From Patescibacteria group bacterium (GTDB lineage Bacteria > Patescibacteriota > Patescibacteriia > Magasanikbacterales > GWA2-37-8): 64,000 nt of DNA. Where the stretch lies: positions 150,540 through 214,539 of the forward strand of contig SCQK01000007.1 of NCBI GenBank assembly GCA_004321885.1, in the 5' to 3' direction. Positions 1-64,000 of this stretch are shown here, piece after piece (positions within the stretch are counted from its first letter, which is position 1; every line of letters starts with the position of its first letter). A model generated the notes under the pieces. That model worked only from the letters and a program-made list of their open reading frames with translations. It made no database searches and had not been told where the DNA came from. Both the position numbers and the translations under genes were made by a program.

Positions 1-1
1 G

Positions 2-166
2 GATTCAAAATCTGAACAGGATAAAATTAAAAAATTAAAAAAGGAAATAAAAGATTTGGAGAAAAAAATGAAAGAAAAAGAAGAGCAGGTTCAGGATTTA
101 ATGATAATTTGGAAGAAAAAACAGCGCGAACAGCCGCAGGAATTTGATAACGCTCCGGCGTATTAA
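2..166 (+). CDS. 3' end of a CDS truncated by the window edge; K/E-rich coiled-coil tail
   Basis: Open frame from window start to TAA at 164-166 (DSKSEQDKIKKLKKEIKDLEKKMKEKEEQVQDL...). Confidence 0.3.
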   Translation, partial: DSKSEQDKIKKLKKEIKDLEKKMKEKEEQVQDLMIIWKKKQREQPQEFDNAPAY

Positions 167-192
167 ATAAAATTTTATTGTATTCATAAAGC

Positions 193-1422
193 TTGTCAAT
201 GAATATGTCCGTCAAAAAAATTTTCCTCATCGTCCTCCTGCTTCTGGTGGCGGTTCTTATCGGTATCGGGCTTTATAAAATGTTTATTGGCGCCAAGCCG
301 GCCGCCAAAATCCCCTATCAACCGCCCGCACCCATTACCCCGGGCGTACTGCCGCCCTCGGGCGCGCGCACTACGACCGGCGCGGGCGTTCCCGCGGGCG
401 CCATTTTGCCTTCGGCCGGTTTTATGGTGCAAACCTCCACCCCGGCCGGATTCTACAAAGCCGAGCCAGTCACCCAAATCAGCGCCGACTACGCGGTTTA
501 TCCTTCACTGAACCAAACCGGCGGCTTCCGTTATTACAACGCGGCCGACGGCAAATTTTACGACATCCGAAACGGCAAAATTACTCCCCTTTCGGACCAG
601 GTCTTTTACAACGCTTCAAACGTCACCTGGGCCAAAAACCGTGACATTGTCGTGATAGAATATCCGGACCAGTCAAAAATCATCTACAATTTTGAAACCG
701 AAAAGCAGGTAACTTTGCCCAAACACTGGAGCGAATTTTCTTTTTCTCCCGAAGGCAAAGAGATCGCGGCCAAAAGCATTGGCCTGGCCCCGGAAAATCG
801 CTGGTTGGTTACCACGCGAGACGACGGCACCGGCACCAAAACCATAGAACCCATGGGAAACAACGCCGACCGCGTGCTGGTGGACTGGTCTCCCAGCCGG
901 CAAGCCGTGGCTTTTTCGCGCACCGGCGAGCCCCTTGGCGCCGAACGCCAGGAAATTTTGCTCGTTGGCCTGAACGGCGAAAATTTCAAATCCTTGGTGG
1001 TTGAGGGCGAAAACTTTTTGCCCAAATGGTCTACCACCGGCAAAAAATTATTATACAGCGTGGACAGTTCGCGCACGGATTTTAATCCCGAACTCTGGAT
1101 AAGCGACGCCTATGGCGACCGCATCGGCGATAACAGACAAACCTTAAAATTAAACACCTGGGCCGACAAGTGCGCTTTCGCGAGCGACGATGCTTTGTAC
1201 TGCGCCGTGCCCAAAGAATTGCCCCAGGGCGCGGGCATGGCGCGCGACATTGCCAACGGCCTGGCCGACGAATTGTACAAAATTGACCTGCGCACCGGTC
1301 TCAAAACAGTCGTGCCCCTGGGCGGCGATTACAATATCACCAATATTTCTTTTGATGCCGCCAAATCCGCGTTGTATTTCACGGATTTAAATAAGAGCGG
1401 GGTGTTTGAAAGCAAATTATGA
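193..1422 (+). CDS. membrane-anchored protein with Pro-rich linker and TolB/PD40-like beta-propeller repeats (hypothetical)
   Basis: N-terminal TM helix, PAxxP linker, repeated YxxxDG / WSP motifs; ATGA overlap with the next gene. Confidence 0.5.
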   Translation: MSMNMSVKKIFLIVLLLLVAVLIGIGLYKMFIGAKPAAKIPYQPPAPITPGVLPPSGARTTTGAGVPAGAILPSAGFMVQTSTPAGFYKAEPVTQISADYAVYPSLNQTGGFRYYNAADGKFYDIRNGKITPLSDQVFYNASNVTWAKNRDIVVIEYPDQSKIIYNFETEKQVTLPKHWSEFSFSPEGKEIAAKSIGLAPENRWLVTTRDDGTGTKTIEPMGNNADRVLVDWSPSRQAVAFSRTGEPLGAERQEILLVGLNGENFKSLVVEGENFLPKWSTTGKKLLYSVDSSRTDFNPELWISDAYGDRIGDNRQTLKLNTWADKCAFASDDALYCAVPKELPQGAGMARDIANGLADELYKIDLRTGLKTVVPLGGDYNITNISFDAAKSALYFTDLNKSGVFESKL

Positions 1423-2072
1423 CCAAAAAATTTTTCTTGGTGCTCGGCTTAATTCTTATTGCGACCGGTCTTTTATTCTACAAGCAAATCCGCCGCGCCC
1501 TCGGCATTACTGTCACGCCCAATGCCCTGCCGCTTATTGAATTTACCAGCGTCAATATTCCAGAAGGCGGTTTCACTCCTGTTTTGGGCAACCCGGGCGC
1601 GGACATCACCGTAGTGGAATTCGCGGACTTTGCCTGCGGCGAGTGTAAAAAAATTCATTACGGTTTAAGCGATTACATCGCAAAAAACCCGCAAAAGGCG
1701 CGCCTGATTTGGCGAGGCGTGCCGGCCGGAAAATGGTACGCGGCCGGAAACACACTATCTCACCAGGCCTCTTATTGCGCCGACAAGCAGGGCAAATTTT
1801 GGCAATTCGCGGCCATGGCCATGTCTGATAAAAATAATCTAACCGAAGCCGGACTGAAAAAAATGGCTGAGGGTTTGAATCTAAATTTGGTTGCCTGGGG
1901 GCGCTGTGCCAACTCCGAAGAAGCCAAACAGGCGGTAACAGCGAACTCCGACATTGCCGCCGGTCTCGGCATCCGCGCGCTGCCGGGCATTTTTATTAAC
2001 AACCGCCGCATCAATCTGGACGCCCAGGCCGACATCGTGGAAATTCTCAAAAAATTCGTGGAAAAAGAATAA
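1419..2072 (+). CDS. DsbA-like thioredoxin-fold thiol-disulfide oxidoreductase
   Basis: N-terminal TM anchor; CGEC (CxxC) active-site motif in FADFACGECKKIH. Confidence 0.6.
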   Translation: MTKKFFLVLGLILIATGLLFYKQIRRALGITVTPNALPLIEFTSVNIPEGGFTPVLGNPGADITVVEFADFACGECKKIHYGLSDYIAKNPQKARLIWRGVPAGKWYAAGNTLSHQASYCADKQGKFWQFAAMAMSDKNNLTEAGLKKMAEGLNLNLVAWGRCANSEEAKQAVTANSDIAAGLGIRALPGIFINNRRINLDAQADIVEILKKFVEKE

Positions 2073-2077
2073 AATTG

Positions 2078-2185
2078 CTGGGGCTCCATAGTCCGAAGTC
2101 TCGCCGCTGGCTCCATACTGTGTGTGGAGCCACAATGCACCCTGGCTCCATAGTCCCCGACTCAATCGGGGCTGTGGAGCCAGCC
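2078..2185. repeat. cluster of GGCTCCAYAG...CTRTGGAGCC hairpin repeats (intergenic copy)
   Basis: ggctccatagtcc...tggagcc arms repeated 3x; the same family sits inside the folC-like gene at 17929-18016. Confidence 0.7.
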
Positions 2186-2192
2186 ATCAATT

Positions 2193-3692
2193 ATGTCCCG
2201 TAAAATTTTTCTCACAATCTTTCTCGCCGCGCTTTTGTTTTCTTTTGCCAGCGCTGATTTCACGCTGGCGGCGGATTATTGCCGCGTAAAATTAGATGTG
2301 ACTGCTGTCAGTAAAACCACTCTTGCTTGCTACGACATTAGCGCTTTATCAAATTATCCAAAGTTCAAAGGAAAAGAGGCGGGAGATATCTGCAATGAAT
2401 TTTACGGCGACTTGGAAAACCAGGAACCGACCGTTAAAAACTATACAGCCCATGAATGTGTTTCGGCAGAGTCTTTGGAAGAGTGCAAAAAAGGAAATGA
2501 AGCGCCGGCCTGCCCCAAAACAAAACTGGAAGTAATCACAAAATTAACAGCTGAACTAAGACCGCCGGCCACGGCTATCCGCATTCCCGGGCTTTCTTTC
2601 AGCGAGATAAACAAAAATATTACCGAAGACGCGGCGGGAAATAAATATCTCAACATCCCCTGGATAGGTGAAATGCTTACAGCCGTGTACAAATTCGCCA
2701 TCACCATTGTCAGCATCGTGGCCGTGATAATGATTATCATTCAGGGCGCGCGGGTGGTGACATCCGGCGGAGGCGAAGCCAAAATGGACGCGTACAAAAA
2801 AATCATTCAGGCCATCATCGGCCTGGCCATCGCCTGGGGTTCTTACGCGATTTTATATAACATCAATCCGGATTTGGTGACCTTCAAGGCGTTGAAGGTG
2901 AGATATATCCAACCCATACCAATGCCAGAATTCGCGGATGATTTACAAACCACAAAAAATGATACAACCAGTGATTCAAGCGGGTATTCTTCTGTGTTTG
3001 CAAATTGTCCAATAACTCTATCAGCTCCATTTTCGCCAAGTGGAAACCCCGCAAACGAAGCGCGAACAAAAGAATTTTATGACAAAATAAATTCGGTTAT
3101 TAAGGGTACTACTTTAAGCGACAAAATATTACAAATCGCCGAAGCCGCTTCAAAATGTCAGATTCATTTTGGCTCATGCGGAAGAACAATAGGAACTGTT
3201 TATACACTGGCTGGTATTACTACAAAAAGTTACGGCAGTGATTGCTTAACAAAACCAAAAGGATGCTGGACGCATGAACAGTCAAAACAACTTAACACCA
3301 TATCAAGTAGCTTGATAAAATCATTTCCAAACTACCGTTGCGGACGAGATTGTAAAGGAAACAAAGACAGCCCGAGCGGCTGTGCTAATTCGGACAAGGA
3401 AGCGAGAAAAAAAATGTTGAGCACTCTGCTATCTGACTCCAACTTGACCAGTAAAGGGTGGCCGGATACTTGGGCTAATGATTTAAAACCTGGAGATACA
3501 TTCTGGGTTTACAATGGGAATACGAGTTGTTCCGGATTGCATACCGCGTTATTTTTAGGGTGGGCGTCAGATGGCGTCGCAAAAGTTATCCAAGGAGCAG
3601 CTGGCAAAGCGGTTGGTATGGGGTCCATTTGCATCAAAAAAAGTTGTGGGGAAAGAATGAATCCTTTAATAAAAACTTTTCGGCCACAATGA
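2193..3692 (+). CDS. secreted Cys-rich protein with a central VirB2/TrbC-pilin-like double-TM segment and a C-terminal papain/NlpC-P60-like Cys-His region (hypothetical)
   Basis: Signal peptide; two TM helices split by a short loop (TAVYKFAITIVSIVAVIMIIIQG...IIGLAIAWGSYAIL); C-terminal TSCSGLH motif. Confidence 0.45.
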   Translation: MSRKIFLTIFLAALLFSFASADFTLAADYCRVKLDVTAVSKTTLACYDISALSNYPKFKGKEAGDICNEFYGDLENQEPTVKNYTAHECVSAESLEECKKGNEAPACPKTKLEVITKLTAELRPPATAIRIPGLSFSEINKNITEDAAGNKYLNIPWIGEMLTAVYKFAITIVSIVAVIMIIIQGARVVTSGGGEAKMDAYKKIIQAIIGLAIAWGSYAILYNINPDLVTFKALKVRYIQPIPMPEFADDLQTTKNDTTSDSSGYSSVFANCPITLSAPFSPSGNPANEARTKEFYDKINSVIKGTTLSDKILQIAEAASKCQIHFGSCGRTIGTVYTLAGITTKSYGSDCLTKPKGCWTHEQSKQLNTISSSLIKSFPNYRCGRDCKGNKDSPSGCANSDKEARKKMLSTLLSDSNLTSKGWPDTWANDLKPGDTFWVYNGNTSCSGLHTALFLGWASDGVAKVIQGAAGKAVGMGSICIKKSCGERMNPLIKTFRPQ

Positions 3693-3787
3693 AAAATCCA
3701 ACTTCAACATTTTTTTGTTCCAACTGCGGCGCCCAGTTCATGAAGTGGACCGGACGGCCCACCCACTTGAACTCGCAATATTTATGA
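3689..3787 (+). pseudogene. truncated, diverged duplicate of the radA 5' zinc-finger segment (32-aa ORF, ATGA overlap with radA)
   Basis: MKNPTSTFFCSNCGAQFMKWTGR... parallels the radA N-terminus FICSNCDAQFTKWVGKCLECGKWGT; ends TGA overlapping the radA ATG at 3784. Confidence 0.35.
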
Positions 3788-5220
3788 AAGATGGCTTTAA
3801 AACAATTTTTATCTGCTCAAATTGCGACGCGCAATTTACCAAGTGGGTGGGTAAATGTTTGGAATGCGGGAAGTGGGGAACAATTGAAAAATCCCAATTT
3901 CCAATTTCCAATTTCCAATCAAATTCCAAACTCCAAAATCCAAACACCCAAAATTATCCACCAGTAACGACGAAAAGACTTTCAGAGATAGACAGCGCGG
4001 AAGCCAAAAGGATAAAAACAAACATTGATGAATTAGACAGAGTGCTTGGAGGGGGGCTCGTGCCGGGCTCCCTTGTTTTATTGGGCGGCGAGCCGGGCAT
4101 CGGCAAATCCACTTTGGCAGCGCAATTGGCGGCCGCGATTCCCAACACCTTATATATTTCCGGCGAAGAATCCGCCGAACAGATTAAATTGCGCTTTGAG
4201 CGATTGGGGATTCCGGGTCAAGCCCGGAATGACAATAATGAGACCTTGCGCTTCGCGAACGCGACGAGCGTGGAGAGTGTGATAGCGGCCATGGATTCCC
4301 CCGTACTTAGTCGGGGGAATGACAGTAAAAACGAGACGGTCGGAATGACAAAACCACAACTCGTTATTGTTGACTCAATTCAGACAACGAGATCAGACGA
4401 AGTAGAGGGCGAGGCCGGAAGTATAAACCAAGTGCGGGCCTGCGCGGTTAAACTCATGGAAGCGGCAAAATCCACGGGCGTACCGATTGTTTTAATCGGC
4501 CAAGTGACCAAAGACGGCGCCGTGGCCGGCCCCAAAACCCTGGAACATCTGGTGGACACTGTGCTCTATCTGGAAGGCGACCGCTTTCACCAATTCAGAA
4601 TCTTGCGCGCCGCCAAAAATCGCTTTGGCTCAACCGATGAAGTCGGAATTTTTTCCATGGAAGAAAACGGCCTGCGAGAAGTGAAAAATCCATCGGCCGC
4701 GTTTTTGTCCGGACGCGAAGAAAATGTGCCCGGCTCTTGCGTTACCTGCCTGATGGAAGGCACCCGTCCCCTGCTGATTGAAGTGCAGGCGCTCGTAACA
4801 AAAACTAACTTCGGCTATCCCCAGCGCCGGGCCTCGGGCTTTGACCTAAACCGCTTGCAAGTGCTTATCGGCGTGCTGACCAAACGCGCCGGACTGCCGC
4901 TGGACACTTATGATGTATTTTTGAATGTCGTGGGCGGGATAAGCGCCGAGGAACCGGCCGTGGACTTGGCCGTGGTGCTCTCCATCGCTTCGGCCACGAA
5001 AAACAAACAACTGCCCAAGGGGCTGGCCGCTTTTGGCGAAGTGGGTTTGGGCGGCGAAGTGCGCGCCGTCAGCCAAGCCAAAAAACGTCTGGATGAAATC
5101 AAAAAAATGGGATTTGAATTCGCCGTGGTGCCGGCTTCTTCCGAAGAATACAAAGCGGGCGGCATCAAAATCGCGCCGGTAAAAAATGTGAAAGAATTAG
5201 TAGAAAGGATTGTCTTGTGA
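3784..5220 (+). CDS. radA: DNA repair protein RadA (Sms)
   Basis: C4 zinc finger, Walker A GGEPGIGKST, Lon-like C-terminal domain; carries three in-frame repeat insertions. Confidence 0.85.
   Translation: MKDGFKTIFICSNCDAQFTKWVGKCLECGKWGTIEKSQFPISNFQSNSKLQNPNTQNYPPVTTKRLSEIDSAEAKRIKTNIDELDRVLGGGLVPGSLVLLGGEPGIGKSTLAAQLAAAIPNTLYISGEESAEQIKLRFERLGIPGQARNDNNETLRFANATSVESVIAAMDSPVLSRGNDSKNETVGMTKPQLVIVDSIQTTRSDEVEGEAGSINQVRACAVKLMEAAKSTGVPIVLIGQVTKDGAVAGPKTLEHLVDTVLYLEGDRFHQFRILRAAKNRFGSTDEVGIFSMEENGLREVKNPSAAFLSGREENVPGSCVTCLMEGTRPLLIEVQALVTKTNFGYPQRRASGFDLNRLQVLIGVLTKRAGLPLDTYDVFLNVVGGISAEEPAVDLAVVLSIASATKNKQLPKGLAAFGEVGLGGEVRAVSQAKKRLDEIKKMGFEFAVVPASSEEYKAGGIKIAPVKNVKELVERIVL
3888..3922 (+). 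repeat. AATTTCC heptamer tandem repeat (x3-4) inside radA, translated as SQFPISNFQ
   Basis: aaaatcccaatttccaatttccaatttccaatc; same element in recG (x2) and the FemAB-like gene, always in the same coding frame. Confidence 0.8.
4208..4234. repeat. GGATTCC-(CGGGTCAAGCCCG)-GGAATGACA palindromic element inside radA
   Basis: ggattccgggtcaagcccggaatgaca; near-identical copy at 11819-11845. Confidence 0.75.
4293..4324. repeat. GGATTCC-CCCGTACTTAGTCGGGG-GAATGACA palindromic element inside radA (translated DSPVLSRGNDS)
   Basis: Copies at 11250-11280, 53496-53538 and 55068-55098 (opposite orientation). Confidence 0.8.
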
Positions 5221-5221
5221 C

Positions 5222-5292
5222 TGTCATTGCGAGGCCTGAAAGGCCGAAGCAATCCCTTGCAATGTGGGATGGGATTGCTTCGCTTCGCTTGC
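5222..5292. terminator. long imperfect palindrome (GTCATTGC...GCAATGAC arms) between convergent radA and recG; likely bidirectional terminator and repeat-family member
   Basis: gtcattgcgaggcctgaaaggccgaagcaatccc...gggattgcttcgcttcgcttgcaatgac. Confidence 0.5.
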
Positions 5293-5299
5293 AATGACA

Positions 5300-7474
5300 T
5301 TACTCCAAATGCACTGCATTCTCCCACTCTTTAATCTTCGCCGTTAAGGTCGGAAATTTCCCCAATCTCGGCGCCACTTGCCGCGCCGCCTCGCGCGCTT
5401 TTTTTATTATCTCTTTATCCGTCAGCTTGGCCAAACGCAAATTCATAAACCCGCTCTGGGCCGTGCCATAGACCTCGCCGGGCCCGCGCATTTCCAAATC
5501 CTTTTCCGCCAGCTTGAACCCGTCGTTATTTTTTTCAAAAAATCGCAGGCGCTCCAGGGCGCGCGGCGACTCCTGCTCCACGAACAAAAAACAATATGAC
5601 TGATGAACCGAACGCCCCACCCGGCCGCGAAATTGGTGTAACTGGGCCAATCCAAACCTCTCGGCCCCCTCTATCATCATCACGCTGGTGTTTGGAATAT
5701 CCACACCCACCTCCACCACAGACGTGGAAACCAAAATATCCAACTCGCGCTTCCTGAATTTTTCCATTGTCCCGTCTTTTTCTTTTGGTTTGAGGCGTCC
5801 ATGCAAATATCCCACCCGCAAATCCGGAAATATATTTTTTGAAAGTTTTTCAAATTCTGAAAGCACCGATTTCTTGTCGTCTTTTGGAAATTGGAAATTG
5901 GAAATTGGAAATTCTTCGTTGTTTGCCCCAATTAAAGGGCAAACAACGAAGCACTGCCTGCCTTTTTTTACTTGTTCGCGGATAAAAGTGTACGCCTTGA
6001 CGCGATTTACCGGCTCCACCAGCCGCGTCAAAATTTTCTTGCGGCCCGGCGGCAATTCGTTGATAATGGAAACATCCAGGTCGCCGTAAACCATGAGGGC
6101 CAGAGAGCGCGGTATCGGCGTGGCGGTCATGCTCAAAAAATGCGCGCCGCCTCCCTTTTCTTTTATCGTCTTTCTCTGCCCCACCCCGAAACGATGCTGT
6201 TCATCCACAATCACCAAACCCAATCTTTCAAACTCCACTCCTTCTGTCAGTAAAGCATGTGTGCCAATAATAATTTGAATATTATTACTCTTGATCTTTT
6301 CCAAAAAATCTTTTTTATTAAATTTTGAAAATTGGTCATTGGTCATTGATTGGAAATTGGAAATTGGAAATTGGGATTTTGAACCAGTCAATAAGCCCAC
6401 TTTAACTTTATGCCCAAGAAGATTAACGATTGAATTATAATGTTGCACCGCAAGTATCTCGGTGGGCGCCATCAGCACGGCTTGGTAGCCATTCAAAGCC
6501 GCGTTGTACATGGCCATAGCCGCCACCACGGTCTTGCCCGAACCGACATCGCCCGACAGCAGGCGATTCATCGGCGTGGTTTTTTGCAAGTCCTGTAAAA
6601 TTTCCCAGGCCGAAATTTTTTGCGTTTTGGTTAGTGTAAAAGGCAAACTCGCCACAAATTCCTTGATGGCGTTTTCGTTAAAAGCGAGGGACGGGGCTTT
6701 GGCGTCGGCTTTTTCCAGCCGCGACAGTTCGGCTTTAAGCTGAATCAAAAATAACTCATCAAATTTCAGACGCTCGGTGCTTTTGGCCAAATCAATTTCA
6801 TCTTTGGGAAAGTGAATACCCTGCAAAGCCGATGATAAAGGCGCTAAATCATACTTGTCTAAAATTTCATCAGGCAGCCATTCTTGCATTGCGGCCGATA
6901 ATACAATCACCTGGCTAACCAAAAAACGAATCTGTTTTTGGGTCAGCCCGGCCGTAAGCGGATACATCGGCACCAGTCGCGCCGTGTGGGTCGTATACAA
7001 ACCCTCCCCTTTCAGAGCCTGCCCTGAACTTGTTTCAGGGGGAGGGACAGAGGGTGGGGTATTCACTCGCTCATACACCGGCCCAATCATCTGCGCCCCC
7101 AACATATCGGTCCGCGCCTTGCCCGACAAAAAAACCTCGTCCCCGGGCCTAAGCGTCTTGCCAATAAACGGCTGATTAAACCAGACCACGCGCAAACTAC
7201 CGCTCGCGTCCGAAACCAGCGCTTCGGTGATGTTTTTTCTCTGACGCGGACTGCGCTTGTTGGCGATGAGCTCAACTTTGGCGCGCACTGTCACCGCCTC
7301 CCCGTGTTTCAGGTCGGCGATTTTTACCACGCTCCGAAAATCCTCGTAACGGAAAGGAAAATAAAAAAGAAGGTCGGCCGCCGTGGCCACACCCAAACGC
7401 TCCAGCCGCTTGGCCGTGGTCTTGCCCACTCGGGAAAGTTGTGAGATTGGGGTGTTTAAGTTCATAATCAGCAT
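5300..7474 (-). CDS. recG: ATP-dependent DNA helicase RecG
   Basis: Wedge domain, GSGKT, DEQHRFGV motifs; two in-frame heptamer-repeat insertions (FPISNFQ). Confidence 0.85.
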   Translation of the reverse strand: MLIMNLNTPISQLSRVGKTTAKRLERLGVATAADLLFYFPFRYEDFRSVVKIADLKHGEAVTVRAKVELIANKRSPRQRKNITEALVSDASGSLRVVWFNQPFIGKTLRPGDEVFLSGKARTDMLGAQMIGPVYERVNTPPSVPPPETSSGQALKGEGLYTTHTARLVPMYPLTAGLTQKQIRFLVSQVIVLSAAMQEWLPDEILDKYDLAPLSSALQGIHFPKDEIDLAKSTERLKFDELFLIQLKAELSRLEKADAKAPSLAFNENAIKEFVASLPFTLTKTQKISAWEILQDLQKTTPMNRLLSGDVGSGKTVVAAMAMYNAALNGYQAVLMAPTEILAVQHYNSIVNLLGHKVKVGLLTGSKSQFPISNFQSMTNDQFSKFNKKDFLEKIKSNNIQIIIGTHALLTEGVEFERLGLVIVDEQHRFGVGQRKTIKEKGGGAHFLSMTATPIPRSLALMVYGDLDVSIINELPPGRKKILTRLVEPVNRVKAYTFIREQVKKGRQCFVVCPLIGANNEEFPISNFQFPKDDKKSVLSEFEKLSKNIFPDLRVGYLHGRLKPKEKDGTMEKFRKRELDILVSTSVVEVGVDIPNTSVMMIEGAERFGLAQLHQFRGRVGRSVHQSYCFLFVEQESPRALERLRFFEKNNDGFKLAEKDLEMRGPGEVYGTAQSGFMNLRLAKLTDKEIIKKAREAARQVAPRLGKFPTLTAKIKEWENAVHLE
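5886..5914. repeat. GGAAATT heptamer x4 (in recG)
   Basis: ggaaattggaaattggaaattggaaattc. Confidence 0.8.
6331..6375. repeat. ATTGGTC x2 plus GGAAATT x3 heptamer repeats (in recG)
   Basis: attggtcattggtcattgattggaaattggaaattggaaattggg. Confidence 0.8.
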
Positions 7475-7518
7475 TATACCAAAACCGGCCGCCTTTGGCG
7501 ACCGGTCTTCATTGATTA

Positions 7519-8922
7519 TTATTCATTGTCCTCTGCTATTCCTTTTCTTGCTCTCTCTCGTTCTTCTCTGGCGGCTTTTGACGAAAATGGTTTATGTGTA
7601 ACTATATCTATCCCTCCTGCTCCTTTTGCAACATGACTTTCAATTTTTTTGTATGGCTTGGGTGTTTTTGGTTTATCAATCACAGGCGCCGCATATTGCT
7701 CCATCACAAACGGTTTCTTTTCCGGCGGTATAAATACTTGCGCCCGCGGACGCTTATTCCTGAATATTGTTTTTGTTTTGTCTACTACTACATCTGTTTC
7801 ATCTACTACTACATCCTTTTCACTTATCGCTTCTTCTTCGCCCGCCTGAAATTCGGCTATCTCGTGCGCCGCACGCTTTTTCGCCTGATAATTCGCCGCT
7901 TCCTGCGCCCCGACAGCGCTCATCGCCAATCCGGCCGCGGCCACGCCAGTAGCCAGCTTGCCTATTTTTCTTCCAACTTTTTTACCCAGGTCCGGTACTG
8001 TCTTATCCGGCGCCACCTCCCGAGCTCGCTCCGTCTGTGGAATATCCTCTATCCTCTTCTCTGTCTTTTGTGCAGACAATAACTCTTCTTGTATCTGTAG
8101 TTCCAGATTAACTATGTCAGCCTTAAGTTGGGCTTTTTGTGCGCGCTTTTCTTTGCTGAATATGGAAAACACGCCAAACCTCGCCAGCTCCGCTTTCTTG
8201 GCCGCGATTTGCGCCGACAATTTATCCATCACGTCGCCCTGTTTAAACCATTTCTTGTCCTCATACGAAAAATCATCTTCCAACAAATTTTCATCAATAC
8301 TCGTCGGCGCGCCATTAGCCTCTTGGTGGACAGCCGCCCACTCCTCCATATCTTTCGCTTTCACGAATGTTTCTTTCGGCTTTTTGTATATCGCCTTGCC
8401 AACTGTTTTCAGCTCTTTTGTTCCTGCCCTATATTCCGCTATTTTATCCTTAAATTCATCCAATTTTTTCCCTAATTCATCCACTTCCTTCTTGGTTGCT
8501 ACAACATCAAAAAATTTTTCCAAAATTTTAACATCTAAATCAAACTCTTTCTTTTCTTCTTTTGACAAACCGCTTTTTGCTTCAACAAATTCATTTCTTG
8601 CTCTATCTAATTCTCGCTTTCTATGTGTTTCTTCCAAGACACCTCTTCCAATCAGTTCCTCAACTTCTTCATCTTCGCTAACAATATCTGTGTCCTTTAT
8701 TCCTTTTTCCCTGGCCCATGGGACGCGTTGTTCTTGAGTAGACGGCGGTAACTCTCTACTTTCTTGAACTTCAAACATATCCCCTTCGTCTAATTCAATG
8801 TCGTTATCTTCGGTTGGAACGGGTGGCATTTTCGCTCGTTTTTTATCCGCTATCAAACGCCCTAATTCTTCGGAGCTTAATCTGCGGGCTAAGCCGCCTT
8901 CGCCTCTTCTTGGCATATACAA
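7519..8922 (-). CDS. K/E-rich coiled-coil protein with one TM segment (hypothetical)
   Basis: Long ORF with coherent composition; the overlapping + strand ORFs are Ser/Leu-rich mirror artefacts. Confidence 0.4.
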   Translation of the reverse strand: MYMPRRGEGGLARRLSSEELGRLIADKKRAKMPPVPTEDNDIELDEGDMFEVQESRELPPSTQEQRVPWAREKGIKDTDIVSEDEEVEELIGRGVLEETHRKRELDRARNEFVEAKSGLSKEEKKEFDLDVKILEKFFDVVATKKEVDELGKKLDEFKDKIAEYRAGTKELKTVGKAIYKKPKETFVKAKDMEEWAAVHQEANGAPTSIDENLLEDDFSYEDKKWFKQGDVMDKLSAQIAAKKAELARFGVFSIFSKEKRAQKAQLKADIVNLELQIQEELLSAQKTEKRIEDIPQTERAREVAPDKTVPDLGKKVGRKIGKLATGVAAAGLAMSAVGAQEAANYQAKKRAAHEIAEFQAGEEEAISEKDVVVDETDVVVDKTKTIFRNKRPRAQVFIPPEKKPFVMEQYAAPVIDKPKTPKPYKKIESHVAKGAGGIDIVTHKPFSSKAAREERERARKGIAEDNE

Positions 8923-8985
8923 AATGGTTAATTGTTTTTAATGTCTGCTCTCTTTTTAATATTATACACCAAATCCAAACGTCAA

Positions 8986-11169
8986 TCAATCCTTCTTTAT
9001 CTCCAGCACAAGCGGCTCGGACAGGTTGCGATAGCCGCCGCTGTTGTATAGCTGCAAATCCGGAAATTTTATTTTAGCGCCATTTTCGCTCAACTCGTAG
9101 AGCACGCCCTTGGCGGCGGTTTCCAGAGCGACCGCGCCCGCGGACACGTTCGCGGTCTTGCCGGAAAGCAAATTCTTGGCGCTCCAGCCGGCCGTGCTGA
9201 ATTGACCCGCTGTCATCTTCACCGCGAAAGTCCCGTCTTTCAAAACACCGGCCCCGCCCAAATCAAACTCCAATTCGTGGTCGTAATTAAAATCCATGGC
9301 GCTGACAGCCGCCTGCCCGGCAATATATTGGGGCGGAAATTTTTCCCGGTACTTCACTTTTACTTTCCACTTGCCCAGATACGGATACTTGGCGCCCTTG
9401 GCGGCGGGCCCGGTCATTTCCCCATCAGCGGCAAAATCAAGCGCGCCTTTGTAATTGGCCGACAGGGAAAAAAGCGGGGTGATGACGAGCGTCTTGTTGG
9501 CGCTGATGCCGAAACAGCTCGGCCGGTTGTCCACCACCAGCCGGGTTATGCTGGTTTTCTTGCTTTGCTCGCCGTTGCTGAAAATCAAAACCACTCTTTC
9601 AAAATTTTCTTTGGCAATTTCCAGGCAAAAAGCCCGGCTCTCTTTATTTGTCCAATCCTCTATATACGGCGGCTCGGATTTGGCTTTGGGAAAAATCACC
9701 GCCTTAACGCCGGCCTTGTCCAACTGGCCAGAAAATTTTTTCAAGTCGCCAAAAATGACTTTTTTAATTTTCTTGCCTTCGTCCGCCACCGAGACCTCGG
9801 CCACCTGCGCGGTCAGGGCGGCCACCGGGTCCTGCCATAAAATAAAAGCGCCCAATTCGGAATAAAGATGCATTTTCGCGTTCGCGCCTTCATCAGACGA
9901 GCGCTTGGGAAAAACCCCGCTTTGGTCTTTATAAAAATTCACCGGCGCGCGGTTGTAATTCCACAACGTAAATTCTTTCCAGTTCGCTTTCAGGCCGCCG
10001 GCGATGGTTTTGTCGGCCGCTTCCAGCGCCGAGGCGCTTCTGGCCGCGTCAAAAATTTTCTTGATAATGCCTACGCCGTATTTTTGCGACAGATAAAACG
10101 GAAAAACATAAGCGCCGTATTCGTGATTCTGGCCGTCTTTGTACAAAGCGACTTCAGGTTTGGGAATAAAAGTGCCGCTGTATTCCTGTTCAGTATTTAA
10201 TTTTGGGTAAATAAAATCCTCGGCCCAGACAGCCGTGCCCTCTATCCACCACCAATTTTTAGCCGAAAACGCCGAACCAAAAGCGTGCTGGAAAGTATGA
10301 AACAACTCATGGACTGTCGTGCCTTTGAGCATGGCGTCGCTTAAATTGTCGCGCACGATGACAAAACTGCTTTTGTTGTTCGGGTCCGGCACGTTCACGC
10401 CATAGGTGGAGCCGCTTTTGGATTTTACCCACTTGCTCGTGCCGGCCACCACATAGATGTCGGTCTTATTGTCTCCGCCCAAAGCGCCGTCGGGCGGCGG
10501 CTCCACGCCGAGCAAATCCTTGAAGCGGGTGTAGGCCTTGTCGGCGTTCAGGTTGGCGGCAATTTTTTTAGCCGTGTTGTCAAAGAGCGCTTGCTTCACC
10601 TGTTTGCCGTCTTCCATTACGGTAATTTCCGGATGCCAAATTTTAATTTTGCCGTCGGCGGTAACCAGAGCGCCCTTAAAACTTAGCGGCCGGTCATAGG
10701 CCAGGGCGGCTTCCGCGAAACGGAAAAACTCCGGCTGGCGAGCGCGCTCCATGGCCAGTTTTTGCTCTTGACGGTTGATAAAACTATCCGGGTCATCCGG
10801 GCGTTTGAAATACGGCGCCAAAATGGCTTTCGTTTTGTCCGATAGCTGGCCGTAGTTTTCCATGAGCCGAACAAACACCCCCGCGTCTTCAAACACCAGC
10901 TGGCCGCTCCAATATTTTTCCGGCAGTTTCTCGTCATCTCCGAAAAGAAATTGTACTTTATATATTAAAGCCGTCTCAAAATCAATTTTTCTATCCGTCA
11001 AGTCCTGTTCTATCATGTCCAGGCCGGTCGGGCCGGTGGCCAGCCGCGACTCTTTGGACGCCGGTACTAATTTGAGCCGCCAAAAAGCGGACAACAAAAA
11101 AGCCGCCAGGGCAATCAAAACACCGGCGGCTTGCAAAATAGTTTTCTTTTGTGGAAACGCGATGGTCAT
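8986..11169 (-). CDS. large secreted HExxH zinc-metallopeptidase-like protein
   Basis: N-terminal TM/signal; TTVHELFHTFQH motif; ATG at 11167-11169. Confidence 0.5.
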   Translation of the reverse strand: MTIAFPQKKTILQAAGVLIALAAFLLSAFWRLKLVPASKESRLATGPTGLDMIEQDLTDRKIDFETALIYKVQFLFGDDEKLPEKYWSGQLVFEDAGVFVRLMENYGQLSDKTKAILAPYFKRPDDPDSFINRQEQKLAMERARQPEFFRFAEAALAYDRPLSFKGALVTADGKIKIWHPEITVMEDGKQVKQALFDNTAKKIAANLNADKAYTRFKDLLGVEPPPDGALGGDNKTDIYVVAGTSKWVKSKSGSTYGVNVPDPNNKSSFVIVRDNLSDAMLKGTTVHELFHTFQHAFGSAFSAKNWWWIEGTAVWAEDFIYPKLNTEQEYSGTFIPKPEVALYKDGQNHEYGAYVFPFYLSQKYGVGIIKKIFDAARSASALEAADKTIAGGLKANWKEFTLWNYNRAPVNFYKDQSGVFPKRSSDEGANAKMHLYSELGAFILWQDPVAALTAQVAEVSVADEGKKIKKVIFGDLKKFSGQLDKAGVKAVIFPKAKSEPPYIEDWTNKESRAFCLEIAKENFERVVLIFSNGEQSKKTSITRLVVDNRPSCFGISANKTLVITPLFSLSANYKGALDFAADGEMTGPAAKGAKYPYLGKWKVKVKYREKFPPQYIAGQAAVSAMDFNYDHELEFDLGGAGVLKDGTFAVKMTAGQFSTAGWSAKNLLSGKTANVSAGAVALETAAKGVLYELSENGAKIKFPDLQLYNSGGYRNLSEPLVLEIKKD

Positions 11170-11170
11170 G

Positions 11171-11242
11171 TGCACCCGCCAGGAGTCGAACCTGGATTTC
11201 CGGCTTCGCAGGCCAGTGTCCTATCCATTGAACGACGGGTGC
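11171..11242 (-). tRNA. tRNA-Arg (anticodon GCG as read)
   Basis: Cloverleaf GCACCCG...CGGGTGCA; anticodon loop CTGCGAA; no encoded CCA. Confidence 0.7.
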
Positions 11243-11249
11243 ATGACTA

Positions 11250-11280
11250 GATTCCCCCGTACTTAGTCGGGGGAATGACA
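11250..11280. repeat. GATTCCCCCGTACTTAGTCGGGGGAATGACA palindromic element next to the tRNA-Arg 5' end
   Basis: Identical to the radA copy at 4293-4324. Confidence 0.8.
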
Positions 11281-11298
11281 ATTTTTTGGGTGCGTTTT

Positions 11299-11808
11299 TT
11301 AGTGTAGCTTGAACACTCTTCCCAATTTGTCGCTAAGCGGCTCTTCTTCCTGTTCTAAATCTTCCTGCAAAAACTGGTTCAAAAAATCGCGAATCGGCCT
11401 GGGGTCGTTATCCAACAGCGGCACTTGCAGGCGATGCCTAATCAAACTGCTTAACGAAAAATATAAATTCTTCACCTCGGGCGGATTGTAAATAATCCAA
11501 AAACTCTTCAACTCGCTGTAGCGATAAAACTTGCACCCCAGCACAATGCCCACTTCGGTAATCGCAAAATTCACCTGCAAAGGGGTCTGCAAACTCTGCA
11601 TGTATAAAATGATGCCAAAAAGAGCGATGATGAGCGTAAAAATATAATTGGCGGTCCACAAGGAATAAACTAAAAGTAGCGCGGCCACTGCGCCCATCAG
11701 CCAATACCAGCGCTTGTCTCTTTCGTGCTCTTCGTATTCTTTTACCGACCATTGATAAACCACGCGGCCGATGTTCACGTCTTCTTTTAGCAAATTGTTG
11801 GGCATAAT
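11299..11808 (-). CDS. small membrane protein (hypothetical)
   Basis: Two TM helices; start taken at the internal Met (MPNNLLK) because the upstream part of the ORF is the palindromic repeat. Confidence 0.4.
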   Translation of the reverse strand: MMPNNLLKEDVNIGRVVYQWSVKEYEEHERDKRWYWLMGAVAALLLVYSLWTANYIFTLIIALFGIILYMQSLQTPLQVNFAITEVGIVLGCKFYRYSELKSFWIIYNPPEVKNLYFSLSSLIRHRLQVPLLDNDPRPIRDFLNQFLQEDLEQEEEPLSDKLGRVFKLH

Positions 11809-11818
11809 TTTTATTTTA

Positions 11819-11845
11819 GATTCCGGATCAAGTCCGGAATGACAG
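11819..11845. repeat. ATTCCGGATCAAGTCCGGAATGACA palindromic element
   Basis: Pair of the 4208-4234 copy. Confidence 0.75.
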
Positions 11846-11847
11846 CG

Positions 11848-11921
11848 TGCACGCATCTGGACTCGGACCAGAGACCTCTGTCGTGTGAGGACAGCGCTCT
11901 AACCAACTGAGCTATGCGTGC
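11848..11921 (-). tRNA. tRNA-Val (CAC)
   Basis: GCACGCA acceptor, D-arm TAGCTCAGTTGGTTAGAGC, anticodon loop CTCACAC. Confidence 0.75.
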
Positions 11922-11984
11922 CAGTTTAACCAATCTTATCACAAATTCCAATAGAAATCAAGCCTGCCTGCCGCAAGACAGGCA

Positions 11985-12013
11985 TTGAAAAGCAAATAAA
12001 ATAGTGATACAAT
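11985..12013 (+). promoter_or_regulatory. sigma70-type promoter, TTGAAA-17-TACAAT
   Basis: Directly upstream of the LCP-family gene. Confidence 0.5.
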
Positions 12014-12033
12014 GCGTATTACTTATCCCTCCC

Positions 12034-13554
12034 ATGATTAAAGATACTCAAGACGAAAACGCGGATGAGAACTACGTTGGCCCTGAATTCAAACCCAACC
12101 TGCTCTCGCCCCAGGACTTAAAACCAATCGCGGCCGCGGCCCGACCCAAGCCCTGGCTCTTTTATATTATAGCCATTTTGCTTCTGGCATTTATCGTCAA
12201 TTACAGCGTCAAATTTTATACCCTAATAAAATGGTCGCGCGGCCAAACCAACGTGGACCCGGTCACATTAAAGCCCCGCAAAACCGGTTTGTTTGAAACC
12301 ATCAGAAATTTTTTTGACAGCACGCCCGACATGACCGGCGGAACGGAAAGAATCAATATACTCCTTTTGGGCATCGGCGGCCCGGGCCACGACGGCGCCT
12401 ATCTTAGCGACACCAACATTATTTTAAGCGTCAAGCCGGCTGAAAAAAAAGCCGCGCTTATTTCCATTCCCCGCGACCTGACGGTAAAAATGGACGGCTA
12501 TGGCTACAGAAAAATAAACGAGGCCAACGCCTACGGCGAAATAAAACAAACCGGCGCCGGCGGCGAATACGCGCGCCAAATTTTTGAACAGACTTTCGGC
12601 ATGACCATTCCCTACTACGCGCGCGTGGATTTTCAAGCCTTTGTGGATTTGGTGGACGCGGTGGGAGGCGTGGATGTAAACGTTCCCCGCGCTTTCACGG
12701 ATTATTCATACCCGGGGCCGAATTATTCCTACCAAACCATCTCTTTCGCGGACGGCTGGCAGCACCTGGACGGCGCCCGCGCTCTTGTTTACGCGCGCTC
12801 GCGCCACGGCAGTAATGGCGAGGGTTCGGATTTCGCGCGCGCTCGCCGACAGCAAACGGCAATTTCCGCCCTGAAAGAAAAATTCTTGTCCGCCGGCACC
12901 CTGCTCAACCCGGTTCGCCTGCAAAAAATTATTGACTCGCTCACGACCCACATCTCCACCAATTTAAGCTTCGCGCAAATCAAATACCTGGCCGACTTGT
13001 CCAAAGAAATCGGCGACGACAGCGTGAAGACCCTGGTCCTGGACGACAGCCCGGGCGGATTTTTGGGCACCACCATTTCCGAGGAAGGCGCCTTTCTGCT
13101 GGTGCCCCGGACTGGAAATTTTACCGCCATCAACAGCGCCATTTGGAATGTCTTTGAAAGCACGAGCACGGCCAGACTGGCCAGCGAGACGCGCGCTGCT
13201 TCGGCCGCGGCCAAGCCCTTATTTCTCATGGTCAAGGTGGAAATCCAAAACGGCACCTGGCGCGCAGGCTATGCCGCCAAAATTAAGCAGGAGCTCGCGG
13301 ACAAGGGTTATAACATTTCCGGAATCGGCAACAGCGTCAAAAGACCGGTGGCGACCTCTACTATATATATATTAAACAAAAAGGCCGACAAAAAAACCAT
13401 CAGCGACCTGGCTAATACTATGAATTTGCCAGTCACGGTAATTTTGCCCGAATGGCTGGCCTACTCTTATGACGACCCAGCCACCTCTGCTAGTGAAGCG
13501 GGCGCCAAGTACCGCGCGGACACGGATATATTGATAGTGCTGGGAGAACAATAA
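12034..13554 (+). CDS. LytR-CpsA-Psr (LCP) family cell-envelope protein
   Basis: TM anchor plus LCP core (ARVDFQAFVDLVDAVGGVDVNV); start moved downstream of the promoter to MIKDTQDEN. Confidence 0.7.
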   Translation: MIKDTQDENADENYVGPEFKPNLLSPQDLKPIAAAARPKPWLFYIIAILLLAFIVNYSVKFYTLIKWSRGQTNVDPVTLKPRKTGLFETIRNFFDSTPDMTGGTERINILLLGIGGPGHDGAYLSDTNIILSVKPAEKKAALISIPRDLTVKMDGYGYRKINEANAYGEIKQTGAGGEYARQIFEQTFGMTIPYYARVDFQAFVDLVDAVGGVDVNVPRAFTDYSYPGPNYSYQTISFADGWQHLDGARALVYARSRHGSNGEGSDFARARRQQTAISALKEKFLSAGTLLNPVRLQKIIDSLTTHISTNLSFAQIKYLADLSKEIGDDSVKTLVLDDSPGGFLGTTISEEGAFLLVPRTGNFTAINSAIWNVFESTSTARLASETRAASAAAKPLFLMVKVEIQNGTWRAGYAAKIKQELADKGYNISGIGNSVKRPVATSTIYILNKKADKKTISDLANTMNLPVTVILPEWLAYSYDDPATSASEAGAKYRADTDILIVLGEQ

Positions 13555-13555
13555 T

Positions 13556-14920
13556 ATGGCCACGCCCGCGAAAATTATAGAAGAAAACTTGCCGACCGTG
13601 GCCTTGGTAGGCCGCGTTAACGTGGGCAAATCCACCCTGTTCAACAAGCTCATCGGCCAAAACCGCGCCCTGGTTTCCAAAATTCCGGGCACCACGCGCA
13701 CGCCCAATACGGGTAAAGTTTTTTGGCGCGGCCAAAATTTCCGACTGATAGACACGGGCGGGCTCACCTTTTCCGATGATGTGCCGTTGGAAAAAGAAAT
13801 TATCGCCCAAACCGAAATGGCGCTCGCCAAAGCCGATGCCGTGATTTTTTTGACTGATATTCAAACCGGCCTTTTGCCCCAAGAACGCGAGCTGGCGCGC
13901 CGCCTGATAAAAAACAAGGAACGGGTGCTGTTTACGGCCAACAAGGCCGACAACGAACGCCTGCGCTTATTGGCTCATGAAAAAGACTGGCTGAAACTCG
14001 GTTTGGGAGCGCCCTTGCCCATTTCCGCGGCCAGCGGGGCCAATGTGGGCGAACTGCTGGAGCGCGTCTTTGCCAAATTGGGCAAACTGAAAAAGCGGCC
14101 GAAAAAAATAAAAGAAATTGCGGCGATAAAAGTGGCGATTGTGGGCCGGCCCAATGTGGGCAAGTCGTCTTTGTTTAATAATTTAATCGGCGCCCAATCC
14201 GCCATTGTCAGCGACATGCCCCACACCACGCGCGAACCGCTGGATACTTTGGTCAATTTTGAAAGCCATCCCATTGTTTTTGTGGACACGGCCGGCATCA
14301 GGCGCAAGGCCAAAGTGGCCGGGGAATTGGAACGCGAGGGCATTGCCAAAAGCATACAAATGATACAAAAATCCGATATTGTGCTTTTGGTGCTGGACAC
14401 GGGCGAGCCCCTTTCCTCGCAAGACCAGCAGCTGGGCGGACTCTTGCGCGAAAACACCAAGAGCGTGATTATTGTTTTAAACAAATGGGACCTGGCCGAA
14501 AGCAACGAGGACTCGTTTAGAAACGAGGTGAAAAAAAGAATTTACGGCGCGTTCCCACATTTGGATTTCGCGCCGATTGTTTTTACCAGCGCCAAAACCC
14601 AGTACCGCGTGCACCAAATTTTTCCTCTTATCTTGCGCGCCTGGGACGAAAGGCATACAATTATTCCCGAAGAGAAATTGGACGAATTCTGGAAAAAAGT
14701 GAGCCGCGAGCACCGGCCGGCGCGAGGCAAGGGCACCAGGCATCCCAAAATTTTGGGCTTCTGCCAGTTGCGCGCCAGCCCGCCTATGTTTGAAATGCAA
14801 ATCAAGGCCAAGACGTCTTTGCATTTTTCTTATGTGCGCTATATTGAAAACCGCTTGCGCGAACATTTTGGTTTTTTCGCCACGCCGATTGTGATAAAAC
14901 TAACAAAGGTGAAGAGATAG
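13556..14920 (+). CDS. der: ribosome-associated GTPase Der (EngA)
   Basis: Two tandem GTPase domains (GRVNVGKSTLFN, GRPNVGKSSLFN) plus KH-like C-terminus. Confidence 0.9.
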   Translation: MATPAKIIEENLPTVALVGRVNVGKSTLFNKLIGQNRALVSKIPGTTRTPNTGKVFWRGQNFRLIDTGGLTFSDDVPLEKEIIAQTEMALAKADAVIFLTDIQTGLLPQERELARRLIKNKERVLFTANKADNERLRLLAHEKDWLKLGLGAPLPISAASGANVGELLERVFAKLGKLKKRPKKIKEIAAIKVAIVGRPNVGKSSLFNNLIGAQSAIVSDMPHTTREPLDTLVNFESHPIVFVDTAGIRRKAKVAGELEREGIAKSIQMIQKSDIVLLVLDTGEPLSSQDQQLGGLLRENTKSVIIVLNKWDLAESNEDSFRNEVKKRIYGAFPHLDFAPIVFTSAKTQYRVHQIFPLILRAWDERHTIIPEEKLDEFWKKVSREHRPARGKGTRHPKILGFCQLRASPPMFEMQIKAKTSLHFSYVRYIENRLREHFGFFATPIVIKLTKVKR

Positions 14921-14921
14921 C

Positions 14922-15392
14922 ATGAAATTAATTGTCGGTCTGGGAAATCCGGGAAAAGAATACGAAGGCACGCGGCATAACGTGGGATTTTTTTGCGTTG
15001 ATAAATTAAAGGAGGCGCTGGCCGGCGCGAAAATAATTTTTGCCAAGCCGGATAAATTTATGAACAACTCGGGCCCGGCCGTGGCCAAAATTTTGCGCTA
15101 CCATAAAATAAAACCGAGCGACCTGCTGGTGATTCACGACGACAAAGACATTCCACTCGGCGAATACAAAATCCAGACCGGACGCGGCTCGGCCGGGCAC
15201 AAGGGCGCGCAGTCTATCATTGACGCTTTGGACACGAAAGATTTCACGCGCCTGCGCGTCGGAATCGCGCCCACGGATAAAGAAATAAAAAACACGAGCG
15301 ATTTTGTGCTGAAAAAATTTAGCAAAAAAGAAAAAGAAATAATCAATCAAGTTAGTAATGAAATAGTTGAACGGATAAAATCTCAAATATGA
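14922..15392 (+). CDS. pth: peptidyl-tRNA hydrolase
   Basis: MKLIVGLGNPGKEYEGTRHNVGF signature. Confidence 0.8.
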   Translation: MKLIVGLGNPGKEYEGTRHNVGFFCVDKLKEALAGAKIIFAKPDKFMNNSGPAVAKILRYHKIKPSDLLVIHDDKDIPLGEYKIQTGRGSAGHKGAQSIIDALDTKDFTRLRVGIAPTDKEIKNTSDFVLKKFSKKEKEIINQVSNEIVERIKSQI

Positions 15393-16471
15393 ACTATCGC
15401 GCGGCGCTGGCCCATTTCCCGAAAATTACGTACGGAAGGTACAAAAAAATTCTGGACCTTTTTTCGGATTTGAAAAATTTGTGGCAGGCGGAAATGGAAG
15501 AACTGACGCAAGCCGGCCTGGAAGAAAACATCGCGCACGAATTTTTGCTCTGGCGCGAATCCAACCCGGCCGGCTCCATTTTGGAACGGATGAAAAAAGA
15601 AAAAATTAAAACCGTGTCTTTGGGCGACCCGGCTTACCCGGCTTTGCTCGCCGAAATAAACGACCCGCCCATGACTTTGTTTTATCGCGGAGTTTTGGAA
15701 GCGGACAACGGCCCGGCCGTGGCCGTGGTGGGCACGCGCAATTGCACCATGTACGGCCAGCAGGTCTGCGTGGAAATCAGCGGCGCCTTGGCGCGGCAAG
15801 GCATTACAGTGGTCAGCGGACTGGCGCTGGGGCTGGACGGCGCGGCCCACCAGGCGGCCTTGGAAAACAAAGGCAGGACCATTGCCGTGCTCGGCTCGGG
15901 CATTGACGACGCGCATATTTATCCTTCGGCTCATCGCCCATTGGCGCAAAAAATCATCGCCGAGGGCGGGGCCGTTGTTTCCGAATATCCGCCGGGCTTT
16001 TTGGCCGCGCCCTATTCTTTTCCGGCGCGCAACCGCATCATCGCCGGGCTGTCGCTGGGCACGTTGGTGGTGGAAGCCCCCGAGGAATCCGGCGCGCTCA
16101 TTACCGCGCGCTGCGCCCTTGATTACAACCGCGAAGTTTTTGCCGTGCCGCACAATATTACTTCCGCAAACGGCGTAGGGTGCAACAACCAATTAAAACT
16201 CGGGGCCAAACTCGTTACCTCGGCCGACGATATATTGGAGGCTTTAAATCTAAAAAGTCTGGCCCAAACCGTGCTTTTGAAAAAAGAACCGGCCGCGTCA
16301 AACCCGACCGAAGAAGCGGTGCTGGCACAGCTGTCGCGCGAACCCAAACACATAGACGCCGTGGCCAAGGAAACAGGCATTGACAGCCGGCTAATAAGTA
16401 GTACACTAACGCTGTTGGAAATAAAAGGAGTGGTAAAAAATCTGGGGGGAATGAATTATGTTGTAAGTTAA
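15389..16471 (+). CDS. dprA: DNA processing protein DprA (Smf)
   Basis: Rossmann core VVGTRNCTMYG...SGLALGLDGAAHQAAL; C-terminal wHTH. Confidence 0.8.
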   Translation: MNYRAALAHFPKITYGRYKKILDLFSDLKNLWQAEMEELTQAGLEENIAHEFLLWRESNPAGSILERMKKEKIKTVSLGDPAYPALLAEINDPPMTLFYRGVLEADNGPAVAVVGTRNCTMYGQQVCVEISGALARQGITVVSGLALGLDGAAHQAALENKGRTIAVLGSGIDDAHIYPSAHRPLAQKIIAEGGAVVSEYPPGFLAAPYSFPARNRIIAGLSLGTLVVEAPEESGALITARCALDYNREVFAVPHNITSANGVGCNNQLKLGAKLVTSADDILEALNLKSLAQTVLLKKEPAASNPTEEAVLAQLSREPKHIDAVAKETGIDSRLISSTLTLLEIKGVVKNLGGMNYVVS

Positions 16472-16528
16472 GTGTCAAAAACATAAGTACTAAATAAAAA
16501 GCCCGCAAAGAGTCAATAATTTTTATCT

Positions 16529-17200
16529 ATGACAAAATCAACCATACAAAAAATTGTATTCACAATCATATTTGTAGCCATCGGCTTCGGCCTGATGCAA
16601 GTGCCATTTACCCAGCTGATAGGCTCAAAATTAAAATTCACTTTGTTTGATTTTTACGGCCCAATCGCCGGCGGATTTCTGGGTTCGGTTTGGGGTATGA
16701 TTACGGTTTTGGCAATGCAAATCGCCAACTGGGCTTGGCACGGATTTAACACCGAAACAGCCACCCTTATTCGCTTTTTCCCCATGCTGTTCGCGGTTTT
16801 GTACTTTGCCAGAAAATCACGCGCCATTTTGGCAGTGCCGGTCATCGCCATGCTCGTGTTTTGGGCGCATCCCGAGGGCAGGCAGGCTTGGCACTTCGCT
16901 CTGTATTGGCTGATTCCTTTGGCAGCGCACTTTTTCCGAAATAAAATTTTGTTCGCGCGCGCTTTGGGCACGACCTTTACGGCCCACGCGGTGGGCGGCG
17001 CATTGTGGATTTGGTTTGTGCCCGGCATGAAGGCCGCGGCCTGGATAGGCCTCATTCCGGTGGTTTGGAAAGAACGCGGGCTGATGGCAATCGGCATTAC
17101 CTTGTCTTTCGTCGTCTTCAATTTCCTCTTCAGCCTGGCCGCTAAAAAAATCCGGGGCCTGGACTTTCTGAAACTTCACCCAAAGTATTCGGTCAAATGA
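16529..17200 (+). CDS. polytopic membrane protein, ECF-transporter S-component-like (possibly folate-family, given folC-like neighbour)
   Basis: 5-6 TM helices in ~220 aa; 4-nt overlap with the Mur-ligase gene. Confidence 0.35.
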   Translation: MTKSTIQKIVFTIIFVAIGFGLMQVPFTQLIGSKLKFTLFDFYGPIAGGFLGSVWGMITVLAMQIANWAWHGFNTETATLIRFFPMLFAVLYFARKSRAILAVPVIAMLVFWAHPEGRQAWHFALYWLIPLAAHFFRNKILFARALGTTFTAHAVGGALWIWFVPGMKAAAWIGLIPVVWKERGLMAIGITLSFVVFNFLFSLAAKKIRGLDFLKLHPKYSVK

Positions 17201-18576
17201 ACTTCCAAGAGGCCTACAATTACATAATCTCCCTGGCCAATATTCCGCGCAAAGAATACATGGCCGACCCCAAACATTGCCCCTGGTACTTAAAACGGTT
17301 GAAGTTTTTTTTGCGTATTTTGGGAAATCCGGAGAAAAAAATACCCCACATCATACACGTTACCGGCACCAGCGGCAAGGGTTCGGTCTGCCTGATGTTG
17401 GACTCCATTCTGCGTGAAGCGGCCCGCCACCGCGCCAAAAATTTTGGTGTGGTGGGCACGCTCACATCGCCTCACGCCTCGGCCATTATGGAGCGCTGGG
17501 AAGTAAACGGCCGGCCAATGCCTAAAAAAGAATTCGCGGCGCTGGTAGAAAAAATCAAGCCCAAACTGGACCAGTATATGCGCAAAACGCCGTATGACAT
17601 GCTCGCCTACGGCGAACTGGCCACGGCTATGGCGCTTTACTATTTCGCCAAAAAAAAAATAGAATGGGCCGTGCTGGAAGTGGGCTGCGGCGGACGCTAT
17701 GATTCCACCAATGTAATCCCGCGCAAAGATGTGGCCGTGATAACTAATATCGGCCTTGATCATACGCAAACACTCGGCAATACCAAAGAAAAAATCGCCT
17801 ATGAAAAAGCCGGCATTATCAAACGCGGATGCCAGGTGTTCACGATGGAAACAAACAAAAAAATTCTGCGCGTGATAGAAAAAGAATGCCAAAAAAATCA
17901 CGCCCCGCTTAAAATTGTCTACCCCTTAGGCTGGCTCCATAGTTCCGCCAAAGGCGGACTGTGGAGCCAACGAATGCACTCTGGCTCCACAGCCCTTTGG
18001 GACTATGGAGCCAGCCGCCTCCCGGTTCTCGGCGCCCATCAACAAAAAAACGCGGCCCTCGCGGCCGCGGTGGCGCGTTCAATCGGCATCTCCGAAAAAG
18101 CAATCACGCGCGGCCTGGCCAAAGTAAAATTGCCAATCAGAATGGAAGTCGTTTCGCGCAAGCCCATAGTCATCTTAGACGGCGCGCACAACAAGGACAA
18201 AATGCAAACAACAGTGGAAGCAATCTCCTCCCCCTTTATAAGGGGGAGGCGTGGTGGGGGTAGGGGTAACATCCACCTCATCCTCGGCTTTGCCGACAAT
18301 AAGGACTACCCGGCCATGCTCAAACAGCTCGCGGCGCTAAAACCAACCACCGTCGCCTGCACCCGCTTCAGCCACAATTTCTTCCGCAAGGCCGCGGACC
18401 CCAAAATCCTGGCGGCCAAAATAAAAAAACTGCTTCCCCGCGCCAAAACCGAAATTTTTTTGGATGTTTTAGACGGCTTCAGCTGGAGCAAAAAACAAGC
18501 CGCGCCCAGCGACATTATCCTCTGCACCGGCTCCATATTCCTAAGCGGCGAATTGCGTCTCAAAATTATCAGGTGA
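17197..18576 (+). CDS. Mur-ligase family protein, folylpolyglutamate synthase (FolC)-like
   Basis: HVTGTSGKGSV P-loop, Mur-ligase middle and C-terminal domains; two in-frame repeat insertions. Confidence 0.6.
   Translation: MNFQEAYNYIISLANIPRKEYMADPKHCPWYLKRLKFFLRILGNPEKKIPHIIHVTGTSGKGSVCLMLDSILREAARHRAKNFGVVGTLTSPHASAIMERWEVNGRPMPKKEFAALVEKIKPKLDQYMRKTPYDMLAYGELATAMALYYFAKKKIEWAVLEVGCGGRYDSTNVIPRKDVAVITNIGLDHTQTLGNTKEKIAYEKAGIIKRGCQVFTMETNKKILRVIEKECQKNHAPLKIVYPLGWLHSSAKGGLWSQRMHSGSTALWDYGASRLPVLGAHQQKNAALAAAVARSIGISEKAITRGLAKVKLPIRMEVVSRKPIVILDGAHNKDKMQTTVEAISSPFIRGRRGGGRGNIHLILGFADNKDYPAMLKQLAALKPTTVACTRFSHNFFRKAADPKILAAKIKKLLPRAKTEIFLDVLDGFSWSKKQAAPSDIILCTGSIFLSGELRLKIIR
17929..18016. 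repeat. two tandem GGCTCCAYAG...CTRTGGAGCC hairpins inserted in frame in the folC-like gene
   Basis: Translated GWLHSSAKGGLWSQRMHSGSTALWDYGAS; same family as 2078-2185. Confidence 0.75.
18225..18266. repeat. CCCTCC-loop-GGAGGG hairpin element inside the folC-like gene (translated PFIRGRRGGGRGN)
   Basis: ctcctccccctttataagggggaggcgtggtgggggtagggg. Confidence 0.75.
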
Positions 18577-18601
18577 TAACCGCATATTGATAACCGCATA
18601 T
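18574..18601 (+). promoter_or_regulatory. perfect tandem 14-bp direct repeat TGATAACCGCATAT x2 abutting the topA -35
   Basis: Candidate regulator binding site; overlaps the folC-like stop codon. Confidence 0.4.
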
Positions 18602-18630
18602 TTGACTAAACGCGATTTTTGCTTTATTCT
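18602..18630 (+). promoter_or_regulatory. promoter TTGACT-17-TATTCT for topA
   Basis: Spacing 17; lies between the direct repeat and the SD-sequestering hairpin. Confidence 0.45.
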
Positions 18631-18647
18631 TTATTAAATGACCATTA

Positions 18648-18682
18648 CCCCCTCCTCGCCTCCCCCTTCAAAAGGGGAAGAG
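18648..18682 (+). promoter_or_regulatory. CCCTCC/GGAGGG hairpin element in the topA 5' UTR; its 3' half supplies the SD
   Basis: ccccctcctcgcctcccccttcaaaaggggaagag then 8 nt then ATG 18691. Confidence 0.55.
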
Positions 18683-18690
18683 AAATAATT

Positions 18691-20910
18691 ATGTCCACTC
18701 TCGTCATCGTGGAATCGCCCACCAAGGCAAAAACCATTTCCAAATTTCTCGGCAAAGACTACACAGTGAAGTCGTCTTTCGGGCATCTGCGCGATTTGCC
18801 CAAAAGCAAACTGGGCGTGGATACGGAACACAACTTTGAACCGCACTACATCGTGAGCCGCGCCAAGACCAAAATCGCCAAGGAACTGAAATCAGCGGCC
18901 AAAAAATGCGATGAAGTGCTATTCGCCACTGATGAAGACCGCGAGGGCGAGGCCATTTCCTGGCACCTGGCCTTTATTTTAGACATAGACCCGGAAGACG
19001 CCAAGCGCATTGTTTTTCATGAGATAACCAAAACAGCCATCACCCACGCCCTGCAAAATCCCCGCCCCCTGGACATGAAGATGGTGCACGCCCAGCAGGC
19101 CCGCCGCGTGCTGGACCGCCTGGTCGGCTACGAACTCTCGCCTTTCCTGTGGCGCAAAGTGGCGCGCGGGCTGTCGGCCGGACGGGTGCAATCCGTGGCC
19201 GTGCGCCTGATCTGCGAACGCGAACGCGAAATCCAGGCCTTCAAATCCGAAGAATACTGGACCCTGGAAGGAACTTTTATAGCGCCCGAAAAAGCCGGGG
19301 AACCAAAAGAATTTTCCGCCAAACTTTTTTCCATGCCGGGCAAAAAGCTGGAAAAACTTGACCTCAAAAACAAAGAACAAATTGACAAAATTTTATCCGA
19401 CTTAAAAGACGCGCGCTACGCCGTCGCCGGCGTGGAAGAAAAAAAAATAAAGCGCGTTCCCCCGCCCCCGTTCACCACTTCCGCGCTCCAGCAGGAAGCG
19501 CATCACCGGCTGGGATTTTCGGCCAAGCAGACAATGATGCTGGCCCAGCAATTATACGAGGGCGTGGAACTGACCGGCGAGGGCGCGGCCGGTCTTATCA
19601 CCTACATGAGAACCGACTCGGTAAACCTGTCGGAAAAATTTTTGGACGACGCCAAAAATTATGTGCAAAAAACTTTTGGCAGCCAATATGCCCTAACGGC
19701 TCCGCGAGTCTTTCGCAACAAAAGCAAAAACGCGCAGGAAGCGCACGAATCAATCCGCCCCACCGAAGCCGGCCGCGCGCCCGACCAGCTGAAAGACCAT
19801 TTGGAAAAAAATCAATTCAGGCTTTACGATTTAATCTGGCGCCGCGCCCTGGCCACGCAAATGGCCGCGGCCGAGCTCAAAGCCACGGCCATAGACATTG
19901 CCTGTGACAAAAATTATGATTTCAAAGCCAACGGCCAGCAAATTATTTTTGACGGCTTTTTGCAATTGTATCCGGACAAATCAAAAGAAAACTATTTGCC
20001 GCGCCTGAAAAAAGACGACGAAGTAAGTTGCAAAGAATTAAAACCCGAACAGCACTTCACCGAGCCGCCGGCGCGCTACAACGACGCCACGCTCGTGAAA
20101 ACCCTGGAAGATTACGGCATCGGCCGGCCTTCCACCTACGCCCCCACCATCGCCACCATAGAAGACCGCGGCTACATTGAACGCGACGACAAAAAACGGC
20201 TGGCGCCCAAAGAAATCGCTTTTTTGGTAAACGATTTGCTGGTCAAACATTTCCCTCATGTCGTTGATTTCAAATTCACGGCCGAAATAGAAGACAGCCT
20301 GGACCAAATCGCGCGCGGCCAAAAACAGTGGCAGCCGGTGGTGGCGGATTTCTACGGGCCCTTTGAAAAAAATCTGCGCCAAAAAGACCAGGAACTGAAA
20401 AAAAGCGACATCGCGCAGGAAAAAACAGACGAGGTATGCGAAAAATGCGGGTCGCCCATGCTCATCAAAATGGGGCGCTTCGGCAAATTTATGGCCTGCT
20501 CCAATTTCCCGGAATGCAAAAACACCAAAAATCTAAACGGCGGCAAAAGCGCCGAGCCAGAGCCCACCGACGAGATATGCGAAAAATGCGGGTCGCCCAT
20601 GCTAAAACGTCAGGGCCGCTATGGCCCCTTCCTGGGCTGTTCCAAATATCCGGCCTGCAAAAATATCAAAAATATTGACGTAAAAATAAACCTTAAATGC
20701 CCAAAGTGCGGCGCGGGCGACGTGGTGGCCAAGCGCAGCAAGCGCGGCAAAACTTTTTACGGCTGTAACCGCTACCCGGACTGCGATTTCGCCCTGTGGG
20801 ATAAACCGACGGGCGAATTGTGCCCTGACTGCGGCAAGCCCCTGGTGTTCGGCAAAGAAAAAACCAGATGCTCAAACAAAGAATGCTCATACGAAAAAAA
20901 TCCCGCTTAA
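18691..20910 (+). CDS. topA: DNA topoisomerase I
   Basis: TOPRIM N-terminus (MSTLVIVESPTKAKT), Tyr domain, several C-terminal C4 zinc ribbons (CEKCGSPM repeated). Confidence 0.9.
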   Translation: MSTLVIVESPTKAKTISKFLGKDYTVKSSFGHLRDLPKSKLGVDTEHNFEPHYIVSRAKTKIAKELKSAAKKCDEVLFATDEDREGEAISWHLAFILDIDPEDAKRIVFHEITKTAITHALQNPRPLDMKMVHAQQARRVLDRLVGYELSPFLWRKVARGLSAGRVQSVAVRLICEREREIQAFKSEEYWTLEGTFIAPEKAGEPKEFSAKLFSMPGKKLEKLDLKNKEQIDKILSDLKDARYAVAGVEEKKIKRVPPPPFTTSALQQEAHHRLGFSAKQTMMLAQQLYEGVELTGEGAAGLITYMRTDSVNLSEKFLDDAKNYVQKTFGSQYALTAPRVFRNKSKNAQEAHESIRPTEAGRAPDQLKDHLEKNQFRLYDLIWRRALATQMAAAELKATAIDIACDKNYDFKANGQQIIFDGFLQLYPDKSKENYLPRLKKDDEVSCKELKPEQHFTEPPARYNDATLVKTLEDYGIGRPSTYAPTIATIEDRGYIERDDKKRLAPKEIAFLVNDLLVKHFPHVVDFKFTAEIEDSLDQIARGQKQWQPVVADFYGPFEKNLRQKDQELKKSDIAQEKTDEVCEKCGSPMLIKMGRFGKFMACSNFPECKNTKNLNGGKSAEPEPTDEICEKCGSPMLKRQGRYGPFLGCSKYPACKNIKNIDVKINLKCPKCGAGDVVAKRSKRGKTFYGCNRYPDCDFALWDKPTGELCPDCGKPLVFGKEKTRCSNKECSYEKNPA

Positions 20911-20926
20911 AACGGGATTTTTGTTT
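20898..20926 (+). terminator. rho-independent terminator (stem aaatcccg/cgggattt, then T-run) overlapping the topA stop
   Basis: aaatcccgcttaaaacgggatttttgttt. Confidence 0.55.
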
Positions 20927-20939
20927 CCGCCCGCCGCAG

Positions 20940-20967
20940 TTGAAAAAAGAAGCGAAGCCTGTATAAT
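20940..20967 (+). promoter_or_regulatory. promoter TTGAAA-16-TATAAT; predicted start lands on the rel ATG (leaderless transcript)
   Basis: -10 ends 7 nt before ATG 20975. Confidence 0.5.
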
Positions 20968-20974
20968 GGAAGTT

Positions 20975-22477
20975 ATGCGCGAAATCATTCTCAAAAACGA
21001 CCCGGAACTCAAGGACCTCCTGGATGAACTAAAAAATTATTGCCGCAAAGACGACCTGATAATGGCTCGCCTGGTTTATGATTTCGCGGACAAGGCGCAT
21101 GAGGGGCAGATGCGCAAATCAGGCGTGCCGTACATAAAGCATTGTCTGGCCACGGCCTACATTTTGGCCAAAATGAAGATTGACATCGGCATTATTATCG
21201 CCGCTCTGCTTCACGACGTGCCCGAGGACACCCATGTCACGCTGGAAGAAGTGGAGAAAAATTTCGGCCATGACGTGGCCTCGCTGGTAAAAGGCGTCAC
21301 CAAATTGGGCAAGCTGAAATATCGCGGCGTGGAAAGATACATTGAGAACCTGCGCAAAATGTTCGTGGCCATGGCCGAAGACATCCGCGTAATGATTATA
21401 AAATTCGCGGACCGCATCAACAACCTGGCCACGCTCGACGCCCTGCCGCCCAAAAAACGCCACCGCATCGCTCTGGAAAGCCTGGAAATTTACGCCCCCA
21501 TTGCCAACCGCCTGGGTATGGGCGAATTCAAAAGTCTACTGGAGGATTTGTCTTTTCCGCATATCTATCCCAAAGAATATGAAAAAGTTTTTCAAGTCAG
21601 ACAAGATTACCTGGCCGGACAGCAGGCCTATTTGGACCGGGTGATGCAAATCGCGAGGGAAGAAATGACCGCCGCCGGCATCAATTGGAGCGACGTGCAC
21701 GGCCGCGAAAAAACCTTGTACAGTTTGTATAAAAAAATACTGAGCAAGGGCTGGGACAACGTGGACAAAGTGTACGACATCGTGGCCATCAGAATCATCG
21801 TGGGCGACGTAGGCGACTGCTACGCGGCCCTGGGCATTATCCACAAACTGTGGCGCCCGCTCAAAGGCAGAATAAAAGATTATATATCCCAGCCCAAGCC
21901 CAACGGCTACAAATCATTGCACACCACGGTTTTTTGCGCCGAGGGCAGAATCGTGGAATTTCAGATTCGCGACGCGGAAATGCACGGCGAGGCCGAGCAC
22001 GGCATCGCCGCCCACTGGCATTACGACGAACAGGGCGCTAAAATTCCGGCGCGCGACATCAACTGGGCCGTGGAGCTGGCTTCCATCCAAAAAAATATTT
22101 TGGAAAAAATTTCCGACCTCAACGAGCTGAAAGTGGACTTTTTCCGCAACCGCATTTTTGTTTTCACCCCCCAGGGCGACGTGATGGACCTGCCCGAAGA
22201 CGCCACGCCCATTGATTTCGCCTACAACATTCACACCGACGTGGGCAACCATTGCAACGGCGCCAAGGTCAATGACCAGATGGTCTCTCTGGATGCGCCC
22301 TTAAAAAGCGGGGACGTGGTGGAGATTATTATGGACAAAAACCGCAAAGGCCCCAGCCCGGACTGGCTGAAAACCGTAAAAACCCACTCAGCCAAATCGC
22401 GCATCAAATCCAATCTCAAACATAGCCGCTCGTCTTTGTGGCTGCAAATGATTTTGCCGAAGCCGAAGAAGAAGTGA
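20975..22477 (+). CDS. rel: RelA/SpoT-homolog (p)ppGpp synthetase/hydrolase (short RSH with HD, synthetase and TGS domains)
   Basis: HD motif, RelA_SpoT synthetase region, TGS domain (RIFVFTPQGDVMDLP). Confidence 0.8.
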   Translation: MREIILKNDPELKDLLDELKNYCRKDDLIMARLVYDFADKAHEGQMRKSGVPYIKHCLATAYILAKMKIDIGIIIAALLHDVPEDTHVTLEEVEKNFGHDVASLVKGVTKLGKLKYRGVERYIENLRKMFVAMAEDIRVMIIKFADRINNLATLDALPPKKRHRIALESLEIYAPIANRLGMGEFKSLLEDLSFPHIYPKEYEKVFQVRQDYLAGQQAYLDRVMQIAREEMTAAGINWSDVHGREKTLYSLYKKILSKGWDNVDKVYDIVAIRIIVGDVGDCYAALGIIHKLWRPLKGRIKDYISQPKPNGYKSLHTTVFCAEGRIVEFQIRDAEMHGEAEHGIAAHWHYDEQGAKIPARDINWAVELASIQKNILEKISDLNELKVDFFRNRIFVFTPQGDVMDLPEDATPIDFAYNIHTDVGNHCNGAKVNDQMVSLDAPLKSGDVVEIIMDKNRKGPSPDWLKTVKTHSAKSRIKSNLKHSRSSLWLQMILPKPKKK

Positions 22478-22479
22478 AT

Positions 22480-23328
22480 TTACGGCCCCTTGGTGATGCG
22501 CTTGATGAGGCGCGCTAATTCCTCCCGGGAATAAAAATCAATGTGAATAGCGCCGCGCTCTCCCCTTTTGGTGATGTTTACTCGCGTGCTTAAAATGCCG
22601 CGCAATTCGTCTTCCAAAAAAGATAAATTCGGGTCGCGCTTTTTTTTATTTAAGGTAACTTTGCTCGCTTCTCTTTCTGTTTCGGCAGAAGACATTTTCC
22701 CGGCCAGCATGGTGGCCAATGCCGCCATTTGTTTTTTGACATCGGGAAAAGCCAATAGGGCGCGCGCCTGAGCATAGCCTATCTGTTCTTTTATCAGGGC
22801 TTCTTTGGCTGGCTCGGGCAAATCCAGCAAACGGATGGTATTGGAAATCACGGGCCGGCTTTTGCCCACGCGCTTGCCAATGTCTTCGTGCGAAATGCCA
22901 AACTCTTTGTGCAGACGGCTATACGCGAAAGCCTTTTCTATGGGATTCAGGTCTTCGCGCTGGATGTTTTCTATCAAAGCCACTTCCAACTTTTGCTTGT
23001 CCGGCAATTCTTTAATAATAGCCGGCACCGTGGCCAGACGCAAAAGCTGGGCCGCGCGCAAGCGGCGCTCGCCGGCCACCAGCTCATAGCCGCCGTCGGC
23101 CTTTTCCGTAACCAACAGGGGCTGTAAAATGCCATGCTCTTTGATGGAATCAGCCAGCTCGCCCAGCTCTGGCTCGCTGAAATTTTTGCGCGGCTGATGC
23201 GGATTGGGCGCAATGGCATGAGCCGGAATCTGCCAAATTTTGCTTTGGTTTTCATTGCCGGCGCTTGGCTTGTTTTTTTTGGATGAAGTGGGCGTGATAA
23301 GCGCGCCCAAACCGCGACCTAATGACAT
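22480..23328 (-). CDS. parB: chromosome partitioning protein ParB/Spo0J
   Basis: GERRLRAA ParB box; HTH. Confidence 0.85.
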   Translation of the reverse strand: MSLGRGLGALITPTSSKKNKPSAGNENQSKIWQIPAHAIAPNPHQPRKNFSEPELGELADSIKEHGILQPLLVTEKADGGYELVAGERRLRAAQLLRLATVPAIIKELPDKQKLEVALIENIQREDLNPIEKAFAYSRLHKEFGISHEDIGKRVGKSRPVISNTIRLLDLPEPAKEALIKEQIGYAQARALLAFPDVKKQMAALATMLAGKMSSAETEREASKVTLNKKKRDPNLSFLEDELRGILSTRVNITKRGERGAIHIDFYSREELARLIKRITKGP

Positions 23329-23334
23329 AAAATG

Positions 23335-23375
23335 TACCCCCTACCTAACCTCCCCCTTATTAAGGGGGAGGACAT
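23335..23375. promoter_or_regulatory. CCCTCC/GGAGGG hairpin element between parA stop and parB start; provides AGGGGGT SD 7 nt before the parB ATG
   Basis: taccccctacctaacctcccccttattaagggggaggacat. Confidence 0.55.
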
Positions 23376-24139
23376 TATTCAAACGCTCCCAATAATTCCC
23401 TGGCCAGCCGCTCGTAGGCCTTGGCCGCTTTGCCGCCGTTGTCGTAATGAAAAATACTCTGCCCGAAACTGGGGGCCTCGGCCAAACGCACGGTGCGCGG
23501 AATCACGGACCGGAAAATATTATTGGGAAAAAATTTGTAAAGCTCGTTCATCACTTCGCCCGACAGGCTGTTGCGCGGGTCATACATGGTGAGCACGGCG
23601 CCGAGCACTTTCAGGTCCGGCTTCAAACTCTCGCGCACCAGGTCTATAGTTTTCAAGAGCTGGCCCAAACCTTCCAGGGCGTAATACTCGGCTTGCACCG
23701 GAATAAGCACGTGGGTGGCGGCAATGAGCCCGTTTAGGGTTAAAAGGCCAAGCGACGGCGGGCAGTCTATAATAATATAGTCGTAAGCGTGCGCCACTTC
23801 CGAGAGAGCATCAGCCAGTTTGTTCTCGCGCCCTTCCATATTTACCAGCTCCACGCTGGCGCCGGCTAAATCCGGCGTGGCCGGGGCCACGCGCAAACCG
23901 GCATGGCCAGTGTTGAGCACAATATCGTGCAGGCGGGCCTGGCCGGAAATGGTGTGATAAAGGCCTTTTTCAAGCTCTTGATGTTTTATGCCCAGTCCCG
24001 AAGTGGCATTGCCCTGCGGGTCCAAATCAACCAGAAGCACAAACTTGCCTTCTTCGGCCAAAGCCGCGGCCAGATTGATGGCCGTGGTGGTTTTCCCCAC
24101 TCCCCCTTTTTGATTCACGATGGAAATAATCTGCGGCAT
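23375..24139 (-). CDS. parA: chromosome partitioning ATPase ParA/Soj
   Basis: MPQIISIVNQKGGVGKTTTAINLAAALA deviant Walker A. Confidence 0.85.
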   Translation of the reverse strand: MPQIISIVNQKGGVGKTTTAINLAAALAEEGKFVLLVDLDPQGNATSGLGIKHQELEKGLYHTISGQARLHDIVLNTGHAGLRVAPATPDLAGASVELVNMEGRENKLADALSEVAHAYDYIIIDCPPSLGLLTLNGLIAATHVLIPVQAEYYALEGLGQLLKTIDLVRESLKPDLKVLGAVLTMYDPRNSLSGEVMNELYKFFPNNIFRSVIPRTVRLAEAPSFGQSIFHYDNGGKAAKAYERLARELLGAFE

Positions 24140-24148
24140 ACCAAAATT

Positions 24149-24176
24149 ATCATTCCAGCCCACGAGCTGGAATCCA
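24149..24176. promoter_or_regulatory. TCATTCCAGC-CCACGA-GCTGGAATCC palindrome 10-37 nt upstream of the parA start (repeat-family member, possible operator)
   Basis: atcattccagcccacgagctggaatcca. Confidence 0.45.
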
Positions 24177-24252
24177 TTTGTCAACAATAGTATATCATAA
24201 AAGCAAACGCGGATAAAGGGCTTCTACGTTTGTTTTTAATTTTACGTCAGGG

Positions 24253-24840
24253 CTACGCCCTTTTCTCAAACCGTTTTTGCGCGACGGACCAATCCAAAAC
24301 CCTAAAAAAAGCGGCGATATAATCGGCTCGTTTCGCGCCATAGTCAATCAGATAGGCGTGCTCAAAAACATCCAGGGGCAAGATGGGCAAAGCGCCGGCC
24401 AAATGCCCGATGTGGTGCTCGTTTATCCAGGCATTTGTTAATCGGTTTTCCACGGCGTCATAATAAAGAATGGTCCAGCCAATGCCGCGCATGGCCGCGG
24501 TGGCGCGAAAATCCGTTTCCCAGTTTTCATAAGAGCCAAAATCCTCAACCATTTTTTCGTGCAAAGGCGACATGGTGTCAAGCGGCGTGGAATTTTTTGA
24601 GAGTTGACCAAAATAATATTCATGCAAGCGCATGCCGTTAAACTCCCAGCCAAAGCGGCGCTTTAATTCGGCAAACCCGGGCGTATCTGTTTTACCCTCG
24701 CCCCTCATTTTTTCCAAAATATCCATGAGTTTGTTGGCATTGGCGACATACCCTTGATAAAGTGAGAAATGTGTTTGCAGGGCCCGGTCGCTAAAACCCT
24801 CCAAACCCAACAGGGCCTCGTAATTTTTCGCTTCGTACAT
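24253..24840 (-). CDS. sod: Fe/Mn superoxide dismutase
   Basis: SOD Fe/Mn N- and C-domains; DVFEHAYLIDYG metal-site motif. Confidence 0.85.
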   Translation of the reverse strand: MYEAKNYEALLGLEGFSDRALQTHFSLYQGYVANANKLMDILEKMRGEGKTDTPGFAELKRRFGWEFNGMRLHEYYFGQLSKNSTPLDTMSPLHEKMVEDFGSYENWETDFRATAAMRGIGWTILYYDAVENRLTNAWINEHHIGHLAGALPILPLDVFEHAYLIDYGAKRADYIAAFFRVLDWSVAQKRFEKRA

Positions 24841-24874
24841 ACGTTATAATTAAAAACTAAGAGCTAACAGGTAT

Positions 24875-24932
24875 GATATACTACCCGGCGCGTGGATGTC
24901 AAATTGACAAAAGACCAAAAATCAAATATACT
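24875..24932. promoter_or_regulatory. divergent promoter pair with back-to-back -35 palindrome TGTCAAATTGACA
   Basis: Plus strand TTGACA(24904-9)-17-TATACT(24927-32) for tRNA-Leu; minus strand TTGACA-16-TATATC (24875-80) for sod. Confidence 0.55.
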
Positions 24933-24952
24933 GTCCATAGTTTTTTGTGTTA

Positions 24953-25037
24953 GCCGAAGTGGCGGAATTGGCAGACGCGCACGACTCAAAATCGTGTTCC
25001 TTCGGGAGTGAGGGTTCGATTCCCTCCTTCGGCACCA
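24953..25037 (+). tRNA. tRNA-Leu (CAA), long variable arm, CCA encoded
   Basis: GCCGAAGTGGCGGAATTGG..., anticodon loop CTCAAAA; ends GGCACCA. Confidence 0.8.
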
Positions 25038-25071
25038 AAAAAATCCCCCCGGCTTATTCGGGGGGATTTTT

Positions 25072-26295
25072 TTATTCTTTCTTTTCCGCCGCATCTGCTG
25101 TTTCTTGCGATTGGCCTTCAGGCTGAATTTCTTCGGCCGGCTTCGCTTCTTCGGCCTTGGCCGCCGTGGCTTCAGCCGAGGCAGGCTTTTCTTCCTTCTT
25201 CTCTTCAGCTTTTCGCGCGCTTTTGCCTTTCACTCCGGCCGCGCGCAGGCCCAGGCGGTGCTCCATCGGCTCCAGCGACACAATCTCAAATTCTTTGGTT
25301 TCGCCCACCTTAAATTTGTCGTTTATATTCGCGATGGACTCGTCGGCCAGCTCGGAGATATGGGCCAGGCCGTGAATTTCCTTGTCCAGCGCCACCATCA
25401 GACCAAACGGCTCCACTTTCAAGATTTTGCCGCTTACCTTATCGCCCATTTTGTATTTTTCTTTCACGCTCTTCCATGGGTCATCCACCAGGCGCTTGAT
25501 GGACAAATAAATTTTGGAACGGTCCAGCTGGATAATTTGCGCTTTGATTTTGTCGCCCACTTTCAAAATATCCTTGGGGTGGTCTATTCTCTGCCAGGCG
25601 ATTTCGGAAATGTGCACCAGACCTTCCAGGTCATTGCCAAACCTGACAAAAGCCCCGAAAGAAGTGAGGGCGCTCACCTCGCCTTCCACCAGGTCGCCGA
25701 TTTTATACGATTCCAGCACGGCTTTTTGCGCGTCTTCCCAAACCGCTTTTTCCGACACAATCAATTTTTCTTCTTTCTCGTCTGCGTCAATCACTTTTAT
25801 CTCCAGCTCTTTGTTTATCAGTTCGCGCAATTTTTCCAAAATACGGCCCTTGTCGCCGCCGGCTACGCGCGGATAATGTTCGGGGCTAAGCTGGGAAACA
25901 GGCATAAAACCGGCCAGGGCTCCCACCTGCATCATCAGACCGCCCTTGTTGGCCGACAGCGCTTTGCCTTTCACGGCCAGGCCCTCGTTCATCCATTTCT
26001 TCACGTTGTCCCAGGCGCGCTGATAGCCGGCCACGCGGAAAGACAATTCCATTTCGCCGTTTTCGTTTTCCAGTTCCATTACCGTGGCTTCCACTTCATC
26101 GCCCACTTTCAAATTGCCGTACTCGCGCGATTCGGCAAACAGCTCGCGGCCGCGCACCACGCCCACGGTGAGGCCCTGCACGTCCAGCTGAATCTGGCCT
26201 TTTTCCACCGAGATGATTTTGCCTTTAATGACATCGCCCGCTTTGGGGATGTTGGCCGTGTGCGCCATTACTAAATTCTTAAAGTCATCGGACAT
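25072..26295 (-). CDS. rpsA: 30S ribosomal protein S1 (four S1 domains plus KE-rich tail)
   Basis: Repeated S1 OB-fold motifs. Confidence 0.8.
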   Translation of the reverse strand: MSDDFKNLVMAHTANIPKAGDVIKGKIISVEKGQIQLDVQGLTVGVVRGRELFAESREYGNLKVGDEVEATVMELENENGEMELSFRVAGYQRAWDNVKKWMNEGLAVKGKALSANKGGLMMQVGALAGFMPVSQLSPEHYPRVAGGDKGRILEKLRELINKELEIKVIDADEKEEKLIVSEKAVWEDAQKAVLESYKIGDLVEGEVSALTSFGAFVRFGNDLEGLVHISEIAWQRIDHPKDILKVGDKIKAQIIQLDRSKIYLSIKRLVDDPWKSVKEKYKMGDKVSGKILKVEPFGLMVALDKEIHGLAHISELADESIANINDKFKVGETKEFEIVSLEPMEHRLGLRAAGVKGKSARKAEEKKEEKPASAEATAAKAEEAKPAEEIQPEGQSQETADAAEKKE

Positions 26296-26440
26296 ATCTC
26301 AAACAAAAAAACCTCTCTTAACCCTTTCCGCTTGGCGGATGCGGGTGCCTGCCTCTAAATCGGGCCGGCTTATTTGTTTATATTGTATCCAAAGCTTACA
26401 ACAACCGGAAAAAAGTGTCAAGGCATAAAAAATCAATAGA

Positions 26441-26469
26441 CGGTGGGCGCTATAACGCTCCACCGTCCG
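26441..26469. terminator. bidirectional rho-independent terminator (GACGGTGG...CCACCGTC) with T-runs on both strands
   Basis: Between the 88-aa gene and the rpsA promoter region. Confidence 0.5.
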
Positions 26470-26505
26470 GCGTTTTTGTCTGGGAGCCTCCTATTCGCCT
26501 CATCT

Positions 26506-26772
26506 CTACTCACCTCCTTCCATTCGGACGAGGGCCCGAATGATGTCTGTAAACTCTCTGATCGCTTTGAGAGTCTCCGGTTCTCTGGCTGACTCTGCAC
26601 CAAAACGATGGTGGCCGTTCTGAATGGCCGCTTTCTGCGCTTCTTGCGCCACCACCACTTCCAACCGAAGCAAAGCTACGCCAAGCGGGCCGTTCACCAA
26701 CATATCCAGCAGTTCTTTTTCTGCCGGAAACAACTTTGCGGCTGTTGCCAGCAATGACGACGAGATTTGCAT
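26506..26772 (-). CDS. small hypothetical protein (88 aa)
   Basis: Strong SD (AAGGAGG plus 7 nt) before the ATG. Confidence 0.45.
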   Translation of the reverse strand: MQISSSLLATAAKLFPAEKELLDMLVNGPLGVALLRLEVVVAQEAQKAAIQNGHHRFGAESAREPETLKAIREFTDIIRALVRMEGGE

Positions 26773-26858
26773 TTCCTCCTCCTTTGTTTCCTCGTGCCGT
26801 TTCTCCCCAAAACGCCTATATTCTTATTACCACAATCAAAGAAAAATAACAAATCCGG

Positions 26859-27785
26859 CTACGGATTTAACTGCCACTGAAGAAGCACCGGGTCAAATGT
26901 GGTTGAAGTTATGTTAATCATTCCCGGCTGGAGCGTCTGCTGACCAGACGGCGGGGCCACTTGCGGCGGCGCGTTCGGATTTTTGTATTTCAGCGGGACA
27001 GATACAGTGTCAGACACCAGCTTCTTTGTCTGGTCGTAATAGAAAACGTATAAAATAAGCGTCTGGCCGTCGGTGAGACTGCCGGCTAAATTAATTTTTT
27101 TGCTGAAATCACCCCACAGGCCAGGCTCCAGCGCCCCCGGGCCGTTGGGAGAGTAAGCCGTGGCAACCTCGCTGAAATAGGCAACGCCGCCTGACTGCAC
27201 GCTGACCATAATTTCATCGCCGGCGCTGGCCAGCGAACTGCCGTATATTTTTGAATGGCCAATGACGTCAAAAGTGTTTCCCACTTCGGAATTTGAGGCG
27301 GGATGAGAAATAGTGATATTCGGCGGGGCCGGCGGACGCTCTTGTTCCGGAGCCGGCGGTTGTTGGCCGGGATTTTGAGCGGGCGGATTTTGACCCGGAG
27401 GCGGAGCCGGATTTTGCCCGGTACTGCCGCCAGACCCGGCGCCGCCGCTGCCGGCCCCCGCGACACCGGTGCCGGTCGACGAATTATTAGATGTATTGCC
27501 TGTCGGCTGATTCTGTTTTTGCCCGCCGGCTACCGACGTAGTGCCGCCTGTTGCCGCCGTGCCTCCCTGGGCGCTGCCTGCTGTAGCCGTAGCCGCGCCC
27601 TGCGCCCGGTCTCTGGCAACCTGCTCGCCAGACGGCCCCGCATTGTTTGCGTTCTTGTTTTTGCTAAAATAGCGCCCGGCCCCCAGACCCAGGGCCAAAG
27701 CCAAAATTATCGCTAACGCGACAATGAGGGCGCCTTTTTTACCTTTCTTTTTAATTTGCTCAGCCGATATTTGTTGTTCTGTCAT
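26859..27785 (-). CDS. membrane-anchored Gly/Pro/Ala-rich low-complexity protein (hypothetical)
   Basis: N-terminal TM; PPGQNPPAQNPGQQPP repeats. Confidence 0.4.
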   Translation of the reverse strand: MTEQQISAEQIKKKGKKGALIVALAIILALALGLGAGRYFSKNKNANNAGPSGEQVARDRAQGAATATAGSAQGGTAATGGTTSVAGGQKQNQPTGNTSNNSSTGTGVAGAGSGGAGSGGSTGQNPAPPPGQNPPAQNPGQQPPAPEQERPPAPPNITISHPASNSEVGNTFDVIGHSKIYGSSLASAGDEIMVSVQSGGVAYFSEVATAYSPNGPGALEPGLWGDFSKKINLAGSLTDGQTLILYVFYYDQTKKLVSDTVSVPLKYKNPNAPPQVAPPSGQQTLQPGMINITSTTFDPVLLQWQLNP

Positions 27786-27818
27786 ATGTAAATATTTACA
27801 TTGTTATACTACATTAAT

Positions 27819-29375
27819 TTAAAAATTTGTCAAAATATCTTTTATTAAAGGCACGATGATATTTTTTTGATAGAAGTACGCGTTGGTTGGTTTTTTGGTA
27901 ATAGGGAAGATTAAAGACGGCACCAACAATTCCTGACTCGCGTTGTCTTTATAAGTCCAAATCTTTACCAGCTCCACGCTCGGGGTGCCCAGTTCAATTT
28001 TGACTACGCGGGCATTCGGGCCCTGCTCGGCGGCGTAAAACTCCTGACGCCAGCCCCCGGCCTCGGCCAGTTTTTGCAAACGGCTCGCGTCTTTTTCCGC
28101 GGCATAGCCCGAACTTTCATATTGCTGGCTGGTCAAGTTGTACACATTTTGCACCGTCAGGCCGTGCGCGTTCACGGCCACACTTAAACCACTTTTGTAA
28201 CCAGACTCTTCATATATATTCTTGCCTTCCACTTTGAGCGGATAAATTACAGTGAGGGAATCGGGCGCGTAATATTCGGCCGTACCAGAATCTTTTACAG
28301 CCGCCACTCCGTAACCGATCAGCCAGTCCTTTTGTATTTCGGGCGGGCCGTAGCTGTCGGTCGGTATGCCGTAGTCCCGCAAAAATTTATCGGCCGCCGC
28401 GATTATTTTATCGTCGCCCGGCAGATCCGAAACCCGCAAGGGTTTGTAGTACTCCGGAGAAACCACCATATCGCTGGACCTTGTCCAATTGCTCCAATTC
28501 TGATTTATGGAAACCGAACTCTCATTCAAGTCAACATAGACCGAGTAGCCGCGGTCGCGATTCTCGCTAAAACTGATGTTTTGCACCTTGATGCCGGAAA
28601 ATTTGTTCCAATCAATGCCCAGCCGTGCGCCCGAAAGCAAGGAAGAAAGCTGGCCAAACGAAGCATCGCCGCCTTTGATTCTTTTCAGCACCTGCATCGT
28701 CCCGCTGTCATCCTGTCCACCATTGTCATCCTGAACTTGTTTCAGGATCTCCATTATCGGTTCGCCTTTATATGCATATTTATACACGTCATAAACCGGA
28801 TAGTCGGGCGCTATCGTCTTGCCGGGTTCGGCAATGCCTGTGGCAACACCGGCGCTGCCCCGGCCATACGCGGCCACGGGGGCCGAAGGGGCTGGCGAGC
28901 CCAGGGCAATCTCCCTCTTCTCCTGTTTTTGCGCAGGCGCGGGTGCGGCCGCGTCCGGGCCGGCCGTTGCACCAGCCGCGGCTTTTTCTTCTAACAGCAG
29001 ATTGCCAAACGCGTTGTCGGCCAGTTTGGTCACGCTCGTTTGCGCGTTCTTTAAATCGAACAATCCGGGCCTGATATTATTTTTCACAAAAGAAAAAACC
29101 AGCAAAACCGAAGCCGCTGCCCCGGCGCCGATAAAAAGCCAGGAGAGCGGCTGAAAGCGCCGGGCCGGACGCGCCCGGGCCAAACGCGCGCCAGCTTCCA
29201 GCTCGTTGGCTCGCGTCAGTAAACGCTCGCGTAAAGCCAAACGAAATTTTTCATCAAACTTCGTGTCCGGCCGAGACGCCAGCAGTTCGTTGATAATTTT
29301 TATCACTTCCTGTTCGCGCGAACGCAACTCCGGCTCCATCGCATACAAATCGTTTAATATTTTTTGAATATCCAT
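27819..29375 (-). CDS. putative anti-sigma factor (cytoplasmic N-domain, one TM, large extracytoplasmic domain)
   Basis: 22-nt overlap with the upstream ECF sigma gene; topology typical of anti-sigma factors; contains an in-frame GTCATCCTGAACTTGTTTCAGGATC element. Confidence 0.45.
   Translation of the reverse strand: MDIQKILNDLYAMEPELRSREQEVIKIINELLASRPDTKFDEKFRLALRERLLTRANELEAGARLARARPARRFQPLSWLFIGAGAAASVLLVFSFVKNNIRPGLFDLKNAQTSVTKLADNAFGNLLLEEKAAAGATAGPDAAAPAPAQKQEKREIALGSPAPSAPVAAYGRGSAGVATGIAEPGKTIAPDYPVYDVYKYAYKGEPIMEILKQVQDDNGGQDDSGTMQVLKRIKGGDASFGQLSSLLSGARLGIDWNKFSGIKVQNISFSENRDRGYSVYVDLNESSVSINQNWSNWTRSSDMVVSPEYYKPLRVSDLPGDDKIIAAADKFLRDYGIPTDSYGPPEIQKDWLIGYGVAAVKDSGTAEYYAPDSLTVIYPLKVEGKNIYEESGYKSGLSVAVNAHGLTVQNVYNLTSQQYESSGYAAEKDASRLQKLAEAGGWRQEFYAAEQGPNARVVKIELGTPSVELVKIWTYKDNASQELLVPSLIFPITKKPTNAYFYQKNIIVPLIKDILTNF
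28706..28749. repeat. GTCATCCTG...GTCATCCTGAACTTGTTTCAGGATC palindromic element in frame in the anti-sigma-like gene (translated [10 protein letters not shown])
   Basis: Identical 25-mers at 37280-37304 and 63646-63670. Confidence 0.75.
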
Positions 29376-29944
29376 AGTGCGAACAAAATTATTAATTCAA
29401 GAAGCGGCATTTCGGCGCGCAATTTCGCCATCACCCGCGAAAAGCTCATCCGGCAGCTCTCGGCGCTTTTGCCCAGCGCTTCGGCAATCTCTTCATAAGG
29501 CATTTCCTGCCACACCCGCATGATAACGATTTCTCTTTGCGTCGGCTCCAGTTTGCCCAGATATTTTTTTACTTTTTCCAGCGTGTCTCGCGCGTCTATG
29601 GCGCTATCCAAATCAACGTGTTCCCCTGCCTTGCCGGCAGGCAGGCCTAAATCCCAAACATCCTCTATATTCACGTCTGCTTTTTTCACGCGGTAATAAT
29701 CAATCACCGTGTTGCGCGCGATGGCATAAAGCCAGGCCGAAAAAGTGCCTTTGTCCGGGTCAAATTTTTTTACGCTTTCCAGCCCTTTCATAAAAACCTG
29801 GCTGACAATATCCTCGGCCGTTTCTTTGTGCCAGGTTTTGAAATACACGAAGTCATAAATCTTCTTCGCATATTTATCATAAAGAAGTCCAAACTGCTTT
29901 AATTCCCCTTTTTGACATTGGCCTATTATCTCCCTGTCTTCCAT
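29354..29944 (-). CDS. ECF-type RNA polymerase sigma-70 family factor
   Basis: Sigma regions 2 and 4 (FSAWLYAIARNTVIDYYR). Confidence 0.75.
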   Translation of the reverse strand: MEDREIIGQCQKGELKQFGLLYDKYAKKIYDFVYFKTWHKETAEDIVSQVFMKGLESVKKFDPDKGTFSAWLYAIARNTVIDYYRVKKADVNIEDVWDLGLPAGKAGEHVDLDSAIDARDTLEKVKKYLGKLEPTQREIVIMRVWQEMPYEEIAEALGKSAESCRMSFSRVMAKLRAEMPLLELIILFALWIFKKY

Positions 29945-29977
29945 AATAAAACGAAAAAAACAAAATGATGTAACCGC

Positions 29978-30982
29978 CTATTTGCGGTTGCGATAAAGGA
30001 AATCAATAAACTTGGCGGCCAGCATGTCGGCTCCGGCCGTATTCACGTGCCCGCCGTCATTTTCCGCCCAGGACTGGTTCAGGCACAAGTGATTCACCCC
30101 GTCGTCGGCCTTATTGACGCACAGCTCGCCGTTGTTGTTCATGCTTTCCAACGTGGCTATGTCAAAAACCTGTTCGGCCGGATAAGCCTTCCTCAATTTG
30201 TCATTCCAGGCTTCGCGCAAATCATTGTGGCTGGCCGCGTCGCCGGCCTCTCCCAGCGGCGCTGTCATGTGCAAAAATTTCACGCCGGGAAATTCCTTTT
30301 GCAATGCCGCAATGGTGGATTGATAGGTCTCAAAACTTAGATTGCCGGGAAAATCCACGAAGCATAATTTCATCAGGACCAGGTCAACATTGGCGCCAAT
30401 GCCGCCGCGCAATTTTTGCGCGAACGCGTCAAGCTTTGATTGCGGGTCTTCGTTTTCGCCGATATTATTATTGCCGATTATACCGGGCCTTAAATCCGCG
30501 GCCCTGGCGATTTCCACCACGCTCACGCCGCTGTTTGGATTTTTCTCCAAAACCCTGTTCACCCCGTCCAAAATTTGCGCACCTACCGACTGGTGGCCAA
30601 ACCAAATTCTGTCTTTGGCAAGCGAGCTCAACTTTTGCGCCAGAGTTGGCGTTGCTCCCGGCGGCAATACCGGCGCTGGCGCTGGTTTGGACGCAATTTT
30701 TTTCGCGGTCATCGCGCGAACTTTATCAAACGGCACCCGGGCGAGCGTTTTCGCGCCCACTTTTTTCACCGCGCTCCACGATTTGAAATACGTAAAGAAA
30801 ATTTTCGGGGCAGGAAATATTTTCTTCGTGCATTTGCTTGTCACATAGTACACGGCTTTACTCGCGCTTGTCTTGTAGGCCTTGTTTACCGGCAAAGCGC
30901 AGGCGGCGCTGGCGCTGTTTGTCGCGATAAAAATACCGGCCGCGATGGTTAACCCCGCCAAAATTGATGGTGTTTTTCCCAT
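29978..30982 (-). CDS. secreted SGNH/GDSL-family hydrolase
   Basis: Signal peptide; block III GNNNIGEN; block V DGGHVNTAGADMLA. Confidence 0.5.
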   Translation of the reverse strand: MGKTPSILAGLTIAAGIFIATNSASAACALPVNKAYKTSASKAVYYVTSKCTKKIFPAPKIFFTYFKSWSAVKKVGAKTLARVPFDKVRAMTAKKIASKPAPAPVLPPGATPTLAQKLSSLAKDRIWFGHQSVGAQILDGVNRVLEKNPNSGVSVVEIARAADLRPGIIGNNNIGENEDPQSKLDAFAQKLRGGIGANVDLVLMKLCFVDFPGNLSFETYQSTIAALQKEFPGVKFLHMTAPLGEAGDAASHNDLREAWNDKLRKAYPAEQVFDIATLESMNNNGELCVNKADDGVNHLCLNQSWAENDGGHVNTAGADMLAAKFIDFLYRNRK

Positions 30983-30998
30983 ATTCGAAATGAGTGAG

Positions 30999-31028
30999 GG
31001 AAATAATCAAATGCATTTGATTATTTCC
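30999..31028. promoter_or_regulatory. perfect 30-bp palindrome GGAAATAATCAAATG|CATTTGATTATTTCC in the divergent intergenic region
   Basis: 17-46 nt upstream of the SGNH hydrolase start; candidate dimeric-regulator operator. Confidence 0.45.
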
Positions 31029-31187
31029 GAACGAATGAGAATATATGTGGCGTAGCCCCTATATAATTTTATTAAAAAAATATTAAATAAACGACTGGTA
31101 AAACCCGCCTTTTAACCCATTTCGACGCTTGCCTTATCTCCCAATTTATGATAAACTATTTCTATAATTTTTACCATAGCTTCGCGT

Positions 31188-31802
31188 ATGCACATCTCCT
31201 GGCTGGGACAAACCTGCGTCAAATTGCAAACCAAAAATCTGGATGAAGACGTCGTTATTTTGATAGACGCTTACAAACCGAAGCGCGGTGAATTTCCGCG
31301 CAATTTCGGACCGGCCATTGCCATGTTTTCAAGCGGCGCCGAAAACGCGGCCACTGTTTCACAAAACGCTTTTACTGTAGACACCCTCGGCGAATTTGAA
31401 ATCAAAGATTGTATGCTCTATTCCATGCCCGGCGGCGCGGATAATTTTGTTTTCAAAATCGGCGCCGAGGGTTTGTCCGTGGTCCACTTGGGACGGCTCA
31501 AAAAACCGCTGGAAAACGGCGAGCTGGAAAAAATCCTTAGCCCGGATATTCTCTTCGTGTCGGTTGGCGGCGGTCCGGATTATCTGGAGCCGAAAGATGC
31601 GGCCGCCATGATAACGGCGCTGGAGCCGCGCGTCATCATACCGACAGGGTTTAAATGCGATACCGACCCTGATGCCAAACCGCTTTCCGCCTTCATTTCC
31701 GCCATCGGGCTCAAACCAGAATCGGCGGAAAAAAAGGTGATTATAAAAAAGAAGGACTTGCCGCAGGAAGAAACCAAACTGTGCGTTTTGGAGAAAGAAT
31801 AG
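31188..31802 (+). CDS. MBL-fold-like protein lacking the HxHxDH motif (hypothetical)
   Basis: Weak resemblance to the UPF0173/MBL superfamily. Confidence 0.3.
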   Translation: MHISWLGQTCVKLQTKNLDEDVVILIDAYKPKRGEFPRNFGPAIAMFSSGAENAATVSQNAFTVDTLGEFEIKDCMLYSMPGGADNFVFKIGAEGLSVVHLGRLKKPLENGELEKILSPDILFVSVGGGPDYLEPKDAAAMITALEPRVIIPTGFKCDTDPDAKPLSAFISAIGLKPESAEKKVIIKKKDLPQEETKLCVLEKE

Positions 31803-31803
31803 T

Positions 31804-32139
31804 ATGCCACGCAAAAAATCAACTCCCAAAAAATCAGAACCCGTCAGCCAAATGATCTATGTTTCCAACGAACCGGCCCGCAAATGGATGTGGCTGTTGG
31901 TGGCTATTTTCGTCATACTCATCGCGGCGCTGTGGGGTTGGTCATTCAAAGTCAGGCTCGCATCTTTTAGCTGGCAAAACACTCCTGAAAACAAGCTCGT
32001 GGAAAAAAGCCAGAACGACTGGGACGAACTATTTCGCGAAGCGGAAGCGAATCAAAATAAAACCATTTTGGAAGAACAAGTAAAAAATTTAATCAAACAA
32101 ATATCCGTCACCTCAACGATAAATAGCGCCACACCTTAA
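31804..32139 (+). CDS. small membrane protein (hypothetical)
   Basis: One TM helix; tight spacing with flanking genes. Confidence 0.35.
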   Translation: MPRKKSTPKKSEPVSQMIYVSNEPARKWMWLLVAIFVILIAALWGWSFKVRLASFSWQNTPENKLVEKSQNDWDELFREAEANQNKTILEEQVKNLIKQISVTSTINSATP

Positions 32140-32141
32140 TT

Positions 32142-35100
32142 ATGCAAGCAAAAATTGAACTGCCCAAGGCGCCAATCGGCGCTATCACTCCCGCGCCCAT
32201 CGTGGACGAGATGCGCAAATCATATCTGGAATACGCCATGAGCGTGATTGTTTCCCGCGCCCTGCCTGACGTGCGCGACGGCCTCAAACCGGTGCACCGC
32301 CGCATTTTGTACGCTATGTGGAACATGGGCCTGCGCCACAACGCCAAGTTCCGCAAATCGGCGCACGTGGTCGGCGAGGTGATGGCGAAATACCATCCGC
32401 ATGGCGACTCGGCAATCTATGATTCCATGGTGCGCATGGCGCAGGATTTTTCCATGGGCCACACGCTGGTGCACGGCCAAGGAAACTTTGGCTGTTTCAC
32501 AAAAGATACCAAAGTCAAATTAACTGATGGCCGTGGTTTGAATTTTGAAGATTTAATCAAAGAATACGAATCGGGAAAGAAAAATTTTACTTACTCCATA
32601 AACAATTCCGGTCTAATTTCCATTGCCGAAATAAAACATCCCAGATTAACCAAAAAATCCGCTGAAATAATGAAGGTGGTATTGGATAACGGCGAAGAAA
32701 TCAGATGTACCTTGAATCACCTGTTCATGTTAAGAAATGGAAGCTACAAGGAAGCAAAAGATTTACAAGCCGGTGAATCGCTGATGCCCTTGTATCAAAA
32801 AATTTCCGAAAAAACCGACAAGTTAAACCGCGAAGGATACATCTTAATCCACCAAAACAAAACCGGCGAATGGGTGCCGGCCCACCACTTGGCGGATAAT
32901 TTTAATCTGAATGAAAAAAAATATGCTATAACGCGCGGCAGAGTTCGTCACCATGTTGATTATAATAAATTAAATAATAACCCGGACAATATCATTCGCA
33001 TGCGCTGGGGCGAACACTGGAAAATTCACTACTCGCACGCGAAAGAAATGCATCAAAATAATGAGTACGTAAAAAAACTTGCCGATGGCAGAAAAAAATT
33101 CTGGGCCGATAATAAAAATAGGAAAAAATACGCGGAAAGAATTTCTGTCCGCAATATTAAGAATTGGAAAAATTCGGAATACCGCGAAAAAACGCGTCAA
33201 TTCCTTAGCGAAACAAACAAGGAGTATTTAAAGAACCATCCGGAAAAAATAGCTGAAATTAAAAAGACGGCTTCGGCCACTTTTAAAAAATTATGGTCAA
33301 TACCTTATTATAAAAACTTATTCCACGATAAGATCGTCGCCGCGAACAAAAAAAGAATATCCAACAATACTGGCAAGAAAAAATTCTTGACTATCTGCAA
33401 AGAGGCGTTAAATCGCTTTAAGACAATTAATGAACAATCATACGAGCATGCCCGAAAAAAAGTTTACCCATATGGACGCGCTACGATGTGGCAGACCGGC
33501 TTCAAAAAATACTTTGCTGAAAATTTGGATACACTGACGCAAGAAGCGGTAAAAAACCACAAGGTGACCAAAATTGAATTTTTGAATGAAAAAGAAGATG
33601 TGTTTGATATTACGATTGATAAGTGGCACAATTTCGCTTTGGCCTCCGGAATTTTTGTACATAACTCAATGGACGGAGACAACGCCGCCGCCTACCGCTA
33701 CACCGAAGCCAAATTGGAATCATTGGCCGAAGAAATACTCGCCGACATTGACAAGGAAACGGTAAACTTCGTCCCCAACTACGATGGCTCGCACAACGAA
33801 CCGACCGTCCTGCCGGCCAAGGTCCCCAACCTCTTGCTGAACGGCACAGTAGGTATTGCCGTGGGCATGGCCACTTCCATTCCCCCGCACAATCTGGGCG
33901 AACTCTGCGACGGCCTGATAAAACTGATTGACGACCCGGAAACCACGGTGGAAGAACTCTCGGAAATAATCAAGGGGCCGGACTTCCCCACCGGCGGCAT
34001 CATTTACAATAAAAAAGATATTTTGGCCGCCTATTCCACGGGTCGCGGCGGCATTGTCATACGCGCCAAAGCGGAAATACAGGAAAGCAAATCAGGCCAG
34101 TTCCAAATCATAGTGAGCGAAGTGCCTTACCAAATAAACAAAGCGGCGCTGATAGAAAAAATCGCCGAGCTGGTGCAGGAAAAAAAGATAGACGGCATCA
34201 AGGACCTGCGCGATGAAACCAACAAAGACGGCGTGCGCATCGTTATTGAACTAAAAAAAGATTCATATCCGAAAAAAGTTTTAAACCGCCTGTTCCAGCT
34301 CACCGAACTGCAGACCACTTTCCACACGAACATGCTCGCTCTGGTGGACGGCATCCAGCCGCGCGTTTTGAATCTCAAAAACGTCTTGGAAGAATTCATC
34401 AAACACCGCCAGGAAATAATCCGCCGGCGCACCGAGTTTGACTTAAACAAGGCCAAGGAGCGCGCCCATATTTTGGAAGGCCTGAAAATGGCGCTGGACA
34501 AAATTGACGCCGTGATAAAAACCATCCGCGCTTCCAAAGACAAGGACGAGGCTAAAAAGAACTTGATGTCCAAATTCAAATTCACCGACCGGCAGGCCGT
34601 GGCCATTTTGGAAATGAAACTGCAGCAGCTGGCCAATTTGGAAAGACAAAAAATTGAGGATGAATTGAAAGAGAAAAAACTGCTGATAAAAGAGCTGGAA
34701 TCAATACTGGCTTCCAAAACTAAAATTCTGCAAATAATCAAAAAAGACACGGCCGAGTTGAAGGCCAAATACGGCCGCGAACGCGGAACGCAAATAGTAA
34801 GCCACGGCGTGAAGGAATTCACCGTGGAGGACTTGGTGCCGAACGAACCCACGATTATAATGATTACCACCGACGGCTATATCAAGCGCCTGCCGCCGGA
34901 CACCTTCCGTCAGCAATCGCGCGGCGGTAAAGGCGTAATCGGCGTTACCACCAAAGAAGAAGACAGTGTGGAACACTTACAGGCAACCAACACGCACGAC
35001 AATATCTTGTTCTTCACCAACCGCGGACGCGTATTCCAGTTGATGGCCTATGATATACCGCAAGCCAGCCGCACGGCCAAGGGGCAGGCTCTAGTTAATT

Positions 35101-35780
35101 TTCTGCAACTGGCGCCCAATGAAAAAGTGACGGCCTTGCTGGGCATGAGCGAGCTGGAAAAAATTAAATTCCTGGTCATGGTGACGCGCCAAGGGCTGAT
35201 TAAAAAAACCGCGCTGGAAGATTTTGCTAATGTGCGCAAGAGCGGTCTTATCGCCATCAAACTGAAACCGAACGACAATCTGGAATGGGTCAAGCCATCC
35301 ACCGGCGCGGATGAAATATCCATCGTCACTAAAAAGGGTCAGGCTATCCGATTTAAGGAAAAAGACGTGCGGCCAATGGGGCGCGGGGCCAGCGGCGTGC
35401 GCGGCGTGCGCTTGCACACGGACGACGAAGTGATTTGTATGGATATCGTTGACCCGAAAAACGTCTCGCTGGAGTTGTTTATTGTGGGCGAAAACGGTCT
35501 GGGCAAACGCACTCCCCTGGCGCAATACAAAGTGCAAGGACGCGGGGGCAGTGGCATCAAGACCGCGGCCATCACGGATAAAACCGGATTCCTTATCCAC
35601 GCCAAGGTCATAGACAAAGTGGAATCGGCCGAGCACGATTTGATACTGATGTCGGCCAAGGGCCAGGTTATCCGCTTGCCATACAAATCTGTTTCGGTCT
35701 CGGGTCGCGCCACCCAGGGCGTGCGCCTGATGCGCTTCAAAGAGGGCGGCGACAAAGTGGGAAGCGTGACGTTGTTGTAA
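32142..35780 (+). CDS. gyrA: DNA gyrase subunit A, interrupted by an in-frame intein
   Basis: GyrA N-terminus to ...GQGNFG|C...VHN|[14 protein letters not shown]...; C-terminal beta-pinwheel. Confidence 0.9.
32493..33665 (+). mobile_element. GyrA intein (391 aa) with HNH-type endonuclease motif
   Basis: Starts at Cys right after GNFG, ends HN before Ser+1; internal [16 protein letters not shown]...WGEHWKIH. Confidence 0.8.
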
Positions 35781-35826
35781 ATTTCGTATAAAAAAATCCC
35801 TCCGGAAATGCGGAGGGATTTTTTTG

Positions 35827-35898
35827 TGCCCTCGGCGCGAATCGAACGCGCATCACCAGCTTCGGAGGCTAGTGTCCTATCCATTGAACGACGAGGAC
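35827..35898 (-). tRNA. tRNA-Arg (CCG)
   Basis: GTCCTCGTCGTTCAATGGATAGGACA...; anticodon loop CTCCGAA. Confidence 0.75.
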
Positions 35899-36893
35899 TA
35901 AAATATCCGGCGCAATTTTCTTAACCAGCCGTATACCTTACACTTTTTTTTATTAATAATCAAGTCAAAAGTGCCCGGGGCTTCTTTGTAGGCGCCGCCA
36001 AAACCGAGTTTGAAACGAGTGACACCGGCGTATTGGTGGCGCGGTTCACCTTGCGGCGCGATACCGAAAAAATCATAAAACTTGTAGCCCAGCTTTTTTC
36101 CCAACTTAATTCCTTCCCATTGCAATAGATACGGGGCCATCAAATGGCGGCACGCGTAATCGGACGCGCCGTACAGATAAGTAAAGGTGCCACCAAACCC
36201 GACAAACACCGCCGAAGCTACGGGCGCGTTTTCGTGATAAGCCGTGAGCTGATAGACAAAATCTGAACTGATGACTTTTTTGTAATGCTCCTCCGGGTGG
36301 GTCTTGAAATTATCCCGCTTGGCCGTCTCTTTTTCCAATTTGATAAAAACATCCGCGTTCTTTTCGTTGGCGATTCGCAAATTTTTTCGCGCCGCCAAAT
36401 TTATATTGTAGCGCGTTTTTTGACCCATGCCGGCAAGCAGTTCATCCTCGGACTTGATTAAGTCCAAAATCAACGTGGCGCGAGGGGTGATGTCTATTGT
36501 CTTGTTCGCCCCCTCCGGAACCTGTTCCGGTTCAACGCGGAAAAACACGCACTTTTTGGATTTCAGATAATCAATCAAAGTCTTATATGTTTCGTCAAGG
36601 GATTCTTCGCTTCGCTCAGAATGACAATTGGAAATTGGAAATGCTTCACTTCGTTCAGAAAAAGGGAAATTGGAAATTCCAACAGGTCCTTTGGGGCAAA
36701 AGGCGTATTTCCAGCCAAACGGCAAATCAACGTACACAATCTGGGCCCAAGCCAAAACAGCGCCGTTTTCCTCTATTTCCAAACGCTCAACTTTTTTGCC
36801 CTCGGCAATCAAAATATCACCCCATTCCCATGATTGGGAAAAAGGCAGATTTTGAGGCCAATTCGCGCTATTTTCCACGACTCTCATCTGCAT
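35898..36893 (-). CDS. FemAB-family (peptidoglycan interpeptide bridge) acyltransferase-like protein
   Basis: FemAB-like core; heptamer-repeat insertion translated ISNFPFSERSEAFPISN. Confidence 0.45.
   Translation of the reverse strand: MQMRVVENSANWPQNLPFSQSWEWGDILIAEGKKVERLEIEENGAVLAWAQIVYVDLPFGWKYAFCPKGPVGISNFPFSERSEAFPISNCHSERSEESLDETYKTLIDYLKSKKCVFFRVEPEQVPEGANKTIDITPRATLILDLIKSEDELLAGMGQKTRYNINLAARKNLRIANEKNADVFIKLEKETAKRDNFKTHPEEHYKKVISSDFVYQLTAYHENAPVASAVFVGFGGTFTYLYGASDYACRHLMAPYLLQWEGIKLGKKLGYKFYDFFGIAPQGEPRHQYAGVTRFKLGFGGAYKEAPGTFDLIINKKKCKVYGWLRKLRRIF
36607..36680. repeat. composite repeat: CTTCGCTTCGCTCAGAATGACA arm plus GGAAATT heptamers (x2, x2) inside the FemAB-like gene
   Basis: gaatgacaattggaaattggaaatg...gggaaattggaaattcc. 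Confidence 0.7.
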
Positions 36894-36946
36894 ATTAGCC
36901 CCATTTTACCCCAACTCTCGCCAAAAAGCAATTTGAGCTCAACTAC

Positions 36947-36975
36947 TTGCAAAAATTGAGAATTTAATATATGAT
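36947..36975 (+). promoter_or_regulatory. promoter TTGCAA-17-TATGAT for the rpmF-nusB-rnc cluster
   Basis: Good -35/-10 match and spacing. Confidence 0.5.
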
Positions 36976-36990
36976 TACAAGCGTTTAATA

Positions 36991-37040
36991 CCCCTCCCAT
37001 GCCCCTCCCCTAAAAGGGGAGGGATGAAAAGTGGGGTTGC
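36991..37040 (+). promoter_or_regulatory. CCCTCC/GGAGGG double-hairpin element in the rpmF 5' UTR
   Basis: cccctcccatgcccctcccctaaaaggggagggatgaaaagtggggttgc. Confidence 0.55.
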
Positions 37041-37052
37041 TAATTTTATTCT

Positions 37053-37271
37053 ATGGGTCTTCCCGGACATCGCCGAACCTCTTCGGACAAACGGCGCCGC
37101 TCGGCTCATTTTGCTTTGACCGAGGTCAACGCGCAAAAATGCCCCAAATGCGGCACGGCCATTTTGCCCCATCGTGTTTGCGCTTTTTGCGGCACATACA
37201 AAGGCCGCCAAGTGATTGACGTGAGCAAGCGCGACGTCAGAGGCAAAAGACGGGCAAAGAAAAACAAATGA
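37053..37271 (+). CDS. rpmF: 50S ribosomal protein L32
   Basis: [18 protein letters not shown]-terminus plus CPKCG...[12 protein letters not shown] zinc ribbon. Confidence 0.6.
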
Positions 37272-37279
37272 CACAAAGC

Positions 37280-37304
37280 GTCATCCTGAACTTGTTTCAG
37301 GATC
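37280..37304. repeat. GTCATCCTGAACTTGTTTCAGGATC element
   Basis: Identical to 28725-28749 and 63646-63670. Confidence 0.75.
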
Positions 37305-37317
37305 TCCATTTTATTCT

Positions 37318-37743
37318 ATGTCAAACCGCCATTTAGCCAGAAGCATAGCCATGCAAGCTCTGTTTGAATGGGATTTCCGCGGGCAACCGCCGGAATTTTT
37401 GGAACAGACAATAGCGCGCGACCTGGAAGAATTCGGTCCGGGCCTTGATGAACAAAAATTCGCGGAAAAAATCACCGAGGAGGTGCAAAAACACATTGGC
37501 GAAATAGACGCCCTGATAACAAAATACGCGCCCCAGTGGCCGATTGAGCAAATCACCGTGATTGACAGAAACGTTCTGCGCATCGGCATCTATGAATTAA
37601 AATTCGGCGAAGGCGTGCCCCCGAAAGTGGCCATCAACGAAGCGATTGAACTGGCGAAAAGTTTCGGCGGCCCGTCTTCGGGCAAATTTGTCAACGGCGT
37701 GCTGGGCGCGATTTACAACGACATGGAGAAGCCGAAAGAATAA
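37318..37743 (+). CDS. nusB: transcription antitermination factor NusB
   Basis: [14 protein letters not shown]; NusB fold length. Confidence 0.7.
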
Positions 37744-37751
37744 TTATATAT

Positions 37752-38522
37752 ATGACAAAAGCAATGACACTGCCTGAAGTGAAGGAAAAAGATTTTCCAG
37801 CTTTGGAAGAAAAACTGGGCATCAAATTCAAACACCGCGATTATTTGGCGCAGGCGTTCGTGCACCGCTCTTATTTGAACGAGCACCATGATTTTCCCCT
37901 GCATCACAACGAACGGCTGGAATTTTTAGGCGACGCGGTGCTGGAACTGGTGGTGACGGAATTTTTGTTCAAGGAATATTCCAACCCCGAGGGCGAGCTG
38001 ACCAACTGGCGCGCGGCCCTGGTCAACGCCAAAATGCTGGCCAGCATCGCCTATGAAATCGGCATGGAATCATATTTGTTTTTAAGTCACGGCGAAGCCA
38101 AAGACGCCGGCACCAAGGCGCGTGATTTTATCATGGCCAACACTATAGAAGCGCTTATTGGCGCGATTTACCTGGATAGGGGCTATGACGTAACCAGGCA
38201 ATTCGTGGCGCGCTGGGTACTCGTCAAATTGCCGCATGTTTTGGAAAACGGATTATACATGGACGCCAAGAGCCGCTTCCAGGAATCGGCCCAGGAGCTG
38301 GTGGGCGTTACTCCGTCTTATCGCGTTTTGAAAGAAGAAGGGCCGGACCACAATAAATTTTTCAAGGTGGGCATTTACTTAAACGGCGAACTCGTGGCCG
38401 CGGGCGAAGGCACCAGCAAGCAGGAAGCCCAAACCGAAGCCGCCGAAGCCGCGCTCAAAATCAAGGGCTGGAAGGGGCCGAAAATAAACGTGATGAAAAA
38501 AGAAGAAGGAGACGCGATTTGA
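37752..38522 (+). CDS. rnc: ribonuclease III
   Basis: ERLEFLGDAVLELVV catalytic signature; C-terminal dsRBD. Confidence 0.85.
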   Translation: MTKAMTLPEVKEKDFPALEEKLGIKFKHRDYLAQAFVHRSYLNEHHDFPLHHNERLEFLGDAVLELVVTEFLFKEYSNPEGELTNWRAALVNAKMLASIAYEIGMESYLFLSHGEAKDAGTKARDFIMANTIEALIGAIYLDRGYDVTRQFVARWVLVKLPHVLENGLYMDAKSRFQESAQELVGVTPSYRVLKEEGPDHNKFFKVGIYLNGELVAAGEGTSKQEAQTEAAEAALKIKGWKGPKINVMKKEEGDAI

Positions 38523-38539
38523 ATTTTCTTTACAAATCC

Positions 38540-38612
38540 GCGCCGCTAGCTCAGCTGGTAGAGCAGAGGACTCTTAATCCTAAGGTCCAGGGTTCGATCC
38601 CCTGGCGGCGCA
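38540..38612 (+). tRNA. tRNA-Lys (CTT)
   Basis: GCGCCGCTAGCTCAGCTGGTAGAGC...; anticodon loop CTCTTAA. Confidence 0.7.
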
Positions 38613-38618
38613 CAATTC

Positions 38619-38690
38619 GCCCTCGTCGTTCAATGGATAGGACACCAGGCTTCGAACCTGGTAATGTGGGTTCGATTCCTGCCGAGGGCA
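38619..38690 (+). tRNA. tRNA-Arg (TCG)
   Basis: GCCCTCGTCGTTCAATGGATAGGACA CCAGG CTTCGAA CCTGG... Confidence 0.7.
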
Positions 38691-39464
38691 CTAAACCGTC
38701 ACACTCTCTACTTTTATTCTTCCTTCCAAATAATTTTTATCATCTTTGAACGCGGCCGTTGCTTCATCCGCCAATTCGCCACTGCCCAACACAATTATTA
38801 CAAACGGATTTTCTGTTGTAAATAATTCTCCAAATCCGTGATGGCCGAAAGCGATATTTACCGCCACTTTTAATTCTTCGGTCGCGTATTCAGCCGGCAA
38901 ATACGCGCGGCTGATAACAAAACCCATGGGCAAACCATCGGCAGACGGATTAAATTTTCCCGTGCCGTCAAAATACACCACACGCGCGCTGTGAAATTCG
39001 GCCGGCCGCGCCATTTCTGTCAAAGCCACATGGCGGTAGCGCGCCCCGAGTTTGTCGGCTAATTTTTTCGCCCAATCAATCGCCAAATTATCCATTTGCT
39101 CGGATGTCGGTTCGGTTCCTTGGTTGTCGCGCTTGTAAGCGAGCCCGGCCGCGCCGCAACCTCCGTGGCTTGTGATTTCGCTCACGCCCAAATTTTTCAT
39201 CAGCCCGGCTGTTTTTTTCAGCCGCTCGGCTTCGGAGCTCGCCGGAAACAAAATGCCAGAACCGGCCATGGGGAATTTTGTCAGGCCGCCCATTTTTTTG
39301 TGCGCCACGCCTTCATCCATGCAGACAACGCACTCGTGCGTGTTCACAAAACATTTGCCCCACTCCGGCAAATTTTTTAAATATTTTTCCGTTCCCTGTT
39401 CGTAAATTTTTCGCATTACTTCTTGTCCATTGCTCCATTCAGCTTCCAGATTCTCATTATGCAT
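38691..39464 (-). CDS. beta-carbonic-anhydrase-like protein (divergent; native codon usage)
   Basis: CVVCMDEGV resembles the CxDxR motif; SHGGCGAAG resembles HxxCG. Confidence 0.4.
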   Translation of the reverse strand: MHNENLEAEWSNGQEVMRKIYEQGTEKYLKNLPEWGKCFVNTHECVVCMDEGVAHKKMGGLTKFPMAGSGILFPASSEAERLKKTAGLMKNLGVSEITSHGGCGAAGLAYKRDNQGTEPTSEQMDNLAIDWAKKLADKLGARYRHVALTEMARPAEFHSARVVYFDGTGKFNPSADGLPMGFVISRAYLPAEYATEELKVAVNIAFGHHGFGELFTTENPFVIIVLGSGELADEATAAFKDDKNYLEGRIKVESVTV

Positions 39465-39559
39465 AAAGTTGTCATTCCAATTTAATATCGCATTACGCGA
39501 AATTTAGAGATAAGCACCAACCCGCCGCGCCTATCTCCTTGGAACTTGGCAGGCAAGTG

Positions 39560-40207
39560 CTAAGCGGCGTCAGACGACTCCAACAGCCCGGGATCCGGCT
39601 CTTTTCCTTGAGGCCAGACCTCAATCTCCGGGTGCGTCTTCCTCCACTGCACCCATCCCTTGGCCCGAAGCCTCAAGAAACTATGATACCCCGAGTCATG
39701 ATCGTAGAGGCCGAAGATGAGAAGCACCTTCGTCTTTCCGATGGCCAGGCGCTTCTTGATATTCAGCTTGCCCTTGACCATCAGGTCAAGACACTGTATC
39801 AGCTTCAGCTTGTACTTTTCACAACCGCGGCAGGTGGCGTGATGACCTACAATGGTGAGGTAGTTATTTCCCTCGGTGTTCATGAACGTCCGCAGGGTTA
39901 CTTCTATTACAGTATAGTACGGCCGATCGTCGTTCAGCGGGGAGAAGGGGAAAACCGCCAGGTGCGCCCCCACGAAACTGACGTTCGCCATGCCGTTCAG
40001 CGGGTCTCTTCTTCCCCGGCCAGCCAGCGAAAGGACGCGCTCATCGGCCTCTTGGTTGAAGCGGCCGCATCCGCAAGTGATGTACGCCTTGCCTGGCTCA
40101 AAGCCGTGGCCGTCCAGCCGATTAAGTACCCCGGCCGCCAACAACTGACTAATGACCTTTCGCTCCTCATCGTTGTAGCCGAATAAACTTGACTCCCTCT
40201 GTGTCAT
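39560..40207 (-). CDS. beta-carbonic-anhydrase-like paralog (GC-rich, AAG/GAG codons; likely horizontally acquired)
   Basis: ITCGCGR and VGHHATCRGC motifs; strong SD AAGGAGG; the + strand mirror ORF was rejected. Confidence 0.45.
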   Translation of the reverse strand: MTQRESSLFGYNDEERKVISQLLAAGVLNRLDGHGFEPGKAYITCGCGRFNQEADERVLSLAGRGRRDPLNGMANVSFVGAHLAVFPFSPLNDDRPYYTVIEVTLRTFMNTEGNNYLTIVGHHATCRGCEKYKLKLIQCLDLMVKGKLNIKKRLAIGKTKVLLIFGLYDHDSGYHSFLRLRAKGWVQWRKTHPEIEVWPQGKEPDPGLLESSDAA

Positions 40208-40358
40208 CTGTGTAACCTCCTTGGTTAGGAAGGTGCGTTTGTTGATTGATAATATGATATTGTATTGATTTTAACTAAAAAAGTCAAAAAAAGAAGGCCC
40301 GACCGCAAAAGCTGAAAAACTTGCGGCGGACCTTGAAAGGACAAATAAAGCAGACAGC

Positions 40359-40925
40359 CTACTGTGGACGGACGAGCTGCATGCGGCGGAACTCGCGCCA
40401 CTTCTTACCGGAGAGGAAATACGTTCTCTTATCCTCTTCCGCTCCAGTCCAGTCCACATGAAGCTTGCACCTCACGCGGAGGCCGTGGTTGATCTCATCC
40501 TTGATCTCATCCTTGACGCCGACTATCCAGTCGACGATGGTGATGACGTCCAGCCCCCAGGCATCAGCTTTCCCACAGGGGACATGAGCAATGAGGACCA
40601 CGGTGTCAATCTCCTTGAGCTCCCGCGACTCGCGAATCTCCTCGAACAACATGTTGCCCTTCTCGCGACCGGCGGGATCCGGGCACTTGCGGTTCATCAG
40701 CAGAGGACCGCCGTTGATGGCGTGTAGGTGCGGCCGGGGCCGGCAGACACGCTCAATATACTTCATCTGATCGAGCGCCTGATCGCCATCGCCGCAGAGC
40801 ACCACGATCGCCCCGCCGCTGACATCCAACAATTTCGGCTCGACGTCCAGGAAAAAACCCTCTTCGCGCAGAACTGCCAGATCGTGCAACTCCTTCTCGG
40901 TAAGCTTACGGGCGTGTTTTCCCAC
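40359..40925 (-). CDS. beta-carbonic-anhydrase-like paralog (GC-rich; GTG start with SD)
   Basis: VVLCGDGDQ and IAHVPCGKADAWG motifs. Confidence 0.45.
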   Translation of the reverse strand: MGKHARKLTEKELHDLAVLREEGFFLDVEPKLLDVSGGAIVVLCGDGDQALDQMKYIERVCRPRPHLHAINGGPLLMNRKCPDPAGREKGNMLFEEIRESRELKEIDTVVLIAHVPCGKADAWGLDVITIVDWIVGVKDEIKDEINHGLRVRCKLHVDWTGAEEDKRTYFLSGKKWREFRRMQLVRPQ

Positions 40926-41301
40926 TTGCGTCTCCTTTTGGCGTAGGTAGTTGAGGGAAAGAGCGCTTCAAATTTTGAAACACTCGGTTTCATAATTTGC
41001 GAACATCATTTTACTCCGCTTCTCAAAAAAAATCAAGGGTCGTTCTTTTTTGAAAAACAATTTTTTACAGACTGCTTGCGGGGTCGCATGACCCTGTGCA
41101 TAACTTTTCCTAAAACTATTTTCATTCCGAAAAAAAAGTTTTATAATATATGCAGGTCGAGAAGAAAAATTTTACGTTGATGCTTGTCATGTAAAATTTC
41201 TTCAAAAATTTTTGCCGCGCTCATCAGATGGGAACTTACCCTAGGGGGCTCTCACGAGGATGAACGCCCAAAAATTATCTTACTCTCTATTCCAGACCTG
41301 T

Positions 41302-41325
41302 ATCCCGACTAAGTCGGGATGACAG
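41302..41325. repeat. ATCCCGACTAAGTCGGGATGACAG palindromic element in the micro-ORF leader
   Basis: CCCGACTAAGTCGGG core shared with the rRNA/intron hairpins. Confidence 0.7.
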
Positions 41326-41354
41326 TGCGCTGGGACAGAAAGGGGGTGTCTATT

Positions 41355-41402
41355 ATGGCCAAGAAGAAAGCCAAGAAGAAGGGCGGTAAGAAGCGAAAAT
41401 AG
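41355..41402 (+). CDS. 15-aa poly-Lys micro-ORF MAKKKAKKKGGKKRK
   Basis: SD AGGGGG plus 8 nt then ATG; immediately followed by a strong terminator. Confidence 0.35.
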   Translation: MAKKKAKKKGGKKRK

Positions 41403-41413
41403 TTTGGTAACTA

Positions 41414-41447
41414 AAACCTCCCGGCTTAGCCGGGAGGTTTTGTTTTT
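41414..41447. terminator. bidirectional rho-independent terminator (aaacctcccggc-ttag-ccgggaggttt then T7)
   Basis: Ends the micro-ORF (+) and the PHP gene (-). Confidence 0.7.
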
Positions 41448-42751
41448 TAGAATAATCGCGACTGGCCTCCGCCCATTTTTTCACGGTCGCCCAGGGCGTT
41501 CACTGTTCCGAACACGCCGTCGTAACCGGGCTTTACTTTCACCCGGCCAACGCGCGCGTTGGCGATGGCCAAAGCGATATTTTTATCCGAAGCGTATTTT
41601 TTTATCTCTTCCAAATCAGCGTCCAATAAAATATGAAATTCACTGCCGATATTTTTAATCAGATTTTCATACTCTAACGCCACTTTTTTGCCGGCCGTTC
41701 CCACGCCGAATACCGCCGCGATTATTTCCCGCAAAGGCACGACGTACTTGTGCGGAATAAATTTTTCCGCCGGGATATTTTCTTCTTCGCGGTCAGCCAA
41801 ATCATCTACGCGATGCAAAACACCGACTGTTAAATTTTTTTTGCATTTGGGGCAAATATTTTTTAATTTTTTTGTTTCTTTGGGCGCCAGGCAAACCTCG
41901 CACGCCGCGTGTCCGTCAAAATGATACTTGCCCTCTTCGGGAAAAAATTCTATGGTGTGCAAAAACTTTCTCTTGTCGCCTTCTTTTATTATCCGCGTGA
42001 TTTCGCCATAAGTAATTTCGTTTTCTTCCGCAAAAGCGAACGCATTGGCCTCGCGGCCGATTTTGTCCGGACTGTGCGCGTCGGAATTGGACACCAGGGT
42101 AATATTATCCAGCTTTGAAAGACGACGGTTCATTGCCGGGTCGCTGGAGAGTCCGGTTTCTATGGCGCGGATATGCGGCGTTAACTCTTCAAAGCACTCT
42201 GTCAGCGAATCATAGCCGGATTTGGAGCCGAAAACCGCGAACCAGGGAGTCCAGGCATGGGCCGGAATGAGTAAAAATCTTTCGTCAATTTCTAAAAGCA
42301 TTTGCAAAACGGCTTTGGCCGATAAACCCATTATCGGCCGGCCGTCGGATTTTAGGTTCACGCTCTTTTTTTCAAACTGCGCGTTCAATTTTTCCACCGC
42401 GGCGATATTGGGCGCCAAAATCACCAAATGCAAACGGCGGGTTTTGTCTTGGTGTTTGTAGATGCAGGAAATCTCGGTGGAGAGGATGAATTTAACCCCT
42501 CCTTGTATCCCTCCCCTATTAGGGGAGGGGCAAGGGGTGGGGTTTTTCAATTCATACAATCCGCTCTCTCCAATCTCGGACAAATTTTCTTTTATATGCC
42601 CCAGCCAGGCCGGATGCGTGAAATCGCCGGTCGCTACAATATCAACTCCCTTGCGCGCGCAAGCCGCGGCGATTTTTGGCAATTCCAAATCAGGCGAACA
42701 AGCGCGTGAGTATTTGGAATGAATGTGAAAGTCAAGAATTTGTTTGAGCAT
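41447..42751 (-). CDS. PHP-domain protein with C-terminal zinc finger, endonuclease Q-like
   Basis: LDFHIHSKYS PHP motif; GHAACEVC...CPKC; in-frame CCCTCC/GGAGGG element (PTPCPSPNRGGIQGGV). Confidence 0.5.
   Translation of the reverse strand: MLKQILDFHIHSKYSRACSPDLELPKIAAACARKGVDIVATGDFTHPAWLGHIKENLSEIGESGLYELKNPTPCPSPNRGGIQGGVKFILSTEISCIYKHQDKTRRLHLVILAPNIAAVEKLNAQFEKKSVNLKSDGRPIMGLSAKAVLQMLLEIDERFLLIPAHAWTPWFAVFGSKSGYDSLTECFEELTPHIRAIETGLSSDPAMNRRLSKLDNITLVSNSDAHSPDKIGREANAFAFAEENEITYGEITRIIKEGDKRKFLHTIEFFPEEGKYHFDGHAACEVCLAPKETKKLKNICPKCKKNLTVGVLHRVDDLADREEENIPAEKFIPHKYVVPLREIIAAVFGVGTAGKKVALEYENLIKNIGSEFHILLDADLEEIKKYASDKNIALAIANARVGRVKVKPGYDGVFGTVNALGDREKMGGGQSRLF
42496..42545. repeat. 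CCCTCC/GGAGGG hairpin element inserted in frame in the PHP gene
   Basis: cccctccttgtatccctcccctattaggggaggggcaaggggtgggg. Confidence 0.75.
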
Positions 42752-43871
42752 ATTGAATCGCGGCAGCGACCGCGCGCGAGATATTTTTATCCAACGGGTC
42801 GGGCAAAATTTGCTCGGCGGTCGGCGACGGCACCAGCGCGGCCAGGGCGCGGGCCGCCGCCAGCTTCATTCCCATGGTAACTTTTTTTATTCTGCCGTCC
42901 AGCAAGCCGCGAAATACTCCCGGGAAAGCCAGCACGTTATTCACCTGATTGGAAAAATCACTGCGACCCGTGGCAACGAGCGCGGCGCCGGCCGCGCGCG
43001 CCAGGTCGGGCATTATTTCCGGCACTGGATTGGCCATAGCAAACACAATCGCGTCCTCATTCATTGTTTTTATCATTTCCGCAGTCAGAAGTCCCGGCTT
43101 GCTCACGCCCACAAAAACATCCGCGCCCGCTACGGCCTGCGCCAAACCGCCGCATTTTTTTGCCTTATTCGTAAAAGAAGACAGTTCGCTCTTTGCTTCG
43201 TTCAAATCGCCACGGCCTTCCACGATGATGCCTTTGGAATCAACGACGGTAATGTTTTTCACGCCAACGCCATACAAAATGTTGGCCACGGCCGTGCCGG
43301 CCGCGCCCGCGCCGCTAATCGCGACATCCGCTTCGCTCAAATTTTTACCTGCCACCCGCAAAGCATTAAGCAGTCCGGCCAAAACCACGATGGCTGTGCC
43401 ATGCTGGTCATCGTGAAACACCGGAATGTCTAAAATTTCGGCCAAACGCCTTTCAATTTCAAAACAGCGCGGAGCGCTAATGTCTTCCAAATTAATGCCG
43501 CCGAAAATCGGAGATATCGCCGCCACGATTTTTATGATTTCTTCCGTGTCCTGCGTAGCGAGCGCGATGGGCACCGCGTCCACATCGGCGAATTCCTTAA
43601 ACAGCACGCACTTGCCTTCCATCACCGGCAAACTGGCTTCGGCGCCGATATTGCCCAGGCCCAGCACCGCGCTGCCGTCTGTTACTACCGCCACCAAATT
43701 ATTCTTGCGGGTCAAATCATAGACCAAGTTTTTATCCCGCGCTATCGCCTTGCACGCTTCGGCCACACCGGGAGTATAGGCCAAGGATAAATCCGCGCGC
43801 GTTTGTATTTTCGCGCGCGATATGACTTCTATTTTACCTTTTAATTTTCGGTGATATTCAACAGGGTCCAT
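42732..43871 (-). CDS. NAD(P)-dependent malic enzyme (short form)
   Basis: Malic-enzyme N-domain plus Rossmann (AISGAGAAGTAVANIL). Confidence 0.8.
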   Translation of the reverse strand: MDPVEYHRKLKGKIEVISRAKIQTRADLSLAYTPGVAEACKAIARDKNLVYDLTRKNNLVAVVTDGSAVLGLGNIGAEASLPVMEGKCVLFKEFADVDAVPIALATQDTEEIIKIVAAISPIFGGINLEDISAPRCFEIERRLAEILDIPVFHDDQHGTAIVVLAGLLNALRVAGKNLSEADVAISGAGAAGTAVANILYGVGVKNITVVDSKGIIVEGRGDLNEAKSELSSFTNKAKKCGGLAQAVAGADVFVGVSKPGLLTAEMIKTMNEDAIVFAMANPVPEIMPDLARAAGAALVATGRSDFSNQVNNVLAFPGVFRGLLDGRIKKVTMGMKLAAARALAALVPSPTAEQILPDPLDKNISRAVAAAIQYAQTNS

Positions 43872-44778
43872 AGCTCCAACGCGCGAAAATGCCGCAGGGA
43901 AGCAGACGGCCGGATTTTTCTTCTATTGTTAGTTCGCCATGTTCCACCGAACCGCCCGCCAATTTTTTTACGAGCGATTCTAAATTATTAGCGTAAGTAA
44001 TAGACGAATAGCCCGAGGCATAGCCATTGACCAGAAAAAACAGCGGCTTATCCGACAAAAGCTGTGCGCACAAATCCATCAGCTCCAAAAAATCTTCTTC
44101 TATCTTCCACATTTCGCCTTTGGGGCCGTGCCCAAAAGCCGGCGGGTCCATGATAATGCCGTCATACTTGCGCCCACGTTTGATTTCACGCTTCACAAAC
44201 GCCACGGCATCATCCAAAATCCAGCGAACGGGTTTTTCCGACAGACCGGAAATTTCCGCGTTTTCCCGCGCCCAGCCAATGGCCGACTTGGAGCCGTCCA
44301 CATGGCATATCTGCGCGCCGGCCTGAGCCGCGGCCAACGTAGCGCCGCCGGTGTAGCCAAAAAGATTAAGAACGTTGACCTTGTCATTCCCGCCCCGTAT
44401 CCTGGTACGGGGCAGGCTCCGGCGGGAATCCAATACCTTTTTTATCCATTCCCAATTTCCTTTTTGCTCCGGGAACAAACCAGTGTGTTTAAAAGCCGAG
44501 GGTTTAATCCAAAAACGCAAACCGCCAAACTCAACTTGCCATTTCCGCGACACGCCAGCCTTTAATTTCCATTCGGTGGCTTGGTCACCGCGCACCCCAA
44601 CAGGGTCCCTTCTGGAAAAAACCGCGTCCGCTTTTGGCCATAGCTCGGGCGCGCTCTTTCGCCACAAGGCCTGCGGGTCTGGCCGGGACAAAACATATTT
44701 TCCGTATCTTTCCAATTTCTCCCCTTCTCCGCTATCCAATAATTCGTAGTCTTTTTCTTTTTTCGTAATTTGAATCAT
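43858..44778 (-). CDS. class I SAM-dependent rRNA methyltransferase (RlmI/RlmK-like)
   Basis: LNLFGYTGGATLAAA SAM motif, DPPAFG; contains an in-frame palindromic element (RTRIRGGNDK). Confidence 0.6.
   Translation of the reverse strand: MIQITKKEKDYELLDSGEGEKLERYGKYVLSRPDPQALWRKSAPELWPKADAVFSRRDPVGVRGDQATEWKLKAGVSRKWQVEFGGLRFWIKPSAFKHTGLFPEQKGNWEWIKKVLDSRRSLPRTRIRGGNDKVNVLNLFGYTGGATLAAAQAGAQICHVDGSKSAIGWARENAEISGLSEKPVRWILDDAVAFVKREIKRGRKYDGIIMDPPAFGHGPKGEMWKIEEDFLELMDLCAQLLSDKPLFFLVNGYASGYSSITYANNLESLVKKLAGGSVEHGELTIEEKSGRLLPCGIFARWSYGPC
44383..44431. repeat. GTCATTCC-CGCCCCGTATCCTGGTACGGGGCAGGCTCCGGCG-GGAATCC element in frame in the methyltransferase gene
   Basis: Conserved outer arms, different inner hairpin. 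Confidence 0.75.
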
Positions 44779-45116
44779 ATCAAATCCATTCTAAATTCAG
44801 CCCCATGTTTCATAAATCCCTTGCGCTCGTACCACTCATGTACTTGGGGCCGGCTGAAACGGCTGGTGGCTATCAATTTATAGCAACCGATGCTTTTGGC
44901 TTCATTTATCGCGGTTTCCAAAAGTTGATTGCCCAAACCTTTTCCTCTATACGCCTCCTCCACAAAAATATCTTCCAAAAAACCAAACGGCTCTTCGTGC
45001 AAGCCGTTGTACAAAACATACAAAAGCGCCCGGCCCACGCGCTGACCATTTTCTTCCGCCGACACTTGCACGCCATAGGCCTTATTCACCTGCTCTTTTT
45101 TTATTTCCATAATCAT
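44775..45116 (-). CDS. GNAT-family N-acetyltransferase
   Basis: Acetyl-CoA motif RGKGLGNQLL. Confidence 0.65.
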   Translation of the reverse strand: MIMEIKKEQVNKAYGVQVSAEENGQRVGRALLYVLYNGLHEEPFGFLEDIFVEEAYRGKGLGNQLLETAINEAKSIGCYKLIATSRFSRPQVHEWYERKGFMKHGAEFRMDLI

Positions 45117-45121
45117 TTTTA

Positions 45122-46069
45122 CTAAACCAAAATTTTCTTAAAAATCCGACTAATTTCCCCCGGGCTTAACGCGCCTTTCAAATCACGATAGGAAAAACTT
45201 TTTATACTTCTGCCGCGCAAATTTTCTTTATCAAACTCCAGCGAAGCCCATTTTTTTTCTTGAAAATATTTTTTCTGCGCTGAATTCAATTTGTGTGCGT
45301 CGCGTATTATCATATCCACCCGGCGCGGCAAATATTTTTCTAATTCTGAAACCAAACTACTTAAACACTCCGGGCCGGTCTCGCCTTCGGCGCGATAGGC
45401 GCTCTCCACGTAAATCAACTTCGCTTTGGACGCCTTAACCGCCTCTTTTGTTCCATTCGGCAAAAGAGTCGCGACCAAACTGGTGTACAAACTGCCCGGG
45501 CTTAAAATAATATAGTCGGCCGCCCGAATGGCGCGCACCGCTTTTTCATACGCCTTTCCCGACGGCTCCAGCCAGACCTTTTTTATCTTAAACTTTCTAT
45601 TGTAATCGGGAGTATCTATGACCGCCTCGCCTTTTATCACCTTGCCGTTTGTCAGTTCGGCGCAAAGCCGCGTCGGTTTAAGAGTTACTGGATACACATT
45701 GCCCCGGGCTTCCACCGCCTGGGCCAAGGCTGAAAGCGAACGCAAAAAATCGCCGCCATATTTCGTTCCCAAAGATAAAAAAATATTTCCCAAATTATGT
45801 CCATCCAATTTTCCCGCGCCGCTAAATCGGGCGCTGTAAAAAATCTGCCGCAAAATCTGATAATCGTATTTTGAAAGCGACAAAATCGCGCGCAAAATAT
45901 CGCCCGGGGGCAGAATGCCAAACTCGTCGCGCAAACGCCCCGAGGAACCGCCCGAATCGGCCGTGGAAATAACGCCGGTAATATCAAACAAGTCCGCATT
46001 TCTTTTGAGCGCGTCTAGGCAAATGGCGCTGCCATTGCCTCCGCCGATGACAACTATTTTCTTTTCCAT
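45122..46069 (-). CDS. YvcK/CofD-family (gluconeogenesis factor-like) protein
   Basis: VVIGGGNGSAICLDAL...ISTADSGGSSGRLR. Confidence 0.7.
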   Translation of the reverse strand: MEKKIVVIGGGNGSAICLDALKRNADLFDITGVISTADSGGSSGRLRDEFGILPPGDILRAILSLSKYDYQILRQIFYSARFSGAGKLDGHNLGNIFLSLGTKYGGDFLRSLSALAQAVEARGNVYPVTLKPTRLCAELTNGKVIKGEAVIDTPDYNRKFKIKKVWLEPSGKAYEKAVRAIRAADYIILSPGSLYTSLVATLLPNGTKEAVKASKAKLIYVESAYRAEGETGPECLSSLVSELEKYLPRRVDMIIRDAHKLNSAQKKYFQEKKWASLEFDKENLRGRSIKSFSYRDLKGALSPGEISRIFKKILV

Positions 46070-46089
46070 AAATTCCTGCTAACCAATTA

Positions 46090-47913
46090 CTACTCCACGG
46101 TAACTGACTTTGCCAAATTGCGCGGCCTATCCACATCACACCCCAGAGCCACGGCCATGTGATAAGCAAATAATTGCAAAGGCAAAGTGTTTAAGAGCGG
46201 CTCCAAAAGCTCCATAGTCGGCGGCACAAAAATCACATCATCCGCAATTTCTTTCACGCTTTCATCGCCCTCGGTCGCCACCAAAATCACTTTCGCCTGC
46301 CGGGCGCGCGCTTCCTGCACGTTGCTGCGCATTTTATCATAAAGCTGGTTTTGTGTCATGAGCGCGAAAATCGGAAATTCCGGCGAAAGCATGGAAATCG
46401 GCCCGTGCTTCAGCTCGCCACCCGGATAGGCCTCGCTGTGAATATATGTAATTTCTTTCAATTTAAGAGAGCCCTCCAGCGCCACCGGATAATTTATGCC
46501 GCGCCCCAAAAACATAAAATCGCGCGCGCCCTGATATTTTTCCGCAATTTTTTTTATCTCATCGCTTTTTTCCAAAATTGATTTCATTTTCCCCGGTATT
46601 TCCAATAAAGCGTCCAGCAACCGTTTGCCCGTAGCCGCGCTCACCCTTTTTAATCTGCCGAATTGTAGGGCATACAAAAGCAAAATCGCCACCATATTAG
46701 TGTAGGCCTTGGAAGAAGCCACGGCCAGCTCGGGCCCGGCATGAATATAGGTGCCGCCGCCGGTTTCGCGCGCGATAGTGGAACCAATGACATTGACAAT
46801 GCCCCGCACTTGCGCGCCCTTTCTTTTGGCCTCGCGCAAAGCGGCCAAGGTATCGGCTGTTTCGCCGGACTGGGAGATGCCAAACACCAAAGTTCTGTCA
46901 TCCACAATCGGGTCGCGATAGCGAAACTCGCTGGCTACGTCCACCTCGGTGGGCAAATCAGCCAATCGTTCAAAGGCGTATTTACCGGCCAGTCCGGCAT
47001 AATAGGCAGTGCCGCAGGCGAGCAAAACTACGCGCTTCACCTGCCGCATCTGCTCCGGCGTCATATTCAGGCCGCCCAAATGGGCCTCTCCCTCGGCCAA
47101 ATCATAGCGCCCGCGCAAGGCGTCTTCCAGCGAACGCGGCTGGTCAAAAATTTCTTTAAGCATAAAATGGGGAAAGCCTTGCTTCTGCGCCTGTTCATCA
47201 TCCCATTCAATATTTTCCACGCACTTGGTCACTTTTTCGTCTTGCAGAGTAAACATCTTTAACTGGTCCGGCGTGATTTCCGCCACTTCCCCGTCATCCA
47301 AAAAAATCACCTGCTTGGTATGCGCCAGCATCGGCGAAGTATCGGAGCCGATATAGTATTCGCCGTCGCCCACGCCCACCACCAGCGGGCTGCCCATGCG
47401 CGCGGCCACTATTTTTTCCGGCTCGTTCATGTGCATGACCACCAGCCCGTAAGTACCGTGCACATGCGCCAGCGCCTGCTCCACGGCCAAACGCAAATCC
47501 CCTTTGTAATGCGCTTCTATCAAATGCGCCAAAACCTCGGTATCGGTTTCCGATTTGAATTCGTGCCCTTGCAAAAATTTTTCCTTGAGCTCGCGGTAAT
47601 TTTCAATAATTCCGTTGTGCGCTAAAACTAAATTGTCGTCGCAAGCGGCATGCGGATGAGCATTGGCTTCGGTCACTCCGCCGTGCGTGGCCCAGCGCGT
47701 ATGCGCTATGCCAACTGTGCCACTCATAGTCTGCCCTTTTAATTTATCGGCCAGGCAATCAATTTTGCCCACCGCCCTGGTTCTATTAAATTTTCCGTCC
47801 GACAAAATGGCCACGCCGGCGCTGTCATAGCCGCGGTATTCCAACCGGCGCAAGCCGTTAATTAAAATCGGCAAGCATTGTTTTTTTCCGACGTAACCCA
47901 CAATCCCGCACAT
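46090..47913 (-). CDS. glmS: glutamine--fructose-6-phosphate aminotransferase
   Basis: MCGIVGYVG N-terminal nucleophile; two SIS domains. Confidence 0.9.
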   Translation of the reverse strand: MCGIVGYVGKKQCLPILINGLRRLEYRGYDSAGVAILSDGKFNRTRAVGKIDCLADKLKGQTMSGTVGIAHTRWATHGGVTEANAHPHAACDDNLVLAHNGIIENYRELKEKFLQGHEFKSETDTEVLAHLIEAHYKGDLRLAVEQALAHVHGTYGLVVMHMNEPEKIVAARMGSPLVVGVGDGEYYIGSDTSPMLAHTKQVIFLDDGEVAEITPDQLKMFTLQDEKVTKCVENIEWDDEQAQKQGFPHFMLKEIFDQPRSLEDALRGRYDLAEGEAHLGGLNMTPEQMRQVKRVVLLACGTAYYAGLAGKYAFERLADLPTEVDVASEFRYRDPIVDDRTLVFGISQSGETADTLAALREAKRKGAQVRGIVNVIGSTIARETGGGTYIHAGPELAVASSKAYTNMVAILLLYALQFGRLKRVSAATGKRLLDALLEIPGKMKSILEKSDEIKKIAEKYQGARDFMFLGRGINYPVALEGSLKLKEITYIHSEAYPGGELKHGPISMLSPEFPIFALMTQNQLYDKMRSNVQEARARQAKVILVATEGDESVKEIADDVIFVPPTMELLEPLLNTLPLQLFAYHMAVALGCDVDRPRNLAKSVTVE

Positions 47914-47934
47914 ATTATTATTTCAAAGTTAAAG

Positions 47935-48468
47935 TTAACGACTTGCCATCAAAAAACAATCTTCTCCTGCTGCAAACGCTTTTTTATTATCTTCCCAGCC
48001 CGGCTTTTGGCTTATTTTTTTCTCCAACAATTCAAAAACCTTTTCTTTTTCGCAAATTTCTTTTTGGCCCAAAACGAGAGCCAAAACACCCAGCAAAAAA
48101 ATATTATGACTGAACGGCTTGATATTTTGGGCTTCAATCGTCGCGGCGAAATCGTTAAGATTATAAACTCTTAATTCTTTATTCTCAATTCTTAATTCAT
48201 CGCAATACAATTTCGCCCGCTCTCTCGCCTGCTCGGACATAAGCACCAAAATATCCGGCTTGCTGAATTTGGGATAAACAATGTCGCGGTCGCTAATTTG
48301 AATGAAAGCCAACGACGCGCCGCCGCGCTGTTCCAACCCGTAATTGGGAACAAAAGAAACATGCTTATTGTTTTGAAAAGCCGCCTTGCTGATAATTTCG
48401 GCCATTGTCTGCACGCCTTGCCCGCCGTCGCCGGCGATAAGAATCTTGAAAAGCATATTAAACCTCAC
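47935..48468 (-). CDS. 2-oxoacid:ferredoxin oxidoreductase gamma subunit
   Basis: POR gamma family; operon with alpha and beta. Confidence 0.65.
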   Translation of the reverse strand: MRFNMLFKILIAGDGGQGVQTMAEIISKAAFQNNKHVSFVPNYGLEQRGGASLAFIQISDRDIVYPKFSKPDILVLMSEQARERAKLYCDELRIENKELRVYNLNDFAATIEAQNIKPFSHNIFLLGVLALVLGQKEICEKEKVFELLEKKISQKPGWEDNKKAFAAGEDCFLMASR

Positions 48469-49135
48469 CTGTCTTAAACGCCTGCTTCAAACTTTCCAGG
48501 TAAGCAATCGTCTCCGCGCCGCGCGTGCGCCAGTTGGTCGGACAAAAAGACAAAATTTCCAGCAAAGAAAAATGCCCGGCTTTTTGCGCGGCGATGGCGC
48601 GCTCAAAAAATTCCTGCATCTGCTTGGGTTCGTTCACGGCCGTGCGCGCCAAAAAAGCGCCGGCCGCCACTAAATTTTTTAATAATTCCGGACCGAAAAA
48701 CGGCTCGTCCAAATTCCCTTCCGGATGCGTGTCGGTTTTCTGATTTTTCAAAGTAGTGGGCGCGCTTTGTCCGCCGGTCATGCCGTAAACCGTGTTGTTG
48801 ATTACCAAAACAAAAACCGGCTCGTCGCGCTTGGCCGCGTGGAGCAAATTCTGCAAGCCGATAGCGTAGGCGCCGCCGTCGCCGGTAACCGCCACGCAAA
48901 ACGAATCGGGTTTGGCGCGCTTGAAACCGAGCATGGTGGAAGTAACCCGGCCATGATGGGTTTGGAAGGTGTTTATAGGCAGATGGTCCCAAGCCAAAAG
49001 CGCGCAGCCAATATCAAGACCAATGACGGCTTTTTTGCTTAGCCCGGCTTTCTCTATGGCTTTGGCCAACAGCATCAAGGCGATGGGGTAGCCGCAGCCC
49101 GGACAAAATTTTGCTGGTTTAAATTCCATAAACAA
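48458..49135 (-). CDS. 2-oxoacid:ferredoxin oxidoreductase beta (TPP-binding) subunit
   Basis: CPGCGYP, TPP-binding motif GDGGAYAIG. Confidence 0.75.
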   Translation of the reverse strand: MFMEFKPAKFCPGCGYPIALMLLAKAIEKAGLSKKAVIGLDIGCALLAWDHLPINTFQTHHGRVTSTMLGFKRAKPDSFCVAVTGDGGAYAIGLQNLLHAAKRDEPVFVLVINNTVYGMTGGQSAPTTLKNQKTDTHPEGNLDEPFFGPELLKNLVAAGAFLARTAVNEPKQMQEFFERAIAAQKAGHFSLLEILSFCPTNWRTRGAETIAYLESLKQAFKTGEV

Positions 49136-50141
49136 AATTCACTATCTCCTCCACCTCAATCCCCACGGCCGGTTTTTGCAAATAATCAAACGGCGTGGAA
49201 ATCTCGGGCGCGAGCTGGTCGCGCACCAAGCGCGCCAACTGGCCCAAGCTGGATTCAATCACAATAATTTTTTTCGCTTTGGCCGCCGCCTTGTCCAATT
49301 TTTCTTTGGCCAAAGGCCGCAAGGTGATGGGCCGGAACAAACCAACCTTTATTCCTTGCCCGCGCAAAATGTCAACAGCTTCCTTGGCCGCCGCGCCAAC
49401 TATTCCGTGCGCCACCAGCAATATTTCCACGTCGTCGGTTTGTACTTCCTCGGCGCGCGCCGCTTCCTTGGCCGCGGCCGCGAAATCATTTTCCATTTTC
49501 AGCACCTCATCGCGCAGTTCTTCTTCAAAATTATATATATTGCGCCAATGACGGAATGTTTCCTCGTTTATCAAAGGATGCGCTTTCGCCGGTTCAGCTT
49601 TGGTCTCGTCCAGTATGCCTTTTGTTTTCAACAAATAGCCATCAGTCAAAACAATGGCCGGAAATTTATATTGCCACGCCTCGTGAAAAGCTAAAGCAGT
49701 CAAACGATAAAGCTCATCCAAATTAGAGGGGGAATAAACCAGCCGGTGCCCTTCGCCGTTGCCGCCAAAGCAGGACAAAATCACTTCCTGTTGGGAATAA
49801 ATCACTGTGCCCGAGCTGGGGCCGCCGCGCTGGCCGATAACGGCCACAAACGGCAAACGCATGCCCTCGGCCATGCTGATGGCATCTTGCATCAAGATAT
49901 GGCCCGGGCCGGCCGAACAGGTAAAGGCCTTTTGCCCGGCGATAACCGCCCCGCAAACGCCAAAACCAGCCGCGATTTCATCCTCGGTTTGCAGATATTT
50001 TTGGCCTTTTTTTATCCAAATCGTAAAGACCTCGGTGGCCGGAGTAATGGGATAGCCGTACATCATTTCAGCGCCGGCGTCCAACGCCCCTTGCACCGCG
50101 GCCTCGGCTCCGGTGACAAATTGTCTGTTATTTGATATCAT
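49119..50141 (-). CDS. 2-oxoacid:ferredoxin oxidoreductase alpha subunit
   Basis: POR N-terminal domain (GYPITPATE). Confidence 0.75.
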   Translation of the reverse strand: MISNNRQFVTGAEAAVQGALDAGAEMMYGYPITPATEVFTIWIKKGQKYLQTEDEIAAGFGVCGAVIAGQKAFTCSAGPGHILMQDAISMAEGMRLPFVAVIGQRGGPSSGTVIYSQQEVILSCFGGNGEGHRLVYSPSNLDELYRLTALAFHEAWQYKFPAIVLTDGYLLKTKGILDETKAEPAKAHPLINEETFRHWRNIYNFEEELRDEVLKMENDFAAAAKEAARAEEVQTDDVEILLVAHGIVGAAAKEAVDILRGQGIKVGLFRPITLRPLAKEKLDKAAAKAKKIIVIESSLGQLARLVRDQLAPEISTPFDYLQKPAVGIEVEEIVNFVYGI

Positions 50142-50916
50142 GAGCTAATTTTAAATCGTCTTGTGAATTCACGCCAAGCGCCTCGGCCGGCTCTATTTCA
50201 ATGGATGAAATTTTTTCACCAGCGTCAATCGCCTGCTTTACCAAATCAGTCAGATAATATTCTTTCTGCGCGTTGTTATTTTTTAATTCTTTTAAATTTT
50301 TCCACAACCAATCTGCCTTGAAACAAAAATACGATGGGTTGATTTCTTTTGTTTTTAATTCTTCCTCGTTCGCGTCTTTTCTTTCCACAATTTCAGCAAC
50401 GTGCCCATTCGCTCCCCGTATCACCCGCCCAAAATCATAAAACGGCGCGCGCCAGCCCTCAAAATCCGGCACCACGGCCGTCATGAGCGTTACGGTGTTG
50501 CCGCGTTCAACATGCCTCTTCATCAATCGTTTAATTGATTCACTTTTCAGGTACGGGTGGTCCCCGTAAAAAACCATAACATGGTCAACAAAGCCATTCA
50601 ATATTTTCTCGGCGCAAGCGACCGCGTGCCCGGTGCCCAATTGTTTTTCCTGTATCGCGTAGTCAACCCGAGCGCCCAAAAACTCTCGCGCCAGATGGTT
50701 GGTCGGGCTCACTACCACCACCGGCTTGATGCCCGCCACCACACTAAAATTTTTGGTGTGGTGGCCCGCGCTCTCCACCGCCGCCACAACATAATCAATC
50801 ATCGGTCTGCCGGCCAATTTATGCATTACTTTGGGCAATTCACTTTTCATGCGCGTGCCTTGGCCGGCGGCCAGAATCACCACGCCGATTTTATCTGTTG
50901 TCCCTGACATACTCAT
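50128..50916 (-). CDS. sugar-1-phosphate nucleotidyltransferase (GlmU N-terminal-domain-like, no LbH acetyltransferase domain)
   Basis: VILAAGQGTRMKSELPKVMHKLAGRPMI; start moved to an internal Met to limit overlap. Confidence 0.6.
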   Translation of the reverse strand: MSMSGTTDKIGVVILAAGQGTRMKSELPKVMHKLAGRPMIDYVVAAVESAGHHTKNFSVVAGIKPVVVVSPTNHLAREFLGARVDYAIQEKQLGTGHAVACAEKILNGFVDHVMVFYGDHPYLKSESIKRLMKRHVERGNTVTLMTAVVPDFEGWRAPFYDFGRVIRGANGHVAEIVERKDANEEELKTKEINPSYFCFKADWLWKNLKELKNNNAQKEYYLTDLVKQAIDAGEKISSIEIEPAEALGVNSQDDLKLAHDIK

Positions 50917-51532
50917 AAATTTCAAGCAAATCATTAAAATACGAAATTCCGCTTTTTTTGTATTCATCTTCGCTGATTGTCGGGGATTGACGTAAAACTA
51001 TTTTTAACTCTGGGAACATCCGCGACAACGAAACGCTCTCATCCGGCTTGTCATTTATCAACCAAACCGTTTCCGCCTGCGGCTTCACATTTAATTCAAG
51101 GCCCATCGCCTGTTCTTTGGACATCTCGGTGATATACACTTTGTCAAAATACCCGCTTACACCGAGCGCCTCTATTTTTACTTTTTGAAAATCCGGCGCT
51201 CCCCAACTTAGCAATACCATCCGCTCGCCGAATAGCTTAACTTTTTTCAGAAACTCAATGGCGCCGGGGAACAAAAATCGTTTCAAAAATTCGCTTTCGG
51301 TAGTCCGGCGCAGGGCCTCCAAAACCCGCTTTTCATCATAGCCGAGGCGCGCCAGCGCGCGGGCGTGAGCTGAGTTAGTATAAACAAAAGCGCCGTCTTT
51401 CGCAAGCCGCGCCTCTTGGTATGTTTGCTTGTAAACTTTCCCCGGAATCCCAGCTTTGGCCACCTCTTTTTGCCTGGCTATTTTGAACGCGTGCGTATCA
51501 AAAAGAGTATCGTCAAAATCAATGATAAACAT
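50891..51532 (-). CDS. HAD-superfamily hydrolase
   Basis: MFIIDFDDTLFDT motif I. Confidence 0.6.
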   Translation of the reverse strand: MFIIDFDDTLFDTHAFKIARQKEVAKAGIPGKVYKQTYQEARLAKDGAFVYTNSAHARALARLGYDEKRVLEALRRTTESEFLKRFLFPGAIEFLKKVKLFGERMVLLSWGAPDFQKVKIEALGVSGYFDKVYITEMSKEQAMGLELNVKPQAETVWLINDKPDESVSLSRMFPELKIVLRQSPTISEDEYKKSGISYFNDLLEIYEYVRDNR

Positions 51533-51561
51533 AGAACCACTAATTTACTTCACTAATCACA

Positions 51562-51873
51562 CTAATCTTCGCTGGCTCCTTTTTTGCCGGCTCCGTTGTC
51601 CCCCAGAATGGGGACTGTGGAGTCGCGTTGCAGTACCCTGGTGATAGCCACTATAGCAAAGACGGCGATAATCGTAATAATTACCGCATACAAAAATTTG
51701 GCCGCCACCCCGTTCGCTTGCGCCGGAAAAATCAATTCTATCAGGGACTTGACGGCGTCATTCCAAGCCAGACCGGCGATGAGCCCAAACGCGGCCGTGA
51801 TATAGCCCATTGTTTTCTCCCGCACTTCTTTGCGCAAATTTTTACTCTCTTCTTTTATTTTTCCTAATTCCAT
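51562..51873 (-). CDS. small membrane protein (hypothetical)
   Basis: Two TM helices. Confidence 0.35.
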   Translation of the reverse strand: MELGKIKEESKNLRKEVREKTMGYITAAFGLIAGLAWNDAVKSLIELIFPAQANGVAAKFLYAVIITIIAVFAIVAITRVLQRDSTVPILGDNGAGKKGASED

Positions 51874-51874
51874 A

Positions 51875-52876
51875 CTATTCCATTGTTGAATTATATTTAC
51901 CGTCCCGCGCCGCGCCGCACAGTTTCGCTCGCTTCACAAAGGCCTGTTGAGCCGCTGGCACATTTTCCAGTTCGCCGCTCCAAGCCCTTAGCGCCGAGGC
52001 CTGTAACGCCCGCCCATAAGAGTAACTTAATTGCCACGGACAGCCCACGCTGGCTAAATTTATCGCGTTCAAATTTTCGCAGGCCTCTTGCTCACTCTGT
52101 CCGCCGGAGAGAAATACTATCCCGGGCACTTCAGTCGGCACGACTTCTTTGAAACATTTTATGGTCATTCCGGCAATTTCTTGGGGAGCGGCTTTAGGCG
52201 CTTCTTCACCCGATATCACCATATTCGGCTTGAGCAAAATCCCGTCCAAGGCCACGCCTTCTTTCCCCAACTCTTCAAAAAATATTTTCAAAACATTTTT
52301 GGTCACCTCGTAGCATCGCGCTATGTCGTGCCCGCCGTTCATCAGAACTTCGGGCTCCACAATCGGCACGACATTATTTTCCTGGCAAAGTTTGGCGTAC
52401 TTAGCCATCCGTTCGGCATTGGCCCGCAGGCATTCTGCGGTCGGCAAATTTTCTCCTATTACCAAAGCGGCTCGCCACTTGGCAAAACGCGCTCCGAGCG
52501 CATAATACTCTTTCAACCGCTCATCCAAACCATCAAGCCCGCTCGTCAAAGTTTCTTTTTCCGGGTTATTAAACGGCTTTAGCCCCGCGTCAACTTTTAT
52601 CCCGGGAATTACGCCTTTGCTTTCCAAAACTTTCGGAAAGGGCACGCCCTCGCCAGTGGATTGCCTAATTGTTTCATCGTACAAAATCACCCCGCTGATA
52701 TTTTGCTCCATTGCCGGCGCGGTAAAAAGCAATTCACGATATTGCCGCCGAGTTTCCTCGGTGGATTCCACGTTAATTTTGGCAAAACGTTTACCAATCG
52801 TGCCCGTGCTTTCATCGGCCGCCAAAATCCCCTTGCCCGGCGCCACCAGCTTTTTCGCGATTTCGTTTAACGACAT
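51875..52876 (-). CDS. fba: fructose-bisphosphate aldolase, class I
   Basis: KGILAADESTGT, class I FBA; start at MSLNEIAKK (upstream ORF extension is a repeat). Confidence 0.8.
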   Translation of the reverse strand: MSLNEIAKKLVAPGKGILAADESTGTIGKRFAKINVESTEETRRQYRELLFTAPAMEQNISGVILYDETIRQSTGEGVPFPKVLESKGVIPGIKVDAGLKPFNNPEKETLTSGLDGLDERLKEYYALGARFAKWRAALVIGENLPTAECLRANAERMAKYAKLCQENNVVPIVEPEVLMNGGHDIARCYEVTKNVLKIFFEELGKEGVALDGILLKPNMVISGEEAPKAAPQEIAGMTIKCFKEVVPTEVPGIVFLSGGQSEQEACENLNAINLASVGCPWQLSYSYGRALQASALRAWSGELENVPAAQQAFVKRAKLCGAARDGKYNSTME

Positions 52877-52885
52877 ATTAAAATT

Positions 52886-52916
52886 GTCATTCCCGCGACG
52901 TACGTCGGGAGAATCC
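52886..52916. repeat. GTCATTCC-CGCGACGTACGTCGGGA-GAATCC element 10 nt upstream of the fba start
   Basis: Arms as in the other family members. Confidence 0.75.
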
Positions 52917-53030
52917 ATTATTTAAATTTACCTTTCGGTTATAATAAAAATAAAGGTCATATAGGTAAATATGATTATACTCGGCCGCGTATTCTAAAGT
53001 TTTAACTCTTTCATCCATATAAATACCCTA

Positions 53031-53063
53031 CCCTTTTTGTCCCTCCCCTAAGAGGGGAGGGAG
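53031..53063. repeat. CCCTCC/GGAGGG hairpin element overlapping the pfk 3' end (encodes the last 5 codons and stop)
   Basis: ccctttttgtccctcccctaagaggggagggag. Confidence 0.7.
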
Positions 53064-54289
53064 CTAACGACGGGTGCAGCCAGGCGATCGAGCGTGAAAA
53101 TATCGCCGACGAGCGGACGCGCATAGTTTATAAATTCTTGGGTCACCATGTTATCGCCGGCAATAAATTCATCGGGCATCTTTTTGGTTTTGCCGGCCAC
53201 ATCGCCCAAGGGCAATAATTTGTACTCTACAGCGTAATCGCCCACGCGGTTTATGGCCACCGATCCGTCCACGTTGTGCCAAACTGAGTACTGTACTGCT
53301 TTTTCGCCCACCTCGCGCGCTTCGTGCCTGTCTATTTCGCTGACACAACCCAAAAATGAGCGTTGTAAATATCCCAGGGTGTCGGCGCGTACCCGTTTGA
53401 TGCCTGTTTTGACCTTTACCAAACCAGCCAACATGTCTCCAAGGGCGCCCGAACCAGATAAGGTTACATTGCCGTGCGGGTCAACATCCAACCCTGGATT
53501 CCTGCTGGATTCCCCCGTACTTAGCCGGGGGAATGACATTGCCATCAAATTCCCTGCTTTGTCCGCGATCCCCTCAGAGACCGCCACCACGCATCGGCCA
53601 TATTTCTCGTAAACACTTTTCACGTCAACGCAAAATTTTTCCGCGTCAAAAGCGCGCTCGGGTAGATAAATCAAATGCGGTCCGTCATCGGGAAATTTCT
53701 TAGCCAAAACCGAAGCGGCTGTTAAAAAACCGGCATGCCGGCCCATCACCACCGCGATATACACGCCCGGCAAAGAACGGTTATCCAAATTCGCGCCGGC
53801 AAACGCGCTGGCCACATAACGTGCGGCCGAACCATAGCCCGGGCAGTGGTCGGTACCGACCAAATCATTGTCTATCGTTTTGGGGATATGAACCACGCGC
53901 AATTCGTAATTGGCTTTATTCGCCTCTTCGTTCACAATGCGGCAGGTCTCGGCCGAATCATTGCCGCCGATATAATAAAAATACCGTATGTCGTGTTTAC
54001 GCATCACCTCAAACATCTGGCGGCAATACTCGGCACCCGGCTTGTCGCGCGTGGAGCCCAAAGCCGCTCCAGGCGTGTCGGCCACGCGCTCCAGATTATG
54101 CGTAGTAGATTCGGTGAGGTCTAAAAAATTTTCTTTGATTATTCCCGACACTCCAAAACGGGCGCCGTATACTTTTGTTATTTCCGAAAATTTGCGCGCC
54201 TCCAAAACCACGCCGGCCAGGGACTGGTTTATCACCACGGTCGGCCCGCCCCCCTGGGCCACCAAAGCTTTACCGATTAGTTTGAACAT
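53048..54289 (-). CDS. pfk: 6-phosphofructokinase (PPi/ATP-dependent PFK-A family)
   Basis: GGGPTVVINQS, PFK fold; contains an in-frame palindromic element (MSFPRLSTGESSRNPG). Confidence 0.8.
   Translation of the reverse strand: MFKLIGKALVAQGGGPTVVINQSLAGVVLEARKFSEITKVYGARFGVSGIIKENFLDLTESTTHNLERVADTPGAALGSTRDKPGAEYCRQMFEVMRKHDIRYFYYIGGNDSAETCRIVNEEANKANYELRVVHIPKTIDNDLVGTDHCPGYGSAARYVASAFAGANLDNRSLPGVYIAVVMGRHAGFLTAASVLAKKFPDDGPHLIYLPERAFDAEKFCVDVKSVYEKYGRCVVAVSEGIADKAGNLMAMSFPRLSTGESSRNPGLDVDPHGNVTLSGSGALGDMLAGLVKVKTGIKRVRADTLGYLQRSFLGCVSEIDRHEAREVGEKAVQYSVWHNVDGSVAINRVGDYAVEYKLLPLGDVAGKTKKMPDEFIAGDNMVTQEFINYARPLVGDIFTLDRLAAPVVSSLPS
53496..53538. repeat. compound GGATTCCTGCT plus GGATTCCCCCGTACTTAGCCGGGGGAATGACA element in frame in pfk
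   Basis: Same element as 4293-4324. Confidence 0.8.
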
Positions 54290-54304
54290 AAATGCTTACC
54301 CCTC

Positions 54305-54385
54305 TCTCGCTCTCCCCTTATAAAGGGGAGAGAAACACTCCCTCCCCTTGCCCCTCCCCTAAAAGGGGAGGGATAAAGGGTGGGG
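54305..54385. promoter_or_regulatory. two tandem CYCTCCCCT/AGGGGAGRG hairpins between the HD-gene stop and the pfk start; supplies G-rich SD for pfk
   Basis: ctctccccttataaaggggagag...cccctccccttgcccctcccctaaaaggggaggg. Confidence 0.6.
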
Positions 54386-54387
54386 TA

Positions 54388-55041
54388 TTAAAACTCTCCG
54401 CTCCATTCCTTGTCAAAATTCTTCAAAAACTCCTGCGTAAATTTAGCTTTTTTCTCGGCCAGCTTACGGGCGGTTTTGGTGTTCATCAATTTAGGCAGTT
54501 TCAAAATCCGCTCAAAAAACTGGTTGTAGGTAGTGCCCTCGCTGCGGCGGCGCTGGTATTCGTCTTGGCTGAGGCGCTTGCGCGGTTTTATTGCCGGGTC
54601 GTGCAAAACGCGCTTCACTCGTCCGCCAAACGCGCAAACCCGGGCAATGCCGATGGCCCCGAGCGCGTCCAGCCAGTCCGCGTCCTGCACGATTTTCCCC
54701 TCAATGCTATCCGGCGCTTTGGCCCCGTCGCCTTTGTAGTGGGCATTTTCCACAATATGCAAAATTTGCTCCTGTCTGGCATCGTCTATTTCCAATATAT
54801 CCATCATGCCGTGCAAAATCAAATGCCCTTTTCCCTGGTCAAATTCAAACTGTTTGTAATCGCCCAAATCGTGCAAAAGCGCCGACAGTTCCACCAATTC
54901 CAAATCGCCGCCTTCTTTCGCTTGCAGGCGCTTGGACAATTTCCAAACCCTCTCCAAATGAAACCAATCATTGCCGGCCGGGTCGCCAGTCATCTTTTTA
55001 CGCACGTATTCAGCGGTTTTTTTCACCAGTTCGGTACTCAT
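54388..55041 (-). CDS. HD-domain phosphohydrolase
   Basis: HD motif (LHDLGD...); SD GGGGAGG plus 6 nt then ATG (MSTELVKK). Confidence 0.7.
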   Translation of the reverse strand: MSTELVKKTAEYVRKKMTGDPAGNDWFHLERVWKLSKRLQAKEGGDLELVELSALLHDLGDYKQFEFDQGKGHLILHGMMDILEIDDARQEQILHIVENAHYKGDGAKAPDSIEGKIVQDADWLDALGAIGIARVCAFGGRVKRVLHDPAIKPRKRLSQDEYQRRRSEGTTYNQFFERILKLPKLMNTKTARKLAEKKAKFTQEFLKNFDKEWSGEF

Positions 55042-55067
55042 AATTTTCCTCCCCACCGCCCAAAATT

Positions 55068-55098
55068 GTCATTCCCCCGACTAAGTACGGGGGAATCC
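55068..55098. repeat. GTCATTCCCCCGACTAAGTACGGGGGAATCC element (reverse orientation of the radA copy)
   Basis: Upstream of the HD gene. Confidence 0.8.
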
Positions 55099-55271
55099 AG
55101 GGTCAATATAGCTAAGTCCACTCCAATTTTATCGCAAAACAGCGTAAAGGTCAAACGAAAAAACCGCCAAATTAAAAACCGGCGATTCAGAAAAACCGCC
55201 GGTCGCAGAAGAATAATCTGCTGGTGTGACACGGAGACGAAATACTCTCGCCTCCGCGTTATGTAAAAGTG

Positions 55272-56606
55272 CTACTCGCGGCCGCGCTGGCCGCGGTTGT
55301 TGCCACGGTTGCGGCCGCCGCGCTTCTTGGCGTCGCCCTTGCCCTCGCCCTTCTTGGGCTTGGACTCGGGGGCCTTGCGGCACTCGCCGAAACGCGGGTT
55401 CTCGCGCCGCTCGCGGTCCGCTTCGGCGGCGAGCTGGGCCTGCCAGGCCTTCTCCTGGAGGCGAATGTCCTCCGCCTCGTGGAAAGCAGCCACGGCGACG
55501 TCAAACTGCTCATCCGAGAGCCCGGCGGCCCTGGCCAAGAGCCGTGCCACCTTCTCGCCCTGCTCGTTCTCCGCCTGGACCATCCTGTCCACAGCGGCAT
55601 AGCGCAGGATGAGAAAGCCCTCCATGTGCTGGCCATGCGACTCGAGCACGGCCGCCGCGATGTTCTTCACGACCGCCGGCTCCAGCTTGGAATCGGCCGT
55701 GCGCAGGCAGGCCACTATCTCGTTCTTCACGAGTTCGCGCTCCACCTGCTGGGCATTCTTCTTTGCCTCGGCCGCGAGCCGGAGAGCCCTCTCCTCGGCC
55801 GTTTCCGGCCGGGGGCACTCCATCAGACGCGCGAACTTGGAGTCGCGCCCGAGGAGCACTCTATCCAACTCCTGAAAAACCTCGGGAGGCACGACATCAA
55901 ACCGCGCATCCTTGCCCCACGCCCCGACGAGGTCGTTGATGGTGTTGAAGAGCTTGGAGAACTCTTCCTTTCGAGTCTCCAACGCTTTCAGGTGATCAGG
56001 GTCGGCGTTCGGCCGGCCAGCGTACCTGTCCGCCTTGAAGCGGAAATGCTTCACAGCGCGACAGAGCCAGCCACGGAAGGCCAAAGCGTAGGCCCAGGTC
56101 GCGAAGACCAAGGCCGGAAGGAGAATGGAATACTTCTCCTCGAGCTTGCGAACCGCCTCGGGCCGCGGGTCCTGCATCCCCTCCTGCTTGGGCTCGGCCA
56201 GCTGGACCTTGGGGCCCACCAGCTTGGCCTTGATCTCCTCGGCCGTGAGGGGCCGCGGCAGCTGGGGGATGCCCAGCTTGTCGCGCAAGGCCGGCTTGGC
56301 CTGCGCGAGTGCCTGGCGCACACGCGCCTGGCGCGCCTCCTCGGCCTTGCGGGCCTGACGCTCGGCCTCCTCACGCTCGCGCCGCTCGTTCTCCAGGCGC
56401 TCGGCCTCGAGCCGGGCCTGCTCGTCACGCCGCTCCTTGGCGAACATCTCGACGATCTCGCGATCGCCGAGGATGTCCTCCACCGTGGCCTCGACGAGCG
56501 CGGCGTTCTCGCTGATGAAGGCCTGCGCGCGCTGCGCAAGCCACTCCTGTGCCGGCATCCCGCCCTGCACCAACTGCAGGGCGTTACTGCTCTGCCTGGT
56601 CTCCAT
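55272..56606 (-). CDS. GC-rich (~65%) ER-repeat / RGG-tail protein with one TM (hypothetical; probably horizontally acquired)
   Basis: AAG/GAG/CTC codon usage unlike neighbours; start taken at METRQSS; the + strand mirror ORF was rejected. Confidence 0.45.
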   Translation of the reverse strand: METRQSSNALQLVQGGMPAQEWLAQRAQAFISENAALVEATVEDILGDREIVEMFAKERRDEQARLEAERLENERREREEAERQARKAEEARQARVRQALAQAKPALRDKLGIPQLPRPLTAEEIKAKLVGPKVQLAEPKQEGMQDPRPEAVRKLEEKYSILLPALVFATWAYALAFRGWLCRAVKHFRFKADRYAGRPNADPDHLKALETRKEEFSKLFNTINDLVGAWGKDARFDVVPPEVFQELDRVLLGRDSKFARLMECPRPETAEERALRLAAEAKKNAQQVERELVKNEIVACLRTADSKLEPAVVKNIAAAVLESHGQHMEGFLILRYAAVDRMVQAENEQGEKVARLLARAAGLSDEQFDVAVAAFHEAEDIRLQEKAWQAQLAAEADRERRENPRFGECRKAPESKPKKGEGKGDAKKRGGRNRGNNRGQRGRE

Positions 56607-56851
56607 TTTCCTGTCCTTTCTGCTCCCGCCCTTACGGGGCAAAATTTTCAAGACCCTTTGGTCCAACGCACCCGCGCTGGTAAAGAGTCTTCCACCAAAA
56701 AATACGACAAAAAATCCCATTCTTCGGCGACAAAATTGTCAAAAAACAACGAGATAGTATAGCACAAAATCGCCCACTTGTCGAGGGTCTACCCTCGTAT
56801 TTTGCCTAAAATTAGCCGAAATTATAAAAACAGCACAACAAAAAACACGCC

Positions 56852-56968
<117 letters not shown>

Positions 56969-57009
56969 GCGTGTTTAAGTTTTTTGCAATAGGGACGGAT
57001 TCCCACGGT

Positions 57010-57037
57010 GGATTCCTGCTCGAAGGCAGGAATGACA
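57010..57037. repeat. GGATTCC-TGCTCGAAGGCA-GGAATGACA element in the 23S-5S spacer
   Basis: Could double as a processing stem. Confidence 0.6.
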
Positions 57038-57343
57038 GCGAGGGAAAGCACAGCTTAATGCTTTTGTCGTACGCTCGACCTATTAGTACTCCTCCGCTCA
57101 AGCCATTACTGGCCTTACACGTAGAGCCTATCAACCTTGTAGTCTACAAGGGGTCTCAACGAACATTAATCTTGAAGACGGCTTCACGCTTAGATGCTTT
57201 CAGCGTTTATCCGTGCCGAACGTAGCTACCCGGCAATGCCCTTGGTAGGACAACCGGCACACCAGAGGTTCGTCCACTCCGGTCCTCTCGTACTAGGAGT
57301 GAGCCTTCGCAATGTTCAACGCCCGCAACAGATAGGAGACCGA

Positions 57344-57664
57344 CAATTTTGTTACATTCCCGACTTTCCGCCGACTGGCGGACGGGACGGCGCATTATTT
57401 CTAACACGCTCTGCATGTCGCCATGCAGTTCGGACTATATCTTCCCTGAACCTTATTGGTTCGCGGGTCTAGCGTATAGTCTCTGAGGATTCTCTCTTTG
57501 AGAGTCTTTCCTGCTGGTTGTCTGCACTTGCCGCTTTATTACTTATAAAATAAGTAGCGCAAGATACTTTGGTTTCACTCCTAAATGAAACCTTCCAGAG
57601 TTTCCAGCATTTAGCTAGATTTATAGACAGCGCGGTTTGTGGCTAAGATTAGCCAAACTCTTCC
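57344..57664 (-). mobile_element. group I intron, ORF-less (321 nt), at E. coli L2593-like site (GAGACAGT|...|TCGGTC)
   Basis: 5' exon ends U, intron ends G; S-box AAGATATAGTCC present. Confidence 0.65.
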
Positions 57665-57708
<44 letters not shown>

Positions 57709-57744
57709 TGGCGAACAGCCAAACCCTTGGCAGCTTCTCCACCG

Positions 57745-57780
<36 letters not shown>

Positions 57781-57819
57781 GGACCGTCTATATGGACTAT
57801 CGGGTCCGATCAGCCTGTT

Positions 57820-58683
57820 CATATTACTTCCCCTATTACTAGGAGTACTGACTATATCTTCATCCCAACTTTGCCCAGTCGGGAGTACGGCATATTGTGG
57901 CGCGCGATTTCCTTCACTATGAATGCGCCACCTCGGCCTTAGGCCTCAGTCGATACGGGGTTCTTCATCAATTTTGTACCGCATGCTTTCTATCACATAC
58001 GGGGCAATTATTTTTTGCAGTTTCCTGGTGTCCTTCACGCAAAATTTCAAATCCATGGCTTTTGTTTTTTTTAATTCCAGCTTTGGGTGTAGATTGAAAT
58101 TTTTCGCGAAGACTCGTTTCAGTCCGCTGATGCTTTCGGCGTTCAGCTTGGACAGATAGATATACGCGGTTTTATCGCGTTTATAATAATATCCATCATC
58201 CATAAACCATACTGCCAATACTAGAGGATCAAATAATTTTTCAATTATTTTTGGAACTTGCTTGTCGCCGTTTTCATAAAACAGCGCATGCAATTTTCCA
58301 AACTCTGGCGATGAATGCGACTGGCATCGGTAATAGGCATATTGTTTCCGCCAAATCGGATTAAAACGCGTCAAATACTTTGGTTTTGATTGCATATATC
58401 GTTCAAGCTCGCGCCACTTCCAGAAAATATATTCTTTCTGACGCGAACTATGCTCCAAACGCAATCGCGCGTTTTTCTCGCCGGTTTTTTGCAAAAAACC
58501 ATCGCCTAATACACAGCCAATCGCTATACTTCTTTCGCGTTGATTCATATGTAATGTAATTTAACGCGATGAAGAACTTCCCACGGTATTCCCCTTCCCG
58601 TTTGGGATTCGGGGTTCACCGTTATTAGCCGTTTTCTTGTTCCGATATTACTACCGGAACGGGACAACAACCCTTTCGGGTCT
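57820..58683 (-). mobile_element. group I intron at the L2449 (omega/I-SceI-type) site GGGGAT|...|AACAGGC with LAGLIDADG ORF
   Basis: Exons rejoin to GGGGATAACAGGCTGAT; S-box GAAGATATAGTCAG. Confidence 0.7.
57946..58548 (-). CDS. LAGLIDADG homing endonuclease (intron-encoded)
   Basis: IGCVLGDGFL plus second motif. Confidence 0.75.
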   Translation of the reverse strand: MNQRERSIAIGCVLGDGFLQKTGEKNARLRLEHSSRQKEYIFWKWRELERYMQSKPKYLTRFNPIWRKQYAYYRCQSHSSPEFGKLHALFYENGDKQVPKIIEKLFDPLVLAVWFMDDGYYYKRDKTAYIYLSKLNAESISGLKRVFAKNFNLHPKLELKKTKAMDLKFCVKDTRKLQKIIAPYVIESMRYKIDEEPRID

Positions 58684-58872
58684 ATCCCCGGAGTAGCTTT
58701 TATCCGTTGATCTTCCACTCTCCTATATGAGGTGGTCGGTTCACTAACTTCCGCTTTCGCGACTGCTCGGGTTGTAGCCCTTGCAGTAAAGCCAGCTTGT
58801 GCGTTTGCGCGTCCAGCTCGATTTCCATCCGAGCTAAGCTGACCTTTGTAAACGCCTCCGTTACATTTTAGG

Positions 58873-59809
58873 CAATTGTGTTACCTTAATTTTCCTAACT
58901 TATATTCCATTTTCGGAATAATATAGGGCCTGATGATATTAACGAATTCCTGCACCGATGACGCGAGCAAGTAAATCTGCTTGCCTTCTTTCTGCTTTCG
59001 CAGTTTGGTTGCTATCTTGTATTTATTCGACAGAACCCTTCGCAATCGGCGCAGACAAATATCGGAATAACATTGTGTGTTTAGAATTAACGCCCGATGA
59101 TGATTTGATTTAATGGAACCATCATCCATAAACCATACTGCCAATCCGAGCGGCGTCAGCCATCGATGAATCAATTTAGGCACGGTCTTCTCGCGGCCGC
59201 GATAGAATTGCGCGGCGTAGAAGCGCAGAGCCGGATGACTCACTGTGTTAAACCAATATTTTTTGTACAGCTTGCCGTTCACTGTCTGGTCTTTGATTTT
59301 AGGAGGAGTTATCACCCAATCCTTGAACTTGTCATAAATCCAATCAACGTATGCCTTTTGGCTAAGTCCGTGCTGGACCATTAACCGATAAGCGACGCCG
59401 GAATTATGATTAGATAGGTGACTGTCTCCCAGTAATGTTCCGACCAGTATCTCACGCTGTACTTTTGTTAATTTCAATCCCTTCTTATACTCTCTTAACT
59501 TCAGAGTATTCATAATTTTAAGGACCAAATTTAATTTGGTGCTCTATGTCGCCATAGAGTTCAGACTATATCATTATCCCGACTAAGTCGGGATACCTGG
59601 CATGTAGTCGTTGAGGGGTCATCCCGATTAAATTGGGAGACTTCCCTGCTGGTTGACCGCAGGCGCGCATTTTCACCCCGACGTAACGTCGGGGTAGCGC
59701 GGCCATACTCCGGTTGTTCTAGCATATAGCCAAGTTTGCTTTCAATGTCGCCATTGAAACGCCCTTCGTGATGTTCCAACATTCGTTGGCGTAACGGACA
59801 TCACGACTC
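58873..59809 (-). mobile_element. group I intron in the domain V region (~E. coli 2260) with LAGLIDADG ORF; boundaries tentative
   Basis: Exons rejoin to GGGGCGGTTGCCT|CCTAAAATGTAACGGAGGCG; S-box ATGATATAGTCTGAAC; contains two CCCGAC...GTCGGG hairpins. Confidence 0.5.
58881..59513 (-). CDS. LAGLIDADG homing endonuclease (intron-encoded)
   Basis: VGTLLGDSHL plus second motif. Confidence 0.7.
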   Translation of the reverse strand: MNTLKLREYKKGLKLTKVQREILVGTLLGDSHLSNHNSGVAYRLMVQHGLSQKAYVDWIYDKFKDWVITPPKIKDQTVNGKLYKKYWFNTVSHPALRFYAAQFYRGREKTVPKLIHRWLTPLGLAVWFMDDGSIKSNHHRALILNTQCYSDICLRRLRRVLSNKYKIATKLRKQKEGKQIYLLASSVQEFVNIIRPYIIPKMEYKLGKLR

Positions 59810-60103
59810 AGGCAACCGCCCCAGTTAAACTACCCACCAGACACTGTCTCCTTTGGCCGATTCAGGTCAAAAGATTAGGCATAAATTCATCTAAGGGTGG
59901 TATTTCACTGTCCCCCGACTAGGTCGGGGTCCCACCTATTCTAAACATAAATAAGCTTATGCCAATATCAAGTTGTAGTAAAGCTTCACGGGGTCTTTTC
60001 GTCTAGTTGCGGGTAGGAGGCATCTTCACCTCCCTTGCAATTTCACCGAGTCCCTCGTTGAGACAGTCGCACTATCGTTATGCCATTCATGCGGGTCGGA
60101 ACT

Positions 60104-60811
60104 CCAATTGTTATCACTGTGTTTCCACAATGTTCAGACTATACTTTCATCTTCCCGACAATATTTAGGAGATCTGTTTTTAAATAGCGGCGCGCTCCGA
60201 TGTTATTCATCGTATAGGCACTGGCTATAATTTCCTTTATACCATTTGTCGACAAGTGAAGATTTGACTTCATTGAGCGACAAATTTTTCTCAATATTTC
60301 AAAGTCATTTTGCTTTGAAGTTCTTAGAGGGTATCTGTCAAAGTGCGGCATGATTTTTTTTATCAAATCATCCAGACTTCGCACCTCGTATTTGTACGTC
60401 TGATCATGACTGTCAAAGCGAATACCGCCACAAGCAAAATAATTTTTCAATTCTTCCAGAACCGATAAATTACGCTTGTTTTGGCTGACCGTGAAACTTG
60501 GTCTGACTTCAATCCCGACGGATAATTTATCGCGTCGTGAGAACGAAACCAGAAAGCTTCCTTCGCCATCAACAATTCCCGAAACGTACCAAGGATTTAT
60601 CTCCATATACTGTCTCCTTTCTTGGGAAGAGCCGGCGTGTTGCCCGCTTTTGGCAGGCCTCATCTTTCGATTCAGTCGTTACGGGGCTTTGCTTCCCAGC
60701 AAAGCTTCCCACGGTATTCCCCCATAGGGGTTCACCGTTATGAGCCGGTTTGCTAATATCGCGTCACCGCGATACTCGGGCAAGTATTATCTCCGACCCG
60801 GAGATTTGTTC
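60104..60811 (-). mobile_element. group I intron at the L1931-like site TTGTCGGGT|...|AGTTCCGACC with LAGLIDADG ORF
   Basis: S-box GAAAGTATAGTCTGAAC near the 3' end. Confidence 0.65.
60139..60606 (-). CDS. LAGLIDADG homing endonuclease (intron-encoded)
   Basis: VSGIVDGEGSF; SD AAAGGAGA before the ATG. Confidence 0.75.
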   Translation of the reverse strand: MEINPWYVSGIVDGEGSFLVSFSRRDKLSVGIEVRPSFTVSQNKRNLSVLEELKNYFACGGIRFDSHDQTYKYEVRSLDDLIKKIMPHFDRYPLRTSKQNDFEILRKICRSMKSNLHLSTNGIKEIIASAYTMNNIGARRYLKTDLLNIVGKMKV

Positions 60812-60831
60812 ACCCGACAAGGAATTTCGCT

Positions 60832-61303
60832 CGACGCTTCCTTTTTAATAGCGTTGGACTATATCTTCATCCCCGACTAAGTCGGGGAGCATAGCGTTTA
60901 GTCTCTGAGGATCCTAAACTGTTAAGCCCCTGTTACTGCGTAGTAACATTTAATCGCAAATGCGAATTATCCTCAATCATTATTTTTATAACACCATCGC
61001 ATAAGCGCTCGCTAAAGCACATCTGCAAAAAATTTTGTAGTAGTTTGAAGGTGATATGATTAATGATTAGAGGGGCCTAACGCAATTTTGTTATTAATAA
61101 CATAATTGCATTAAATTAGTTTCCTGCTGATCATCCCGCTTGGGACTTCCCAGCATATGGCTATGATTGGATTATACCACACATCACTGTGCGGTAAGGC
61201 AGCTTTTTTAATGGCTTTGATTTGATCCTCTGCTGATCACGATTGTTTACATATCGCTATCTCCGTCCCAATCCTTGTGAATTCGTGGGTAAACGAATTC
61301 ACA
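60832..61303 (-). mobile_element. group I intron, ORF-less (472 nt), at the L1917-like site CCTAAGGT|...|AGCGAAATTCC
   Basis: Separated from the next intron by a 20-nt exon; S-box GAAGATATAGTCC. Confidence 0.65.
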
Positions 61304-62111
61304 ACCTTAGGACGGTTATAGTTACCGCCGGCGTTCATCAGCGCTTCGGTTCAAGGCTGCCTTCCCGACTAGGTCGGGAAATGACCTCTCCCCTTAACGT
61401 TCTGACACTGGCCAGGCATCACCCCCTATACTTCAGCTTGCGCTTTTGCAGGGAGCTGTGTTTTTGGTAAACAGTCGCAGTGCGTCTTTTGTTGTAATCC
61501 CGACTAAGTCGGGACGGGCCTTATCCCTAAGTTACGGCCGCTGTATTGCAGAGTTCCTAAACGAGGGTTCTCTCGTACGCCTTGGTCTTCTCGACCTATC
61601 CACCTGTGTCGGTTTACGGTACGGTTGCGCGCGACTTAACGATTCATGCCTTTTCTAGGCACCTCTCCGTCTTAAGTTGACTCCACCCGAGGGCTTTGTC
61701 TTCGCCTTGCGGCACGTGTATAACCAAAACACGCTTAAAATTTTGAGATGCGCAACATGAATCAAATCGCGCCCAGTGCTGGAATATTAACCAGCTCATC
61801 CATCGACTACCCCGCCTGGCGGCGGACTCGCCTTAGGACCGACTAACCCTGGGTCGATTCTCGTTGCCCAGGAAACCTTGGATTTTCGGCGCTCCGGATT
61901 CTCACCGGAGTTTTTGCTACTTATGCCTGCATTCTCGCTTCCTTGCACTCCACCACGGCTCACGCCTATGGCTTCAGCGCGCAAGGAACGTTCCTCTACC
62001 ATTCATCTGTATATAAATATACAAACAAATTCGCAGCTTCGGTACCATATTTAAGCCCCGTACATCTTTGGCGCTAAAACTCTTGACCAGTGAGCTGTTA
62101 CGCTTTCTTTA

Positions 62112-62147
<36 letters not shown>

Positions 62148-63504
62148 AAAGAATTAGAACCGCCTTGTTTGCACTTAACATGGATTTAGGGACCTTAGCT
62201 AGCGATCTGGGCTGTTCCCCTTTTGACAATGGCGCTTAGCCGTCACTGTCTGACTCCTGAGATCTGGCTACTGGCATTCGGAGTTTGATTGAAAACGGTA
62301 TCCCGAAGGACCCAATTCTCATCCAGTGCTCTACCGCCGATAGAAACTCTCAAGGCTAGTCCTAGAACTATTTCGAGGAAAACCAGCTATCACCGAGTTC
62401 GATTAGAATTTCTCTCCTATCCACAGTTCATCTCCGCGTGTTGCACGGCGCGTGAGTTCGGACCTCCCCTTCGATTTCTCGAAGGTTCATCCTGACCATG
62501 GATAGCTCACCCGGTTTCGGGTTATGTGCGTGCCACAAACGCCCTTTCAGACTCGCTTTCGCTGCGCCTACGCCCCAGAGGGGCTTAAGCAAGCGGCACA
62601 CATCACACTCGCAGGCTCATTCTTCAATAGGAACACGGTCACCCTTGCGGGCTCCCGCTCTTTGTAAGCGCATGGTTTCAGATACTATTTCATCGCCCTC
62701 TCCGGGCTGCTTTTCACCTTTCCCTCGTGGTACTTGTCCACTATCGATCACCAAAAGTATTTAGTCTTGGACCATAGTCGGCCCGGCTTCAGACGGAATT
62801 TCACGAGTTCCGTCCTACTCAAGAACACTAGCTATGATTTTTTAACTCCTTTCGCGTACGGGACTATTACCCTCTCTGGTTGTTCTTTCCAGAACATTCT
62901 ACTAGGAAGGTTAAAACGCTCACCCGACTTTGCAGAAAGTCGGCGCTAATGTCTTACAACACTCCACAAACAACGGTCTGCACCTTTAAGCCGCGTCAAA
63001 TTAATCTTGCGATCAACCGTTCGCGGCAACATTTATGGAGTTTGGACTTTTCCCTTTTCGCTCGCCGCTACTAAGGGAATCTCTTCGATTTATTTTCCTC
63101 TGGCTACTGAGATGTTTCACTTCGCCAGGTCTTCTTCATGCGGCTATGTATTCACCGCACAATGATCTCTTGCCAATTCCATCTCCAAACTTTTGCTTGA
63201 ACAAGATTGGCTTAGCGTTTCTTTCAGAAACGGAATTGGCAAGAGATCGGGTTTCCCCATTCGGAAATCCCCGGGTCAAAGGTTGCTTGGGACCTCTCCG
63301 AGGCTTATCGCACCCTGCAACGTCCTTCATCGTCTTTTGGTGTCAAGGCATCCGCCATGCGCCCTTGGTAAAATTGCGCACGACAGAAGCACTAAATTGT
63401 GCTTCGTCGCTTACTACCCTATTGCTTTACCACCACACCAAAATTTTTTGGTGTGCGTGGTTTATTTTAAATTGTCAAAGTGCTTTCTTTTGTCGTCCGT
63501 CTCT

Positions 63505-63530
63505 GTCATTCTGAGCGAAGCGAAGAATCC
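63505..63530. repeat. GTCATTCTGAGCGAAGCGAAGAATCC element in the rRNA leader
   Basis: Shares the GCGAAGCGAAG motif with 5222-5292 and 36607-36626. Confidence 0.6.
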
Positions 63531-63645
63531 CTCTCAAAACCCTTCACTCTGTTCAGAATTTAAAAGAGCCGCTTCCAAGCGGCTCCAAATAAAGTCAGAA
63601 AAAAATCTGATTTAGTCCCGTCAAAGGCGGGCAAGCGCTTGGTTT

Positions 63646-63670
63646 GTCATCCTGAACTTGTTTCAGGATC
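63646..63670. repeat. GTCATCCTGAACTTGTTTCAGGATC element (third identical copy)
   Basis: See 28725-28749 and 37280-37304. Confidence 0.75.
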
Positions 63671-63710
63671 TGTTCGTCTCTATGGAACAACATTTGTGTT
63701 TGTTTCACTT

Positions 63711-63740
63711 GTCATTCCCCCGACTTAGTCGAGGGAATTC
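63711..63740. repeat. GTCATTCCCCCGACTTAGTCGAGGGAATTC element
   Basis: Member of the radA/pfk family. Confidence 0.7.
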
Positions 63741-63799
63741 ACAATTTAGTTCCCAGAGGTCCAAGCGATAAATCTACTGGACGTGGTCCCGATAATTTT

Positions 63800-63824
63800 G
63801 TCATTCCCGCGCAAGCGGGAATCC
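63800..63824. repeat. GTCATTCCCGCGCAAGCGGGAATCC element
   Basis: Arms identical to 52886-52916; different loop. Confidence 0.7.
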
Positions 63825-63847
63825 AGTCGGGATTTTAGGCAAAGTCC

Positions 63848-63876
63848 ATAATATCAAAATACCAAAAATTTGTCAA
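63848..63876 (-). promoter_or_regulatory. putative rRNA operon promoter TTGACA-17-TATTAT (minus strand) with ~430-nt leader
   Basis: Plus strand reads ataata...17 nt...tgtcaa. Confidence 0.45.
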
Positions 63877-64000
63877 GGGTATGTACAGTTAACACCATAG
63901 GGTAACATATGGTAGTATCAAGGGTTACACCTGTTCACTGTGTGAACAGTAATAATCGCTTAACCATATGGCCTATCCAATGGCAGCTGGTCGTCGGGAA

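What the first reader, a model, noticed from the sequence alone, without database searches (positions are those of the whole stretch)
2078..18016. Third element family: GGCTCCAYAG...CTRTGGAGCC nested hairpins, intergenic and in frame in the folC-like gene
Two tandem hairpins at 17929-18016 add ~29 aa (GWLHSSAKGGLWSQRMHSGSTALWDYGAS) to the Mur-ligase protein. Three related hairpins fill the dsbA-like to ORF3 spacer at 2078-2185. One intergenic copy nests an inner CCCCGAC-loop-GTCGGGG core identical to the core of the GTCATTCC family and to three 23S rRNA hairpins. That points to a modular system built on a common CCCGAC/GTCGGG hairpin.
Basis: seen in the sequence. Interest (0 to 1): 0.6.

Follow-up and report, generated by a model that had tools for sequence, protein, structure and literature searches.

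The report
REP/REPIN mobile hairpins, some inside genes
The GGCTCCAYAG hairpins are a previously undescribed class of REP/REPIN mini-elements, partnered with a RAYT tyrosine transposase that is widespread in Patescibacteria (CPR); they sometimes land in frame inside working genes such as this FolC-like ligase, which is a known behaviour of such elements, not a new kind of system.

Summary
Hairpins with GGCTCCAYAG/CTRTGGAGCC arms lie at 2082-2181 (intergenic) and at 17933-18012, in frame in a FolC-like Mur ligase. A decayed copy lies at 51589-51624.

The hairpin is oriented. Its consensus is G-Y-T | GGCTCCATAG | bulged T | CCC-loop-GGG | CTGTGGAGCC | N4 | TGCA. Copies usually occur as inverted doublets around a central TGCA, as REPINs do.

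In other genomes the same hairpins flank a 180-aa Y1/HUH transposase, in inverted orientation. Its only match among solved structures is E. coli TnpA-REP (4ER8). Of 40 gene loci at least 59% identical to this transposase, 37 carry the hairpin within 250 nt. None of 13 loci at 50% identity or less do.

Copies occur in at least nine named Patescibacteria (CPR) candidate groups, and in Nitrospinota and Pseudomonadota MAGs. Elsewhere they sit in frame inside ValRS, MurF-like, UppP, GT2 and hydrolase genes.

None of 27 FolC homologues has the insert. It is modelled as a disordered loop at a length-variable site.

The conserved parts are the outer stem and the 5' tag, and CCCGA belongs to the family-wide inner consensus.

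Verdict: a new member of a known kind (REP/RAYT, with RPE-like intragenic copies). No RAYT lies in the window, and the rest of this genome could not be read.

The parts
2082..2108 (+). Truncated REP. It keeps the left arm GGCTCCATAG and part of the inner stem-loop (tccgaagtctcg), but has no right arm of its own.
   Evidence: The inner sequence closely matches the full copy in L022 (tcccgaagtctcggga). It appears to have been interrupted by the doublet that follows (inference).
2103..2136 (+). First REP of the intergenic doublet. It has the GCT tag and arms GGCTCCATAC/GTGTGGAGCC, the inner stem is deleted, and N4-TGCA follows.
   Evidence: R1 model match, 21.9 bits, E = 2.8e-05. Sequence read.
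2136..2139 (.). Central palindromic TGCA of the intergenic doublet. The spacer is acaaTGCAccct, i.e. N4-TGCA-N4.
   Evidence: TGCA at +5 to +8 is conserved in 56-77 of 102 copies.
2138..2191 (+). Second REP of the intergenic doublet: GGCTCCATAG-T-CCCCGA-ctcaa-TCGGGG-CTGTGGAGCC. The hairpin fits the + orientation, but the flanks (TGCA-N4 on the left, AGC on the right) fit the - orientation.
   Evidence: R1 scores 38.6 bits on + and 34.3 bits on -. It ends 8 nt before the ATG at 2193 and follows the dsbA-like stop codon at 2070-2072.
17197..18576 (+). Host gene: FolC-like Mur ligase of 459 aa (GenBank TAN33605.1, EPN28_02230). The reading frame is intact.
   Evidence: Pfam Mur_ligase_M and Mur_ligase_C. 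It aligns with 27 homologues with 59 invariant columns. AF2 model: mean pLDDT 83.9, pTM 0.81.
17927..17978 (+). REP in forward orientation inside folC: GCT | GGCTCCATAG | T | TCCGCC-aaa-GGCGGA | CTGTGGAGCC | aacgaa TGCA.
   Evidence: R1 match, 40.1 bits, E = 7.8e-12.
17973..18018 (-). REP in reverse orientation inside folC. With the previous part it forms an inverted doublet (REPIN) centred on TGCA at 17975-17978. Together they encode residues 245-273.
   Evidence: R1 match, 51.9 bits, E = 4.5e-16. Residues 246-273 have pLDDT < 50. The doublet is stop-free in 4 of 6 frames.
51583..51634 (+). Decayed single REP: GGCTCCGTTG-T-CCCCC-agaa-TGGGGA-CTGTGGAGTC-gcgt-TGCA. It overlaps the last ~20 codons of a small ORF (51562-51873, minus strand) and encodes ...RDSTVPILGDNGAG...
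   Evidence: R1 match, 17.0 bits, E = 0.0018. ORF translation.

Best explanation
**What it is.** The GGCTCCAYAG hairpins are REP sequences (repetitive extragenic palindromes), mostly arranged as inverted doublets (REPINs). They belong to a REP class that partners a clade of RAYT transposases (REP-associated tyrosine transposases, Y1/HUH, IS200-like fold). That clade is widespread in Patescibacteria (CPR).

**Proposed mechanism.** The RAYT recognises the hairpin on single-stranded DNA. It reads the conserved outer stem with its T.G wobble, the bulged T, and the G-Y-T tag at the 5' foot. It cuts beside the hairpin with its catalytic tyrosine and rejoins the element elsewhere, most likely at replication forks, moving the doublet as one unit.

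**Why some copies sit in genes.** These genomes have very little intergenic space, so many insertions fall in genes. The element is stop-free in 4 of 6 frames. Insertions that preserve the frame and fall in tolerant surface loops survive selection.

**The three loci in this window.**
- The folC copy is such a survivor. It replaces or extends a dispensable, length-variable loop with about 29 disordered residues.
- The 2078-2191 block is an ordinary intergenic doublet inserted into an older REP.
- The 51.6-kb copy is an old, decaying singleton forming a C-terminal tail.

**Shown.** Element anatomy and polarity; doublet organisation; physical linkage of the hairpin to the RAYT gene in many genomes; covariation of hairpin class with RAYT clade; HUH and Tyr motifs; in-frame copies in real genes; lineage-specificity and disorder of the FolC insert.

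**Inferred.** Cleavage and strand transfer by the RAYT; the single-stranded intermediate; that this genome has (or had) its own RAYT; that the decorated FolC is active.
For: **1. The hairpin has a fixed polarity.** 102 non-redundant copies give the consensus Y-G-Y-T | GGCTCCATAG | T-CCC-G..A-GGG | CTGTGGAGCC | N4-TGCA. G is at -3 in 90 of 102 copies and the bulged T is present in 97 of 102. The correct strand scores about 50-69 bits and the opposite strand about 18-30 bits.

**2. The inner stem covaries.** 10 cells carry double changes against 1.4 +/- 1.0 in shuffles, and 0 of 500 shuffles reach the observed value.

**3. Copies form inverted doublets.** Forward-then-reverse pairs with outward tags dominate over the opposite order, roughly 11 to 2 among close pairs. 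The two window doublets share a near-identical spacer (acaaTGCAccct and aacgaaTGCActct), as expected if the doublet is copied as a unit.

**4. The hairpins flank a RAYT gene.**
- In L065 a 180-aa ORF lies between the two inverted hairpins. It matches Pfam Y1_Tnp (E = 1.1e-05).
- Its only PDB match is 4ER8, E. coli TnpA-REP (E = 0.0035), aligned over the C-terminal YI(H/Y)xNPVK region.
- The same arrangement is seen in L045, L106 and L010 and in L117/L118 and L119.
- Among 58 metagenome RAYT loci, 37 of 40 with at least 59% identity have the hairpin within 250 nt, 33 of them on both sides. None of 13 with 50% identity or less do.
- By my reading of the R1 table, at least 26 loci have a forward-strand match upstream and a reverse-strand match downstream.

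**5. REP class covaries with RAYT clade.** Clades at 50-63% identity carry related but different stems behind the same GTTGG/GCTGG tag. The 40-46% clade carries unrelated AAGCGTCCACGCTT-type hairpins.

**6. The RAYT motifs are conserved.** The HUH motif (H61, H63) and Y141 are invariant in 21 sequences. JGI annotates some members as 'REP element-mobilizing transposase RayT'.

**7. The FolC insert is lineage-specific and disordered.** It is absent from 27 homologues. Its residues 246-273 are the only long stretch with pLDDT < 50 in an otherwise confident model.

**8. In-frame copies occur in other real genes.** They lie inside Pfam-supported genes in other genomes: alpha/beta hydrolase, two Mur ligases, ValRS, a GT2 glycosyltransferase, BacA/UppP and an MFS transporter.

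**9. The precedent exists.** Intragenic, coding REPs and Rickettsia RPEs are documented (PMC3733652). The REPIN/RAYT model is set out in PMC3116915 and PMC5581495, and the REP-RAYT co-crystal structure in PMC3479197.
Against: - No RAYT gene lies in the 64-kb window (tblastn). The rest of this MAG could not be read, so a cognate RAYT in this genome is unproven.
- P0230 (TAN32770.1) is a RAYT of this clade from the same GenBank batch. By accession arithmetic it more likely belongs to another MAG.
- The 5' tag (GYT/GYTG) is neither GTAG nor CGTC, the two tags that cover most described REPs (PMC3733652).
- RAYT-mediated transposition of REPs has never been shown directly in vivo for any system (established knowledge; PMC5581495 discusses this).
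- Only five to six copies lie in 64 kb, so high copy number in this particular genome is extrapolated.
- The exact-arm search ascertained the outer stem, so its invariance in that set is partly circular. However, the RAYT-anchored loci were found independently of the hairpin.
Confidence: 0.85

Rival explanations
1. The hairpins are the ends of a true, self-mobile IS200/IS605-type insertion sequence. The short copies would then be its deletion derivatives (MITE/PATE), not a domesticated RAYT with a REPIN population.
For: - The flanked gene is a Y1_Tnp family member.
- Protein identity of 60-89% is seen across CPR lineages and beyond, including Nitrospinota, Pseudomonadota, and contigs labelled Methylomirabilis and Promethearchaeota. 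That fits horizontal spread typical of an IS.
- L119 shows the whole gene-plus-hairpins unit sitting inside a duplicated Gp49-like gene.
Against: - The two flanking hairpins are the same sequence in inverted orientation. IS200/IS605 ends carry different left and right hairpins on one strand (established knowledge; PMC6006769).
- No tnpB partner was seen in the one locus whose called genes were inspected (L117).
- The best and only structural relative is TnpA-REP, not an IS608 or ISDra2 TnpA.
- Short doublets far outnumber gene-carrying units.
- The element is essentially absent from 2.9 million viral contigs.
Confidence: 0.07
2. The hairpin is primarily a functional RNA structure, for example an mRNA stabiliser, a processing site or a protein-binding site. 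Selection at the RNA level would then maintain it, and its spread would be secondary.
For: - One strand gives a U.G wobble while the other gives a C.A mismatch, and this asymmetry is conserved.
- G.T pairs in REP stems have been read as a sign of RNA-level function (PMC3733652).
- The intergenic copy sits exactly between a stop codon and the next start codon.
Against: - Doublets present both orientations to any transcript, so there is no consistent polarity relative to transcription.
- Copies lie on both strands and inside coding sequence in several frames.
- No Rfam family matches above threshold.
- No terminator-like T run follows.
- Strand asymmetry is equally expected for a protein that reads one DNA strand, as in the TnpA-REP co-crystal (PMC3479197).
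- A subset of family members replaces the wobble with a T-A pair.
Confidence: 0.05
3. The families in this genome are modular shells built around one shared CCCGAC/GTCGGG core hairpin, and a single RNA-binding protein or nuclease recognises that core.
For: - CCCGAC-N(2-9)-GTCGGG is strongly over-represented: 7 matches against 0.02 expected.
- It is nested in five GTCATTCC elements.
- One REP copy has the similar CCCCGA...TCGGGG.
- Both families share the plan of a fixed outer stem plus a variable inner stem-loop.
Against: - Only one of five REP copies in the window has this core, and it fails the exact pattern.
- The other inner stems are TCCGCC/GGCGGA, CCC/GGG, CCCCC/GGGG(A), or deleted.
- In 102 copies from other genomes the inner stem varies and covaries, while the outer stem and tag are fixed.
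- CCCGA arises from the family consensus TCCCGATAGGG.
- The RAYT clade covaries with the outer stem.
Confidence: 0.03

Closest known systems
REP/BIME sequences and TnpA-REP (RAYT) of Escherichia coli (structure 4ER8; PMC3479197)
   Same: - A short imperfect palindrome with a conserved short tag at the 5' foot.
- Inverted pairs of the palindrome.
- A Y1/HUH transposase gene flanked by inverted copies.
- TnpA-REP is the only solved structure that matches the CPR protein.
   Different: - The tag is G-Y-T(G), not GTAG.
- The stem sequence is unrelated.
- The protein match is remote (E = 0.0035).
- Hosts are CPR bacteria with genomes of about 1 Mb.
- Many copies lie inside genes.
REPIN-RAYT systems of Pseudomonas fluorescens SBW25 (PMC3116915, PMC5581495)
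   Same: - The doublet of two inverted REPs is the replicating unit.
- Doublets flank the RAYT gene.
- REP class is specific to RAYT clade.
   Different: - The spacer here can be as short as 12 nt (N4-TGCA-N4).
- The same REP class and RAYT clade span many phylum-level lineages, whereas the described systems are reported as mostly vertically inherited.
- RAYT group membership (groups 1-5) was not determined.
Rickettsia palindromic elements (RPEs) and other intragenic REPs (PMC3733652)
   Same: - Palindromic repeats inserted in frame in apparently functional genes, adding short peptide segments.
- Housekeeping and repair genes are often hit.
   Different: - The RPEs that PMC3733652 links to REPs (RPE-4 and RPE-6) fall in its CGTC-tagged families, and Rickettsia has no clear cognate RAYT.
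- Here the partner transposase is identified and the element has a different tag and stem.
IS200/IS605-derived PATE/MITE elements
   Same: - Hairpin-bearing small non-autonomous elements.
- They depend on a Y1 transposase acting on single-stranded DNA.
   Different: Those elements have distinct left and right ends on one strand. Here the ends are identical inverted hairpins.

Membership tests
REP/REPIN with RAYT (REPtron) | Short (20-40 nt) imperfect palindrome repeated many times in a genome | tested here: met
   - The hairpin is 31-38 nt.
- Five model-confirmed copies plus one truncated copy lie in 64 kb.
- Up to 9 copies lie in 6 kb of another MAG (L066).
- The genome-wide count for this MAG is not available.
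REP/REPIN with RAYT (REPtron) | Conserved short tag 5' of the hairpin foot, giving the element a polarity | tested here: met
   G is at -3 in 90 of 102 copies, Y at -2 in 90 of 102 (C 44, T 46) and T at -1 in 71 of 102. The tag sequence is GYT(G), not the GTAG or CGTC of the described superfamilies (PMC3733652).
REP/REPIN with RAYT (REPtron) | Copies paired in inverted orientation (REPIN/BIME) | tested here: met
   Both window loci are inverted doublets. Forward-then-reverse pairs predominate in other genomes. The doublet folds at -38.2 kcal/mol, z = -10.2.
REP/REPIN with RAYT (REPtron) | Inverted REPs flank a RAYT gene | tested here: met
   This holds in other genomes: L065, L045, L106, L010, L117 and L119. 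37 of 40 metagenome loci at 59% identity or more carry the hairpin, against 0 of 13 at 50% or less. It could not be tested for the window's own genome, and no RAYT lies in the window.
REP/REPIN with RAYT (REPtron) | The transposase has the HUH motif, a catalytic Tyr and RAYT-type C-terminal region | tested here: met
   H61-x-H63 and Y141 are invariant. Pfam Y1_Tnp matches. The only PDB match is TnpA-REP, over YIxxNPVK.
REP/REPIN with RAYT (REPtron) | [quoted passage not shown] | not tested
   No complete genome of a carrier was available to the tools.
REP/REPIN with RAYT (REPtron) | Extragenic location | tested here: not met
   - Two of three window loci overlap coding sequence.
- 38 of 153 exact hairpins lie at least 30 codons inside stop-free frames of 200 codons or more.
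- Ten such host frames were scanned against Pfam and all ten match a family.
- This departure has precedent (PMC3733652) and is not disqualifying.
REP/REPIN with RAYT (REPtron) | RAYT binds and cleaves the REP as single-stranded DNA | not testable with these tools
   This needs biochemistry.
IS200/IS605 insertion sequence or its PATE derivatives | Different left-end and right-end hairpins on the same strand, often with tnpB | tested here: not met
   The ends are the same hairpin in inverted orientation. No tnpB lies next to the gene in L117.
Integron attC / CRISPR repeat / intrinsic terminator | Cassette-bounding sites of 57-141 nt; or regularly spaced repeats with unique spacers; or a stem followed by a T run | tested here: not met
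   - Units are 31-38 nt.
- Tandem arrays repeat the whole unit, spacer included (L064).
- No T run follows.
- The perfectly paired matches with T runs (for example L002, L016, L050) are unrelated terminators.

The most novel reading that the evidence does not exclude
One REP class and its RAYT clade are shared, nearly unchanged, across many phylum-level CPR lineages and a few other phyla. The proteins are 60-89% identical, more conserved than FolC is among its closest homologues (mostly labelled Magasanikbacteria). This pair could be a horizontally travelling system that routinely rewrites surface loops of essential enzymes (FolC, MurF, ValRS, UppP) in minimal genomes. That would make it a significant source of the lineage-specific protein insertions typical of CPR. 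It would also be an exception to the view that REPIN-RAYT systems are vertically inherited.
Probability: 0.2. Interest if true: 0.6.

Novelty: new member of a known kind. Interest (0 to 1): 0.42.

Why it matters
- **It explains odd sequence in CPR genomes.** Repeated hairpins, and peptides such as GSTALRDYGA, WLHSPxGLWSQ and APQPYGTMEP that appear inside unrelated proteins or as spurious small ORFs, all come from this element.
- **It gives REPIN-RAYT biology a new test case.** The genomes are very small and have almost no intergenic space, so the cost of insertion is high. In-frame survivors can be counted.
- **It supplies practical tools.** The covariance model and the consensus allow these inserts to be masked or flagged in annotation and in protein alignments.
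- **It does not reveal a new kind of mechanism.**

Tried and rejected
- **Locating the window's genome.** Exact look-ups of FolC (P0001) and of the batch-mate RAYT (P0230) in the contig index found nothing. Accession and locus-tag arithmetic suggests P0230 belongs to another MAG. I therefore do not use it as evidence for this genome.
- **Viral collections.** One hairpin hit and no RAYT were found, so a phage vehicle is unlikely.
- **Rfam.** Only sub-threshold microRNA-like hairpin noise matched.
- **Literature.** No paper in the held library links RAYT or REP to CPR/Patescibacteria, and none contains the sequence.
- **Readings considered and rejected.**
  - Integron attC: the units are too short and bound no cassettes.
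  - CRISPR: the arrays repeat the spacer as well.
  - Terminators: no T run follows.
  - Chance or coding-driven palindromes: contradicted by the shuffle statistics and by copies outside genes.
- **Unrelated hits.** Matches in Pseudomonas (47-nt units in a conserved locus) and Brachybacterium, and the terminator-like hits, are perfectly paired and lack the tag, bulge and TGCA. They are not family members.

Full report
**Source and setting.** The window comes from a 214.5-kb contig of a Patescibacteria (CPR) MAG. Its FolC-like protein is GenBank TAN33605.1, locus tag EPN28_02230. Its closest relatives are mostly labelled Magasanikbacteria, at 50-59% identity. The window is full of short palindromic repeats of several families. 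It also holds a 23S rRNA gene with group I introns.

**Checking the observation.**
- With at most 1 mismatch the arm occurs 17 times, against 3.7 expected. None of 100 shuffles reaches 17.
- All nine exact arms lie at 2082-2181 or 17933-18012.
- The folC copy is in frame. Codons 245-273 read GWLHSSAKGGLWSQRMHSGSTALWDYGAS.
- Of the three intergenic 'hairpins', the first (2082-2108) is only a left half.
- A further, decayed copy at 51589-51624 forms the C-terminal tail of a small ORF.

**Anatomy.** Laying the hits side by side showed that the hairpin is not a symmetric palindrome.
- It occurs in one oriented form and in the reverse complement of that form.
- From 102 non-redundant copies the forward form is Y-G-Y-T | GGCTCCATAG | T | CCC-G..A-GGG | CTGTGGAGCC | N4 | TGCA.
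- The forward strand pairs with a T.G wobble. The reverse strand would carry a C.A mismatch.
- A bulged T follows the left arm in 97 of 102 copies.
- The three inner pairs covary (CCC/GGG, GGC/GCC, CTC/GAG). Ten cells carry double changes against 1.4 expected, and none of 500 shuffles reaches that.
- A covariance model built only from foreign copies (R1) scores the correct strand at about 50-69 bits and the wrong strand at about 18-30 bits.
- In the window R1 finds exactly five sites and nothing else.

**Doublets.** Close pairs are almost always forward then reverse, with tags pointing outward and the TGCA motifs meeting in the middle.
- The intergenic window copy has the minimal spacer N4-TGCA-N4 (acaaTGCAccct).
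- The folC copy has aacgaaTGCActct.
- The near-identity of these spacers suggests the doublet, not the single hairpin, is what is copied within this genome (inference).
- As single-stranded DNA the folC doublet folds at -38.2 kcal/mol (z = -10.2). In the minimum-energy fold, arms pair across the two units, which is the 'REP doublet forming a hairpin' geometry.

**The partner gene.** Some forward and reverse hairpins lie 0.4-1.4 kb apart.
- In L065 the interval holds a 180-aa ORF with the Pfam Y1_Tnp domain.
- The only solved structure it matches is 4ER8, E. coli TnpA-REP. The alignment runs over the region containing the catalytic tyrosine.
- tblastn found the same gene beside the hairpins in L045, L106 and L010.
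- Contexts fetched for two homologues showed the same layout: L117/L118 (a 565-kb Parcubacteria contig) and L119.
- The family is large and strongly conserved. 963 proteins match, and the best 120 are 63-100% identical. HUH and Tyr are invariant in 21 aligned members.
- JGI names some members 'REP element-mobilizing transposase RayT'.

**An independent test of the linkage.** I fetched metagenome loci using the protein alone and then looked for the hairpin.

| RAYT identity to query | Loci | Hairpin within 250 nt | On both sides |
|---|---|---|---|
| 59% or more | 40 | 37 | 33 |
| 51-58% | 5 | 3 | 3 |
| 50% or less | 13 | 0 | 0 |

By my reading of the R1 table, at least 26 loci have a forward-strand match upstream and a reverse-strand match downstream.

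More distant clades carry other hairpins:
- The 50-63% clades keep the GTTGG/GCTGG tag with different stems: GGCTCCAGGC, GGTTCAAGTC and GGTTGAATG.
- The 40-46% clade has AAGCGTCCACGCTT-type repeats.

Hairpin class therefore tracks transposase clade. This is the signature of a cognate REP-RAYT pair as described for other bacteria (PMC3116915, PMC5581495, PMC6006769).

**The FolC insert.**
- None of 27 homologues carries the insert.
- The segment between invariant E230 and H281 is 50 aa here and 21-74 aa in homologues. Removing the 29 element-encoded residues leaves 21, the length of the shortest homologues.
- Several homologues carry other repeat-like inserts at this loop and at a second loop (for example SSARASLGMTS and PLLVGEGAGVRS). 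I therefore suggest both loops tolerate insertions (inference).
- The window protein itself has a second element, of another family, in frame at 18222-18267.
- An AlphaFold2 model is confident overall (mean pLDDT 83.9, pTM 0.81). It has pLDDT below 50 at 246-273, exactly the doublet peptide, at 352-355 in the second insert, and at 93-95.
- The residues conserved across the alignment are retained in the window protein.
- Taken together, this looks like an intact gene carrying a disordered surface loop. Activity was not tested.

**Intragenic copies elsewhere.**
- 38 of 153 exact hairpins lie at least 30 codons inside stop-free frames of 200 codons or more.
- Ten such frames were scanned against Pfam and all matched a family: alpha/beta hydrolase, two Mur ligases, valyl-tRNA synthetase, a GT2 glycosyltransferase, BacA/UppP, an MFS transporter and others.
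- The doublet is stop-free in 4 of 6 frames. Roughly two in nine random genic insertions would therefore keep the downstream frame open (inference).
- Intragenic, coding REPs, and the REP-like RPEs of Rickettsia, are already documented (PMC3733652).

**The 'modular CCCGAC' idea.**
- The exact pattern CCCGAC-N(2-9)-GTCGGG hits seven sites, against 0.02 expected. Six are in the 23S rRNA and intron region and one is at 41304. None is in this family.
- That hairpin is nested in five GTCATTCC elements.
- The one REP copy with a similar core has CCCCGA-ctcaa-TCGGGG.
- CCCGA...TCGGG extensions recur in copies from unrelated genomes (L007, L022, L103, L111). They can be derived from the family consensus TCCCGATAGGG.
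- The features conserved across the family are the outer stem, the tag and the bulge, and stem class tracks RAYT clade. The RAYT therefore probably reads those features, not the inner core (inference).

**Distribution.**
- Model-confirmed copies occur in MAGs labelled Parcubacteria/Paceibacterota, Falkowbacteria, Magasanikbacteria, Moraniibacteriota, Kuenenbacteria, Doudnabacteria, Peregrinibacteria, Peribacteria and Saccharibacteria. They also occur in Nitrospinia/Nitrospinota MAGs and in Gammaproteobacteria and Pseudomonadota MAGs.
- The element is essentially absent from viral contigs.
- RAYT identity across these groups (60-89%) exceeds FolC identity among its closest homologues (50-59%). 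That fits either very slow evolution or horizontal transfer. I could not distinguish the two.

**Limits.**
- No RAYT lies in the window, and the rest of this MAG could not be retrieved.
- The outer-stem invariance in the set is partly due to how that set was found. The RAYT-anchored set does not share that bias.
- Cleavage and mobilisation by the RAYT are inferred from homology and genomic linkage.

**Verdict.** The finding is real and is explained. It is a new REP/REPIN class with its RAYT, widespread in CPR, with RPE-like in-frame copies. It is a new member of a known kind, of moderate interest.

Noticed in passing
window 18222-18267: The FolC-like gene carries a second in-frame palindromic element of a different family (CCCCCTT..AAGGGGG followed by GGTGGGGG). 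It encodes about SSPFIRGRRGGGRG, at a second length-variable loop. pLDDT is below 50 at residues 352-355.
   Followed up: partly
window 4226-4349, 52880-52918, 53505-53538, 55067-55109 (and 12 more GTCATTCC words): The GTCATTCC...GGAATCC family has 16 GTCATTCC words against 1.65 expected. Like the REP, it has a fixed outer stem and a variable inner stem-loop. Several copies lie inside long ORFs (RadA/KaiC-like, phosphofructokinase, and others). It may be another REP class; no partner gene was identified.
   Followed up: partly
window 41304-41318 and 59578-61513: The 15-17 nt hairpin CCCGAC-TAA/TAG-GTCGGG occurs seven times, against 0.02 expected. Six copies lie within the 23S rRNA and group I intron region. 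The same hairpin is nested in five GTCATTCC elements.
   Followed up: partly
window 57075-63378: The 23S rRNA gene is split. The Rfam LSU model matches 61196-63378 and 57075-60033. There are two group I introns (57411-57693 and 59542-59780) and an unexplained gap of about 1.16 kb at 60033-61196.
   Followed up: no
window 3879-3944, 5870-5913, 6318-6393: Tandem TTGGAAA heptamer runs lie inside coding DNA (RadA-like and RecG ORFs). FolC homologues P0005, P0006 and P0035 carry ISNKISNIQ-like peptides at the same loop where the window has the REPIN.
   Followed up: no
L119 1184-2379: On a contig labelled Promethearchaeota, the RAYT with its flanking REPs sits between two Gp49/HigB-like gene pieces. 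The same sequence of at least 55 nt is repeated on both sides. This could be a duplication, an insertion into a toxin gene, or an assembly effect.
   Followed up: partly
L073 1596-1881; L064 2470-2902; L129 2110-2416: Same-orientation REPs form head-to-tail arrays with periods of 46 nt and 69 nt, and irregular spacing of about 70-87 nt in L129. Flanks are repeated along with the hairpin, which is unlike the usual inverted doublets.
   Followed up: no
L146, L156, L161, L163, L164, L167-L178: Neighbouring RAYT clades carry different hairpins. Clades at 50-63% identity keep the GTTGG/GCTGG tag with stems GGCTCCAGGC, GGTTCAAGTC or GGTTGAATG. The 40-46% clade has AAGCGTCCACGCTT-type repeats. Together they form a ready-made series for studying co-evolution of REP and RAYT.
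   Followed up: partly
window 2172-2195: The right arm of the intergenic REP supplies a GGAG 13 nt upstream of the ATG of the next gene (2193). The element may therefore overlap that gene's ribosome-binding site.
   Followed up: no

Follow-up and report, generated by a model that had tools for sequence, protein, structure and literature searches.

Three-block, G/C-rich repeats of a Patescibacteria genome as probable class II intrastrand triplex motifs of the BoxC/PIT/TM class

The window, i.e., the whole analysed stretch of 64,000 nucleotides from a Patescibacteria (Magasanikbacteria-like) genome, encodes among others RecG, a FolC-like Mur ligase, TopA, ParA, ParB, a FemAB protein, RpmF, endonuclease Q (EndoQ) and Pfk. 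Short G/C-rich repeats are dispersed in the spacers between these genes and inside some of the ORFs. The copies are listed below, with blocks in the order pyrimidine block (Y) / loop / purine block (R) / turn / third block (RH).

7003-7059, + strand: recG copy, within the - strand gene recG and in its frame; Y = CCCTCCCCT, R = GGGGAGGG, turn = ACAGA, RH = GGGTGGGGT
18227-18262, + strand: FolC copy, putative class II triplex motif in the FolC-like Mur-ligase ORF, peptide SSPFIRGRRGGGRGN; CCTCCCCCTT / TAT / AAGGGGGAGG / CGT / GGTGGGGGTA, zero mismatches
18646-18683, - strand: folC-topA copy, decayed; the - strand reads CTTCCCCTT / TTG / AAGGGGGAG / GCGAG / GAGGGGGTA
23335-23371, - strand: parA-parB copy, filling the spacer in sense orientation; CCTCCCCCTT / AAT / AAGGGGGAGG / TTAG / GTAGGGGGTA
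36990-37037, double-sided: FemAB-rpmF copy, in the spacer that separates the FemAB gene (- strand) from rpmF (+ strand); central hairpin CCCTCCCCT-AAA-AGGGGAGGG; RH good on the - strand (36990-36999, TGGGAGGGGT), weak on the + strand (AGTGGGGT)
42495-42543, double-sided: EndoQ copy, in the reading frame of the endonuclease Q gene, peptide KNPTPCPSPNRGGIQ; + strand TCCCTCCCCT / ATT / AGGGGAGGGG / CAA / GGGGTGGGGT
53025-53062, - strand: pfk 3'-end copy; TCCCTCCCCT / CTT / AGGGGAGGGA / CAAAA / AGGGTAGGGT
54297-54332, - strand: HD-pfk spacer copy, sense orientation; CTCTCCCCTT / TAT / AAGGGGAGAG / CGA / GAGAGGGGTA, zero mismatches
54339-54386, double-sided: copy adjoining the preceding one; + strand CCCCTCCCCT / AAA / AGGGGAGGGA / TAA / AGGGTGGGGT

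The sequence-only reading of this DNA had pointed to seven sites with hairpins. All of them are present and comprise eight hairpins, and the list was short by one, the ninth copy being that in recG (7003-7059), in whose enlarged loop 1 a hairpin belonging to a different repeat family (CCTGAACTTGTTTCAGG) is nested. Perfect hairpins with the pyrimidine arm first lie at 18227-18249, 23349-23371, 37003-37023, 42509-42529, 53040-53062, 54310-54332 and 54352-54372, and an imperfect one at approximately 18660-18683. Seven copies have perfect Y/R stems of 9-10 bp, the 18646 copy being decayed; apart from this decay, the Y/R pairing of the window copies is within the limits that define the triplex-motif class (8 or more Watson-Crick complementary nt, no more than one mismatch, loop of 1-6 nt). 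The loops, previously described as 4-nt AT loops, are in fact 3 nt long and, with their A-T closing pairs, effectively 5 nt. Folding of the copies as single-stranded DNA gave hairpins of -9.7 to -11 kcal/mol (-10.7 kcal/mol for the FolC copy, with the third block free). A hairpin pattern search of the window returned 3 matches versus 0.02 expected; the hairpins are genuine and well above chance expectation. The 54339-54386 and 37000-37037 copies are 92% identical over 38 nt, loops included, and because loops are shared as well as stems, the window copies are duplicates and not products of convergence.

The description of these elements as two-block (SD/anti-SD) hairpins missed a third block that is present in every copy. 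The purine arm is followed by a turn of 2-5 nt (once 7 nt) and then by the mirror image of the arm, in which G is retained and A is either retained or replaced by T; RH departs from the mirror of R by at most one mismatch in every window copy. A three-block finder gave 11 matches covering all eight hairpin loci and none in 30 shuffles, and it recovered E. coli K-12 TM_ECO #1 and #2 at 164547-164631 as a positive control. Among 200 hairpins from the window and the fetched loci, many of them copies of one family and hence non-independent, with the third block aligned on G positions only, an A of the purine arm faced T in 140 cases, A in 90, G in 9 and C in 3. In the same set, perfect mirror matches numbered 142 versus 44 for direct repeats, and the turn was 2-3 nt long in 178 hairpins. 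The mirror rule is kept across differing arms (GGGGGAGG with GGAGGGGG, GGGGAGAG with GAGAGGGG, GGAGAGGGG with GGGGTGAGG, GGGGAAGG with GGATGGGG). Holding in many variants and phyla, the occurrence of A or T opposite A provides comparative evidence for a constraint on the three-block fold itself. The polarity of the three-block elements is almost absolute: class II outnumbers class I by 11:1 in the window, by 16:0 in FolC-selected loci totalling 978 kb, and by 199:3 and 57:0 elsewhere, and there are 0, 0 and 3 purine-first hairpins versus 7, 18 and 216 pyrimidine-first ones in three respective sets.

BoxC repeats were first described 30 years ago. It is by the Y-R-RH layout that the G/C-rich class II intrastrand triplex motif, also called BoxC, PIT element or TM_ECO, is defined (Hoyne et al. 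2000, as cited in PMC4666352; Holder et al. 2015, PMC4666352). The window elements have Y, R and RH consecutively on one strand (11 matches at eight loci, the recG copy with an expanded loop), and their RH is the antiparallel mirror of R, compatible with G.G-C and A.A-T or T.A-T triplets. The exact TM_ECO consensus, CCCTCNCCC-N3-6-GGGNGAGGG-N3-GGGNGAGGG, is not matched by the window blocks, while TM_ECO-like GAGAG variants are present in three relatives (L121, L122 and L138). Judged by their blocks, the window copies would belong to the wider G/C-rich TM class and not to TM_ECO itself. The strictly intergenic location found in E. coli K-12 is shared neither by the copies in recG, folC and endoQ nor by the one that spans the stop codon of pfk; it is a property of the E. 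coli set and not a part of the motif definition. We consider it probable that the window elements are G/C-rich class II intrastrand triplex motif repeats (BoxC, later PIT, later TM/TM_ECO), the fold itself being a prediction.

In the proposed mechanism, the element would be a DNA repeat of 35-48 nt, composed on one strand of the C-rich Y, a 3-5 nt loop, R as the reverse complement of Y, a turn of 2-5 nt (once 7) and RH, which mirrors R, placing G against G and either A or T against A. Whenever the G-rich strand becomes single-stranded, during replication, repair or in a transcription bubble, Y and R may form the 9-10 bp hairpin, and RH would then fold antiparallel onto R in the major groove with G.G-C and A/T.A-T triplets of the purine motif. 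The E. coli TM_ECO oligonucleotides form the triplex in vitro according to CD and NMR; neither duplex DNA nor DMS footprinting in vivo revealed it (PMC4666352). Such repeats may multiply and persist in what few spacers the genome has and in those protein surface loops that tolerate them.

The same purine arm and third block could alternatively supply the four G tracts of a quadruplex that competes with the hairpin in DNA or RNA. The pattern (G3+ N1-7)x4 fits 36990(-), 42508(+), 53025(-), 54351(+) and the recG copy, i.e., five of the nine window copies, and the proteobacterial consensus GGGGAGGGTTGGGGTGGGGATGGGG has five tracts. However, the three-block mirror layout is preserved in two-tract variants (54297(-), 23335(-) and the GAGAG types in L121, L122 and L138), and the 54297-54332 copy is unable to form a quadruplex because it has two G tracts only. 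Neither the mirror symmetry nor A or T opposite A is needed by a quadruplex, and the NMR imino spectra of TM_ECO indicate a triplex, not G4 (PMC4666352). Quadruplex formation therefore seems a distinctly unlikely explanation, and a pure G-quadruplex as the general one was rejected in view of the two-tract variants.

The resemblance to an SD/anti-SD pair arises because the tracts are G-rich purine and C-rich pyrimidine ones. The elements had been viewed as translational attenuators or RNA thermometers, in which the C-rich arm pairs with the purine arm of the ribosome-binding site and melting or unfolding frees translation. Four copies are indeed located in 5' leaders and the RNA hairpins are stable, with about 9-10 G-C-rich pairs. 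The assertion that the 3' half of the hairpin supplies the ribosome-binding site 6-9 nt before the start codon holds for topA only, where 8 nt separate the end of the purine arm from the ATG (18691) and the arm is paired in the MFE fold, but this is the decayed copy, and just a weak 6-bp hairpin (z = -1.1) is left on the mRNA strand. For parB and pfk the 3' arm of the hairpin ends 20 nt upstream of the start, and the tract at SD distance is the separate third block, ending 8 nt before the ATG of parB and, for the 54297 copy, 9 nt before that of pfk; in both mRNA folds it lies unpaired outside the hairpin, contrary to the idea that the hairpin sequesters the SD. At rpmF (ATG at 37053) the hairpin arm ends 29 nt and the last G tract 16 nt upstream, the G tracts spanning 16-30 nt, and nothing SD-like lies within 16 nt of the start. 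Thus, the weak topA hairpin is the sole case of an SD base-paired within a hairpin 5-10 nt from the start.

The wider context of the window also speaks against a translational switch. GGAG, GAGG or AGGA occurs at -18 to -4 in 6 of 46 other window genes versus a 9% background, and since SD-like 4-mers are at the background level, there is no sign of SD-led initiation in the window. Only 6.1% of the window is intergenic, and 41% of these bases are found in the 60 nt that precede a start codon, so that any repeat confined to spacers would be expected near starts. The copies are not confined to sense 5' UTRs, and a switch gives no role to the mirror third block, to the ORF-internal and 3'-end copies or to the mixed orientation; perfect 9-10 bp G-C stems are also unlike known thermometers. 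In the E. coli family, neither promoter nor terminator activity was found, position shows no trend and orientation no bias, and inverted pairs occur (PMC4666352). An SD-based control logic for these elements is poorly supported and, in our estimation, highly improbable. Any effect on the translation of topA, parB or pfk would be incidental and not the reason for the elements' existence.

Transcripts could also be affected by REP-like RNA punctuation, in which a hairpin in polycistronic mRNA blocks 3'-5' exonucleases or directs processing and in this way sets the levels of individual cistrons (parA/parB, HD/pfk/fba). Five copies do lie between co-directional genes, and their RNA hairpins are strong (the pfk leader fold reaches -57.8 kcal/mol, z = -3.7). 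Nevertheless, such a role leaves the mirror third block and the A-to-T rule unexplained, purine-motif triplexes do not form in RNA (PMC4666352), the orientation relative to transcription is mixed, and the ORF-internal copies speak against a dedicated inter-cistron role. No Rfam family was matched by the elements at the gathering threshold, either in the window or at 18 loci. Taken together, this makes RNA punctuation quite improbable. The elements do not have the hairpin and U run of an intrinsic terminator either: it is the G-rich third block that comes after the hairpins, and a T5 run follows a hairpin at 42508(+) only, on the strand antisense to the gene.

The insertion behaviour of the copies within coding sequences fits the probable assignment to triplex-motif repeats; their location in ORFs, unlike the E. 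coli copies, and the departure of their blocks from the TM_ECO consensus count against it. The reading frames through the copies in the folC-like and EndoQ-like genes were confirmed, as was the earlier observation that the element forms the end of pfk, with the last codons (SLPS) encoded by the Y block and the TAG of the loop serving as the stop codon. RecG has extra residues at the 7003-7059 element in comparison to T. maritima RecG (1GM5), the EndoQ element peptide corresponds to a 15-residue gap in the alignment with Pyrococcus EndoQ, and FolC relatives at the same variable linker either lack the element or carry different variants in either orientation. These alignments indicate that the in-frame copies of FolC, EndoQ and RecG are true insertions relative to the homologues. 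Of the proposal of a portable translational-control module that behaves as a mobile insertion, the repeated, portable, ORF-tolerated and, from the EndoQ and FolC comparisons, insertion-like character stands, while translational control is not supported.

The same core hairpin is present in more than 119 loci from many phyla, with the third block adjacent in 107 of 136 cases; it recurs in Proteobacteria, Chloroflexi, Bacteroidetes and viral contigs, in most cases accompanied by the same third block. The ORF context of 119 loci, mostly from high-GC genomes, revealed no clear preference for orientation or position, approximately 40% of the 'in ORF' assignments probably being artefacts. L001, considered as a second strain for insertion polymorphism, was dropped as 100% identical to the window. 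With element boundaries uncertain, the longest flank repeats, a possible mark of the target-site duplications that border the terminal inverted repeats of a MITE, averaged 3.34 versus 3.16 in controls, and those of at least 6 nt numbered 11 versus about 4.7 expected, a weak excess. No transposase Pfam domain was found among the approximately half of the window ORFs scanned. It is conceivable, though rather doubtful, that the Patescibacteria repeats are currently or recently mobile, inserting independently and in either orientation into the same permissive loops (the FolC linker, the EndoQ hairpin loop) and into each other's loops, and that sense copies act as portable SD donors, with a free GGGGG or GAGGGG 8-9 nt before the parB and pfk starts in an SD-poor genome. 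If so, this would offer a first handle on the spread of BoxC/PIT elements, a question since the 1990s, and would mean that they reshape proteins and leaders.

What looked like a tempting regulatory story thus gives way to what is probably the correct classification of a widespread repeat. Three observations are new: ultra-small, A+T-leaning Patescibacteria genomes harbour the motif at a density far above that of E. coli, essential genes receive it in frame and repeatedly at the same tolerant loops, and the mirror rule with A or T opposite A extends over many variants and phyla. In CPR proteins, P/G-rich insertions derived from triplex-motif repeats are to be reckoned with in gene calling and protein alignment.

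RNA thermometers of the ROSE and fourU types have weak, mismatched stems, are known from 5' UTRs only and occlude a functional SD and/or AUG. The window elements share with them a pyrimidine-rich strand to which a GGAGG-like purine tract of a 5' leader can pair but differ in their perfect, G-C-rich 9-10-mer stems, variable position and presence in ORFs and at 3' ends. Rickettsia palindromic elements (RPE) are about 100-150 bp long, known only from Rickettsia, not homopurine/homopyrimidine and, unlike the window elements, not known to have a mirror-symmetric third block. As portrayed in PMC3184786, which cites Ogata et al. 2000, RPEs are likewise palindromic selfish repeats inserted in frame into coding genes at permissive surface sites, leaving the protein intact. 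REP/BIME sequences with RAYT transposases resemble the window elements as short (20-40 bp), G+C-rich, dispersed extragenic hairpins, often in inverted pairs; REPs end on one side in a conserved tetranucleotide, GTAG or CGTC, and are associated with a RAYT gene (PMC3733652), and this GTAG/CGTC tag is absent from the window element sequences. The betaproteobacterial repeat element BRE (PMC3110155), about 90 bp long and with no motif strings in its supplementary text, was set aside, and a literature text search with the literal motif strings matched no bacterial paper.

The closest relatives are BoxC/PIT/TM_ECO. Shared are the Y-R-RH order on one strand, stems of 8-10 nt, a loop 1 of 3-6 nt and a turn of about 3 nt (the TTA turn also being found here and in CPR relatives), the G.G-C and T/A.A-T symmetry, a dispersed, over-represented occurrence without orientation bias and patchy among relatives, and occasional adjacent inverted pairs (with a gap of 15 nt in L138 versus 16 nt between E. 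coli #1 and #2). The blocks differ, being CCCTCCCC/GGGGAGGG/GGGTGGGG or CCTCCCCC/GGGGGAGG/GGAGGGGG here and CCCTCNCCC/GGGNGAGGG/GGGNGAGGG in TM_ECO, as do the hosts, Patescibacteria and E. coli. The density is about 9 loci per 64 kb versus 23 per 4.6 Mb in E. coli K-12, and 3-4 copies lie in ORFs, whereas E. coli copies are always intergenic. Unlike TM_ECO, some copies described here flank a single hairpin with two third blocks, one per side, and some carry another hairpin nested in loop 1.

Seven sites in the window, described in the sequence-only reading as copies of one hairpin, proved to be eight hairpins. They are real and non-random, because a search of the window with the consensus from that reading (up to three mismatches) gave 3 matches where 0.02 were expected. 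All seven sites exist, and a ninth copy, inside recG, had been overlooked.

Hairpin copies in the window (in the perfect hairpins, the C-rich pyrimidine arm comes first and its purine complement second)
7003-7059, ninth copy, inside recG
18227-18249, perfect hairpin, folC-like gene
about 18660-18683, decayed hairpin copy, topA leader
23349-23371, perfect hairpin, parB leader
37003-37023, perfect hairpin, rpmF
42509-42529, perfect hairpin, EndoQ gene
53040-53062, perfect hairpin, 3' end of pfk
54310-54332, perfect hairpin, pfk leader
54352-54372, perfect hairpin, double-sided copy

The copies show 92% identity over 38 nt, in the loops as well as the stems, and this sharing favours duplication over convergence. 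Both arms of the two-block element proposed earlier are present; its third block had been missed. A G-rich tract adjoins every hairpin, on either strand and in three copies on both; it mirrors the purine arm, keeping G and either retaining A or turning it into T. The element thus has three blocks on one strand: pyrimidine (Y), purine (R) and third block (RH). The order Y-R-RH defines class II triplex motifs and the opposite polarity, RH-R-Y, class I. The triplet code of the purine motif consists of G.G-C with A.A-T or T.A-T, the third strand running antiparallel to the purine strand.

Purine arm, turn and third block in three copies
copy 18227, plus strand, R AAGGGGGAGG, turn CGT, RH GGTGGGGGTA
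copy 54297, minus strand, R AAGGGGAGAG, turn CGA, RH GAGAGGGGTA
copy 54351, plus strand, R AGGGGAGGGA, turn TAA, RH AGGGTGGGGT

A three-block finder (Y-loop-R-turn-RH, blocks of at least 8 nt, at most one mismatch per block) returned 11 instances in the window, covering all eight hairpin loci, and 0 in 30 shuffles. Class II exceeded class I by 11:1 in the window, 16:0 in 978 kb of metagenome loci selected by FolC, 199:3 in genome loci and 57:0 in viral loci; purine-first versus pyrimidine-first hairpins numbered 0 vs 7, 0 vs 18 and 3 vs 216 in three sequence sets. Five copies could possibly form a G-quadruplex, but the two-tract variants, which cannot, keep the same three-block layout. Folding of the single-stranded DNA at the level of secondary structure gave Y-R hairpins of -9.7 to -11 kcal/mol and left the third block free. 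An RNA hairpin acting like REP, as stabiliser or processing site, leaves this block unexplained and seems improbable.

An exact scan for CCCTCCCCT-N3-AGGGGAGGG, with one genome per species, matched at least 119 loci. Hosts among the matches listed included Xanthomonadales, Rhodocyclales, Burkholderiales, Geobacter relatives, Anaerolineae, Bacteroidetes and Alphaproteobacteria. Among these listed matches the flank consensus was CCCTCCCCTTCAAGGGGAGGG-TT-GGG(G)TGGGGATGGGG, and 107 of 136 hairpins had an adjacent third block. On viral contigs, 28 of 42 hairpins had one. When the third blocks of 200 hairpins were aligned by their G positions only, purine-arm A faced T in 140 cases, A in 90, G in 9 and C in 3; the turn measured 2-3 nt in 178 of the 200, and 142 perfect mirror matches stood against 44 perfect direct repeats, although many of these hairpins are mutually related and the counts overstate their independence. 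The diversity of arm types is the stronger argument for the mirror rule than the raw counts.

Arms and third blocks obeying the mirror rule
GGGGGAGG with third block GGAGGGGG
GGGAGAGGGG with third block GGGGTGAGGG
GGGGAAGG with third block GGATGGGG
GGGAAGGGGG with third block GGGGGTTAGG

In an apparently alphaproteobacterial and viral variant (comparison loci L072, L081, L093, L112, L116, L201, L202, L212 and L219), a separate G+C-rich hairpin (e.g., TCGCCGCCGAAGGCGGCG) takes the place of the 3-nt turn and is followed by a GGGGTGGGG third block.

The hairpins had been read as a translational control that sequesters the Shine-Dalgarno (SD) sequence. When the parB, pfk, rpmF and topA leaders were folded as mRNA, hairpins did form, but in parB and pfk the purine arm ended 20 nt before AUG, and the tract 8-9 nt before AUG was the unpaired third block. 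In rpmF the G tracts stop 16 and 29 nt short of the start, and the decayed topA copy, a 6-bp hairpin, folds no better than shuffles (z = -1.1). Gene leaders in the window are A/T-rich and without SD motifs: GGAG, GAGG or AGGA occurs at -18 to -4 in 6 of 46 genes that lack the element, which is the background level (9%). Of the intergenic bases in the window, 41% lie within 60 nt upstream of a start codon, and finding four of six intergenic copies near a start is not unusual (P about 0.19, binomial estimate). Relative to genes, four of the nine copies are sense, two antisense and three double-sided, and orientation is also mixed in relatives. From the leader folds, the SD-poor genes, the expected proximity to starts and the mixed orientation we concluded that these elements are not organised around SD occlusion. 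The original observation was largely right and its regulatory interpretation largely wrong. As a weaker possibility, and one that runs opposite to occlusion, sense-oriented copies may give parB and pfk a free SD-like tract. The window also encodes a multi-domain ribosomal protein S1 (25072-26295); together with the SD-poor leaders this fits SD-independent initiation.

Several copies lie inside genes. Five to six of the nine are intergenic, and intergenic DNA makes up 6.1% of the window, so most coding insertions are presumably removed by selection. Target-site duplications showed a weak excess only and were not otherwise evident. The EndoQ gene carries one such copy.

41447-42751, minus strand, EndoQ gene, match to Pyrococcus EndoQ 5ZB8 (E = 8e-51)

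Aligned with the window's protein, 5ZB8 shows a 15-residue gap exactly at the peptide KNPTPCPSPNRGGIQ. Among 120 Patescibacteria homologues (P0121-P0240), 55 have a minimal loop at the position aligned to 42496-42543; many others carry unrelated insertions there, some P/G-rich and triplex-motif-like and others from other repeat families, lengthening the segment by up to 48 residues. This surface loop is an insertion hotspot across Patescibacteria. In FolC, a linker of 33-38 residues joins the DGAHN and GFSxDK motifs in most fetched relatives; in the window, as in loci L121, L129, L130 and L138, this linker holds a triplex motif. Because the arm variants differ and the L130 element is oriented oppositely, these copies indicate probable independent insertions at a permissive site. 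The window belongs to a Patescibacteria (CPR) genome, and the nearest relatives of its FolC-like protein are from Magasanikbacteria (~57% identity). The spacer directly upstream of folC holds one or two triplex motifs in three related genomes (L138 9915-9988, L122 9803-9930, L127 1531-1560), the pairs being inverted with third blocks inward, as in pairs of the E. coli class II family, TM_ECO; the window has no equivalent spacer since the genes overlap. RecG carries residues at the element that 1GM5 lacks, and copy 53025-53062 supplies the final codons and stop codon of pfk. L001, a contig assembled independently from the same genome and 100% identical to window 18269-24637, begins 7 nt past the motif at 18227-18262, which suggests that this repeat breaks short-read assemblies.

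Other repeats and insertions accompany these elements.

Other features in the window
4292-4324, 11248-11280, 53506-53538, about 55070-55105 (minus strand) and 63710-63742, second small hairpin repeat family GGATTCCCCCGTACTTAGTCGGGGGAATGACA
28725-28755, 37280-37310 and 63646-63676, with a core nested at about 7023-7039, third hairpin repeat family GTCATCCTGAACTTGTTTCAGGATCTCCATT
5870-6393 (recG ORF) and 36614-36685 (FemAB-family ORF), GGAAATTGGAAATT-type repeats translated in frame (FPISNFQ...)
25038-25073 after tRNA-Leu, 35790-35825 after gyrA and 41410-41445 after endoQ, hairpins with flanking A and T runs (AAAAAATCCCCCCGG...CCGGGGGGATTTTTTT)
32142-35780, plus strand, gyrA (1212 aa), intein (Pfam Intein_splicing, residues 134-508) within the topoisomerase domain
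56856-56962, 5S gene
57075-63378, minus strand, 23S rRNA gene with two group I introns (Rfam hits 57411-57693 and 59542-59780)

The pfk reading frame runs through the GGATTCCCCCGTACTTAGTCGGGGGAATGACA copy at 53506 and yields the peptide MSFPRLSTGESSR there; PPi-PFK 3HNO shows a 13-residue gap at this position. Two GTCATCCTGAACTTGTTTCAGGATCTCCATT copies are 100% identical, and the nested core sits within loop 1 of the triplex motif in recG. A comparable arrangement occurs in L129 (about 9370-9440), where the loop of a triplex motif houses a different hairpin. Other Patescibacteria (e.g., P0142, P0206) have FPISNFQ-type peptides in their EndoQ loop. The stretches inserted in the 23S rRNA gene hold ORFs of 174-215 aa. 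With their flanking A and T runs, the hairpins after tRNA-Leu, gyrA and endoQ resemble bidirectional intrinsic terminators and differ from the triplex motifs.

Holder et al. 2015 (PMC4666352) described G/C-rich class II intrastrand triplex motifs, tracing them back to BoxC, the name under which they were originally noticed in E. coli, and to the PIT elements of Hoyne et al. 2000, a rediscovery. The consensus in E. coli is CCCTCNCCC-N3-6-GGGNGAGGG-N3-GGGNGAGGG; its single strand forms a stable triplex by CD and NMR, and duplex DNA and in vivo DMS footprinting gave no triplex signal (PMC4666352). RNA does not form purine-motif triplexes, and earlier work cited there found no promoter or terminator activity for the E. 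coli motif (PMC4666352). The E. coli motifs are unbiased in orientation, gene function and distance to ORFs, inverted pairs are frequent, and loci carrying them vary more between strains (PMC4666352). As a positive control, our three-block finder recovered TM_ECO #1 and #2 between hrpB and mrcB of E. coli K-12. TM_ECO and the window elements have the architecture in common and differ in block sequence; judged by these features, the latter appear to be members of the wider G/C-rich class II triplex-motif class and not TM_ECO itself. They extend a known, still enigmatic repeat class to a new phylum, and are noteworthy for how densely they occur and for having invaded protein loops in frame repeatedly.

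Follow-up and report, generated by a model that had tools for sequence, protein, structure and literature searches.

Inteins with an HNH module have a history in gyrB: the intein of the Synechocystis GyrB protein was reportedly the first HNH intein to be recognised (by Dalgaard et al. in 1997), and EGDSAGG/S in GyrB (insertion points are marked here and below by a slash) is presumably the site of that first HNH intein. Relatives of the GyrB inteins serve as split inteins in biotechnology, an example being the Ssp GyrB split intein (PMC7765530). In gyrA, the name GyrA-a stands for the intein of Mycobacterium xenopi (PMC5050341). The M. xenopi intein (1am2) is inserted after the catalytic Tyr, at RY/TEA, and inteins of its type have either a LAGLIDADG or a mini architecture, whereas the gyrA intein described here is inserted at G/S and carries an HNH module.

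Inteins that combine a Hint domain with an HNH module are also found in phages, for example in the dCTP deaminase of Aphanizomenon phage CL131, in Bacillus phage SP-15, and in TerL of Lactobacillus phage CL2; one phage relative is annotated as an HNH endonuclease. These inteins have the same layout as that of the window, to which they are similar either over the full length or over Hint-N plus HNH, with 28–30% identity and E values of 1e-25 to 7e-33, but they reside in other host genes and have lower identity. I-HmuI (PDB 1u3e), which is encoded by an intron of phage SPO1, is a free-standing HNH homing endonuclease, whereas the HNH module of the window sits within a Hint domain. The two share 18% identity and, unlike I-HmuI, the window module has His at the last motif positions (H175 and H179) and repeated W-x-D-P-x-Y-R helices between the nuclease core and the HTH.

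The intein in gyrA

The window, by which is meant the whole stretch of 64,000 nucleotides that was analysed, contains a gyrA ORF (32142..35780, +) that codes, with the intein, for a protein of 1212 amino acids. The whole protein is identified as GyrA by the NCBIfam equivalog NF004043 (1122 bits; cut-off 902), and both this match and the Pfam matches (DNA_topoisoIV and six DNA_gyraseA_C blades) pass over an insert of 391 amino acids, namely GyrA residues 118–508 (window positions 32493–33665), which is free of stop codons, begins with CFTKDTKV directly downstream of GQGNFG, and ends with GIFVHN. The genes around gyrA are ordinary chromosomal genes (RecG, TopA, GlmS, and a gene of the FemAB family). 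As a side observation, there is a 23S rRNA gene with group I introns that bear homing-endonuclease ORFs, an intron-rich 23S rRNA being a hallmark of the CPR (cf. PMC11270868). Together with the similarity of the exteins to those of Magasanikbacteria MAGs, this points to a host from the candidate phyla radiation. The features of the locus, with residues numbered within the intein where not stated otherwise, are:

32142..35780, + strand: gyrA precursor; an ORF that matches NF004043 and contains DNA_topoisoIV and six DNA_gyraseA_C repeats.
32142..32492, + strand: N-extein, 117 aa, ending in ...VHGQGNFG; aligns to the N-terminus of GyrA, with precursor residue G117 corresponding to E. coli G110.
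32493..32807, + strand: N-terminal lobe of the Hint domain, residues 1–105, with the nucleophile Cys1 and block B (T73-L-N-H76).
32808..33062, + strand: core of the HNH (beta-beta-alpha-metal) nuclease, residues 106–190; the motif residues run from H153 to H179.
33063..33548, + strand: Lys/Arg-rich helical region, residues 191–352, presumed to be the DNA-recognition part.
33549..33665, + strand: C-terminal lobe of the Hint domain, residues 353–391, with D372 of block F and ...GIFVH390-N391 of block G; matched by TIGR01443 (E 7.1e-5) and by DnaE inteins.
33666..35780, + strand: C-extein, 704 aa plus stop, beginning with Ser+1 and reaching /TEA...; supported by the ORF, the GyrA profile, and the alignment.

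Three profiles for the splicing domain score above their curated cut-offs when the insert alone is searched: Pfam Intein_splicing (PF14890) with 84.3 bits (cut-off 35.8; E 1e-23), TIGR01445 for the N-terminal splicing region with 39.8 bits (cut-off 24.5), and TIGR01443 for the C-terminal splicing region with 22.9 bits (cut-off 15.6). Among inteins of solved structure, those of DnaE, NrdJ-1, gp41-1, DnaB, and RadA match both ends of the insert in phmmer and nothing in its middle, the DnaE inteins of Npu and Ssp covering residues 339–390, and the insert has the Hint fold. All the residues required for class-1 splicing are present, that is C1, T73-x-x-H76, D372 (within DVFDITI), H390-N391, and Ser+1; in an alignment of 32 sequences each of these positions is conserved to at least 90%, and D372, H390, and N391 are invariant. 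When residues 1–117 of the precursor are joined to residues 509 onward, the result can be aligned to GyrA chains of solved structure with no gap (E 1.7e-93); the spliced product is predicted to have 821 amino acids. The offset from the E. coli chains in this alignment places the insertion between G110 and S111 of E. coli GyrA, a position that is part of the winged-helix (DNA-gate) domain and lies 12 residues upstream of the catalytic Tyr122, whose codon in the window (Y520 of the precursor, equivalent to E. coli Y122) is found at 33699–33701.

Because the intein profiles, the matches to solved inteins, the splicing blocks, and the contiguous GyrA that is restored upon removal of the insert all agree, the insert is on sequence grounds a class-1 intein and is predicted to be self-splicing. 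For the more complete reading, a class-1 intein with a homing-endonuclease module in the winged-helix domain of GyrA between the equivalents of G110 and S111, we would give a probability of about 0.9. The preliminary description of the locus had already seen a GyrA intein of 391 amino acids at 32493–33665, inserted ahead of the active-site Tyr, with Cys1 following GQGNFG and His-Asn preceding Ser+1. Its coordinates are exact, the translation is open throughout, both termini lie where it had put them, and blocks B and F/G, which it had proposed to look for, are present as T73-L-N-H76, D372, and H390-N391.

The HNH module and its family

The block that had been taken to be HNH-like rather than LAGLIDADG sits at intein residues 152–182. 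In the window it reads R-H153-H154-V-D-Y-N-K159-L-N-N162-N-P-D-N166-I-I-R169-...-H175-...-H179, and the motif R-H-H-x-[DN]-F-N-K-x-N-N-x-P-x-N-[IL]-x-R-...-H-x3-H is conserved in the family. H154, K159, N162, N166, R169, H175, and H179, all of them present in the window, are invariant in family alignments: in the alignment of the GyrA plus GyrB set this holds for H154, N162, N166, H175, and H179, and in a larger one (n = 56) for the HH pair, the equivalents of H175 and H179, and two of the motif Asn, the third Asn being at least 90% conserved. The core is followed by the helical region, which contains two repeats of about 21 residues with the pattern W-x-[DN]-[PS]-x-[YF]-[RK] (at residues 225 and 268) and ends in a three-helix HTH-like domain.

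Profile searches support the assignment in part. The comparison with intein and HNH models that the preliminary description had suggested succeeded with the intein Hint models and with HNH families of PHROGs (phrog_7545, E 9e-7; phrog_19902, 8e-5; phrog_15471, 3e-4, each against the window sequence) and failed with Pfam HNH models, since neither the window module (254 aa) nor its core of 75 residues matches any Pfam family at E ≤ 10. Among the 56 family members tested, phrog_7545 is matched by all and Pfam HNH_3 (PF13392) weakly by 31 (best E 2.3e-4). When a profile of the HNH region built from the 56 members was run against the sequences in the PDB, no HNH protein was retrieved and the best matches were spurious (oxygenase beta subunits, E 0.003). 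By structure, the module resembles a solved HNH nuclease. Because the window module has no Pfam HNH match, the HNH call rests on PHROGs, the motif, the weak HNH_3 matches across the family, and the fold, and with this caveat the internal module is of the HNH type, I-HmuI-like, and not LAGLIDADG. A LAGLIDADG module was considered and rejected, as neither motif nor profile match was found in the insert; LAGLIDADG is confined to a separate second intein that some homologs have.

The module belongs to a widespread kind of intein. A protein search (E ≤ 1e-3) found 380 clusters of relatives. The best are full-length GyrA inteins with 50–60% identity, which stem from Patescibacteria, Nanoarchaeota/Woesearchaeota, and Omnitrophota and to some of which NCBI has already given the name "intein-containing DNA gyrase subunit A". 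When the genomes of GTDB were scanned, one for each species, at least 562 relatives were confirmed, of which the best 80 were kept. These 80 come from the CPR (including Magasanikbacteria, Yanofskybacteria, Berkelbacteria, Nealsonbacteria, and Kaiserbacteria), from Omnitrophota, Elusimicrobiota, and Endomicrobiia, and from DPANN archaea (Nano-, Woese-, Pace-, and Micrarchaeota, and Diapherotrites). The intein of the window is 50–66% identical to 21 gyrA inteins from the protein search and to 76 from the genomes. It thus belongs to a large family that occurs widely in uncultured archaea and bacteria. The architecture, which had been described as uncommon, is not so, in view of the 380 protein clusters, of the at least 562 GTDB species-level loci, and of the fact that, among the best 80 of these, every one of the 76 that could be resolved has the intein at the same site.

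Some homologs have a shortened nuclease or none (251–337 aa), which fits a homing cycle in which inteins invade, decay, and are lost. Intein and extein pairwise identities correlate weakly (rho 0.31; 67 loci), and the nearest neighbour lies in the other domain of life for 10 of 67 inteins versus 3 of 67 exteins, the labels "bacterial" and "archaeal" being those in the titles of the MAG records, some of which are unreliable. These figures suggest some horizontal movement of the intein family, to be read as pairwise identities that depend on MAG labels and not as phylogenetic proof. The intein of the window is markedly richer in AT than are its exteins, with a GC3 of 0.43 versus 0.74 in the N-extein and 0.66 in the C-extein. 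Such a deficit is found throughout the family (mean 0.10), with intein GC3 following that of the host (r 0.88). Low GC3 of the intein was therefore rejected as proof of recent horizontal acquisition and is not read as a sign of recent arrival.

The same findings bear on the alternative that comes closest to the reading of an intein with a homing endonuclease, which is that the intein still splices while the HNH module has lost its activity and is a relic, homing having been lost and inheritance being vertical only. Many inteins carry decayed endonucleases, several members of this family lack the module altogether, and the strict HH..K motif is missing in 4 of the 76 loci (best 80 of at least 562 relatives). 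The exteins of the window are closest to those of two Magasanikbacteria MAGs (L001 and L063; 80–82% identity), and the sharing of the site with these Magasanikbacteria-like loci is compatible with vertical descent; the correlation of intein GC3 with that of the host implies long residence. Against this stands that the window copy is of full length and has kept every invariant HNH residue, and that these residues stay unchanged across 56 sequences only about 50% identical to each other, a sign that the nuclease is under selection in the family. Moreover, the inteins of L001 and L063 are 64–66% identical to that of the window, less than the exteins. A relic is on balance unlikely, although it is more probable than the alternatives considered below.

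The insertion site and the inteins of GyrB

All 21 complete GyrA proteins among the protein matches have the junction G-[QH]-G-N-[FWML]-G/C...HN/S, and the same G/S junction in gyrA is seen in each of the 76 resolvable loci (best 80 of at least 562 relatives). The preliminary description had regarded GNFG/S as canonical and as the gyrA-a site, conflating two sites: the mycobacterial-type site, RY/TEA, lies just after the catalytic Tyr, 12 residues downstream of G110/S111. Both sites are occupied in four homologs (one from the protein search, P0021, and the loci L013, L021, and L052), in which the same gene has a second intein at AAMRY/C...HN/TEA. The second intein carries LAGLIDADG motifs, and that of L013 matches the M. 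xenopi GyrA intein 1am2 (E 1.6e-17). The NCBI model NF038098 (GyrA_w_intein) runs straight through the second intein (residues 509–1507 against model positions 105–1089), and on the window protein it reaches 886 bits (cut-off 1850) with a match that skips the insert. The G110/S111 site is not the GyrA-a (mycobacterial) site.

It is consequently very improbable that the window harbours a classical GyrA-a intein of the mycobacterial type whose LAGLIDADG module has been swapped for an HNH module. The insertion point is G/S here versus Y/T in the Mxe type, the four homologs just mentioned have both inteins within a single gene, the window intein is 16% identical to 1am2, which is absent from its phmmer results at E ≤ 1, and its closest relatives outside gyrA are, among the matches listed, GyrB inteins. 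A classical GyrA-a identity is refuted already by the insertion-site test. Just as improbable is a lineage-specific structural insertion that is kept in mature GyrA and not spliced, for, although some GyrA and GyrB proteins do have lineage-specific insertions, the insert has the Hint fold, all the catalytic residues, and exact C1 and HN/S boundaries, interrupts an otherwise gapless and highly conserved loop beside the catalytic Tyr, and is spread patchily over unrelated phyla of both domains of life.

The GyrB inteins that are the nearest relatives outside gyrA, among the matches listed, are inserted at EGDSAGG/C...HN/SAKQGR in the Toprim domain. They are homologous to the window intein over the full length (34–37% identity, 100% query coverage, E 1e-50 to 1e-60) and share with it the order of parts (Hint-N, HNH, helical region, Hint-C), the motif HH-x-[DN]-F-N-K-x-N-N...H...H, and the ending ...FALASG[VI]FVHN/S, with Gly at −1 and Ser at +1. 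They differ in the host gene, which is gyrB, and in the length, which is about 435 aa versus 391 aa for the window intein. The set includes a cyanobacterial member (P0118), in view of which the Ssp GyrB intein presumably belongs here too. The HNH inteins of GyrA (G/S) and GyrB (EGDSAGG/S) thus appear to form one lineage. The identity between the window intein and the GyrB inteins varies by region, being 51% in Hint-N, 34% in HNH, 18% in the helical/HTH region, and 55% in Hint-C. Since the helical/HTH region is the most divergent, the comparison suggests re-targeting after a jump between gyrB and gyrA.

In the searchable literature, in a search that was far from exhaustive, no description or name of an intein site at gyrA G110/S111 was found, nor any description of the sisterhood with the GyrB HNH inteins, of the range across the two domains of life, or of the stacking of two inteins. 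It is conceivable, and we put it forward tentatively and at less than even odds, that G110/S111 is a distinct and previously undescribed gyrA site occupied by a lineage that is sister to the classical HNH intein of GyrB; this lineage would have jumped between the gyrase genes by re-modelling its helical/HTH region, would circulate across the boundary between bacteria and archaea among the ultra-small CPR and DPANN, and would sometimes be stacked with a LAGLIDADG intein 12 codons away.

Proposed splicing and homing, and what they mean

The steps proposed here are taken from what is established about the chemistry of class-1 inteins and HNH homing endonucleases. Splicing would begin with an N-S acyl shift at Cys1, aided by T73 and H76 of block B, and the thioester would then be passed to the side chain of Ser+1. 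Cyclisation of Asn391 with the help of H390 and D372 would free the intein, and an O-N shift would give the mature GyrA of 821 amino acids. At a distance of 12 residues from the catalytic Tyr, the insert is expected to keep the precursor inactive, which would make splicing obligatory for gyrase function.

As a site-specific HNH endonuclease, the freed intein (45 kDa) would attack gyrA alleles that lack an intein, in which the site is expected to read GTGCACGGCCAAGGAAACTTTGGC^TCAATGGACGGAGACAACGCCGCC. The target would lie at or near ...CAAGGAAACTTTGGC^TCAATGGACGGAGAC..., around GGC^TCA, and would be recognised via the helical/HTH region. The HNH site would nick or cut the DNA; H154 would probably serve as the general base, and H175, H179, and Asn would act as ligands of the metal or in a structural role. 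The analogy to I-HmuI raises the possibility that the enzyme is a nickase. The intein would then be copied into the cut allele when the latter is repaired by recombination with an allele that contains it.

The intein of the window joins a known and abundant kind, and what novelty remains concerns features that the entire family might reveal. A specialist would find none of the points on annotation, intein biology, or biotechnology surprising. With respect to annotation, the length of 1212 amino acids and an NCBI model for intein-containing GyrA that was built for the other site could mislead automatic naming. With respect to biotechnology, there might be some use for a compact relative with Cys1, Ser+1, and a Gly at −1. 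For the organism, gyrA would here be an ordinary essential gene whose product needs protein splicing. The family provides natural material on how an HNH endonuclease is re-targeted between gyrB and gyrA, and it bears on the co-existence of two inteins 12 codons apart in one gene and on the movement of homing elements between CPR bacteria and DPANN archaea.

Composition and family of the GyrA intein

The GC3 of the intein (32493-33665, +) is 0.43 versus 0.74 and 0.66 for its exteins. Over 66 homologous loci, intein GC3 follows that of the exteins (r 0.88) and lies below it by a mean of 0.10. Three ORFs in the window have a GC3 below 0.5, namely the two LAGLIDADG ORFs of the rRNA introns (0.43, 0.49) and the following one:

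2193-3692, +, 499-aa ORF, GC 0.44, GC3 0.43

Both values are unusually low, the adjoining genes having a GC3 of about 0.6, and the DNA of this ORF may be of foreign origin.

The intein matches NCBIfam NF052663 ("RtcB_rel_intein2"; E 4.6e-43), residues 1-391 aligning with model positions 78-310; therefore, RtcB-family proteins harbour a related, shorter intein. It should be noted that the helical region behind the HNH core (33063-33548) is made up of units of about 21 aa with the motif W-x-[DN]-[PS]-x-[YF]-[RK], of which there are two copies in the window intein and seven to nine in homologs of at least 470 aa. In a Pfam search no family covered these repeats (listed for protein homologs P0032 and P0085 and for relatives' loci L067 and L074-L080).

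Two tRNA loci lie near gyrA, and there is no sign of a link between them and the intein:

35827-35898, -, tRNA gene directly adjoining the gyrA 3' end, on the opposite strand
38540-38690, +, tRNA pair 2.8 kb downstream of gyrA

Paired inteins in one gyrA

In some gyrA genes the HNH intein at GNFG|S is accompanied, 12 codons away, by a second intein, which is Mxe-like, carries LAGLIDADG motifs and lies at RY|TEA. Such pairs are found in homolog P0021 and, among the best 80 of at least 562 GTDB species-level relatives, in three gyrA loci:

L013, 4210-5523
L021, from 4219
L052, from 4210

With two inteins stacked so closely, the homing of one might be disturbed by the other (cf. PMC10643990).

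Insertions in the 23S rRNA gene

The 23S rRNA gene (57075-63378, -) is split by at least three insertions, with these features:

59542-59780, -, group I intron (Rfam)
58881-59528, -, ORF near the group I introns, Pfam LAGLIDADG_2, E 2e-46
57946-58548, -, ORF near the group I introns, Pfam LAGLIDADG_2, E 2e-36
57411-57693, -, group I intron (Rfam)
60033-61196, third gap
60139-60663, -, 174-aa ORF within this gap, LAGLIDADG-like motif SGIVDGEGSF

Together with the GyrA intein, the three 23S rRNA insertions bring the homing-type elements in these 64 kb to four.
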